This document shows, one piece after another, positions 1-64,000 of a stretch of 64,000 nt of DNA; within the stretch, counting starts at the first letter, position 1, and each line of letters opens with the position of its first letter. The stretch lies in assembly GCF_963676685.1 (NCBI RefSeq), contig NC_092348.1:26040001-26104000 (forward strand). Direction: 5' to 3'. The DNA is from Mytilus edulis. Taxonomy: Eukaryota. The notes below the pieces were generated by a model, which saw only the letters and a program-made list of their open reading frames with translations, did not search any database and was not told where the DNA came from. The translations under genes and the position numbers were made by a program.

Positions 1-434
1 GGAGTTTAGTATGGTGTTCATTATCACTGAAATAGTATATATTTGTTTAGGGGCCAGCTGACGAACGACTCCGGGTGAGGGAATTTCTCATTGCATTGAA
101 GACCTGTTGGTGACCTTCTGCTGTTGTCTGCTCTATGGTCGGGTTGTTGTCTCTTTGGCACATTCCCCATTTCCATTCTCAATTTTATTTTTATACCTTT
201 GTTTGCCAACGATTTAAAAATGTGGATGTGTGTAACTTTTTTGTTTACTGAAATCATGTGTTTATTTATTTATAGATGATATAGTCAATTATGGTAGTAA
301 TTTCTTTAGATTATATATATTACAAATATAAAGAACAACATTAGAAAATGCTTGAAAGAACTTCAGGCTATTAATTTAATCTAGATATAAAGAAACCATC
401 ATAATTGATTGCAACTTTTTTGCTTTTTTTGCAG

Positions 435-534
435 ACTGTTAGAAGATCTATTGAACAAATATAAATCACAGATGAAGTTTCAAATGATGTGCTTCTATGG
501 AGATAGTCTTCTTAGAAATTCTGTATCAGCATAA
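435..534 (+). CDS. Probable terminal coding exon of a gene starting left of the window (product unknown)
   Basis: Strong acceptor ttttttgcag|A at 435. The phase-2 frame reads LLEDLLNKYKSQMKFQMMCFYGDSLLRNSVSA* (TAA 532-534); the other two frames close quickly. Confidence 0.4.
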
Positions 535-834
535 AATTGTGTGAAGCAAAACTTTATAGACATGATGATATGTTATGATTAAAGTGGATCTAAATATTTG
601 ATGTTTCACTCAGAACAAAATAGTGTTTAGGATTATTACATGTGATGCCAGAAAAACAATATTTTCGTACTGGTATGTCAGAGAATGTGACAGAAACCTT
701 TTAAAGGTTTTATAAATGGAAACAAAAATTTATAGTGCAACTAATGAATAGACAACCAATAGGAATATTGCAATGGTTCATGGTTAGAAATGACAGAAAA
801 TGTCTTTATATCTTATATAGTGCTTACATAACTG

Positions 835-942
835 ATGTATGATTATGATGATTATGATTGTATCATGATTATGATGATTATGATTGAATCATGATTATGA
901 TGATATCATGATTGAATCATGATTATGATGATATCATGATTA
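835..942. repeat. (ATG/ATT)-rich minisatellite, ~26-bp unit
   Basis: Repeated atgattatgatgat(t/a)(a/tca)tgattgaatc units. Confidence 0.8.
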
Positions 943-1145
943 TAAGTTGCCAATTTTCAGGTTTTTACATATGATAGATTAGTTGTTAAAATTGGGTTAA
1001 TTCTTAGTTACTGGTCTAATATGTCTTGTTGAAGTTTGTGAAGAATACAGTTATACTGGCACAAAGTTTACATGTATCATTTATTTAGTTATGAATTAAG
1101 CCATGATATTTATCCCAATAATAAGAGTTGGCATTTATTGAAGTA

Positions 1146-1306
1146 CAGTGAAACCTGTTTTAAGAGAACACTTAGGGAGAACAATACATTGGTCTCTTAT
1201 GACAGGTGGTCTTTTAAAACAGGTTCAAACTATATGAAATGTACTACAGAATGTTCTAAAATGTATGGTCTTATAACACAGGTGGTCTCTAAAGCAGGTT
1301 TGACTG
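1146..1306. mobile_element. Tc1/mariner-pogo-type MITE
   Basis: TIRs CAGTGAAACCTG...CAGGTTTGACTG; TA on the left flank, right flank degenerate. Confidence 0.65.
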
Positions 1307-2459
1307 TTTATTAATAAAGTTCATTTTAACCTTTTATTTTCAATTAAAGGAATGAATATGCATGTAATAATTCTGAATTTACGATATGAACATCAAAAGA
1401 AATTTCTGTAATATAAGTCTTGTAAAGGCGATATCTTATGTATGCTCACCTTGGGCTTATGTTTGAGGATCGGATGATAAGTCTCGAATAAACACGATTG
1501 AAACTAAATATTACCCAAAACATATGATATGTGTAAATAATACAATTAAGAGATATTGAAGTAGACTTAAAAATATTATCTCATTGTTCAACATTATAAA
1601 GTTTATTTTGCAGATTAATTTAATTGTTTGATTTATATGTTTTGCATTGTTAATGTATTTTGCCTGTGGTGCATCTAAAATATGTGCAATATATTTATTA
1701 AAGTCTTTTATAACACCAGTTGTCTTGTGTTTGTTTAAGCATGTTATAACACCTACCTGTATTGTCTTACAGCATTTTGTAAAAAAAAATGTAGAGCTTT
1801 TTTGATGCACTAAATTCTGCAATTTAAACATTTTTCTTGCCAGATCTGCTAAATGTAAGAAATGTATGTACAATTCCAAGGACAGAAGAGTAATTAACCC
1901 AGGCACTACCAGAGACACTACAAAATTAAGACTGCAACCAAATGAAAAAAATTAACCCTATATAACTATTATAAACTATTCAAGACAAACAGTCAACAAA
2001 TAAAGACTGAAATAGATAGGTAGTTATATGCCAACACAGGAGTATTAGAAGACTTATGTTAACACAGGAGTATCAGAAACCAGGATGGTATCTCACTTAT
2101 TCAATAATCAGAAGGCTATGCTGTAAGTAACTCTAGATAACATACAGGTCCATACTGATGTCATGGATGTTTTCACTTTATTTTATCAGAAAAAACAATC
2201 CATTGATGCTTAAAGAGAAATTATTGAATATTTGATTAATTAATTCTGTAATCAAAGTATATAGGAAGATGTGGTGTGAGTGCCAATGAGACAACTCGCC
2301 ATCCAAATAACAATATGTTCATTTAATTTTAAAGATCTGTAAACATGCTTCACTTATTTAATGGATGCATAGTTTATTTCAATTTAGATTGAAATAATTT
2401 CAATGTAGGCACAAACCTTCCACTTTTGCCTATCTAATTAGCCACATGTTGTTAAAAAA

Positions 2460-4480
2460 AAAGAGTTGCCGAAAAGGTTACCAACTACTTGAGTAAGAGC
2501 TACCAACAAGGCTACCTATTACTTGTACAAGAGCAAGAGCTACCAACAGCGTTAACAATAACTTGAACAAGAGCTAACAACATGGTTACCAAGTACTTGA
2601 ACAAGAGCTACCAACCGGGTAACCAATTATTTGAACAGGATCTACCAACAGGGTTACCAACAACTTGAACAAGAGCAACAAACAGCTTACCAATTTTGTG
2701 ACCAAGAGCTACCAACAGGGGTTACCAATTACTTGATCAAGAGCTACCAACAGGGGTTACCAATTACTTGATCAAGAGCTAACAACAGGGGTTACCAATT
2801 ACTTGATCAAGAGCTACCAACAGGGGTTACCAATTACTTGATCAAGAGCTACCAACAGGGTAACAAATTACTTGATCAAGAGCTACCAAATACGTTACCA
2901 ATTACTTGAACAAGAGCTAACTACCAGGTTACCAATTATTTGAACAAGAGCTACCAACAGGGGTAACCAATCACTTGATCAAGGGCTGCAAAATGGGTTA
3001 CCAACTACTTGAACAAGAGCTACATTCAGGGTAAACCAAAAAGTTGTGCATAACTTTTCCAAGAGCTACCAATATGGTTAACAACTACACGAATAAGAGC
3101 GACCAACAAGGTTACCAACTACTTGAACAAGAGCTTGCAACAGAGATACAGATAACTTGAACAAGAGCAACTAATAAGGTTACTTATTACTTGATTAAGG
3201 GCTACCAACTGGGTTACCAACTACTTGACCAAGAGCTACCAACAGCAGGCGCGTAGCTCCCTATACGCTAACACGCAGTTGCGTGCACATCGATTCGGCA
3301 TGCAAAAAAAAATGGCAAAATAAAAATTTATAAATTGAATGTTAAAGGAAACACCTATGTTGTCACTTTTTTAATTGATGAAATATCATTAAAGAACGGC
3401 ATTTGGTTTCAAAATAAAAGTTTTATTGGAGGTTATGACAAAATCGGACAGTAACTTGTATCTCAGTTTACAAGATTTAAATTTGTAATACTCAGCCTAA
3501 GACATGTAGTTTTGGAGCAAATTTTACAATGTACGATTCATCAGTTTGGAATGAGATGTACCAATAATTAGAATTATCAGAACCCTTCGATATTGTTGAA
3601 AATATGCAGAGGCGTTGTGGTCGACAGGCTACCAGAGCCAATCACCCTCATGACCCTGCAAACACGCCAAAACAGTATTTGAAAGTCTCATTATATTTTG
3701 CTTCATATACCATATGATAAGGGAACTAGAGACTGAGTGGAGTCGCGTCTAGTATAATCAGAAAAATCGCTTCTTTGCGCTGTATCTGCTTCGTCGTGTT
3801 GTGGGAAATATAATAAACGAACAAATCTCAACATTGTCTTAGATATACGAAACTGACCTGGCATGTAATTTTGACAAATTCAATTGGGAGGTTGCGAGTC
3901 GATGACGAACACGTACGCTGGTTAATAACATATCACGAGTGCTGCCATGGAGATCTATCAGTTTAAGTACGTATATGTTGAAAACAAATGTACGATCAAC
4001 AATGTGAACAACGGCAGTTACTAGCATTACTGCATATTCATTGGGATTTCAGTGAAAGTAATAGAGAAGTTTGTCTCTGCCTAGACCCACAGAGCATATT
4101 GTGGACAATTTTGAGTAAATTCAGATTTTGGCCAATTTTGAGTAAATTCACAAAATATGTGTTGTTTATGTATTACTCTATTCAGAAGATTTATTAATAG
4201 TTTTACATTCATAAATGTTTTATAAGTCCTATCGACATAATATAGCTCCTCTTTTAACCGTTCTATGACCGAAAACCGAAAAAAAAAATTCTGCATAAAA
4301 GGGTCCCAAATATTTTTCGCCTCGCTCCGCTCGCCGGTAGTTGCTTGCACATCGTTTCATTCTAGCTACGCCCCTGAACAGGGTTACCAATTACTTGAAC
4401 AAGAGCTACATTCAGGGTAAACCAACAAGTTGTGCATAACTTGACCAAGAGCTACCAACATGGTTACCAATTACTTGACC
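2460..4480. repeat. ~31-33-bp minisatellite (ttaccaattacttgaacaagagctaccaacaggg), interrupted by a hAT element
   Basis: More than 20 adjacent diverged units at ~2460-3245, resuming at 4377-4480. Confidence 0.9.
3246..4376 (+). mobile_element. Internally deleted hAT DNA transposon (P52rIPK/THAP12-like transposase relic) with 5-bp TSD
   Basis: TIRs CAGGCGCGTAGCT...AGCTACGCCCCTG; TSD aacag (3241-3245 and 4377-4381). Internal stop/frameshift-broken peptides RRCGRQATRANHP..TPKQYLKVSLY and LKTNVRSTM..LALLHIH match the hAT C-terminal/dimerization region. Confidence 0.85.
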
Positions 4481-4571
4481 AAATAAATAAAGTAATAGAC
4501 AATACATATACAAGTTGGAAGACATGAGTAAAAGTAATTTAAAAGGTGTAATATTTTTAATTGTATAATTA

Positions 4572-7500
4572 TTAATCATCATCATCTATTGATTTGATAG
4601 TCATCAACAGCTGTCTGAGAGGTTGTTTTGGTGTAGAGGTGCACAGTAAACCTTCCTCAAAATCAAAAGGTATATGATACTTGTCTTTGAGAGGTGTGTG
4701 AAATTCACTAGGTTTTGAAACTTTCTCCTCCTTTTTTGTAGTATGGCGTTCATTTGAATCTTCCATAGAAGCACTTGTAACTAAAGCTTTGTTTTCATGA
4801 AGATGATCTTCTTTGTTCATTTCACAATCTTTGGAGAGATCTTTTCCTGTTAAAAGAATAACATTTTAGTATAATAATTCAAATTCATCAATAAGTGGAT
4901 TTTTTTTCAGGTCATCTTGACCTAGCCAATTATTTTATATATTGTTCAATTATAAACATTATAAAACTAAAGATCAATCTGGTAACTTTGCTTGTGCACA
5001 CTGCTTTTTTCTTTTGTATCAAACTTTGAATAGATCTATGCCTCACTGCCAATCATGTTAAAGGTATGATTTGCATAGTCAAACCAATTTGGTCACATTG
5101 AAAGACATTTTAGAGAATCGTTAGTACAATTTATTTGGAAAAAAGATGGGACTTATAGCGCCAGCTTTGTAATCAAAATGTATATGATTATTGCCAATTT
5201 TGGCGACAAATAATTCAACCCTAGTGAACTGGTAAAAAAAATCAGAGACGGTGCCTTTGCAGTGGTCGTATTAAATTCACTTTTGAAATAAACCCCTCTA
5301 AAGACTCTTTCTTGACAAGGATTTAGTTATTTGGCAACAGTATCGTGGCTCACTTCTCTTATGTTTCTTTTCATTTTAACACCACCAATACTATTATTTT
5401 CTAAGGAATCGGTACAGTCCACTAAGTTTTTCACAAAAATGAGCTGTTCAGAAAATAAATTAGGCGAAGTCATAAATCTGTCGCGAAATTTGGCTATATA
5501 CGATGTCGACACCAAAACATCCTCTTGTGATGGTTTTCTCAAATGTCTCCTGTATGCATTATGCCGCCCAGGAACATGCCGTCCGTTCCCTATAAGCTGA
5601 CTTTTGAAAATACGTTGAATTTTACTGAAACAATTTACTTTGTTATTTCCTTGTGTATATCAAATAAAATTTGACTTTATTGTGACCTTTGTACATGCAC
5701 TGCATGTTGTTGTATTTCAATTACACGGAAGCTCAATATTACATTCTAGTACGTCATATCTGAAATATTTATATTTGAGGCAGATAGTAAACACAAGATG
5801 GCCCGAGATAAACAAGCTTGAATTAAATAATGTTTTAGTAATACATTTGGTTCTCTGCTTCCTTGAATAAATTAATACCTGTCGTTTTCCGCCGCCTTCT
5901 TTTCCATTTGAAGAAGACAACAGTGACCACAATAATAATAAACAGGAACACCAAACATCCTGCAATTATTCCCGCCAAAACAGGTGTAGAGAGTAGTTCA
6001 GTAGTTGTCTGCTGACGATTACAAATGTTCTCATCGCTGTTGTCGCCACAGTTGTCAATTGTGTTGCAAAGATCGGTGTCCTGAATGCATCCGGAGTTAG
6101 CACATGTGTACTCGTATGGGCCACATCCTACAAAAGTTTAAAAAAAAAAACATGATAAAGATAAAAGATGGAGTTGTTAGCAAACAATGTAAAAGATTAA
6201 CCTAAAACTTATCATCATTAGATAAAAGCACAATGTTTGTACAATGATATATATATTCATAAATGTCTCCCGGGTCGAAATACCATAAATAATAGGACTC
6301 TTTCGAGATATAAATCCTCCATAGGCGGATCCAGGGGGCTGGGGGCCGGCCCCCTTTCCACGCCGGAGAAAATAAAATTGGTTAATTATATAGGTAATCA
6401 CTGAATGGGACTGGAGCCCCCCTTTATGAGTGGGTCCGCCACTGTTAAGACTCATACCTCGCTACGATATTACCATATTTATGGATCCATATCTCCCAAA
6501 ACAGATTCTTTATCCCTATTCCAATTTGACTTACAAATCGCTGAAACTGTTTCCCAAGCATTAGAATGAACTAATCAAAACTCTTCTGACCGATTTCAGT
6601 CTTCGTGCTTCTTTTAGAGCCTTTATGAAAATAAGACAATTTGGAATAATTGCTATTGAGACATCTATCTGTTCATCAGAGACGTACAAGTAGAAGTTAC
6701 TGTAGGTATCGTACGGCCTTCAACGATGAACAACACCCATACCACATATCAGAGACATATATTTACGTGTATGTCTCTGCACATATTAAGCTATATATAA
6801 AACTACAAATTAATGTATTTTTAACAATTCAAACGAGAACTCTAGCGGGAAGAATTATGTGCCAAAAAATAAAAATGATAAACAATATAAACAGCGACAA
6901 CTACTGAATTGCTAGCTCCTGACTTGGGATAGACGCATACGGAATGTGCCGGGGTTAAACGAGTTTGCGCCCCCTAAATACCCAAAGGCAAGTTTTGTCC
7001 CTGAAAAAAAAATGAACACGATGTTTTATTAAGGTATGTCTAAGTTAACACATGTTAAGTGACAAGTCAGTCATGTGTCTTAACCTGGGACTGTGGTGTA
7101 ATAGCACCATTAGAACAAAATTGTATAAATCATTGACAATCATACCACATCTCCTTATTTTTATAACATATAGCATGAGTTAAATAGGGCTTAACTCATC
7201 AGATCGATACAAATCCGATTATCGCTGAAAGCTATTTTAAACCCAGTAAAATTTCATGTAAACAAATTATAAAAATCATGAATCTAAGACAAAAATATTA
7301 GAATACATCCAACTTCCAGTAGATTTAGTGTAAATATTGCTCTTTTCGGATGGTATTGTATGGCAGTAGGAATACGAGTCAGAGGAGTCAGATATAAATC
7401 AAACTTTTTATTGCCATATAAACCAACTTATACGATTTGTGACAAAAACAACATTAACATAATGACAATAAAAACGCATGTACAGACAGTATAATCTTAT

Positions 7501-8518
7501 TAAACAAACTAATGAAAATAGTTCAAAATTCAATTATGAGTCCCCTATCCTTAGTTCCAATGACTTTTTTTTTTATAAAGGAACCTATGCTTTCTACCTG
7601 CTTTTGTGTTGATGGGGAAAAAATATTTATCATCAAGATTTCATTTTCTTTGAGGGTATTAAAATTTTCTATACTTTTAGCCTTTGTTAATTTTTCAATA
7701 AAAACTGGTCTAATGGAAGCGTTTTTCGTGCAATACAAAAGAAAATGTTTTTCATCCTCAATTGTATTGCAGGACTGACAGAACCGGTTTTCCTAGCTAT
7801 TTTTAGATGTCTCCCTTTTTTTATAATAAATTATGATAATTTAATCTTAATTTAGTGATATTACGTCTATTTTCAAATATATTTGAATTCAGATATGTTT
7901 CTATTTTATATACTTTGTTTTAATGTTTTATATAATAGACGTTTACTGTTACTATTTTCTCAAATTTATGTTTATATACTTTTTTCATAATGATTAAGGA
8001 GTTTAATTTTTAATTCAGTTTTAAGTGTTTTTATTTGGTTTAGATTCTTACACTCCTCAATATGCTTAAAATCTACATTTGCTTCCTTTGCAATGTTTTT
8101 TTTATATACGTATTTACGGTAAACCATGTGTAATATCCTGCTGAGTCTAGATTCTTTGATAGAGTGAAAGCCTCATAAAATAAGGGATTTATACAATTAT
8201 ACCCAAAAAACGATAATACGTGTGTTTCTATATATGCAATAACTCAAACGGCTCGAAATCGTTCCCATGAACCTATAAATAAGTTAATCCGAAACAATCA
8301 AAGATCTACCAATAACATCAAATATAAACTAACAAATAAAAAACACACAAAAGATATAACTTTGAAGACTGTACACATATGTTTCTGACATTTACAACCG
8401 CCATACATACCTGTCCGACATAGGGTCTCTCTTGTAACACATGTATACGGGGAACATAGTTTGTAATCTGTCGGATTAATTTCACACTTTGTTAAATTTT
8501 TCCCATTCTCCATTTTAC
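4572..8518 (-). CDS. LDL-receptor class A domain-containing single-pass membrane protein (5' end unresolved, possibly disrupted)
   Basis: Phase-1 GT-AG exons: 8518-8411 (KMENGKNLTKCEINPTDYKLCSPYTCVTRETLCRT) and 6127-5879 (CGPYEYTCANSGCIQDTDLCNTIDNCGDNSDENIC = LDLa with DxSDE, then TM VLAGIIAGCLVFLFIIIVVTVVFF and stop-transfer KWKRRRRK). In-frame terminal exon 4846-4572 (GKDLSKDCEMNKED...IDDDD*); alternative short terminal exon at 5759 (DMTY*). Confidence 0.7.
6320..6444. mobile_element. Short GC-rich MITE (CAxxGGCGGATCC termini family)
   Basis: cataggcggatcc...gggtccgccactg; related to the host element at 32129-32948. Confidence 0.6.
7400..7815 (-). mobile_element. 5'-truncated non-LTR retrotransposon 3' end
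   Basis: Minus strand reads RFCQSCNTIEDEKHFLLYCTKN, the C-x2-C..H..C knuckle typical of LINE ORF2 C-termini, followed by a short UTR with aataaa near 7405. Confidence 0.7.
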
Positions 8519-9040
8519 CTGAAATAGAATTTAAAAAGGTTCAAGTTGTTTATATTTTTCTTTAAATACAGTATTTAATTTGGTACATAGGGATTGCTTC
8601 TATTGTCAAATATCTGTGGTTTATGTTTACTTTTTATATGAAATAATTACATAACACAGTGAACATGTTGAATGAGTTTTTTATGTGGTTTTACAAAATG
8701 TAGTTCATTGAAATAAAAATCAATTCTTTTGTTAAATGTTAAATAAAAACTCAGAAAAACTGTTATATCATTTAACCCTTTCTCCATAAGAGAATCAAAG
8801 TACCTATCAATTCACACTGCCCTTGTGACAGTTGAAGGCATATTTTTCGTCTTGTCCTTTACAGTCAGTTAACTTTTTCAGCGATTTTTTTTTATAAGAT
8901 TAGCACATGCAGTATGCTTATTCATTTTAGTTTAACTTATGCGCGGTTGTTGAAAGATTGAAAATTTCAATTAGAAAATTGTGAACCTTCGGCAGTAAGT
9001 AATTTGATCACATGCATAAGATAGTTCTGTGATTTCGAAC

Positions 9041-9211
9041 TGCTGAAAATACATATTGGCCAGAATGATCTTCGCATTGCTGAAAATACATATTGGTCAG
9101 AATGATCTTCGCATTGCTGAAAATACATATTGGTCAGAATGATCTTCGCATTGCTGAAAATACATATTGGTCAGAATGATCTTCGCACTGCTGGGATATA
9201 CATATTGGTCA
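9041..9211. repeat. 37-bp tandem repeat, ~4.5 copies
   Basis: tgctgaaaatacatattggtcagaatgatcttcgcat repeated nearly identically. Confidence 0.95.
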
Positions 9212-10139
9212 AAATATTGACAAGAAAATTAGTACACGAACTCGTTACAATAAGTATAATCAATCTGAATGAGACATTGATTAAAATTGTGAATTGAGAT
9301 GGGGAATATTCCAAAGAGACCACAACCCGACCAAGGGGCAGAACACAGCCGACGCCACTAATGCGTCTTCAACAGAACGAGAAAATGCCAGAGGCGGACT
9401 TCAGCTGTCCCCTAAACAAAAATGTGTACTAGTTCAGTAAAAATGGACGTCAAACTAAATTCCTAAATATACAAATGATTGTTTACTCTTCTTTCGCTTA
9501 CAAGTAAAGTCGGGTTCGACCTCCCTTACTATCTCAGTTATTGTTTGTGTATGCAATTTACATCGAAAGCCAAATACGTCAAACGTTGGAGATAATAACA
9601 AATAAAAGATTATCAACAAAACAATCAACTATCTATAAGGTCAATTTAAAGTTAAAGCATAATTATGAATTCTTATACTCGAATAAATTTCACATCAAAT
9701 GTATCATTTTTATAAACTCTTTTTAAAATGTGCAAAAAACGATTTTGTATATGTCACGCTTACGTTCTAATTCCATATAAAAAACATACACAGATAAAAA
9801 TATTTTCTAATTTAGTTAATCAAACATTAAATTAAACCATATATTCCATTATAATAGTTTAACATTAAAGTCCGTGTAATTTAGATACAAAATGTATTAA
9901 TTTTTTAAAACATAACCGCTTGCGGAGAAAACTGATTTGCTATATATCATGTAAAATATTGCTTTACGTGGTCATCTAGTTCAAATGTTATATATCTGGT
10001 AACATACGTAGATAATAATGATTACTAATTTAGTTATTCAAACATTAAATTAAACGATATATGCGATTTAAATAGGTTAACATTAAAGCCCGTGTATTAT
10101 AAATGAACGCTTAAATTCAAATTTTAAAGTTTAACTTAC

Positions 10140-10428
10140 CAAGACCCAAAGAACCTCCGATAATCGTCTTTTACATCAAAAATATTTATAAAACTGGCCT
10201 GAGGATAGATTTTCGTGACCTAGCTGTAATAAGTTCGGACAGGTATTTGAAATTCCAGTCTACATAAATCTACATCAATCTTATTTTCCATATCATTTAA
10301 TGTCAACATGATATCTTAACATAGGACAACGTCTTCACATTGAAGTTTATCTACCGTCTGTGTATCGGTCATGTTTAGTTTGCTTATATTAGGCATATTT
10401 ACATTCGGACAGTCAAGTAGGCCAGTGT
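10140..10428 (-). pseudogene. Disrupted or non-coding upstream exon of the LDLa-TM gene
   Basis: Acceptor cattcag|A (10428) and donor G|gtaagt (10140). The Cys-containing phase-1 frame DTGLLDCPNVNMPN...LQCEDVVLC* has stops at 10316-10318 and 10220-10222, and the 289-nt length breaks phase. Confidence 0.4.
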
Positions 10429-12579
10429 CTGAATGCGATATATGAAACAATTATATCAGTATAGTTATTTACAGGTTTGAACCCTTGATTTTGTTTTAGA
10501 TGTTGCATTAAATAAGACATTTTAATATAATATTTCATTTGTGTATTTTGTTTCTGTTGAAATATTCAGAATAAGTAAACTAATTCGGCAAAAAAATACT
10601 AGTTTTAAACTCACAGTTCAGCAACAAAAGTCAATATTGGACTTATTCTACGTATGTGGACAATGGTTGGTAGTTTTCTCATTGGCAATCTTACCACATC
10701 TCCTTAATTATTGTTATGTTAATGTTACGTCACACGAAAAGACATTAGCAATTAGTCTTGTTGAGATGATACGATCAATTAGCTATACAGTCTTGTTGAA
10801 GCGAGAATTTCAAATTATTATCATTGCGATTCCAATTTAGATAAGGTTCAACTACATTTATTTAAATTGCATTACGTTCACGACTTAACATAACCTTTTA
10901 TTCCGAACAATCCATCACATTGTTTGAACATGATTCTAAAAGTATTTGTGTACAGCATGTAATAAACACACAAACATTCGGTCAGTATATATATATATGT
11001 ATTATAAATGCTTGAAGTTATTACATGTGCATGCATATAATTTACATAATTATTAAGATAGCACATGCCAACAATCCAATTAAAAGAGGGTCCCTTGTTC
11101 ATGGAAATTAAGAAATTTTAACCAGGCCACCATGGGATGCAGCCGATGCAGAGATAGGCAGTTTTTTTTAATAACTATTTCTAATATAAGAATTTGCTTC
11201 CTTTCGACATGTTGAAATAAGTTTTAAAAAATCATGAATGAACTTATAACTTTCATAATCTCATATTGTTACTAAAATTATGATTATTTGATTATTTCGA
11301 GGGGAATATTTAGAATCCAAATAAAAAATATTTTGTACATTTTTTCTGACTTTAAGAAGCAAAAAACGTGACTTACCGTTTCAGTGTACCTATAGAATTA
11401 TCCTAATGGTGTCAATGGTGACAGTTTGAAAGCCGGAAACTACACCTTGTTAAGCAATTATGAAGTGATCCATGGCCATAGGACATGATACTGTTTAGAG
11501 GTGTCCCGTTTCACAACTATAACTCTAATTGATAACAAATACTGATTTAAATACTTATCTGTCGGCCGGTATGAAACATTTTACTGATTAAAGGTATAAG
11601 TTAATAAGGAGCTTAACGTTAAAAAAAATGAGTAATTACAATTTGTCATACATAATGAACATACTTGCTTTGTTTTTAAATTACATGTTCTTGAATTAAT
11701 TTTCTCTCACCTGGATCTATTCTGAGTCACCGTCTTAAATGTGTGAAAGTTTTTGTTATATTTCATGGGAAACCCACAGTGGATATTATATTCCAGAGAT
11801 CAATGTAATCGTCTATAGAAGGATAAAATTGTATGATGTCATTCAACAATATGTGCACTTTTGGTATGCAGTAGAACATATTAAATCGATGACAAAACAG
11901 TCGAGATGATCAAACCTTTTTTAATCATATGCAGGCCATTTATTGACGAATAGAAGCGATTCGATATATTGTACTCATCTGACCAATTCATGATCGACAA
12001 TATGTGAATTAAACCTTATAAATTGATAACCAATAACATATCATATTCTTTAAATATATTTCAGAGATTATTCCATTGATATCAATAATGCTAATTGATT
12101 GTGTCACAGATGCTTTGACCGGCTTTATTAAAAAAAAGGGGGGGGGGGTGGTGGTAACAAAATATAAGTCGATAAAAATAGACAACACCACGGCTAAAAC
12201 ACAATGATAAAATATGACATTAAAATAGGCTACAAGACACAACTGAGCAACAGAAAGCCCACAAAAAAAACCCCGTAAATGACATCATGTGCTCAAGATG
12301 GGCCAGCAGTTCCTGCTCAACCATAATACCTGTTGTGTAACTTGATTGATTATGATGAAGTATGATCAAATATTCCTGTTCGAAAACCTAATTTTAAATC
12401 AATGCGGAACAAGTAGAAAATAGACACTGACAATTTAAGCATCTCAAATCACACCGTGATTGACGAATAGATAAACGATCAATGTCATATATCAGTGGTA
12501 TTGTCATAAAAGGGTTTTAGATTAGATTATGAGTATATTCGTCGCAGATGTACCGATTTTATGAACATTTTAGTCGAAA

Positions 12580-12895
12580 AACATGTTAAACCCCGCCACA
12601 TTATTTATGTATGTGCCTGTCCCAAGTCAGGAGCCTGTAATTCAGTGGTTGTCGTTTGTTTATGTGTTACATATTTGTTTTTCGTTCATTTTTTTACATA
12701 AATAAGGCCGTTAGTTTTCTCGTTTGAATTGTTAAATACATTGTCTTATCGGGGCCTATTATAGCTGACTATGCGGTATGGGCTTTGCTCATTGTTGAAG
12801 GCCGTACGGCGACCTATAGTTGTTAATGTCTGTGTCATTTTGGTCTTTTGTGGATAGTTGTCTCATTGGCAATCATACCACATCTTCTTTTTTTA
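12580..12895. mobile_element. Abundant unclassified interspersed repeat (other copies at ~30950-31260, 33500-33770, 41850-42150)
   Basis: Shared cctgtcccaagtcaggagcctg core and ttgtctcattggcaatcataccacatctt end, found in several copies on both strands. Confidence 0.75.
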
Positions 12896-13749
12896 TATAT
12901 GGTTTATTTATTGGTCAACTTCGCTTTGAACTATAACAATAAATGAATGCAAGGACTCTTTTTTGCAGTTTTTTTTCGGTTTGCCTAGAACAGATATAAG
13001 GGAACATGCATGTCTGGAGGGGTACACGTTCGGAATTTTTTTTCCTAATTTAAAAGTGAACATGCATATAGAAGAAAATATCAATATCTTGAATAATTTC
13101 TTTTTATCTTTACCGGTAATTTTTATTTGTGATTTTGTCATACTGAAGCTTTATAAAAGGGAAATACAATGACGACAGCAATATACGGCAATTAAGATTT
13201 TATATAATTATAAAAAAAAAAAGATCTGAAACTTGTGAAGTCAGTGAACATTTTACTAGTTGCAGATATAAATCGAAATTCGTATACGTATGATTTCTTG
13301 TTCAATTTAGTAAGCAAATACATATTTATAACATATAGCGTGAAACTTGTGTTTTTCCTCAGCAGCTTTCAATTCATCAAACATCGTCTACAACCTTATC
13401 TTTGGTATGTGTCTATGATGTTTGTTTTTTGGAACACTCAAGGAATTGTATAGTGATAGTTTCACTAGGAAAATCCTTTGAACATTATTGTCACTGCATG
13501 AGCTGGTCAGCTAGTTCCAAAAATAAATGATTCACTAATTTTCACTGAGACAATGAACATTTATTAATTAACTCCTCAACAATCGTCAACATGAAGAAAA
13601 ACACTATCTAGTTTTTAGTTTTCTTTGTTTCGGGCCTGTTTTGTATTCTGTTGTTTGTTTTTAAAATTTTCCCGTCTTTTACCATAATGGTGTCAGTTTG
13701 TCATGTGTCTACAACGAGTTTGACTATATCTACAGTTCTAAACATAATG

Positions 13750-14320
13750 AAATTCCGTGTATACGTATATACAGAAATAATTCCGTATACATATGTCGAA
13801 TTTCTTATACACAGAAATAATTATGTATATACAGAAATATTTATGTATACACAGAAAGATAGTAATTCTGTTTATACGGAATTCGATTTATGTATATACG
13901 TAAATCGAATTCTGTATATGCAGAAATAATTACGTCTACAGAAATAATTATGTATATACGAAATTCGATTTACGTATATACGAAACAGAATTCGATTTAC
14001 GTGTAAACAGAATTCGATTTACGTATAGACGTAATTATTTCTGTATATACAGAATTCGATTTACGTATATACATAAATCGAATTCCGTATATACAGAATT
14101 ACTATCTTTCTGTGTATACATAAATATTTCTGTATATACATAATTATTTCTGTGTATAAGAAATTCGACGTATGTATATACGGAATTATTTCTGTATATA
14201 CGTAATTCGATTTCTGTGTATACGTAATTATTTCTGTATATACATAAATCGATTTACGTATATACGTAATTATTTTTGTATATTCGTAAATAAAATTATG
14301 TATATACATAAATATGTTTG
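13750..14320. repeat. Foldback / long inverted repeat built from tatatacagaaat subrepeats
   Basis: Arm ~13763-13938 is the near-exact reverse complement of ~14026-14203. Confidence 0.85.
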
Positions 14321-14935
14321 ACCCTGAGTGATTCCGCGCAATAACTTTGGCATCTTTTGGGTCTAGGATGAAGTTTAAAATTAAAAAAAAAATGCAGTAC
14401 AGGATTATTTTGGAGAAAAAAAAAAGACAAGATAAGCACAAACACTTGTCTCAGATTTTTTTTTTATATATACCTTAATATAACACAGGTACATATATTT
14501 TTTTACAGACAAGTGCCTGTGAGGGTGAGACACTTTGCCAAAAAAAAATGCAGGTGACAATTAATGTCAAAAAGGTCAGGATAAACTAAAAAAAAAAGAG
14601 TGAAGAATAAAAAGGCAGGACAGAAATTACAAGTTATAAAAATACAGGACGTCCTAGCCCCCAATATAATTTAAAAATAAAATAGTAGCACCCTAATTAT
14701 ATTTTTTTCTTTTTTTGCTTGTTAGTTTCTAATGACGGAATAAAAGCATGTCCCCTTCCGGATATTGATATTTGCGTGGCTTTTTATTTATTGTCTCAAA
14801 TGTGTTTTTAAAATATACAAATTTTCCCACCGGATTAAAAGTTATCAATATACATTGAGGAAAATTTTCCCCGAATTGTTTCTTTTAACATATGTTGAAA
14901 ACTTTGGTGCAGTTGATTAATTTTAGCTCTTAAAA

Positions 14936-20691
<5,756 letters not shown>

Positions 20692-21847
20692 TACTTCAGC
20701 ATTTTAGGATTTTTTAAAATTAACAATTTTGACTATTTCTTCATTATTCATATAAATAGAATTAAAATGATTTATGGTCCGCTAAAGGTGAAATAACAAC
20801 TAACACATATTATGATGATGCAGGCCACAGATGTGACAGTTTATGTTTCAAAATCAATCATATCAAAAGATACATGTATAAAATTTGCATACACTACAAT
20901 TATAAGTACCAATTATGAATTTAAATATACAATACTTTCATTACAGTCTGAACCAATGAGCATATTATGTAATAATGAAAAGACAAATGTCATCAATTAT
21001 TGAAATTGAATTTTTTGAAAAGTCAATTAATTTAGAGTTATCTCCCCTTGACTATAAATTTGTTAATAATAGTGTAACATCTCAACTTTTGGGAGCAGAT
21101 ACCGCTCTAATTGTCCTCATTCAAATCAACCATTAAGGAACCTCTTTACAAGGTGGAAGAAGGGGAAGGGGGAGGGGATAAAAATATTTTATGAAATTTA
21201 ATGTCACCAAATTTCTGTACTTGTTTCTCCTTTGGCAGCAATTTGGAAAAGAGGCTGGATATTAAAACATGTGCTTGAAGTAGTGTCCCCTTCAATTAGA
21301 GAATTCCAAAGAGTTTCAAGTCAGATAATCACATATGTCCAAACTTAACTATGTTTTACATATTTCTAAAAATTACAAAACATGATAACACGAGACTGAA
21401 TACAATAAAAAATTACAGTCTTTATTTGTACCATAAAGTCACCTATGCTGCACATAAGTGTATTTAATTATTCAGGAATTTTTACCATTATTAGTCACTA
21501 AATTGCGAAAAAGACCTACATGCTAGTTCAATACATGGGTTTCTCTCCAGGCATCTGTAAGCATATGATAAGTAAATTATGGGAGAATTTTCTTCTGTGC
21601 CGACATTGATGTCCAAAATTTGTAATTCTCTTTTATATGACCACAATTCTCCAAGCAGATATTACCATTTTTAAATTATGTAAGACGTTATGACAGTTCT
21701 TTTAACTATTCTTGAATTTTGACACAATTTCAAAATAATTTTGAATATTGTAACAATGTTGCAACAATTTTAAAATATTTTTAGACCTTATTGCATGCAA
21801 TTTTCAAATATTTTTTGATTTATCCATCATTTTCATTTATTTTATAA

Positions 21848-22536
21848 AGGAGCACTAGCTGTCAAATTCATGTTCATTGATTTGACTCAAATTCTCGTAT
21901 TTAATTAATAACCATGTAAACCATTTATCCAAATTATAAAAAGTCTAAAATAAATTATTTACAGGGCGTGGGCTCAATAATATGCAGCCTCGTTTCATGC
22001 ATATTTTAGTTTCGATGCCTTCTAATTAAGTATCAAGTTGACCTCTGAATACCTCCAATCGTCATATAAGCGATATAAACAAAAATATAAATAGAAAGTG
22101 ACCTTGTGTAAGTGGATTTTTCTAGGTTTGATTAATTTCATATAGATTAAAAATGTATGTTAGTCATCGTTTTTACCCGTATAAGAATGATTTTGTGTGG
22201 ATCAAATCAGTAAATCAAATGATATACCTTTGTTTCACTTTCAATGTTGACATTCTTTTACCTTTAATAACTTAACACGCACAATGCATGCATTATCTGT
22301 CTCTAGCTTAGGGGTTAAATTGAAGTTCACATGACTACAGATTCAAGGAGGTCAAATTATTCACTTGCAAGTGAATAATTCATCATCAATGTTTCTGAGC
22401 ATATTTTGACAAAATTGAACCATATATATATATTGACGGCTAAAAATGAATTATTATTGCACTATTTCACTTTTTTTTATGATTGAACAAAAAAATCATA
22501 CTTCAGATTTTTAAAGATCTTGTAGCTAGTGCCCCT
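21848..22536. mobile_element. Kolobok-like MITE (TTAA target), copy 1
   Basis: AGGAGCACTAGCT...AGCTAGTGCCCCT flanked by ataa/ttaa; homologous along its length to 27466-28081. Confidence 0.8.
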
Positions 22537-24577
22537 TTAATATTACAATAATTTCATTCAGTATAGATAACAAAGACATACATTAATGTTAACATTTAAA
22601 CTATGCAATTCATATATTCACAAGTATCTAAAAGTATAGATTTGGAAATTGTAAAAATAACCATCTTGTTTTAATTTTTTTATTAAATTTTCAATATTTA
22701 ATTTATGTTGTTGTAAAATATGTATTTTATAGCTTTAAGCTGTACTTACTGGTACACTATATAATATGGATAAATGTTGGCATACATCTTCCTTATTTAA
22801 TTTCAATAATTTTTTTTCATATATTTATTTGGGGGATGTATTATACAAAAAATTTATATAGAATTCTTAAAAAAGCATGCAAATGGTTTACAAGACACTG
22901 CATGGATAAGAAAAGTTTTGTGAAACAGATGTAAAAAATAAGGGTGTGTTTACGATTCAACATTCTTTGATGAAAACTACATGTACACAATGTACTTAAT
23001 TTCTAAGCAATGTAAAGATATAATTTGTAAAAATAAGGTAATGATTTATTTTGATTTTCTCACAGGAAATAGTAAGTGACTGAGATTTATTGTTACATAG
23101 TGAAAACAGAGTTACTCTCCTTTAATAAGGTGTATTTTAATTTTTTAAAAGATTTTGTGTTAAAATTTCTTTTTACTTACATTTGAACCTATCAACTTAT
23201 ATTGTGGAATATTTTAAAACTTTTTTGGCAATAATAAGATTAAAAAACAATATGGCCAATCACAAATTTGCTTTTCTTTTTGTTTTTAATGAGTTTTGTA
23301 AAGACAATAATTAATTTATGATACTTAATTTTTGTACACAAATTAAAATTGTATATTGGGGTATACTGAGGTATACCAGTTAAATATTTGTATGATTTTC
23401 AACTGAGAATCAATAAATGTACTACTAAAAATTTGCAAATATGTAAGAGATAGGCATGAATTATGTCTGTATTTGGAAGATAATTTTGATAATGTATTTT
23501 TCAATTACAAAGGAGTAAGTAGGTCCTGTAAGACCCCTTTTTGGTCTCAAAATACAGTAGTTTTACAAAACTTTTAAAATGTAAACTTTTAGCTATTTAT
23601 TGGAAAGTATAATACTTTTGTTATATATATATATATATGTCCTGTTTTTTGACAATACAATGCAAATATATCGGGTTCTAGCATCATTGAGTCATGCTAA
23701 ATTACTTAATCTTCACAAGTTTAGCATTTGTGTTAAATTTTAGACAGTTCCATCTTAAATGACAGTGGCCGCATTTATGTAAATTCTTAATATTTAAATG
23801 TAAGTTGTATTTGATGATGATACATAACATATATAAAGGTTGAGTGTGAACACGGATGTAGCCACTTTCATTATTCTGACAAAAACCATCTGAAAAGTGA
23901 CATTTTTTTTGTCAGATTTTCATATACTTCAGGAGTTCTTTAACTGCATGCTTTCTCAAATTTACATCAGTAAAAATTGAATAAGTGTTATTTTGTTTTA
24001 TTTATCCGCATTTGTAGAACAATTTGACAATAGTCCATGTTAACTGTGTTTTTTGTAAGAAATGGATTTCTGTGACATGCGTAAAGTGCTAAATAAAAAA
24101 AAAAGTTTACTTTTTTGTGGATTTAGTCTTTGAGAAAACCTTTAAGATTATGCAGCATATTTGTAGAGTGGATGTGAACTGTGTAATTGTTGTAACTTAG
24201 ATACTATGACATAACATGGAATTTGTGTCCTTCAATATCTCCTAATTTTATTGCATTTGAGCTTATACATTTATTTTCAAACCAAGTCCATTTACTTCTA
24301 TATCATATCAAATTAATAATCTAACCTTTATCGTTATTCAACAGATTTTCTTGTATGACAAAATTTCCATCAGAAGAACTTGAAGGAATGTATGGTTAGA
24401 ATAGATACATCATTTAATGATATTAACATTATATATTGTAATAGATTGTAAGCAATATTATGTCCATTGAAGTTGAAATTGATTCAAATAAAACCTTTAA
24501 AAAAGTTGTATGCAATTTGTATGCCCAATCTATGATACTGCAAATTAAGAAATTATTGCCTTCATTTATTTTAGTAA

Positions 24578-25848
24578 TTTTTATACGACTGCAAACAAAT
24601 TGGGATCGTATAATGGTATGATGTCGTTGTCTGCGTCGTCGTCGTCTTCGTCATCTGCGTCGTCCGAAGACACATTTGGTTTCCCGACAATAGCGTTAGT
24701 TTACGTGAATGGATCTCTTTTAAATTTTATAAAAAGGTTCAATACCACAAGTAAAAGGTTTGGATTCATTTTGGGGTCTATGGTGTCAACAGTTAAGAAT
24801 TAAAGGCTCAAAAGGGATCAAAAACAAGCATTTTTGTAGTTTCTAGGCAATAACTTGTGTGTAAGTGTATGGATCTCTCTGATATTGTTCCACAAAGTTC
24901 CATATCACAAAAGGAAGGCTAGGATTGAGTTTTGGCGTTATTATCACATTCATGCAGGAATTAGGGGCCATAAAAGGACCAAAAACAAGCATTTTTCTAG
25001 TTTCCAAACAATAACTAGTTGTAGTTTACAGTCAATAACTTGTGTTTAAGTATTTAAATCTCTCTGAAGTTATACCACAAGCTTCCTTACTACAAAGGGA
25101 TGGTTATGGGGGGTTATGGCTTAAATCATTTCGCAATTAAGGGCAAAAAAGGGGGATAAACAAGGGTTTTTCTGGTTAAAGGACAATTTAGACAATTTAA
25201 AAGCAGTGTAAGGGAGGTAATCCAATTCAAATTTAAAGAATACTGTTATATTTATGTATAAATTACTTCCTTTACATTGTTTGAAAATTATGTATTAAGA
25301 AATGATGATTGTATTGAGATGATTAGCTGTAAAAAAAAAATGAAGTTACTATATATATACACTAATATTTATTTTAACCATGACTATGTCATTTTATATT
25401 TTAATATTTTATGATGTTTTTAAATGAGTAGTTATTGTTAAAAACTGCATTAGAAATTTGAATTCAGATTATTTTTGGAATAAGGAAAAGGGGGAGGGGA
25501 ACAATTTTTAGGGGGGGGGGGGGGGGTAATTGAGAATTTTTGTGTGTGGGGTTGGGGGGGGGGTACAATTTTCTCATTTCAGATTTCAGAAATTAAAATT
25601 AAAATTTCTTCAAATATTATTTTTTTTTAGGGTTTAATATTTAACAGTATAGTGTATTGCTCAAAGGCAAAATATAAGTTCATTAGACCACATTCATTCT
25701 GTGTCAAAAACCTATGCTGTGTCAACTATTTAATCACAAGCCAAATTCAGAGCTGTATCTAGCTTGAATGTTGTGTCCATACTTGCCCCAACTGTTCATG
25801 GTTGACCTCTGCGGTTGTATAAAACTGCGCCCTGTGGAGCATCTGGTT
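24578..25848 (+). mobile_element. Helentron-associated non-autonomous element (HINE/DINE-like)
   Basis: 5' tttatacgactgc with a nearby inverted gtcgtata-like copy, a (GTC)n microsatellite, ~150-bp central tandem repeats, and a 3' subterminal gcggttgtataaaa plus short hairpin. Confidence 0.7.
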
Positions 25849-26445
25849 GAGAATGGATAAAAGAGACAGATCATAGTTGTGATTTGCGAAAAATCTGTAT
25901 TGATATATATATCAAGTATCAGTATAGAAAGTCCCTGGTCAAAATCATGAAAATGCAAAGGTCATAAGTGAGGGTGTGTCATTTGTTGATGTGATTCATT
26001 AGTGTTTCTCATTTTTTTAATATGTTAGACGGTTGGTTTCCCTGTTTGAATGGTTTTAAACTAGTCATTTTGGGGGGCCTTTTAAGCTTGCTGATTGGTA
26101 TGAGCCAAGACTCCGTGTTAATGCCATTCTCTGATCTTTAATCGTTTACTTTTTACAAATTGTGACTTAGATAAAGAGTTAACTCATTGTCACTCATACT
26201 ACATATTCTTATATCTAACCATAGATACCAGGAGTTAAATTTTATACACCAAACACGCGTTTCGTGTACAGCAAACTCATCATTTGACGCACAAATAAAA
26301 AACGTTAAAAGGCCAAATAAAGTACAAAGTTGAACATGCTTCATGTCAAATGGTTTCAGTCTTGCAAATCTTCAACCATTAATACAAATGTAAACAGAAA
26401 AACGGAATTCGATAATTTTGTTTATTGTTGTGTTTATCTAATTAT

Positions 26446-26775
26446 ATGTGTCGATCGAGCCATTGTCATGTATTTTTGGCAGTGCCATTTACATGTGCTT
26501 TCTGGGGGAAGCAATTTTGAAAGATAAGTTTGAAAAAAATGGATCACAAAGTCAACGATTTTAAAGAGATGATGGAAATACAAAAAGGAGGAATTACTAT
26601 TTTGAAACAGACAATTGATTTACAAAACCAGGACATAAATAATATTAAAACAGAAATAAAAGAGCAACGACAACAAATTCTAAAGCAAAAAACAAAAATA
26701 CATGTATTAGAAAGGGGTTTGGATAAAGAAATATGGCAATATTTGAATCAAGTTGCAGATCGACATAAACTTTAA
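26446..26775 (+). pseudogene. Coiled-coil-encoding exon relic
   Basis: ORF 26530-26775 has clear heptad character (LKQTIDLQNQDINNIKTEIKEQRQQILKQKTKIHVLE). A hydrophobic stretch lies upstream behind an in-frame TGA. No downstream domain exon was recognised. Confidence 0.35.
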
Positions 26776-27465
26776 AGTGAAGAGATATTTCTTTGAAGAT
26801 TTAATGAAACATAGTGAACATGAGAAAACTCATATTAGGTTGTTTCCAAATGTTATCTATGTTGGTAATTTTAAAAGATGTAACAATAAATTTATTTCGG
26901 TTGAAGAAGCTTTAGTTTACTACTCAGCTCCAAAACACTGAAAGCCATACCAAAGGAAAAAGACAAAACCAAACAGCTTCAAGACATAATAAAGACAAAA
27001 AATCATGAATGAACAATTGAATAGAAAGAATATCGTATTCATGATTACATTCATGATGCAATAATAGTACGTACACTTGCCTTCGCCAAAACATTGTGAA
27101 CAACCTTTGTTACCAATCCGACACGTTTAAATATCACTACAACTACAAGATATATCCTAGCTAACACCGGATTGAACACCTTATTATTAAAATCCGGTAA
27201 CCAAGAATATACTGAATGATAATCTATTGATATGATTGTGATTGCATCGTGCTCTTAATTACCTTTAAGAGTTTATTAAAAAGAAAACCCCGTGCCGTCT
27301 GAATTGTTTGTTGTTTATTACATGTTTTACAGACAAGTATAATAGCAACAGTTCTGAAGATTGTGACTATACTGTTGTAGTATTAACTAATGATAATAGA
27401 CTACTATTATTGCATTTACCAATGATGTTAGACTATACTACTGTTGTATTTAGTAATGATATTAA

Positions 27466-28081
27466 AGGGGCACTAGCTGTCAAATTCATGTCACCGATTT
27501 GACTCAAATTCTCATATTTGATTTATAACAATGTAAAACATTTATCTAAACTATCAAAAGTCTAAATTTAACAGTAATTAACTATCGATTTGACCTCAGA
27601 TGACCATATAAGCGATGTAAACATAAATAAAGATATAAATAGATTAAACCAACACGTGCAATCGGATTTTTATAGGTCTGTATGATTTTATTTTATAGAT
27701 TAAAAGTAGATGTTTCTCATTGTTTTTAACCGTATAAGAATGATTTTATGTGCATCGAATTAGTAATCAAATGATTTACCGTAGTTTCACTTTCATTGTT
27801 GACATTTTTTTCTTTAAATAACCAGTACACGTACAATGCATGCGTTGTCAATCTCTAGCTAGGGGTTAAAATTGAAATTCACATGAATACGGATTTAAAG
27901 AGGTCGACTCATTCACTTGCAAGTGAATAACTAATTATCAATGTTCTTAGCGTAATTTGACAAAATTGAACCTTTTTGGCTGCAAAAAGCGAATTGTTAT
28001 TTCACTATTTCACTTGAGCTTTCATTATTGTTTGAAAATTCAAACGTTAGATTTTTTATATATCTCGTAGCTAGTGCCCCT
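27466..28081. mobile_element. Kolobok-like MITE (TTAA target), copy 2, inserted in a ~34-bp minisatellite
   Basis: ttaa|AGGGGCACTAGCT...AGCTAGTGCCCCT|tttaa; gactatactactgttgcatt repeats on both flanks. Confidence 0.85.
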
Positions 28082-28934
28082 TTTAACTATATATATAATA
28101 CTACTGTTGCATTAGCTAATGATATTAAACTATGCTACTGTTGCATTTATAATAATATTAGACTTTATCGCTATTTTGTGCATTTTTCCTTTGATCTTTT
28201 TTTGTGATAATTTTCATATCATGCTCCTCGCTTGAGATGGAAAAATTATCGCTAGAAACTAAGGAGGCCACGTGGCGTTTCTTACGAAATTGACATGAAA
28301 TTGACAACGTCGTCATAGGTAAAATAGCGATAAACAGATTATCATTGGTCATCTCAACTCGATTGCTTTTCTCACTTTCGCTGTACCAGCTCAAGCGAGA
28401 AAATCAATCTCATTGAGATGATCAACGATAATCTATAATTATACTGCACTCGTTCTATTTGAGCAGTCAACATGCGTTGATTGTATATTTCTATGTCATA
28501 TACAGTCACTGACCCGATATCACTTTTCCTCATGAAAATTTAAATAGAAGTTGCCGAAATAATATTTAATTATTCCTACGACCTCTTGAACCTGTTCTTG
28601 TTTCCAATGCATACAACGATGCATGGAACGACTCAACCTTGTTTCTTTTGCAATTATTGGAAACACATATTTCATTTGTTAATATGTTTTGTTTGCAACC
28701 TATAAATCATTATGTTTTATGCTTATGGTTGATATTTTAGTCCATACTCAAACGATTTCGTTCACCATCAAGTGTGGGTTTCAACAGGTAAATGTACATT
28801 TCATTGTGTTGTATATTTCTCCGCGAGCATGATATGAGGCCTTTCTGAAGGGGATTTCCTCCGATATTTAAATCAAATAAATAACCTTAACGCATTAAAC
28901 AACAATTGAAAATATTTTTTTTCTAGATCATTGC

Positions 28935-29097
28935 AGTATAAAGACAATAATAGTGCACTGACTTGACATATCAACGATATAAGGATTCGGCACGAAACGG
29001 GGAAATAGCTCGGCACAGCCTCACATTTCCCCGTTTCTAAGCCTCATCCTTATATCGTTGATATGTCAAGTCAATGCCCTATTATTGTCTATATACT
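28935..29097. mobile_element. Palindromic MITE
   Basis: agtataaagacaataatag...gacttgacatatcaacgatataagga is mirrored by tccttatatcgttgatatgtcaagtc...ctattattgtctatatact. Confidence 0.8.
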
Positions 29098-29620
29098 ACG
29101 TTTGCATTTATAATGATATTAACATTAAAAGGTTTGGGTTATAACGCAAATGTTTTGCGTTATAACGCTAAAGGTTTGCGTTATAACGCAAAGGTTTGCA
29201 TTATATATATATATCGCAAAGGTTTGCGTTATTTGGCAAAGGTAGGAAGAAAAATAATTAAAAAAAAATGTGTGGCGCTAATACGCTTCCGTGCCAATAC
29301 GATCCGTAGAGCTTTTACATTCTCTTCAACAACAAAAAACATGCACGGTATTCCAAATGTAAGAATCCATTCTTTTAAGCTGCGTGAAACAAAGTGTATC
29401 ATGTACTAGCAGTAAGAAGAATCAATTTGTTTCAGAAGAATCAAAGTGTTTGAGAACAAAAGAACCTGTTTACAAAAATTTGAATTTTTCAAAAAAAAAA
29501 GGATTTTCTTATCCCAGGCATAGATTACCTTAGCCGTATTTGGCATAACTTTTTGAAATTTTGTATCCTCAATGCTCTTCAACTTTGTACTTGTTTGGCT
29601 TTATAAATATTTTGATATGA

Positions 29621-29664
29621 GCGTCACTGATGAGTCTTATGTAGACGAAACGCGCGTCTGGCGT
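29621..29664 (+). ncRNA. Minimal type I hammerhead ribozyme (intact core) inside a retrozyme-like repeat (~29460-29700)
   Basis: gcgtca-CTGATGA-gtct(tatgt)agac-GAAA-cgcgcg-TC|tggcgt: stem I gcgtca/tggcgt, stem II gtct/agac, palindromic stem III ACGCGCGT, GUC cleavage after 29658. Confidence 0.85.
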
Positions 29665-30199
29665 AGTAAATTATAATCCTCGTACCTTTGATAACTAATT
29701 AAAAATAAAATGATTTTGTGATTGAATTGAGACTTTATCTTACATTTCTCTTCTAATGAATAGTTTACATGTTAAGAATTACTGCTTTGAAAGATCTTAA
29801 CTATTTTATTGTGTTGAAATCCTATTTCAAAATATGACTGTCATATGCCATACTTGAGTATGTATTTTAACCACAACGAGGTAAACTCATTTAAAAACGA
29901 TTTAATTTCAATTTTGTTTTTGCTTTAACATATCCTGATCATGCATTTAAAACAATGTAATATTTCAATTTTGTTTAAGTTATCTTCATGCAAGTTCTAT
30001 ATTGATTCATTCATCTCTTTAGAAATAGCACATATAAGTACTGCGATTAGGTCATCAGATCACACAGTCGGAGCTATGTAAGGTACAGTGAATTTTTAAA
30101 AGTAACAATTGAAAGTTATAAAAATGGCAATGAAATAAAAAAGGGAAGTCCATTATTATAAGATGTTGTTAGCGAAAAACGACAAATTTCAGAAAACTG

Positions 30200-30435
30200 T
30201 GAACTGAATTTATCTCTTCTGCAATTCGAATTCTGAAGTTGTGACGAGCAAACAATATTTTAAAAGATAGAAAAGTTAAACGAATAAACATCTGTATTTC
30301 GTTTCGTTTCGGGTCGTCAGCTTTATTGTATTGCTTACGTAACATAGTACATATCAGAATTCAGGAAGTAGTTAGATTTGTGTTGATATGTTTTAGAAGT
30401 ACAATCTTTTGTACACCAAATATTTATAAAGAAAG
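30200..30435 (+). promoter_or_regulatory. Putative proximal promoter and non-coding leader exon of small-TM gene copy A
   Basis: Block conserved with 62680-62901; CAGGAAGT (ETS-like) at 30362-30369, TTACGTAA at 30335-30342, donor aag|gtaaga at 30435. Confidence 0.55.
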
Positions 30436-32128
30436 GTAAGACATCTGCAATTAATGATAAAACTGACATTAATCAGAAGTTACTAAAACCAGTTTGGAAA
30501 TACACATCCTCATATTTTTATGGCTAAAAACTTGCAATGTTTAGTCCCATATAACAAAAAGTAAAATCACAAAAATACTTAACTCTGAGAAAAATTCAAA
30601 ACGGAAAGTCCCCAATCAAATGGCAATTTCAAAAACTCAAACACATCATACGAATGAACAACAACAATCACATTCCTGACTTGGTACGAGCATTTTTTTT
30701 ATTAAGTAGAAAATGGTGGTTTAAACCTGTATGACAGTCGCATAAAATATATTCTCTGTTAACACGATTTCGTTAGATTTGGATATGGGATCACTTCCCA
30801 AAGCAAAGACGACCTAAGATCAATTTGGCTAATCTTTTTTAATTCAATGAACATTTTGCTCCTTGCGTTTGGAACCTTGGGGTATTGATATTATTTTTAA
30901 TTTTATTGGCCTTCCAGTATTTGGGTGTGAGATATCTAATACTAGTATAAAAAAAGAAGATATGGTATGATTGACAATGAGACAACTCTCCACAAGAGAA
31001 AAAATGACACAGAAATTAACAACTATAGGTCATCGTACGACCTTCAACAATGAGCAAGCCCATAGCGCATTCAGCTATAAAAGACCCCGAAATGATAATG
31101 TAAAACAATTCAAACAAGAAAATTAACTGCCTAATTTATTTACAAAAAAATGAACGATTAACAAATATGTAACGTATAAACAAACGACGGCCACTGAATT
31201 ACATGCTTCTGACTTGGGAGAGGCACATACATACAGAGTATTGCGGGGTTAAACATGTTAGGGTGCTAAACACAGAATTTGCTTCGGACGCACACAACTT
31301 ATAAGTTTAAATATTGTTTAAAAGCACTTGGTTCCCTTTTTTTATCATCAGCACAGTAGTCAGTGCTTCTGTACTGAGTTGAATTATAACAAGCTTTTCT
31401 TCAATTTTCTGTTTAGAAATTTAAGAAACTCATGCTGCAAATCTCTCAGATAAAGTTGGCTATACTAACTTTCTAAATCCCTTTTAGTCATCAAACTCCT
31501 TACGCTCGTAGGTATTCATATATCGGAGGCATTCAAATGCTTGAATTTAAGCGTTTCTAATGAAGGTTAATCATCGAAAGCACTACTGACGCATGAATTA
31601 ACAAATGTTAGTTTTAATAAAGTTAAGTAGGGGTTGATTCAAAAATTTATGACTTCATAGACATTCTGTACTTTTAACATTTCTTATTCTTCGAGGAATG
31701 GACACCATACTGTTTTGGCGATTCTATTGCCCCTCTCATTTTGGCGGATTGTGTGTTTTGCTCATGAGGAAACGTTTGGTTTGATCAGCGTGTCGGGTTA
31801 CTCTTCCTACTTAAATATTTACATTTGCGAATGATTTTTTAACAAAGCAGGGTTCTTCGTTGTTGTTTCAGTTTGTCTTTAGTTTTAGACCCTTGTATTT
31901 TAAGGGGGTATGTGTTGGGGATTTACGTGCTCTATTTTACTGTTCAAAAATTTTGGTGAATCCTATTATTCGTTTATATTTTATTTTTACTCCGTACACT
32001 TGATCGAGTTAATTGTTGGTCAGTTGACGTTCAGCACCATTCGAAGCATGATTTATCGTTGAAAGTAGCCACTACCAGTCCTGTTTTGAGACGCCATCTC
32101 TTGATGTTAATTTTAAACCGACGACATC

Positions 32129-32948
32129 CAGTGGCGGATCCAGAAATTTTCATAAGTGGGGGCCCACTGACTGACCTAAGGTAGCACTCCACAGTTAGAA
32201 AATAAAATTAAAAATGAGCCACAAAATGTTTTATCATCTCCTATTCCTGGATTTCTAATACATTAACCCAACTGTTTGTGTTGTACATGTGCATATGTAT
32301 GTAATCAGTATATTCCATAGATTTGATTTTCAAAAGTTAAAAGAGTGAAAATTAATTCCTTATATGTGTATCCATGGCAACATTCTGCATTTATTTACCA
32401 TAAAATATTGCAAAAAGGGGGTTGACATGTCACATATCCCCCCAAAATTTAGATCAAACTAGAATTTCAATGCCTTTGAGTGATACCTTTTTAGAAACTG
32501 TTTTCATAAATCTTCCTAATGATCAAATAAAAAATGGGTGTCTTTCGCCTCATTTTTTCGTAAAATCCAATCACAAAGTTCGTGCGATAAAAAGTTGGAA
32601 AAAAACATTACAATAATTGCCGGACCAATGTATGGTAGGGACATGCAAATACGGACTGTCATGCAGAAAACAGCCTATATTACATACATTACATAACCTT
32701 GATGTTCATATAAACCCAATACAAAGGCTATTTTAATACTCAGCTATCCAAAAATGATTTTTATTGCACACTAGCTCTCATATTTGAAAAATCCACAGGG
32801 GCCAAAATGCGAAACTACACATCTAACTGTGGAGTGCTACCTAAGAGTGGGCCCGCTCCAGTCCCGCTTCAGTGATTTCCTATATAAGCAACCAAATTTT
32901 TTCCCAAAAAGGGGGGGGGGGCGCCCCCCCTCCCTAAATCCGCCTCTG
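32129..32948. mobile_element. Nested MITEs: PIF/Harbinger-like element (32180-32841, TAA TSD) inside a CAG(T/A)GGCGGAT-terminated MITE
   Basis: taa|GGTAGCACTCCACAGTTAGA...TCTAACTGTGGAGTGCTACC|taa; host termini cagtggcggat...atccgcctctg with acatc/aaatc flanks. Confidence 0.85.
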
Positions 32949-33053
32949 AAATCTATAGTGCTTCACACATTGTGCATACGGACAACGAACTTGCAGCAGG
33001 ATAAGTTATTATTTGCAGTTCCGTTATAACTACATTTCGCTTGTTATTTCAGA

Positions 33054-34525
33054 ATGGGAGATGCTCCTCCATTATTTGTGTAAGTATGAAAATTGATGTG
33101 TTTAACAAATAGTTCTTTTTTGGAATGTTATGTAAAAATTAAATGCCGTTTAAATGGACATGTAGAGATTTAAAAATTTTAAATATTTAAGATGAACAAT
33201 GTAGCCGACATTTTTATGCAAACGCAGAAAAAAAGAATAGATAGTACGGGAATATTGATTCAAAAAAGGTATGCACAGTGCTTGTACAAAAAAGTAATAC
33301 AGATGTGAAATATCATACGATTTTAAAACGTTAAGACTTTCAAAATTCAAAGATGTCGTGCCAAAAACGGCTAAGGTAATCTATTCCTGGAAGAAGAAAA
33401 TCCTTAGTTTTTCCAAAAAATCTAAGTTTTGTAAAAGGAAATTTATAAAAATGACCATATAATTGATACTCGTGTCAACACCAAAGTGCTGACTACTGTG
33501 TGATTGCCAACATCACACAGAAATTAACAACTATAGGTCACCGTACAGCCTTCAACAATGAGCAAAGCCCTTCCCGCTTAGACAGCTATAAAAGACATTG
33601 GAATGACAATTTAAAACAATTCAAACAAGAAAACTAACGGCCTTATTTATGAAAACAAAATGAAATAAAACCAAATACGTAACACATAAACAAATGAAAA
33701 CCTCGGAATTACAGGCTCCTGACTTGTGACAGGCACATACATACAGAATGTGGCGGGGTTAAACATGTCAGCCAAATATTTTTTTCTGAATTTGTGGTAA
33801 GAAGAGTTGCTCGAAGATAAAATGTGCAATTGTAAGACAATATCATCCGTAACTCTTTTTCAGGCTAATTCCTATGGTGCTCGTCGTAAAATTTGTATTC
33901 TGGATTACTATTTGTTATACATGTTCAAATAGATACCGAAATTCACGAACCACAATTATTCAACAAACAGTGGTAAGTGTATAATAATGTAACAAAAGCT
34001 TACAAGATATGTTTCTACATAGAGACATCTTACCATGAAAGTTTATTTTTTGAAAAACAGTAATGCATCTTTAATCCATTTATGGTCTATCGATTTGTAT
34101 AAGTATAAATCCTCGACATCTACAGCATTTTTTATCAATATTAATACTTGAAAATAATTTTCAAATGTAAATGCTTTATACAGTGTAGTAAACATTTGAA
34201 ATGTTGATGAATCTTTTGTTTCGTTATATGGTCGCCAGTTAGCAATACCTTAACAATTAGTAAAAACAACAATAATTTCAAAAGGGATAAGAAGGTAAAC
34301 AATAACACACATTAAAGTTCCCTTTTCAAAGTGATTTATACTAATGTGTTTTGTTTTTAGATGAAAGTGGAAGATGATAATGGCATTACTGGTATAGAAA
34401 ACCCTGGATATATGCGTCCATTTATCACCGAAACACCCGATCATAATGCAACACAAGCTGTTTTGGCACAACCACCCTACGACCATAACACAATATCACC
34501 ATGCCTTAGACAAAATTATCGTTAG
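33054..34525 (+). CDS. Small single-pass membrane protein, tandem family copy A (99 aa)
   Basis: Exons 33054-33079, 33864-33972 and 34361-34525 (canonical GT-AG, phases 2 and 0) give MGDAPPLFVLIPMVLVVKFVFWITICYTCSNRYRNSRTTIIQQTVMKVEDDNGITGIENPGYMRPFITETPDHNATQAVLAQPPYDHNTISPCLRQNYR*; same structure as copies B and C. Confidence 0.85.
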
Positions 34526-36274
34526 AACACCGCAGTATTTGTGTATTAAGTTTTGTGTATACGACTGTTAATACTTTTCGTATTGCTATCTACTCACATT
34601 AATTCATAGTGTTTTTGTCTTGAATGACTATATTGCTATGATAAGTCAACAGTAATATTTGTTTAATTCTCGTAATTTCCATGTGAGAATCATGAAACAA
34701 AGTCGAAAGAACATGAATATACCTAGTATTTATTAAATCTATTGGGAATCGAGGGCATTTGAAATGTTGAATAACTTTGTATAAATCTTTAACTCTTTTT
34801 GCTGCTTCTCATTTTCCCTTCCCTGTACATATGTTACATGCACAATTGCAAGAAAAAATATTCTTTAAGTAAACATATGAATGCACATTTCAGAAACAAA
34901 GAAATGATACAAGATGTAATAATTGAGTAACGCTTTCATATCAATCATTAATTTCGAATCAGTAAACTTTTGACGATGTATAAATATATTCAGAAATGTT
35001 TTACTCGAACATGTTATCTACCTGATTTTGTCCAATTAAGATCTGTCTTAATATTATAAAGAGCATATTCATGTCATAATTGAGTTATTTTCATATCAGT
35101 TTTGTAAGTCATACACTGATCTGATAAATTCATAATAACACATTTTTGGTATTACTAAAATTACAATTATTCATTGCCTTAAACATTATGATGTAGTTAC
35201 GTTCCGACTGAAACTCCTGTTTCATTCTATGTTCAAGATACATGTACTTGTGCTATGTCTTTGTTTGAATATGTTATAACTTTTTTAGAAATGTTTTCCC
35301 ACACTTTGTTGTCAGTCTTTATTTTTAAGACATTGTTGTTTTTGTTGCTGTTATAGTTATCACGGTGTTTTAATTAAAAAAATCTACTCATTTTGAGGAA
35401 AAAGAATGAAGTTCATAATGATATTTAACCAAGCATTGCAATGTGCTTATCAGATGAGTCAAGCATTTGTCATGTTCATCTGCTTTTAGAGGTCTTTTTC
35501 GTACGTTGTGGTATCACATAACTATTCTTGATAAAGGTTTAAAGGATCATCAACATGCTATGTCAGTGTTATGTAATGATGGTGTATTATTATGGCTGTG
35601 GTTGGTTGTTGTCCGCCATGATATTATGATACAGCAATACTGCTTTTTAGTTCACAATTACACTTGATCAATTGTAACCGAAAAAAGAAAAACACCAACC
35701 ATAGAACGCAAAGAAGAAGTATGATTTAAAAAACTGTTCGAAAGCTAAGAGGTTTTTGTTTAATTTTATTAGACAATGCTAATTCTATTCTCTATTATGC
35801 TTTTAAAAATACGAAAAACAAAGTTTCTGTGATACAATCTTATGGCGGTAAATGACAGAAAACAGTGTTTTTTACCGATGTTTATCCATTTTTTAGTTAC
35901 ATATAGCATATTTTAAGTTTGGTCTGTTTCATAAATCTCAATTATTGGCAGCACTGTCCATTCGTTGTCTATCGCCTGTATAAACAAATTAAAAAGCAGA
36001 AACGAACCATTTATTGATTGCATAAGTGTAATGGAACTAAAGTAGCAAAAGAAAAAAACGCAAACTAACTTCAAAATGTTAAATTCGTGTAATGCCAATG
36101 CCCTATATGTTTAAAAAAATTACTTTCCGTTTCGATTTACTCCCAATCAATTCAATTGTATAATTTGGTAGGTCACATTCATGAAAAGGGAAGGGGATTG
36201 TAGTTAAGAAATAAGGTACATATCCGATATCATCTGTAAAACGGTTATTCCATGACAGCGACAAAATCACATAA

Positions 36275-36402
36275 CGAACTTGTGATGGCGTCCATAAAAT
36301 TTACGAAGGGATGATTACAACTTCATCAATTGGAACTCTTGATTTAAAAGCTTCCTTGTGAGCAGCAGCACTCTATCAAGGAAATCATGATAGGGAATAC
36401 AG
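36275..36402 (-). mobile_element. Penelope-like retroelement RT fragment
   Basis: Minus strand: YHDFLDRVLLLTRKLLNQEFQLMKL*SSLRKFYGRHH. Confidence 0.7.
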
Positions 36403-38172
36403 TAAATCATGCCAGTACAACATAAGTGACTTCTGACATGAAGATACCATCAGGAACTGATAATATACAACCTGGGTTATCGGGTTATACGCCCCGCTAT
36501 ACTGCTCTGCAGAAGACTGTGAAGTCCTGGGAGATAAAATAAATCCTCAGTCGCCGTCATTAGGCAACACCTTTAACGATACTTACAATAAATAATCTTA
36601 AAATTTGAAGGAAAGTGACGAATTTAATAGTATTACCATTGAATACAGAATTAATTTGATGAATTTATAAGTATACAGAGATTGGTACACAATGGAGACA
36701 CCAGCTGTCAAAATTAAGAGACATTGTGGACACAAATACACACCTCTTCATTATAATATATTTCTGTTATGAATTACAAAATACGTTGAACCACAAACGT
36801 CAAAATTATTCAATCGCGTAGTGGAATTAACTATTTGTGGATTCTTATAAATTCTATATAACGTTTGGACTATTTTTAAATCTTGGTTTATTTCTGAAAT
36901 TGATTCTAACATACTTTTGATTTTTTAACCCTGTATGCTAACATTGCCTATGTGAAATTTTAAAATTGTTTGTATATACATTGAACGACAAATTAATGTG
37001 ATGTATAAACATTTTCTGACGTCAGACACGTGAATCAATGAATGTGTTTGTAGATAGATGTTTTTGTGTTCTGTTAAATTTTTCCTTTTAAAATTGTTAC
37101 ACGATGATGAATGCTGTACCTATATTTTGACTATTTTATTTATTATGTCTGTTTAGTGCACGCATAATTGCAAATATAACGGAATTTGACTAGACTGTCA
37201 TCAAAGTGAGAGGGTTGGCGCTATAAAACCAGGTTTAATCCACCATTTTCTACATTTGAAAATGCTGTACCAAGTCAGGAATATGACAGTTCTTGTCCAT
37301 TCGTTTTTGATGTGTTTTGTTATTTGATTTTGCCATGTGATTATGAACTTTCTGATTAGATTTTCCTCTAAGTTCAGTATTTGTGATTTTACTTTTTTCA
37401 ATAGACGTAAACATTGTTTGTTTAATTATTATAATCTTAAATACAGGTTATTTTCAATTTCCCAATTTTATCAAGGTAGCTAAAAGCTCATCCTCTGAAG
37501 CGATATTCAAATGCTTGTCTTTTACTAATTGTTTTACTCAATTTGAAAATAAAAGTTCATTTTAGTACAAACGTGATTTTAATATATTAGTAACCAAAAC
37601 ATGAAATTATATCTTTATGGTAAGCATAACAGATATGCATGCAAACGTTTTGTTACCTAGTTTATTGGTATATATACTTCTGTTCATTACTATTCATTAC
37701 CATTTTTGAGACAATCTCTTGCACATTAGGTAAAAACATTCGTTAAAAAGGTTTATTAGCGACCGTAAAAGTAAATTGTTCGTATTCCTATAGATAATTA
37801 ATTAATCTTAAAATCCTCTTAATTCTTAACCAGAATTTAATTTCTCTTTAAATACATTTAATAATTAACTCGTTTTTTTCTTTCGATCATATGAAAAAAG
37901 TTTAGAAATGTTCAGATGTGTAAATTTCTCGTATAAGTTTAAATAAGATCATATAAATAGATTGGAGCGTATCCCCAAGTTTATCTATATTTATTCATAT
38001 GTCATATTTCTATCTGTCGATACGAACATTAATCTATCTGATATACAATTCTTTTTTACATGCAGTGTAATTAGTGGGTTTTCCATATCACATATATGAC
38101 AAACTACGAGATACTGGATATGTGAATAAATTATAATCTTGTATTGAGCACAGTATTGTTTGTTATTTCAGA

Positions 38173-41100
38173 ATGGTAGATTTAATTTCATTATCTATGT
38201 AAGTATAAACACGATGAATTAAAACTATATTTTACATCAAACATTTGTACACATTCGAAATGAGATAAGAATTCTTCATTCGAGTATTAAGCTACAATAT
38301 ACAAATATGAAAAGAATGATATGGTGAAAATACCCAATATGTAGCCTCAACCAAATTAAAACTAATTAAATCAGGAAGTTGTTTTCTGTTAAGTCCATTT
38401 GAATCATTGTATTAACTGTTTTTCCTTTAAATCACTCCACAAATGAATCTTATATTATATACAAAATAAGGCAAATGATGAAGATAGTTATATTTGGCTA
38501 ATTCTCTTCTCTGAGGCCAATTAAACGAGAACCTTAATATTATATACAGTAATAATGAAGAACATCACTGTATAATATACCCATACCTATGATACATGTT
38601 CAATGTGAGCATTCTTTTAATTTTACATTTAAAAAAGCGATAAAACAATATTGACTACGGGCAAATGTAACCCAAAGATGAAATATCAAAATAATAGCAG
38701 TCAGGTGTACTCCAGACTTACAGTTTCTATAAGTCAATTCAAATACAAAACGTGTTGCACCATCACAACCATACAAGACAAAAACAAAATACCTTTGCAG
38801 GTAAACTATGCCCGACGGAATGACAAGCTTAAAATTAATAACCAAATTTCAAGACATCAAATTAACAAAGGCTCCTGACTTAGGACAAGCGCAAAAATGC
38901 GGCGGGGTTAAACATATTTATGAGATCGAAACCCTCCTCTTTACATTTAGCTAATGTAAAATGAACAAACACACAGCAATACGCACAGTGAAACTTAGTT
39001 TAAAAGAAGCCCGATACCTATTGTCAGAATATGTAACACTAGAAACTAGGCAAAATGACAATAATACATAAAAGAAGGGCGAAAGATATAAATTAACAAG
39101 GGACTAGTATCAGTAACTGACATGCCAATGCCAGACCTCAATTGAACTAAGTGATAGATAATGTCTTCATCATATGAAAACCAAGCACACATCATTATAC
39201 TCTATGTATTGAAACATTTGTTTTCAGGACACTTCCTGTAGTTGTATTTTTAAAGATAATTTTCTGGGTATCTATTTGTTGTAGATTTTCAGACAGATAC
39301 ATGAATTTATGTGGTAATCAAGGATTGAATCCGACCACACTTGATCAACACACAGTGGTAAGTGTACAGTTTATCGATATCAATTAAAATAAAAACTAAA
39401 ACATTAGAATAAACTTGTTCATGGTAAAATTTTAAATTTGAAGAAATCACTACACTACTTAAATTTATCAACAGAGCAATACAAAGCTAAGACTGGCAAA
39501 ATGTGCAGTAAAACAGCGGAATACATTCTGTATACAAGTGTTTCTCAATGTTAAAAGATTGCAAAGTTCTTCAGTTTTACGTTCTGAAATTATTATACTT
39601 TACATATAAAGTTTTTTTGTGTTGTAATCATGGTAATGATGAACAATGCATGTAGGTAAATTTTTAACTAGGATATGAAAATTTAAATACAATATGCATT
39701 AAAAGAAATAATTTCAATAAATCGAGTGTTCATAACTTGAATATTTCAATAATACTTCTGTACAAATAACTTTTTCGTTGAAAAATCCCAGTTTTTAATT
39801 TGGGTTAGTTACCTGAATATATGTATGCTCTTCAATGTAAATTCGGCATAGATGTGAGATATTATGAATTCAGTAAGAAGAAGGCATCTTTAAATTTATT
39901 TTTTGACCTTTCAAATAGAAAATCACAATGCTATTAGAAATTCACAACTTACCACATGTTTCTTAGGATATTATTTTGTTTTAATTCTCCAACCGATATG
40001 AAAGGGGTCTTTTGAATTATGTTCCTCATTTTCATCTCTTAAAGAAATAAAAATACATGCAACAACCGTGTAGATTCATGTGATCGGCGTAGTCTCTTTA
40101 GATCTTCTTCTGCTAGTTATCAACCTTATTGTTTTCTATATGATAATAAGAAGGTGTGGTATGATTGCCAATAAGATAACTATAACATATATGTCATTTT
40201 GTCCGTTTTACTTTTAATATGCAGTATGTACAAGAATGGCTGCATACGTATATCCTTTTTTTTTTTTTTTTTTTTTTTTTATAACTCTTTATGTTTTAAA
40301 TCACAACAAACATATTAGATGCATGATTTTTTTTGTAAGTTGTTATTGCCATTGAACTAACTGTCAGTAACTATGAGTGTTGTGTTTCATATTTGTTTTT
40401 CGTTCATTATTTTGTGCATTAGTTTTATGGTTTGAATTGTTTTACCTAGGTCATTTCGGGGCCTTTTATCGGGGACTATGCGGTAAGAGATTTTCTCATT
40501 GGTGAAGCATTACAATGCCTTATAGTTGTTGATTTTTGTGTACTTTGGTCTCTTATGAAGGGTTGTCTCATTGCAGTCATACACATCTTCAATTGTTTTG
40601 TTTGATATAATCTCGGATATTGAATCAACTGCATAAGATAAAGATCAGAACTATTTATGATATCCAGCATATAATTATTAGTATGACAAAAAACAAACAA
40701 TTCATATCAAAGAAAATGAATCTAATCTTATACATTACTTGTGACAGTAATACGTCGTTGATTCTTGATTGCCAACTTGTAGTTTATATTAATATGTATC
40801 TACTGTTGGTTAATTATTATTTATTGGATACCCATTGTCGTGGGTTTCGTGTATACAGGTGACAACGAATTCAAATGTTCAACGAATAACACATTTTCTA
40901 TAGGATGCCAATGAAGGGATTGGCAAAACCACGATATAAAATATCCACAAAAAAGTTTTCTTCAATGATTTTATCCACAATATAAATGACCAACAAATAT
41001 GATTCCACAGTGTATTAAAAAGAGACTCAGATGATATCAATGAAGGATATTTAAACTCATAAGTCGAAGACAAACCAACTCATTGATGTAAAAAAAAAAC

Positions 41101-43818
41101 ACGAATAGCACCGAAACACAAACAAATTCTGTATGAAACAAAACATTCACAAATAAAGACAAAACAACACAAATCACAAATCTTATAGTTCCTGAAGATT
41201 AAGCATATCGTATTCTTAATTTCAGTCTTTACGCTTAACCACAAGTCTTAGGGCATAGGTTTGTAAAATTGCTAATGGGCATGTAAAATTCTTCTATAAA
41301 GGCCAACAGAATCCAATAAAATTTTTCTAAAAAATGAGCTTCTGGCGTGTGGACTTTAAAGTTACGAGTGAATGCTGAAATGTAGTGTCATTTTGTTGCG
41401 CATGTACCTTAAGATTCGGTAAAACGTCTCATTTTGTTATGTTACATTCTAGTCAAAGAGGACGGGATTACATTTACGATAGATAAAATACACGTAAAAT
41501 TGTGATGGCCTCGATAACATTTACGGATAGCTTGTTTGGTTGTGGTTCTTGAGTGTTTAAGGCTATTACATAATTTCTAAAAGTTGTATCATTTATTTGT
41601 TTAAACGCACTTTACAAAAGGAATACAAGTTATTCAAGTTAATAGTGTATAATAGGCGTCCGTCTGTGAAATTGTGATTGAAGATGACCTGAATTAACAG
41701 GATGCACTTTTACATAATAAATATGTAATTTTCAAAGTTTTCTATTTCTATTGAAATGTACATAACTAAAAAGTTTTAGTATAACATATGTTAACATGAA
41801 GTATATCTAACAGAGTAACCCATTTCTATTTCTTCATATTTATAGAAAGAAATAAGGAGATGTGGTATGATTGCCAATGAGACCACTCTCCATCCACATC
41901 ACAATGTGTAAAAAGTAAACAATTATAAATCAAAGTACGACATTCGACACGGAATCTTGGCTCACAACGTAAGGCAAGCTATAAAGGGTCCTTAAAGGAC
42001 TATTGTAAACAATTCATAAAGGAAACCAAAGATATCATCTTTATAATAAACGAAAAACATTTTTTAACCACATCAACAAACGACAACCATTGAACTACAG
42101 GTTTTTGACTTAGGACAGATGCATACACATGCACCGGGTTTAAACGTTTTAACAGGCGCTAACCTTCACCCTTACCTGAAACAGTAGTATAACATTTTAG
42201 CATATAAAAGACACAATAAAAATATCAATTGAAATTGCTTAACTTGTACAAACAAAATATATACAAAAACAAGAGTACATACACAATAACGCACAATAAT
42301 TACAATATTAGTACAAAAGATGTAAAAAATGTAGGTTTTATGTAACTGGATGTTTATATCATTCTAAATAAGAAGCAATTATTGTCAATCTCCTTTGCAA
42401 TAATAAACCTTTTAACTCACATTTATCCTCTTAGTGCATCTTGGTTGTGGTAATGTTTTGCCTCAGATTGCAATTTTCTAAACGTTGGTTATACGCTGGT
42501 CGTGCATTTAAAAAGTAAAATCACAAAAATACTGAACTCCACGGAAAATTAAACCGTATGGAAAGTCCCTAATCAAATGGCAAAATCTCAAAAAAAAAGC
42601 TCAAACACATCAAAAGAATAGATAACAAATTTCATATTCCAGACTTGGTACAGCATTTTTCTTCTGTAGAAAATGTTTCTTTAAAACCTGGTTTTAAAGG
42701 GAGCGTAACCTCTAACTTGTATGACAGTTGCATCAGATTCCATTATATTGACAACGATGCATGAAAAAAACAAATCTAATTGGTAAAAATACAGCAGTCA
42801 CCACTGTTTTATAAATGCGATTTGAAATAACAGATCTTCAATGAGCATGTGGACGTAGAAGGGTGTAGGAGGATGTAGAACACCTACAAAAAGTCCGGAG
42901 TTGTGAATGCTTAACGTGTCTTTCCAACTTATACCCGTTTCTAGGACACAAAGCTTCAACTACTATTGTATTCTTATTCCAAAATTATAATTATTATTTA
43001 TCAGCTCCAGGACGTGAAATTCACGACGAAAATCGGAATCCAATATGTACTTATAGATTAGTCACGAATTTGCTTTCTAACATTCTTCAACCATATGTTT
43101 TGGAGTTTTTCACTGAACAAGGGTACACACCTTTATAGGGGTTAGCTGAAGCCCTTCTCCATGTTCATGATTTTTTCCGTTGTGCTGAATACCAAATGGT
43201 AGCCTTTGGCTGTTTTCTGTACTTTGTCGGGTTGTTGTCACTTTTAAACATTCCATGTCTATTCTCTATCTAATTCCAACAATACAAATATCAAGTAAGA
43301 ACATTCAACCAAAGTTATCGATCAGGTGTAGATTCCTAGGAATCGAAAAGATCTCCTCTTATAACTTCAATCAAAATATTTACAGCTTTTTTTTGCTATT
43401 ATTCCCAATGCCATATTACAAAACTCGGTTACATTCTTTGACATTGATTTATCTACAAAAATTGTAATCGTAGATACATTTTATACAATCGTTTATGTTT
43501 TCAGAAATCAGGGATTCTTCATAATCACTGATTAAACAAATTCAGTGTTTCATATACATATATCAATTGATCTAATTATTAAAAAAATAATACAAGATTA
43601 AAGCTTATAATAACATTCATATTCTATTGTTTCATTGTGAGTTATAAAGATGTACTTTTTGATCAGATGATGGGCCAGGTGACAATGGTGTTGCTGGTAT
43701 TGAAAATCCTGGATGGATACCACAGCCTTCATCTAGCACCGAAATGACAAGGTCAAACTCAACACAATCATCGGCGCCACCTGTCGTCAAAGCTCCAGGC
43801 TACGCAGAACAATATTAA
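38173..43818 (+). CDS. Small single-pass membrane protein, tandem family copy B (exon phase between exons 2 and 3 unresolved)
   Basis: Exons 38173-38198 (MVDLISLSM), 39228-39357 (TLPVVVFLKIIFWVSICCRFSDRYMNLCGNQGLNPTTLDQHTV) and 43667-43818 (DGPGDNGVAGIENPGWIPQP...APPVVKAPGYAEQY*, starts in phase 1); candidate extra exon 43005-43046. Confidence 0.65.
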
Positions 43819-44314
43819 TGTAATCGGAATACGAGGGATTATTATTGTATTTGCAAGAAAACGACTCGTTTGTGCTGCGTACTACTCATCTGAATTCAAT
43901 TGTATTTCATTACTAAGCAAGTTGTTGTTATATTAAACAAAACAAATGCACTATCCAGGACTGTTGTATTCTATTAATTCATTTTGATATCACGGTATAC
44001 AGTGGAAAGTATCTATAAATAGATATGTATGTTACATTTTAGTGTATTGATTAACATGTAAATTGATGATTGACTCTGTAGAAAATTAAAATGCTTTGCT
44101 TACAATTCTCAATGTACCCATTTTACATGCATTGTGTTATAAAAGAAATTAAATTGATGATTTCAGAATGAACAAATAAGCCGTTAGTATTAAGACTGTT
44201 TTACTCCACACCAATCGCAGTCCAGCTTAATCATTTAAACATGAAACATATATGTCAATGATTATTAACCATATCCTAACAATGTTGCATAATACATGCG
44301 TTGTTGTTATCTAT

Positions 44315-45863
44315 GGCCGTGTTCACACCAAACGCCGTGTAGAGTAAACATGTTTACAATTAGTTTAGTGTAGTGTACACTGGTTTCACATTACATTTGT
44401 TTACATCTATACACCTTGTTTAGCTACCTGTACATAAGATTTGTTCCCACTTGTAAACTATATGTCATTTAAATGTTCATTACGTAGAACTGAATTCAAA
44501 ATTTTTGGACAATTTTTCTAGCGGTAAGGGAACAACCATTTGTCTTCAAAAGGGGGTGGGGTGGAAATGGAAATATTCCGTTCCCCAATTTGATAAAAAA
44601 AGTGGTCATACACATGATAAAAAAAATTTATTCTGAATCAAGAGTTTCCCCATACATTATAGTGTTAAATATTGAAAAAAAAAGTATTTGATCACCAGCA
44701 TCGAAAAAAAGGAATAAAAACGTACGCGCGAAAAAAAATCTGACTCAGATAAAAAAAAAAATAACCCTCCCCCTTTTTTTAAGTTAAGTGGTTGCTACTT
44801 TATGAAAGCCATTTTTATTATTTGTAGTAGTTTGAATATACTAGAGATGTCTCGATTACGCATTAGAAAACGTTAGCTGCAGCAGCGTGCTTACAGCCGA
44901 AAAAAAAAGGATTGAGATATTAGGGATCACTACATTTTTATCTTTTCTGTTTGTTTCAAATGGTATTTCTTCTCCAAGTAGTATTTGGTCAAGGAATAGG
45001 GTAACGTTTTTTTTTTATTTATTTTAAGTGTTATTTAACGGATCTGAGATACTAGACAAACGTATCATTTACCTCACACTTTTTTTAGTCCAGATTTATG
45101 CGTGAATCGTTGTTTGAGTAAAGACCAGTGGCGAATATTTCTGTGTACGCCAAGTCGATTCGGGAAGACCTTTTCAAATGAATTAGGCAGCAACTATTTA
45201 CTTCATTTTTTGGGGAGGGGAAAGGGGAGCGGGGGGAGGGGGGTAGGGGGCGTGGGCTATTGATTTTTTTCAGGACAAATTTTGGTGACAAGTCGAAATC
45301 AATTTTAGCATTATATATAGTGGCAGCTGAGGGTGAAACAAAAAAAAAAACAAAATTCAGGGCCAAAAACTGGAAACATTTTTGGTTTCCAAAACAAAAT
45401 CCATAGCTCACCACCCCCACCCCCTTGCCTTTATGTTTTATACTCAACTATAATAGCCCCCCCCCCGAAAAATCAATTGGTTGCTGCCTTATGGGTTCGG
45501 CAATGATGCTGCTTTGAGTCTTGATAAAGAACGTTAATTTTTTTTAACAAAAAAAAATCTGTAAAATTTAGACAATAATTTCTGTAAAGAACTATGTACT
45601 AATAATTATCAAAAATATCAATTTTACTCAAAAATAGTTTCCTCCTTAAATATATATACACGGTAAAACTAATGTCCTAAATGCCTAGTTTTGTGTACAC
45701 TTAACCTACACAAGGCCTACATTGACTATCGACTGTGTGTAGATAAAACATGATTTAAACTACATGTAAACATTGAGTTTTATCAATGGGAACGCAATTG
45801 TGTTTAGTTTACGTGTGAGTTACACTAACACAACACCGAATTTAGGTCAATGTGAACACGGCC
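44315..45863. mobile_element. PIF/Harbinger-like element with nested MITEs (~44528-44799; 45186-45488)
   Basis: tat|GGCCGTGTTCACA...TGTGAACACGGCC|tat; inner tta|GGCAGCAAC...GTTGCTGCC|tta. Confidence 0.8.
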
Positions 45864-46000
45864 TATGATAGTGATTCTATGTTGTGCTTGTGTACTATTA
45901 TTTGTCTTCTTGTCTTTGTTAGCCATGGCGTTGTCAGTTTATTTTCGATACTTGAGTTTACAAACATATACCAATAATTTTAATTTAGGACCTTTGCCTC

Positions 46001-46286
46001 TGTTGTGAATGTGACTTTGTCTTCGTGTCCGTAATGCCGCAAACCAATGTTAACGTTGTTTCCCGTATTTTTGAAGTTGTGTGATAGTGACGTGAGCGAG
46101 AGAGATGTGTTGCCGGATGGACAAGAAGGCTGAAAGTTTGTACTGTCGGAGTGTATGCCGTGTATTCTGTATTTTATGTTAACGTCTGTATATACATATA
46201 GTGTGAATAAATCGTGACTGTTATTTTCTACAAAGATGGTGTTAAGTTACAAATTTATGAACGCTCGGAATTCTACGTTTACAACA
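46001..46286 (+). mobile_element. Solo LTR (286 bp) with 5-bp TSD
   Basis: gcctc|TGTTGT...ACAACA|gcctc; internal AATAAA ~46205; empty paralogous site at ~60000-60050. Confidence 0.85.
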
Positions 46287-47599
46287 GCCTCTATATATCT
46301 AGTAATATGATGCCTCGAGAGAGGATGGTATAAGTATGTCGCCTTCTGTTTTTGAATGTGTGCGAGATATTCGGAATTCTCTAACTTTATCCATGAATTG
46401 ACATTAAAAATTGTGTTTATAAACTCCTACTTTTCACAATTTCATAACTTGATTACATATAGTTTAAAATACAGTTCTATTATTTATATGATATCAACGT
46501 ATAGCAGCTTTGTTATTTTGAAAAAGAGTAGCAAACATCTTTAATTCAATAATGTTATTTTTATTAGTTTTTGTTATTCTTTATTTTGTTCTTTAATTTT
46601 GTAGACGATTAAATCGCGAAGTTAAAATGTTTGCATTCTGCATGTGTGGGTCAAATTACTATTCTAGTGTTTAAACATAATTAACAACACATCATTGATA
46701 ACTGAGAGTTCTATTAAGAAAAACTACTACCCGTTCATTTGGTTCATAAACTAAACTTTAATGCTTTAAAATATGTCTGCATTGTCAAATATGTTGAACC
46801 AGGAACTTTATATGTATCAACTGGTGAGAGTAATAACAGCTTTGTCGAAATTTCTTTTTAGATCGTTGAAATGACACACGAATTAGTGTTTTTGAAGAAA
46901 CTACATTATGCTACTTTAAAAATGCTACTTTTTGTACTCTTCTTTCTGTTTTTGTTTACTTTTTATTCAAAATAGGATTCAATATTTGAAAGTCAAGAAT
47001 GTAAAAGAACCGGGACAATTGAATAGCTTCAAGACCAGTTTTATACGACAGACATTGATATAAAGGTAAGTCATCTGCGTTAAAATATGAAAATCAAAAG
47101 TTATAAAAAGTGATTGGAAATCCACATCTTCATATCTGTTTGTTTAATTCCTTTTTGTTACAATGAATATCTTCCCTGTCATGGGTTAGTTGAATAGTTG
47201 ATTACTTACTCAGAAAATAGACCCACTTTATGCATTTGGCTCAATATGTTTTCGATATCTATTCATCCTCGGCTTTCAAATATTGTTGATTGAGCGTTTC
47301 CGGAGAAAGTTAATGGAAGCTCGAGAATCAGGTTCAATCCACCATTTTCTACATTTGAAAATGCCTATACCAAGTCAGGAATGTGACAGTTCTTGTCCAT
47401 TCGTTTTTTATGCGTTTTGTTATTTGTTTTTGCCATGTGATTATGGACTTTCCGAATTGATTTTCCTGTAAGTTAAGTATTTTTGAGATTTTACTTTTTA
47501 TTAAACTTCAATTAAGTTTATCAGATGTCAGATGTTTCGATACTAACATGATTTATAACAAAATGTCATCAATTGTATGTTAACATATTAATACACTAT

Positions 47600-48361
47600 T
47601 AGAGGTCGGTCATTTAAAGACGTATCAACCGTATCATATACGTTGACGTATCCGCATCTGCAGATATACCAACAAAAAAAAACCAGCATATAATCCCGAG
47701 CGTTAATTTTGTGTACTTTCAATAATGCAAATGGGCGATTGATTAATCTCTAAAGGAGAAACTTACAAAACAATTAGGAAAAATCGATTTTTTTGTGAAA
47801 TATGTAACCCGACTTTTAAAGATATTCCGGATAGTTGGAACAGTTTACAGGCATTATAGGAGTGAATACGGTAAAATTGTGTGTTTGTGTATGAACTTGT
47901 TCTCACGTAGAACCAAATTGTTAATTGACAAATAGAGTGATACTCAGTAATTTTCTATTACCTTTGATGATAAAATCGCAAATGAACAATATTCAAAGTT
48001 TCTTTAATACATGTATACAAGTAGTAAATTTTTTTTGTGTGCGTATTCATATAGGATGTTGAAATATATTTTTAACTAGATTATTAAAGGGTTGTGTACG
48101 ATATTCGTGTACCTGCCCTACATGGGCTCCTTTTTAAAAGTAGTTAATAGAGCTTCTTATTTTTTTTTACAAAACACCACTATTACAAATATTGAAAGTG
48201 TATGTTTGATTGTTTCGAAGAGATTCCAATTAGTTTGTTTTAAATGAAGCATGGTCTTATTAATAAGCTCGGGATCACATAATATTTTTTGATCTATCTG
48301 CAGATGCGGATACGTCAACGTATACGATACGGTTGATACGTTTGTAAACGACCGACCTCTA
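47600..48361. mobile_element. MITE with ~66-bp TIRs (TAGAGGTCGG termini)
   Basis: tagaggtcggtc...gacgtatccgcatctgcagata is mirrored by tatctgcagatgcggatacgtc...gaccgacctcta; no clear TSD. Confidence 0.8.
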
Positions 48362-49675
48362 ATGAAATTAAAGATCCTTAGGCTAAGTTATCCTAAAATG
48401 AATTTGAACACTTTTAAGATCTCCTTTAATACATTTTTTTATTGATTTCTGTGTGTGTTTATTCATCATTGGCCTTCACATAATGGGATTAATCGTTCAC
48501 AATTGAAGGTTAATCGAGAAAAGTATGCTGAACGAATGAGGTAAATAGTTTCTTTTTTGTTTTAGTTGATTGTTCTTGAACAGGACTTGTACCTATGATT
48601 TTCATAACACATATTTATACAATCAATTATCAACCAGTTCTACCATCTCGAGTAACTGAGATCAGAATATTTGTCAGAGTAAATCTAAATAGTAAAAAAC
48701 CAGGTTTTATGAGTCGGTCTAGTAGCAGTGCCCAGTTTTTCCATTTGTATTGTATGTACTTATCTTTATCAAGGGCCAAACGTTGGTAGATAATGTTCTC
48801 CGTGGTAATGTTTAACATTTTGAGAGATTCTTGCTATGCATGCTTGTTGTTGTATTCATACTAATATCACTAAAATATAGGTTACAACCTGCCGAATTGG
48901 ACTATTTACCGGATTTGTAATAACATAAGCAACACGACGGATACCACATCAACCTTATTCAGAATTCGAAGTACAAAATGTTTTCTCGAACACCAAATCC
49001 TGTTTTTTGATTGGTTGAATTCTGGGTTTGAATACGATATTCGTGCTCGAAATTTTTATGACGGCAGAGATACGTCAGGGAGTCAGCTGTTAATATTTGT
49101 CTCATTAGACACAAGTTAACATCGATTTTAAAGAACAAAGGTAAATAATATTGAAAATTTGAATTTTTCACAATATTTCCTATAAAAATTGTATCTTTGG
49201 TTTAGAAAGTTATCGTTTATGTAAAACAATTTAATGATACAGATATAGAAGTAAATGCATGGCAACTGGAAAGATATGAATCTTACAGGTAAATCTTGAC
49301 TCAGGGATGTCCATTTTATACTCAGTCATTTTCACAACTGTGTTTCGCAAAGACATTGCTGAATCAGCCAGAAAATGCATAACACTTTGGAATTTGTCCG
49401 TCACTTGCAAACCGAAACGACAATATAATGATTTACATTTTGCAGCGAATCAATAACTGTAAATGCTACATTATATGCATGATCCGTTGTTTTAGGCGTT
49501 CACTTTGCGACCTTATACAATTATGCACACTTCTATGAGCATGATCTGTAATAGATAAATTATGATAATTCCAATTTAAACGAACTAAATCTATACTGTT
49601 TCACACATTATGTATGACGTCTTATATGTTACATCAGTGTCTCTGTAGTACATACACATTGTTTGTTATTTCAGA

Positions 49676-52600
49676 ATGGGAGACAGTAATTCATTATTTA
49701 TGTAAGTATGGACATTGTTATGTAAATATTCTTATAAAAGAATTAGTCTGTCTAAAATGTAAAGGAATTACAGTTATTTGAAATTTTAAAGATTTTTCGT
49801 AATATCAAAAAGATCGAAAATGTATACCGACGTTAAAAGCAGATGCCGAAAGATTACTTCCTTAAGATTATTTGAATAGTGTTTCAAAAATATTAATACT
49901 TGTGCTGAACGAAACAAGAATGTGTCCATAGTACACGTGTGCCCCACTCGCACTATCATTTTTATGTTCAGTGGACCAAGAAATTAGGGGTAAAAACTCT
50001 AATTTGGCATTACAATTAAAAAATCATTTCATAGGGAACATGTGTACTAAGTATCACGTTGTTTGAATTTCAACTTCATCAAAAACTACCATGACCAAAA
50101 ACTTTAAACCAGAAGCGGGACAGACGAACGAACGAATGAACCGATGGACGAACGAACAGTCGGACGAACGAACAAACGGACGAATGAACGAAACAACGGA
50201 CGAACGGACGCACAGACCAGAAAACTTAATGCCCCTCTACTATCGTAGATGGGGCATACAAATTGTACAAAATTAATAAGAAGTAGAGGATTCAGAAAGA
50301 ATAACAAACGAATCACGTCAGGCGTGATTTTGATAACGTATTCCAATCCGTTTTTCTTTTACAATTCTCAAATTCATACTATTACGTGTGAAGGTTTGTT
50401 TAAAATTTGACCATAATTCATAGGAATATTATAACGATAGTGGATTGTATCCATATAGTTTACATATGCATATGTTGTGTACATGTTATCATTCTGTTCA
50501 GGTAATTACTTGTAACACGCGCGAAAGACGTGCGACTATTAGTAATTTAAGGGAAGCCTATTTGACTGTCCCTTTGGTATCTTTCGTCCCTCTTTTAGTT
50601 CCATAAAAGTCAGCAAATCAAGGACATTTCTTAAGGCAGTATGATGTTTTAAATGTACCGGAATTAAAAAAATCATTCGCAAAGGAGACTAAATTATCTA
50701 TCATTGTACAGTTGATGAAATTTACCATTTGATTAAAACAACACAATCCGGAGTTGGTCATTGAGGCATCCACAACATTATACATTGTAAGAAGTAAATA
50801 CTTTGACAGCAGCGAAATAATCAGACAATGTTGATTTTGAAAATCAATTACCTTAAGGTTGCACTTTGTAAATACAGCTGCTCGCAAAACACGCCTCTTT
50901 TGGGGAGAACTTGAATATTCATAGAAAATTAATTTTGTTTACATACTGGTTACCAGTTATGCTCTCTGTGTTTCATCTCACAGAGACATAACTTGGCAAT
51001 GTTACCAGTAAATAAAAATGTGCATATTGTTTACATTGGAATCTGTGGTAACCTTTCATTAGAGGTAGGGGTAGTTAAGAAAATAAGTGTTAGTTTAAAC
51101 TCTGAGAAGTTCAGGGCATATAAACGTTGAAAATATCCCGAACAGCCCTATATTTTGACCTTTGAAAAAAATTGTGGTGCATATGAAGATTTAATTCTAG
51201 GATAAGATTTTTTTCAAAACTACATAGTAAAAGTGGTACAGTTTTAGCCTTAAAAGGAGTTCCTATGGGAAATTGCATTGTCAATATTTACAGAAATGCA
51301 ACCTATATAGGATGAAAAAGGGGATAATTCAGAATTTAACCAATTTTGCTTTATTTCACAGATTTTAAAGAAATTAACTCAAATATGAAGTTTTATGAAT
51401 ATTAAATGAAGATTGATAGAATCCTTGGCCTTAAATATGATGACTCAGCATAAATTCACAGTTTACAGTATGCATAGTTTACAGAAATTCCTGGATACAC
51501 AATTAATTCATAATACTTTGCATATTTGTAAGTTAAATTGTTAAGAAGTGCTTATATTTAGTCTTTGCAGTCATTGAAACTCATAGATCCTTCCTGAATA
51601 TTATGTATGGGGTGTTAGTGTCCTTTCGATAACCCATAAAGTAAGCCGCAACACCTAAATCTGGTTGTTTTTGTCACCACGGCATAATAAATACAAGCTA
51701 GAAAAACAGAATATCTTAACAAAACTTACAACAGTGTGTTCAATCCTGAATATGTACTAGATATTCAAAATTGCTAGAAACAGCAGAATGATTTAGGAAA
51801 TTTGAGGCCCCAGGGGCAAAAAACATAGAAAATTGCCTATCCCCTGGGTCATAAAACAAATAATTTAACTTGTAAATGCTATGATTTTATGATTTTAAAG
51901 TTCTTGATATAGAAAAACAATAACTATGCTAGGAAGTAATGCAAAATTCAGATGTTAGCAGTCATCTCTTTAACATTTTAAGTGAATTTATATCTCAGTT
52001 TGGTATCTGCATCATTTATTTACAACCACTGGGTCGATGCCACTGCTGGTGGAGATTTCGTTACCGGAGGGTATCAGAAGCCCAGTAGTCAGCACTTTTT
52101 GTGCTGACATGAATTGTCATTGATATTGTTATATTTATAAATTTATTTGTTTACAAATGTTTTAATTTTTTGAAATACTAAGGCTTTTCTACCTCAGGCA
52201 TAAATTACCTTAGCGTACTTTATTTGGCCTTTTTAACTTTTTTTGATTCGAGCGTCACTGATGAGTCTTTTGTAGACGAAACGCGCATCTGGCGTATACT
52301 AAATTTGGTCCTGGAATCTATGATGAGTTTATTTATATAATCTTGAAACATATTTAATTATAGTGGATTGGGAAACAAGTTTTGCAACTTATATTAATCC
52401 CTTTCCACTTTGCGGTTGCGAGTGCTGCCTTGTAGCGGCATAAGCCTGCTCTTTTTCGAAATCTACAAGGGTGTCTTTAACGTGCAAGAGATATGACACT
52501 CTCTTAACACGGGTCAGCCATTTATCGTCCCCTTCTGACGGACTATCGTCGTTTCCACAAGACCATACTCGCAAAAGGTGTCAAGGGAGCGCCGAAAATT

Positions 52601-55600
52601 CAGTCCCTGGCGAGACGGGAATCGAACCAGGAACCTTTGTATTAAAGATTGACTGCTAAACATTACATTTATAGTAATCTGATATGCTTTAAATATGTTA
52701 TCAAAATAGTTTTAAACAGGTTCTAGGCATTTCTTATATCAGACAATATGCAAATAGGGTTAGCTGGTTAATTAAAATCTTGTTTTCAAATTCTTTAAAA
52801 AATTGAAACAGGGGATGGGGTATAAAATATACAGTAAAGAAAAACTTAGAGTATGCACTGTGATTTCTTTAAGGCTATAATTCTGATAAATGAGTATTAA
52901 TGTGAGAAAAACTGATTTTAGGGAGTTTTCTATTTGAGTAAATATTTGTATAGGTTGCACTTTGTAAATACAGCTGTTTCTCAAAATACTCCTCTTTTGG
53001 GGAGAACTTGAATATCCATAGAAAATAAATTTTGTTTACATACTGGTTCCTAGTTATGCTCTCTGTGTTCCATCTCACAGAGACATAACTTGGCAATGTT
53101 ACCAGTAAATAAAAATGTGCATGTTGTTTACATTGAAATCTGTGGTAACCTTTCATTCGAGGTATGGGTAGTTATGAAAATAAGTGTTAGTTTAAACTCT
53201 AAAAAATTGTGGTGCATATGAACATTCAATTCTAGGATAAGATTTTTTTCAAAACTTCATAGTAAAAGTGGTACAGTTTTAGCCGTAAAAGGAGTTCCTA
53301 TAGGAAATTGCATTGTCAATATTTACAGAAATGCAACCTAAATGATGAATCAGAACAAAAATACATGTAAAATCCTGAAATCTGTGATTTTTGAGGATTT
53401 TCTGCATTTTTACCCCAAAAATGTAGAATTAGTGAAATATTGAATTTTGAAACTTGTTTTCATACAGAAAACATGCAGATAGTCAATTAATTACTGATGA
53501 AATATTTCTTTGGGACAGGGCCATTTTTGGAACTTAGTGAACCTAGTAATTTCTCTTCGAAACAATCAAATTAGTCGTTCTTCCAAAACTTCTAGAGACT
53601 TTATTTAGTTCTTAGTGTAAAATAGACCTTGTTGATTATCAATCCTATCCAGTTGGAGAATATAAGTGGATCATGCACTACCAGGATCGCTTTCACAAAT
53701 TCAGTGTACTATGCTCTATAAAGACAAAAAGAGCAGTTGAAGTGGCTTACCAATATACTGACATTTGTTTTTACATTTGGGAGCTCCACATATTGTGCAA
53801 AGTCATAATCGAAGAGAATTTAAAAATTATGTAATTACAAAACCTATACTTCTTTGGCCAGAACTTAACTTGGTACATGGTAAACCATGTCACCCTCAAA
53901 GTCATGAGTTTTCAGAAAGGGCGAACGCTGACATAAATAGTAATAGTATGCAACTATTTTATGTTTTAATTTTCTTTCCCAGGTCAAACCATGAACGATT
54001 GATCATTCGCCGTATAAAGCATTATTGGGAAGTGACCCTAAAGTTGCCTTGTCATCGTCAGCTCTTTCAAAAGAAATTGTTGACACTGTAGAAACTGAAG
54101 AAACTGACGAAACATTGACTAAAATCAGCAAGGACCCATCGACGCAACATCTAATTCAAAATTTAATAACACTTTTAGATGATATATTGGCTCTCAACAA
54201 TAACGACCTCTGTGTGCACATTAAAGAAGTTTATCTTGCCGCACTGACTTTAAATAAAGCTAATGCAAACAACGAACACTGACATTTCCTGCATCTTGAT
54301 ATCTTTATCTTTATGGGGAGGCTTAATAACATAATTTATGATAAAAGGAGATGATTTTTCACTTACTATTGTTAGTTATCCATTTTTAGATGGTGACGTT
54401 TCCTTGTCACAATCTTATGGTGATTATATATCTGAACGTGTGCGATTCACCCGTGTATGTATTAATGTATTTGAATAAATTAACAACGCCCTGGCTAAAA
54501 AAAAAAAGACGTTTGATTCGTAGTTAAGTATTTTACCTTTCTACCAGTGTGTTTGAAGTTTAAATGCGCACGAAACATACTTACATTCAAATGTAAGTCA
54601 CAGCACTTGTTCATGAAATTCGTGGTAAATTATCTAACTACAAATTTGATTTTTGTAAACCATTTAATTACCACAAATTTCATGAACAAGTGCTGTGACT
54701 TACATATGAATGTAAGTATGTTTCGTGCGCAAATAGATAAAATACTCTATTTGGCGTAACTCTTTTTCAGGGTAATTCCTTTAGTGCTCATCGTTAAAAT
54801 TTGTTGCTGGGGAGCTATTTGTTATAGAATTAGATGGTCAAACAGATCAGGAAATGAACAAACCACAATTATTCATCGCACTGTTGTAAGTAAATATATT
54901 GGTGAAACTTCTAAAATAACATTCAAAAATAACATGTGTAGCTCATAACTAAATGTGCATAATACTCAAGTTTTATGCACAATAGAAAACCCTCATTGGA
55001 AATTTTTACTTTTGCAAATTCATCCTTGAACATTTGAGTGTGTGGAATTTGTTTGAATATATTTTTCATCCAATAGGTTAAAACTATATAAGGTTAAGTT
55101 GCCTTTAGATAGAATAGACTATTGTTTTTCACTCATATCACGTTGCACGTGCGATCGGCTCCTAACTTATTTAAGGCTTTTTCTTGCAACAAAATGGTGC
55201 TGATAGTTAATAAAGGTACCAGGCTTAAAATTTGATACGTCAGACGCGCGTTTCGTCTACATTAGACTCATACATGACGATCAGATCAAAATAGTAAGAA
55301 AGCCAAAACAAGTAAAATTGAAGAGCATTGAGGACCGGAAATTCCTTAAAATTGTTCAAGAGCGGCTGACACTTAGTGAAATTGGCATTAAACACAAAAT
55401 AATTATTAAAACAATTTTGATAACACTACGAAATTTATAACAAATTTAAACGATTCAGAAATGTCATCTAATATTCAGAAACAAATGTTTAAGAAATATA
55501 TGTGTAAGTACATATCTATTACCGGAATTTGTTGTTAAATAACAATACAATGGTTCGTTGTCTTTTTAAAATAATCTATCGAATATTAATAGATATAGAA

Positions 55601-56041
55601 AGACGTGGTGTGAGTATATTTGTTTTTATATCCTTCACTTGGTATCATATGTAATCATTTGAACTAATTTTCCAACGCAATTGATTTAAAGTAAACACTT
55701 AAATTGTTGATATATCTTGATATTGCTTATAATATGTTTGTCAGTTAACAATAACAATAATACCATACGAATAAATTCAACCCGTTTTCATTTCAAAAGC
55801 GACAAAAACATAATTTATATTTTCCAGTGTGAGTTATACATATATATTTTTTTAGATTCAAGGGCCTGTTGAAAATGGTATTACTGGTATAGAAAACCCT
55901 GGATATTTGCAGCAGCCTCTAGTTTATACCGATGCAATCAGTCCAAACCCGAGACCATCATCGGTACTTCCATCAAACGAGCAAATGACCAAAGCACCGT
56001 ACTATCCAGAACAGTATAATCCGGGGGCATCGCGTTATTAG
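49676..56041 (+). CDS. Small single-pass membrane protein, tandem family copy C (108 aa)
   Basis: Exons 49676-49701, 54771-54885 and 55856-56041 (phases 2 and 0) give MGDSNSLFMVIPLVLIVKICCWGAICYRIRWSNRSGNEQTTIIHRTVIQGPVENGITGIENPGYLQQPLVYTDAISPNPRPSSVLPSNEQMTKAPYYPEQYNPGASRY*; leader-exon donor at 47065. Confidence 0.85.
49913..50260. mobile_element. HINE/pearl-like element with (GAAC/GGAC)n microsatellite
   Basis: aacaagaatgtgtcc start, tetranucleotide repeat at ~50120-50215, terminal atgcccc...ggggcat hairpin. Confidence 0.65.
50857..51303. mobile_element. PIF/Harbinger-like MITE, copy 1 of a direct pair
   Basis: TIR GGTTGCACTTTGTAAATA...TATTTACAGAAATGCAACC; near-identical to 52953-53338. 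Confidence 0.8.
52000..52335 (+). mobile_element. Retrozyme-like monomer with hammerhead at 52252-52295
   Basis: gcgtcaCTGATGAgtcttttgtagacGAAAcgcgcaTCtggcgt (stem III G>A mismatch); body homologous to 29460-29700; short terminal direct repeat. Confidence 0.75.
52362..52668 (-). mobile_element. tRNA-derived SINE with Deu/Nin-like central domain
   Basis: Minus strand has a tRNA-like head with B box GGTTCGATTCCC, then ggggacgataaatggctgacccgtg...gcacgttaaagacaccc...ttcgaaaaagagcagg. Confidence 0.7.
52953..53338. mobile_element. PIF/Harbinger-like MITE, copy 2 of a direct pair
   Basis: Same TIRs as 50857-51303, with an internal deletion of ~60 bp. Confidence 0.8.
53600..53940 (+). mobile_element. 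Degenerate DDE integrase (KRBA2/SCAND3/Ginger2-like) fragment
   Basis: IDLVDYQSYPVGEYKWIMHYQDRFHKFSVLCSIKTKRAVEVAYQ-frameshift-FLHLGAPHIVQSHNRREF...LWPELNLVHGKPCHPQSHEFSERANADI; the catalytic SDNG motif is altered to SHNR. Confidence 0.8.
54334..54470 (+). mobile_element. Penelope-like retroelement RT fragment
   Basis: Frameshifted YDKRDDF..IVSYPFLDGDVSLSQSYGDYISERVRFTRVC. Confidence 0.65.
54565..54731. repeat. Palindromic MITE-like hairpin
   Basis: tgcgcacgaaacatacttacattca...cagcacttgttcatgaaatt is mirrored by aatttcatgaacaagtgctg...tgaatgtaagtatgtttcgtgcgca. Confidence 0.85.
55237..55280 (-). ncRNA. Degenerate hammerhead ribozyme (core CTGATGA>TGTATGA)
   Basis: Reverse complement tcgtca-tgtatga-gtctaatgtagac-GAAA-cgcgcgTC-tgacgt. 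Confidence 0.55.
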
Positions 56042-56170
56042 TGTATTTAAGTTTAATGATTACGAGCGTTATTGCTTGTTTTAAATACTTACCATTTACT
56101 CTTATTCAAAAGATATTGCTTATACCAAATGTATTGTTATAAAAGACATCATTAATAATTGTAGTTTATA

Positions 56171-56372
56171 CCGTATAGCGGGTTATTTTCGCCGGTCTAA
56201 AATTTCGCGATATTCATTGAATAAGGTATATGAAACATTTTGGGGGTTATTATTTTGGCGGATTAAAAACTTTAATCGATACCTTTGCATGTACACTTTA
56301 ATTTGGCGATTTTGTTCTATCCGAAAAAAATCAGCGACAATTTACACTCCGCGAAAATAACCCGCTATACGG
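56171..56372. mobile_element. Tc1/mariner-type MITE (TA TSD) in the 3' UTR of copy C
   Basis: ta|CCGTATAGCGGGTTATTTTCGC...GCGAAAATAACCCGCTATACGG|ta; absent from the homologous UTR of copy A. Confidence 0.9.
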
Positions 56373-57622
56373 TATGCAATTATCATTAAACAAAGTCAAA
56401 AGAATCTACATGTGATATGTTTTTATATTAATGTAATAAGGGAATAAGATGCATATAGATTTACCAATATTTTTATAAAACATCATTATTTTGTATTCAT
56501 CTGTAGGGTTTCAATGCACATATGTTGCATACAAAATTGACAGAAAAAAATAAGTTTACAAATAGAAATACTTATTTCGAAAATTATAAAAAGAATACAT
56601 ACTGTTCTGCTTGAATTGATATTTTGATATTTATATGTCGTGTACATGTTATTATTTTGTTCGGGTTATTACTTGTACAAACATGTTGTTCAAGTTATTA
56701 ATTGCATGGTGCCATCATACAATTTTTTACTTGTACAAATAAATTGTACAAGTAATAACTTGTACAATGTTTGTAAAGAAAAAGATAATTACTTATACAA
56801 CTCACTATCTTTGAGATATATCTTTTCATAAAAAAAATATTTTTTTTTAATGACAATGATACATATTTATTAATAATGGAATACTAACATTTACTGACAT
56901 GCCAGCTACAGACCTCAATTAAACTGATTAAAAAATAATGTCTTCTTCATATGAAAATCAAGCACAATCCCTCCCGTTAGGGGTTTAGTATGATGCTATC
57001 CTAAAATACACGAGAAGACGTGACCCGTGTCATGCTAACAACTGGTTTAAGAATGAATTTGTTTATTTCTGATGCATGTGAATCAATTTTAATACCACAA
57101 TATGCCATTCTTAATGACCTGACAATAGTATTGTAACCTCCGTAATTACATAAGCTGTAAATTACCTTCCATTATCACTTTGAAGTATATGTGGAGTTCC
57201 CAAAAGTGAAAAAAAAAAATTAAGTGAGTTGGTAAATCAGTTCAGCAGCTCTTTTTATCTTTAGAGTACAGTACACGTATTTGGTAAAGTGATCCTGGTA
57301 GTGCATGATCTACTTATATTCTCCATCTGTGTGTACTATTAGTCTCACGTTTTGTTTTAATTTGAAACAGAAACCGACTTCTTTTAACATAACTATTAGT
57401 CTCCCTTTCCCTTACATAACTATTAGTCTCACGTTTTTTGAATGTAAGTACTAAATTATTAGATGATTTATTTTCATGCCACAAGTTAATTATTTCATCA
57501 TAAACTTTCTTTTCTACACTGTTTTTCATCTTTACACTTTAGTTTTGATTATTGAACTGAATAATGTTGCTCACATATTTGTAACATAAAAGGTATTCAC
57601 ATGTTAAAAGCGTATACCTTTA

Positions 57623-58058
57623 GGTGGCACGGTAGTATTTGCATTCCAGAATTTAGGTTGCTCTTTTGTGTACCCTACTTAGGTTAATGTATCTAAACAG
57701 TGTGATTGGACAAAAAATACATTATCAACTGAACATACTTTCTCAAACTGAGGGATGAATCAGGTGTAGAAAAATATGAAATAATTTTACATACAGATGA
57801 AAATGAATTTTTGAGAATTTTTTAGATTTTGTATTCACTGCACCATAAAAGACCTAAAAGTACTAGTGGCCTTAGGTTTTTAAAAATAGCAAAAAAAGTA
57901 AACGGTCAGGACACATATTCAAATTCATTTCTGAATAGTAAAATGAAAGTACTTCAATTAACTGTGAATGTAGAATTTTTTGCAGTGTTAGAAAGTGGTG
58001 AAAATTCTAAAAAGGCTATCATTATCCCTTATGGGCCAGGAAATACTACCGTGCCACC
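57623..58058. mobile_element. MITE with GGTGGCACGGTAGTATTT TIRs
   Basis: ggtggcacggtagtattt...aaatactaccgtgccacc; TSD ambiguous (tta/ttt). Confidence 0.75.
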
Positions 58059-58193
58059 TTTAGTCTAAGTCTAAGTCATTTGTTAAAGGGAACCGATTTG
58101 TCGCGAACATCGACTAGGCCAAGGTAGAATACTGATATGTACTAGTTGTTATCTTTTTCTCAATAAAAATTGCCATGATGATAACAAATTTGA

Positions 58194-58642
58194 TATAGAA
58201 TGAAATTCAAAACAGTGTGGCTGTGGCCATTGATTGACACATTAAATTCATCCATTGACTGGGACAATTTAGGTGAACGTTTGTATGTAACGATCACTGC
58301 TCACTATGTACTTTTTAAAGACACTTAAACTATGGGGTCACCAAAGGTTCTCAACACCTTAATAAAGTAATTCGAAAAATTAATCAGAAATAACACGATG
58401 TTTTGATTTATAACAATTATATAAATCAAAACAAAGGTTATTCCTGATTAATTTTTCGAATTATTTTATAATTAAAGGCGTTAAGAAACCTTTGGTGACC
58501 CCACAGTTTAAATGTCTATCGTAGGTACGTCGTGAACAGTGGTCGTTACAGACAAACGTTCACGTAAATTGTCCCAGTCAATGGATGAATTTAATGTGTC
58601 AATCAATGGCCACAGCCACACTGTTTTGAATTTCATTCTATA
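58194..58642. mobile_element. Fully palindromic ~450-bp MITE
   Basis: ~200-bp arms tagaatgaaattcaaaacagtgtggctgtggcc... / ...ggccacagccacactgttttgaatttcattcta. Confidence 0.9.
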
Positions 58643-59949
58643 ATGAATTACTTTTAACATTTTGAACCTCAACAAATCAGACAAATTTGTATTATTGTGG
58701 GTTATACCTGTTAATACTTTTACTAACAAATATCATTGAAACTTTTCTTAAATTTGTCCAAAACGTTTAAAAAGAATTCATGTCAACATGTAAAATATCT
58801 TAAATAATAATAACATTCATTTTTACACTGTAAATATATCAAAACGATATTTATAAGTGTACTTCTTTAATTTCAAAGATAAAAATGCTTGTACTTTTCT
58901 ATTTACAAATTTGTGTTTTAACCCAATTTAGTTAGAAAGGAATGTTCATGTCAAAACAGTATTAAGATATGCTGGTTGAAAATTGAAATTTCCATACTGA
59001 AATATTTCATTAAACGAAAAAATCCTTTTTTTTTTATTAAGACTTCTACAGAAAAAGATTTCTTCAAGTTTATGTCACAGTATCTCATGTTTCGTCACAT
59101 AATATATATATAACACTTATGAATATCAGATTGTTTTTTTTTTCATGATAAATTAGGGTTAAATTTGACTTTTTGAGGCTTGTTGAAAGCCGCTCAGTGA
59201 TTTTCGCTTGCAATCTTTTATGCAATTCGGTCTCTAGTTGAGAGTTGTCTCATTGACGTTCATACACCATATGCATTTATTAAGTACCTTAATTATTAGT
59301 CAAGATCCACACCGTTCAATGCCTATGAACAATTGTGATTGAGTTTAAATTACCTAAGACCTTTCCTCAATAACCTCTAATTTCTCACAGGAGGAAAACA
59401 AAACATTTGATATATCTGCGATCACTCGCAGTTTTTGGTGGGGTTCGTGTTGCGTAGTCTTTAGTTTTCTATGTTCTGTATTGTGTTCTATTATTTTCTT
59501 GTTAGTCTTTTTATTTTTTAGCCATGGCGTTGTCAGACAGTCCCTCTAGTTTCTGTCGCCCCGCTTTGTTAACATATGTTTGTTTTAAATCTCATAGACA
59601 CGATAGTGAGTAGGAACGTACAGTGATAATGTCTCGAACAGGAGTTTTATTTCTCAATTTTGGTATTACAAACTACAAACATATTAGAGCTGTGAGTACA
59701 ACATTATCACGAGAGTTGTAGGATACGGGAAACAGCCCTTATGGATGTAAATTACATTGTCATCAAAGTTTTAAACAACATACATGTGACTTAAATTTAA
59801 AATTAATGCGTGTATGATAGAAGACGCTTACTCCCTCAATGCAACCGATATCACCCTATTAGAATTTCAGGAACTTTACTTTTAAAATTGTGATCTGAAC
59901 AAATGATTATATAACGGGACACAATTTGGGAAATCATTTTGTATATTTA

Positions 59950-62900
59950 TTACAATGGTTTACAAACATATACCAATAACTTTTGTTTCAAAATTTAACC
60001 TTCGCCTATATAGATCTAGTTATATAAGGCCACGATAAAGGATGCTATAAGGACGTCTGCCCTTCATTTTTGATTAATAGCAAGATATTCATAATCCTCT
60101 GGTTTTATCCATGTAGTGCCATTCAAAATTGGCCATTAATCCCTACTTTTCAAAAGTTCATAATTTAATTACATATAGTTAAAAGCGCCATTATGAGAAA
60201 AATATATCCTTGTTATTTAAAAAAAAATTGACAGAAAAAAATGTTCCTATGTTAAATGTATGGCAGATCTAGAGAGAATCGTTTCCAGCCAAATTGTCAA
60301 TGGCTTATATCTGGAAAACAATCAGACGGACCAGACCCTTCACTTTTGGGCTTTCATAGTTCTTTTATTTATACAATATCTATTTATAACAGTATTTTAC
60401 GATCTTGTTATTTTGAAACAGTGTAGCGAACATCCTTTTTACAGTAATGCTATTAGTATCATTTTTATTTTTTGCAAAACTTTATTTTGATGTATAAATA
60501 TTTAAAAGATAAATTCACGAGGTTAAAAGGTATGCATTCTGCATCTTTTCTCAGACAGCATAGTACTGAGAGGGTTAGCTAGCTATCGAACCAGGTTTAA
60601 TCAACCATTTTCTAAATAATAAAATGCCTTTATCAAGTGAGGAATATGACAGTTGTCATCCATTTTGATTTTGCCATTTGATTAGGGACTTTCCTTTTTG
60701 AATTTTCCTCGGAGATCAGCATGTTTGGGATTTTACTATTTGCTGTAGCTTGTAAATGTTGTTTAGTTACACTTTATAGCGGTTAGTATGATTGTTTAAG
60801 ACATTGAGTATCTAATTATGGTTGATAGAAATTATCTTTAAAAGTAAATATTCCTAAAATATCACTACACATTAAAACATATAATTTGGATGTGCTGACT
60901 TCCCTTATTAATGATATTTTGTCGAAAGGTATGTCCAGATCGCACAGATGACACACGAATTAGAGTTTTCGAAGAAATTACTTAATGCTACTTAATGCTT
61001 CTTAATGCTACTTCTTGTACGCGTATTTCTGTTGTTTTTTTTTTAATTCAAAATAGGATTCAATATTTTGAAGCAAAGGATGTAAAAGATCGGCAAAATT
61101 GATTAGCTGTATGATAAAAAAGAACAAAAACATAACAGCAAAATTAAAAGGATGTAAAAATCAAATGTTTTTATATTTTTGCAAATTGAAATAGACGTAA
61201 ATTACTCCCTATTAGTTTTTTTTGTTGGTTGAAAACTTAGTGTCTAGCCGATTACAAGCGTTAAGTTTTCCGATTTGTGATATTTAAAAGTATTTGCGAG
61301 AATCCCAACGCCCTTTAATTACCACTGATATGAAAACCATTCGGTACCGTCTTCTATGTCCGATTGGACTTGCAGTGCTGTAACCGTATTACGGATCAAA
61401 GGATAGATGTTTTTTGTTCAATATACAACTGGAATTATCATGATTACACAGGAACTTTAAATAGGATGTTGTTAATTAGAATAACATCATATAAAAATTT
61501 AAAACCAATTGTTCAGAGAACAATTGAAGGTCTTTCCACCTATAAAGATCAATTGTGATATAGAACTCTGAAAATTCAGTTTGGAATATCATATCCAGCG
61601 TCAAATGATAGCTTATTGTACACTGATTTCAAAAACATATGGTTTCTATATTCTTTTTCTAAATAAGGGAGATTTTTTTACTTCCGGTTTGAAATATGTC
61701 ACTTCTGGTTTTATTTGATAGTTTATTGGATACTGATTCCAAAAATATATGGTCCTATATACTTTTACATCAAACAAGTACAAAACAAAGCTTCTTCCGG
61801 TTTACTTAAAGTCATTTCCGTTTGGATTTCCAAGGTCATGTAAATTGCAATCTAATGAACCTAAAGTCCCATGGCTTTATCATGCTGAATATGAAGTTAA
61901 AGCAAAGGTCAAAATCTAGAACATAAAATTTTACTTTGACCTTGAGCTCAATTTGAAGGTCATACACCAAGCACCTTTAATCAAATTACCCTGGATCTTT
62001 ATCTTATTTGGTAAATTAGTTATACCACCATACATGTAATTTTAAATATAAAAAGGGAGAATACTCCCTTTTACGGTCAACGTACCCTTTCAACCAAAAT
62101 TCATGTGTAACAACATGTCGCAACTTACAATTTAGTAAAAAATGTTGTCCATATCTTATACGGTTTTTGAAAGTTAGTGAAATAAGCCAAAATCAAAATT
62201 TAGAATATGACCTTGACCTTTGACCGTGACCTAATTTTCATTTTTATTTTGGACCAAGGACCTCAAATCAAAAGACCCTAGGTCTCTATCACTTATGGTT
62301 TACCAGTTAGAAATGCATATTACTTATATCACATGCATAAGGGGGAATAACTCACATATGGAGTGTTCATATCGCTTGGTCAAAATAGGACAAATCATGC
62401 TAAGGATATAACGAGCAATGTTATAAAATAAATTTGTCGCTTTCTTCTGCGGTTACGGAGGAGATGTAGTCACAAGGAACACAGTGTTCGGGGAGATAAC
62501 ACCTACAAAGAAAATTGTTCGTCTAGCAGGGTGAAATTTAAAAGCGCATAAACTATACAGTACCATAAGAAAAATATCAAAGTGACACATTGCGAAACAA
62601 ATATTTATCGCAAGAACAAAATTAGGCGGAAGAAAAAAACCAAACAAGTTGAAAGACATAATAAAACGGCAATTTTAAGTGAACGTTTAAATTTTATCAT
62701 ACCTTTAATTCAAATTGTAAAGTACAAAAGAAAACACTTTTTTAAATGATGCAAAAGGTATTTCATGTCGTTTTGGGTCGTCAACTTTATTGTATTTCCT
62801 ACGCAAAATAGAAAATATAAGGTATCAGGAAGTAGACAAATTTGTGTTGGTAAAACTCAAATACGCAGTTTTATAAATACGACAAACATTGAAAAATAAA

Positions 62901-64000
62901 GGTAAGTCATCTGCCATAAGTAATAAAAATATATAAAATCAAAATGTATAAAAACGAGATTTGAAATACACAATTCGTATTTTTTAGATTATTTTTTCTT
63001 GTTACAAGAAATATCTTTTTATGTATAGTTTGTCTTAGTTGAATATGTGACTATTTTCTCAGGAAAGCATGGCATTAGAAATCTGTACCTTTTAGATTCC
63101 CTCTATGTATTTGGTGTATGAGGTTTTCGGTTTTTATTCATCCGTTGACAAAGTTCCTTTTTCGTTTCAAACACAGTACGTCCTTGATTGTTCTTGAACA
63201 TGACTTGTACTAATGATTTCATTACAATATTTATACTATCAACCTATCATACCATATCGAGTAAATGTCATCACTCTATTTCGTCAGGTTAAAACTGAAT
63301 ACATAAAAAAGCTTTGCGATTCGGCCTAGTACTAATCAAAGTGCGCAGTCGTTCCCTTTATATTTGTTTGTATTTATCTTCATCTAGGGGCCAAACGTTG
63401 GTGGATAATGTGCTCAGTAGTAGTGTTTTTAAACATTTTGAGTGATTCTTGTATTCTCCTCTTATTGTTGTATTCAAACTAATATGAAATCAACTTGTGC
63501 TTGTTGGTGGTTTATGTGCTCTGTGGTTATGTTAATCTTTTGAATGATTTCTGTTATCTCTTTTTGTTGTTGTATTCATACTAATATAAAATCAACTTGT
63601 ACTTGTCATGATAAAATACATTGATTGTCAGTTGATGTTACTAAACGTTATTCTGTTTTATAAGGCCGGGACTCAAAATGAATTTGATGCCAATTTCAGT
63701 AGAATCTCAAAAAAGAAAGTTTTTGTAGTGGTCTACATTTTAAAATGCATAAGATTATCGTATAACAACTGAAAAACAAGGATAATTTTTACTTTACCCA
63801 AACACAGAATTTCAAGAAACTTTGTCGAAGTACAAAATTTATCCTCGAAACACCAAATCCTATATTTTGATTGGTTGAAAACTGGGTTCGAGTACGATAT
63901 TCGTGCTCTAAATTCTTATGACAAGCAGAGCCTTACATATTTTTAAATCAATGATGTACGGGAGTCAATTGTTGACATTCGTCTCATTAGGCACGCTAAA
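59950..64000 (+). other. Segmental duplicate of the copy-C upstream region: promoter, leader exon (donor 62901) and first intron of predicted copy D
   Basis: Collinear blocks 59957~45953, 60406~46511, 60920-61110~46840-47030, 62860-62980~47030-47150 and 63180-63990~48565-49120; CAGGAAGT at 62826-62833. Confidence 0.75.

Follow-up and report, generated by a model that had tools for sequence, protein, structure and literature searches.

Three tandem Mytilus edulis paralogues of a short single-helix protein family with a mid-helix lysine, and their likeness to PY-motif ubiquitin-ligase adaptors

The window, i.e. the whole 64,000-nucleotide stretch of Mytilus edulis DNA analysed here (contig NC_092348.1, positions 26,040,001 to 26,104,000, forward strand), contains three tandem Mytilus paralogues. 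Spliced models yield 99 aa for gene A and 108 aa for gene C; gene B is broken. A six-frame search of the whole window recovers the motif [IL]PxVxxxKxxxWxxIC three times (33868, 39232 and 54775), always on the + strand, and thus in all three transmembrane (TM) segments with the lysine inside the helix, as the initial annotation had described. The locus possesses the following features:

30294..30435, +, block upstream of gene A with a putative 5'-exon donor AAG/GTAAGA at 30435
30362..30369, +, ETS-like core CAGGAAGT, common to gene A and the fourth copy (62826), degenerate in gene C
33053..33079, +, first coding exon of gene A: acceptor AG, 1 nt, ATG at 33054; MGDAPPLF+
33864..33972, +, TM-helix exon of gene A: K18 (33889-33891), W22 (33901-33903), C26 (33913-33915), CYTC
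34361..34525, +, last coding exon of gene A: GIENPGY (ENPGY at 34397), QPPY, no strict PPxY, stop TAG
34526..36045, +, probable 3' UTR of gene A: contig pieces 34360-34821 and 34853-36045 of RNA run X4; AATAAA/ATTAAA at 34732, 35373 and 35988
38172..38198, +, first coding exon of gene B: ATG at 38173; the orthologue XP_063443392 begins alike
39228..39357, +, TM exon of gene B: K18 (39253-39255), W22, C26-C27
43667..43818, +, last exon of gene B, its start one base shorter than in A and C
47036..47065, +, putative 5'-exon end of gene C: donor AAG/GTAAGT at 47065
49675..49701, +, first coding exon of gene C: ATG at 49676
54771..54885, +, TM exon of gene C: K18 (54796-54798), C20-C21, W22, C26
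55856..56041, +, last coding exon of gene C: GIENPGY (ENPGY at 55892), APYY..EQY, stop TAG
59467..63994, +, upstream region of a probable fourth paralogue: donor at 62901, in-frame stop, coding exons beyond the window

K18, W22 and C26 are present in spliced A, B and C, and the first coding exon contributes 26 coding nucleotides. The N-terminus of gene A agrees with VDI44875. RNA evidence comprises four runs, dominated by repeats, with joints taken from among those listed; exons 2-3 of gene C lie outside the stretch compared. The gene A joint 33972>34361 occurs in two of the four runs, X24 (8 reads, 5 starts) and X4 (as a contig); gene A is spliced and expressed. One of its alleles carries NLGY instead of NPGY (Pro to Leu). 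The model of gene C is identical to the RefSeq M. edulis protein XP_071173282; an in-frame stop lies directly upstream of its donor, so that the next ATG is the start. Gene C is intact in three species, M. galloprovincialis differing at 1 of 108 residues, and PLVY and PSNE stand where the two PPxY sites would be.

With canonical splice sites, exon 3 of gene B is out of frame, resulting in a 78-aa product without any tail motif. Because this exon is one base short at its start, the ENPGW...APGY frame (ENPGW at 43702) is not reached from exon 2, and the APGY assigned to B is not in frame. ENPGY stands as annotated in A and C. Both PPxY sites are gone even in the ENPGW...APGY frame, and the NPxY tyrosine position is occupied by Trp, or by Cys in another M. 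edulis model. In M. trossulus the orthologue has the last exon in frame, as does another M. edulis model. A gapless contig piece (43666-44153, RNA run X1) covers the last-exon region, and a strict filter, which could miss weak exons, detected no bridging 3n+1 exon with strong splice signals in the second intron.

The block upstream of gene A is 73% identical to a paralogous block at 62758-62984 and lacks an ATG across 50 open in-frame codons. The fourth-copy region shows colinear matches of 70-87% to 45875-49112. The ETS-like site CAGGAAGT, initially annotated as conserved, does occupy a homologous place in gene A and the fourth copy (two of three aligned upstream regions), but is degenerate in C. 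Such conservation of an 8-mer is unremarkable, since the enclosing block is itself 73% identical. The window holds 14 ETS-like 8-mers, where mononucleotide shuffles yield 7.6, and 76 matches to a loose form, where they yield 93.

The best 21-residue hydrophobic window is preceded by 5-6 residues in A, B and C; the initial annotation gave roughly eight. Additional cysteines at the helix (CYTC in A, CC in B, CC..W..C in C) reappear in the spliced models as annotated, and the tails lack a strict PPxY in all three copies, again in agreement with the earlier description. In contrast, CxxC fails as a shared feature, being restricted to A (1/3). Tyrosines number 5-7 in each of A and C. Net charge is -1 before the hydrophobic stretch and +1 to +3 after it. 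As 13 of the 36 exon-2 positions are invariant across A, B and C, lysine invariance among three such close copies is weak evidence alone; conservation of the lysine is established by the wider family.

This family ranges from Mytilus and other bivalves to an octocoral. All 26 family rows place the lysine mid-helix, between positions 9 and 14 of the best 21-mer, and K18 is the only invariant one of 21 helix columns among the 17 bivalve rows, as well as among all 19 aligned rows, and one of three invariant columns among 108 overall. A cysteine near the helix is present in 25/26 rows; in the bivalve rows none precedes the helix. The tail motif [P/L]PxY occurs in 17/26 rows, with two or more copies in 13/26 and in all three non-mytilid bivalves, and PPxY in one of the three coral-type rows counted. 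In the tree, the closest relatives to A, to B and to C all possess at least one PPxY; strict PPxY appears to be the family norm, apparently lost separately in each window copy. The best-conserved Mytilus paralogue, with members from five species and 91-95% identity among four aligned rows, carries PPPY and PPAY. Of the 20 Mytilus-type rows, 18 have ENPGY, QNPGY or ENPCY at the homologous site, and G-x-x-N-P is invariant in the ten bivalve rows of alignment A11. Of the K/W/C/NPxY set proposed for an orthologue check, the lysine persists in every row, but the NPxY tyrosine does not: it is absent from the three non-mytilid bivalves (NPQL, NPGL, NPAI) and from gene B, and the three coral-type rows have no NPxY at the homologous site. 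AlphaFold predicts a single helix spanning residues 4-38 and a tail of low confidence.

A profile built from the three non-mytilid bivalves scores 66.6 bits against the founder-type paralogue, a PPxY-bearing protein of the XP_071173281 type; 200 shuffles reach at most 15.6. The profile that retrieved the distant homologues rewards the lysine; masking it costs 3.4-3.5 bits, which would move two of the three weakest original hits past E 1e-3. Against Pfam, the Potamilus homologue matches positions 21-101 of the 102-position WBP-1 profile (PF11669) with 32.7 bits (E 1.2e-7), above the cut-off of 28.1, which one of ten members of alignment A8 passes. The Mactra homologue reaches 23.3 bits with RCR (cut-off 27.8); best scores are 13.2 bits for Comm and 20.1 bits for MLANA (cut-off 27 each), and CYYR1 has a best E of 0.015, in 3/12. 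None of six single window exons matches Pfam, and A/C-type proteins have no Pfam match to WBP-1-like families. Proteins with the helix and PPSY weakly match several unrelated profiles (RCR, MLANA, Comm, TMEM52), and the PY-adaptor likeness may therefore be convergent. ESM Atlas feature neighbours, all leads below 0.9, include Shisa5-like (0.89), VOPP1 (0.77-0.80) and MLANA (0.77-0.81) proteins; family agreement is three of the ten best family-bearing hits, a level that the tool flags as 'probably wrong family'. Atlas structure neighbours were set aside as not meaningful (model pLDDT 0.43), as was an automatic JGI label 'cytochrome/quinol oxidase subunit 2' on P0032. Searching PDB sequences with the family profile retrieved stannin alone (E 1.1), a metagenome contig scan gave 238 pattern matches with none confirmed, and a two-copy complex prediction for residues 1-45 of the founder-type protein scored 0.02, which gives no verdict.

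We consider it on balance probable that the family is an ectodomain-less Nedd4-ligase adaptor like WBP1, Commissureless or MART-1, with the window copies as younger duplicates devoid of PPxY. A reduced WBP1/VOPP1-like origin, originally listed as an alternative, is the better reading, with PPxY the family norm and lost in the three copies. WBP1L, CYYR1, Commissureless, Rcr1 and MART-1 provide precedents of PY-motif adaptors in the available parts of PMC6991692, PMC11399591, PMC5578492, PMC7401822 and PMC3364180. The unnamed animal family would expose about six residues outside, span the membrane with one helix and possess a disordered tail inside. Through two PPxY motifs in the tail, the adaptor may engage WW domains in E3 ligases of the Nedd4 family, and what it directs to endosomes and lysosomes would be itself, a client membrane protein or the ligase. 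As there is no ectodomain, recognition of a client or partner must then lie in the membrane, where the mid-helix lysine, with the tryptophan one turn below, would be the likeliest contact and would probably pair with an acidic residue in the helix of a partner or client. Cys26 is a likely palmitoylation site. The adaptor-like anatomy first proposed is supported: a probable N-out, single-pass protein in which the intramembrane lysine and the juxtamembrane cysteine are conserved. Having lost PPxY, with A and C intact and B frameshifted here, the window copies would probably no longer recruit the ligase well. Since they lack PPxY and Pfam matches, this mechanism is argued for the family and not for A, B and C.

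The closest likeness is to WBP1, WBP1L, VOPP1, CYYR1 and TMEM92 (Shisa-like, STMC6), i.e. short single-pass proteins with juxtamembrane cysteines and L/PPxY, motifs which in WBP1-type proteins bind Nedd4-family ligases (PMC6991692, PMC11399591, as far as their available text goes). The family shares one hydrophobic 21-mer, one predicted helix (topology inferred) and juxtamembrane Cys. L/PPxY occurs in 17/26 rows and in none of the window copies. Shisa-like/STMC6 proteins possess an N-terminal outer domain with six cysteines, C*C*CC*CC (PMC5578492 and PMC6991692, in part). In contrast, the mussel family lacks this ectodomain, with 5-6 residues preceding the helix in the window copies; its bivalve members have no signal peptide, and carry the invariant mid-helix lysine and GxxNP, and the window copies are devoid of PPxY.

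Commissureless, PRRG and yeast Rcr1/Rcr2 are likewise small and single-pass, some without a signal sequence, and their PY motif is followed by acidic and hydrophobic residues (Comm GLPSYDEAL; PPSYDDV and PPSYEEV in the family); the available portions of the sources (PMC5578492, PMC7401822) do not describe an intramembrane lysine for them. However, the family stays below the Comm and RCR cut-offs (13.2/27; 23.3/27.8) and has no Gla-like outer part. Melan-A/MART-1 (MLANA) is similar in size, with a weak Pfam match (20.1 bits) and Atlas values of 0.77-0.81, but the family remains below the cut-off of 27, MART-1 is a vertebrate melanocyte protein, and we know of no intramembrane lysine in it. According to the accessible part of PMC3364180, MART-1 interacts with Nedd4 and Itch, and its sorting passes through multivesicular bodies.

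As to how small Nedd4 adaptors choose their clients, a family that lacks any outer domain and carries a single invariant lysine in the membrane offers a clean one-residue test of intramembrane client selection, and the mussel cluster provides naturally occurring forms that either carry or lack the ligase-binding motif. An improbable extension would be an ancient (coral to bivalve) ligase adaptor that picks its client by an intramembrane charge pair, with PPxY-less Mytilus paralogues, arisen three times, keeping the lysine helix and shielding the client from Nedd4-driven degradation as decoys: an activator/decoy pair on one lysine.

Loss of PPxY in each copy and the frameshift in B suggest that the window genes are probably relaxed or diverging copies. 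It is possible, if somewhat unlikely, that they are decaying duplicates without distinct function, with only the founder-type paralogue of importance. Pairwise dN/dS (crude NG86, 45-53 codons each) is 1.01 and 0.98 for A vs C and 0.63-0.86 for pairs with B, which, together with the frameshift of B and the loss of all its tail motifs, the NLGY allele of A and low read depth in two raw-read RNA runs, points to decay. However, open frames persist in A and C together with K18/W22/C26 and GIENPGY; three species have an intact C, and A yields spliced transcripts. Decay of the window copies is compatible with a ligase-adaptor role for the family as a whole; if they are drifting duplicates, their value lies in the annotation of an uncharacterised bivalve family.

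PTB/FERM adaptors act in clathrin endocytosis or sorting-nexin recycling. That NPxY is the main signal, making the protein a small cargo or sorting subunit for such adaptors with PPxY secondary, appears rather improbable: the motif occurs in 18/20 Mytilus-type rows and stays in A and C after loss of both PPxY, and G-x-x-N-P is invariant in all ten A11 rows, but the tyrosine is gone in 3/3 non-mytilid bivalves and in B, and one allele of A has Pro replaced by Leu.

Immune genes typically expand in tandem and diverge fast, and both are seen here (dN/dS 0.63-1.01). The very short outer part, the juxtamembrane cysteines and the 5-7 tyrosines of A and C likewise fit a LAT/NTAL-type phosphotyrosine scaffold or a DAP12-paired immunoreceptor subunit in haemocytes. 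In the available part of PMC2196071, LAT/NTAL has about six outer residues, one helix and juxtamembrane Cys, and mouse CD33, Siglec-H and Siglec-15, which pair with DAP12, carry a lysine in the TM helix (PMC6890642, in part); molluscs have Syk homologues (10.1101/046789, in part). Nevertheless, we regard this reading, centred on NPxY in the initial annotation, as very improbable. ITAMs are absent from the 26 family rows, CxxC occurs in 9/26 (1/3 window copies), and YxN at most once per protein (12/26 rows, none in C), vs five in NTAL (PMC2196071, in part); the family has half the length of LAT/NTAL and keeps PPxY rather than phosphotyrosine sites. There is no ligand-binding ectodomain, DAP12 and FcRgamma are reported as not conserved in invertebrates in the accessible text of bioRxiv 10.1101/046789, the NPxY tyrosine is lost outside mytilids, and the ETS-like site is missing in C; haemocyte expression is unsupported.

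A cleaved signal peptide followed by a secreted tail peptide, suggested by a stretch beginning at residue 6-7 and by the UniRef label 'Secreted protein' on the N-truncated model VDI21089, is hardly credible, given 21 hydrophobic residues and tail motifs of cytosolic types. Under the positive-inside rule, the charge bias is opposite to that of a signal peptide: the window copies have -1 ahead of the stretch and +1 to +3 behind it, and in non-mytilid bivalves the charge behind it is +4 to +5. In coral-type homologues, a distinct N-terminal leader precedes this lysine helix.

We regard A, B and C, three tandem paralogues for small single-pass membrane proteins, as a real, ordinary-looking cluster that is best classed with the small PY-motif adaptors, among which a deeply conserved lysine in the membrane helix sets it apart. 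The helix motif [IL]PxVxxxKxxxWxxIC, read in three segments by the initial annotation, is borne out by a six-frame search of the window, with three matches (33868, 39232 and 54775), all on the + strand. Each match is a middle exon, preceded by a first coding exon of 26 nt and followed by a last exon with GIENPG; all six introns are GT-AG, and K18, W22 and C26 are present in every copy. The products of A and C measure 99 and 108 aa. The C model matches the Mytilus edulis RefSeq protein XP_071173282 at every residue; A departs from VDI44875 (M. galloprovincialis) at one residue of 99. RNA supports the exon 2-3 joint of A in two of four runs (X24, eight reads with five starts; X4, one contig). 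A splice acceptor lies one base upstream of each ATG, and the following upstream donors are predicted from the sequence:

30435, + strand, putative upstream donor of A
47065, + strand, putative upstream donor of C
62901, + strand, putative upstream donor of a fourth copy, which leaves the window

The predicted short outer part is well supported for C, because an in-frame stop lies just 5' of the donor (as in the fourth copy), and likely for A, because its 50 open codons upstream of the donor contain no ATG. Positions 59467-63994 are a colinear 70-87% copy of the upstream region of C with the same 5'-exon donor, and a fourth paralogue probably starts just beyond the window end. The ETS-like site formerly described as conserved is common to A and the fourth copy, where the octamer sits in a 73%-identical block, but is degenerate in C.

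In B, exon 2 closes in phase 0, one base short of what the ENPGW/APGY frame requires. Joined directly, exons 2 and 3 encode a 78-aa product that lacks every tail motif, leaving the APGY once assigned to this tail out of frame; no bridging exon in B passed the strict filter. The M. trossulus orthologue and a further M. edulis gene model are both in frame at this site. In RNA run X1 one contig covers 43666-44153, on the exon 3 side, without gaps, which fits a real frameshifted allele. Even when read in the conserved frame, B has neither the tyrosine of NPxY nor either PPxY site. The M. trossulus protein P0026 (XP_063443393), annotated as isoform X2 of the B orthologue, omits the entire transmembrane helix; what is left is a soluble tail in which NPGY and PPPY are present.

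Word-index searches, a full HMMER search and cluster look-ups collected 39 family proteins. Motifs were counted on 26 sequences: 23 of these proteins plus the three copies in the window. They are a mixture of alleles, orthologues and paralogues and are not independent events; the 16 omitted comprise one identical to C, three fused models (checked separately), eight partial or helix-less sequences and four near-duplicates. The GenBank models P0004, P0013 and P0022 merge two adjacent paralogues into one two-helix protein; these fusions probably arose in annotation because the genes stand in tandem. In five Mytilus species the family is arranged as a tandem cluster; Potamilus, Mactra and Ruditapes each yielded one homologue, and a divergent group takes in the octocoral Paramuricea. 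A profile of the three non-mytilid bivalves scores 66.6 bits against the founder-type, PPxY-bearing Mytilus paralogue (XP_071173281 type), a value reached by none of 200 shuffles, but just 8.6 bits against C (2 of 200). By these comparisons kinship among the bivalve members is firm; that of the coral-type proteins (20.4 and 34.4 bits, neither reached in 200 shuffles) is less sure, their link being confined to the helix (32 columns, probability 96.8).

The lysine first noticed as invariant in the window is kept across this wider family. Within the best 21-residue hydrophobic stretch it occupies position 9-14 in all 26 sequences, with Trp at Lys+4 in 25 and Cys at Lys+8 in 21. K18 is the sole invariant helix column (of 21), among the 17 bivalve sequences as among all 19 aligned. 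Its invariance in the three window copies alone is weak evidence, 13 of 36 exon-2 positions being invariant there, and the distant matches are partly circular: masking the lysine costs 3.4-3.5 bits and would take two of the three weakest original matches below the reporting line. Under the positive-inside rule the helix is predicted to be an uncleaved N-out anchor, because the window copies carry a net charge of -1 ahead of it and +1 to +3 behind, a distinct N-terminal leader precedes the same Lys helix in coral-type proteins, and AlphaFold models a single helix (4-38; pLDDT 95 and 89 for residues 11-30 and 59 on average, tail low-confidence). One N-truncated model bears the contrary label 'Secreted protein'.

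Conservation of NPxY extends to 18 of 20 Mytilus-type sequences at the homologous site, but to none of the three other bivalves (NPQL, NPGL, NPAI) or the three coral-type sequences, two of which carry NPEY elsewhere; one A allele reads NLGY. [P/L]PxY occurs in 17 of 26 sequences, at least twice in 13, including all three non-mytilid bivalves, and in one of three coral-type sequences. None of the three window copies has it, in agreement with the strict PPxY reported missing from their tails. Judged from the tree, PPxY was lost three times in these copies, because for each of A, B and C the closest relatives retain it (starred groups 99/96, 97/96 and 96/98). Paralogue dN/dS is 0.63-1.01, a crude figure from 45-53 codons and without confidence limits. 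Relaxed divergence of the window copies, compatible with an adaptor mechanism for the family, is a tentative reading; that they act as decoys is improbable.

The family as a whole is somewhat more probably than otherwise a small PY-motif adaptor, the PPxY pair of whose tails would bind Nedd4-family WW domains. Such binding is shown for WBP1L (PMC6991692), CYYR1 (PMC11399591), Rcr1/2 (PMC7401822) and MART-1 (PMC3364180), and Commissureless works likewise (PMC5578492; reportedly also PMC12101832). Among ten members scanned, only the Potamilus homologue clears the Pfam WBP-1 cut-off of 28.1 bits, scoring 32.7 over positions 21-101 of 102, and all stay under the cut-offs of RCR, MLANA and Comm. 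Atlas neighbours (Shisa5-like, VOPP1, CYYR1 and MLANA, 0.76-0.89) are leads only, the top ten agreeing poorly. Of the two earlier readings, the WBP1/VOPP1-like alternative is the better: the family would work like WBP1/Comm-type adaptors and possibly descends from them, but Shisa-like membership fails, and the claim is kept to 'works like' rather than to an STMC6 protein because the six-Cys ectodomain of Shisa-like/STMC6 proteins is missing. Shisa occurrence in molluscs is patchy according to PMC7653359.

With no ectodomain, specificity must reside in helix or tail. Pairing with an acidic residue of a partner would be the simplest account of the buried lysine, by analogy with DAP12-paired Siglecs (PMC6890642). 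DAP12 and FcRgamma, named as examples of pairing partners in the initial annotation, are stated as not conserved in invertebrates in 10.1101/046789. Assignment to LAT/NTAL does not hold: CxxC occurs in 9 of 26 sequences, and NTAL has CxxC, five YxN and ten tyrosines (PMC2196071), whereas the present family has at most one YxN per protein (12 of 26 sequences). ITAMs are found in none of the 26.

Named family matches are all annotated 'uncharacterized' or 'hypothetical', and a literature search under six family accessions found no publication. Searches on Mytilus with Shisa, WBP1, VOPP1 or CYYR1, and on intramembrane lysine with PY motif, Nedd4 and bivalve, gave no description of the family among the matches listed (20 of 56 and 15 of 281), in a literature that takes in few subscription papers or supplements.

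The window also contains a gene on the - strand (5838-6137, further exons at about 4572-5659) whose LDL-receptor class A domain (Pfam E 4.6e-7) is directly followed by a transmembrane helix, which lacks acidic residues and is on its face no candidate charge partner. Tandem arrays occupy 2476-3244 and 9030-9215 (34 nt, about 16 + 5 copies, and 37 nt, five copies), and an AT-rich satellite with a 20-22-nt unit lies at 13764-14315, including a 153-nt inverted repeat of 98% (13786-13938 / 14026-14178). A 666-nt block (32174-32839), skipped by many RNA reads with ends unlike a canonical intron and also read-covered, is likely an insertion within a dispersed repeat. MITE-like elements at 58187-58649, 47598-48363 and 54565-54731 have inverted-repeat arms of 163, 79 and 64 nt, the last immediately preceding the transmembrane exon of C. 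The first intron of C holds a recent local duplication (50856-51316 and 52952-53349, 91-95% identity).
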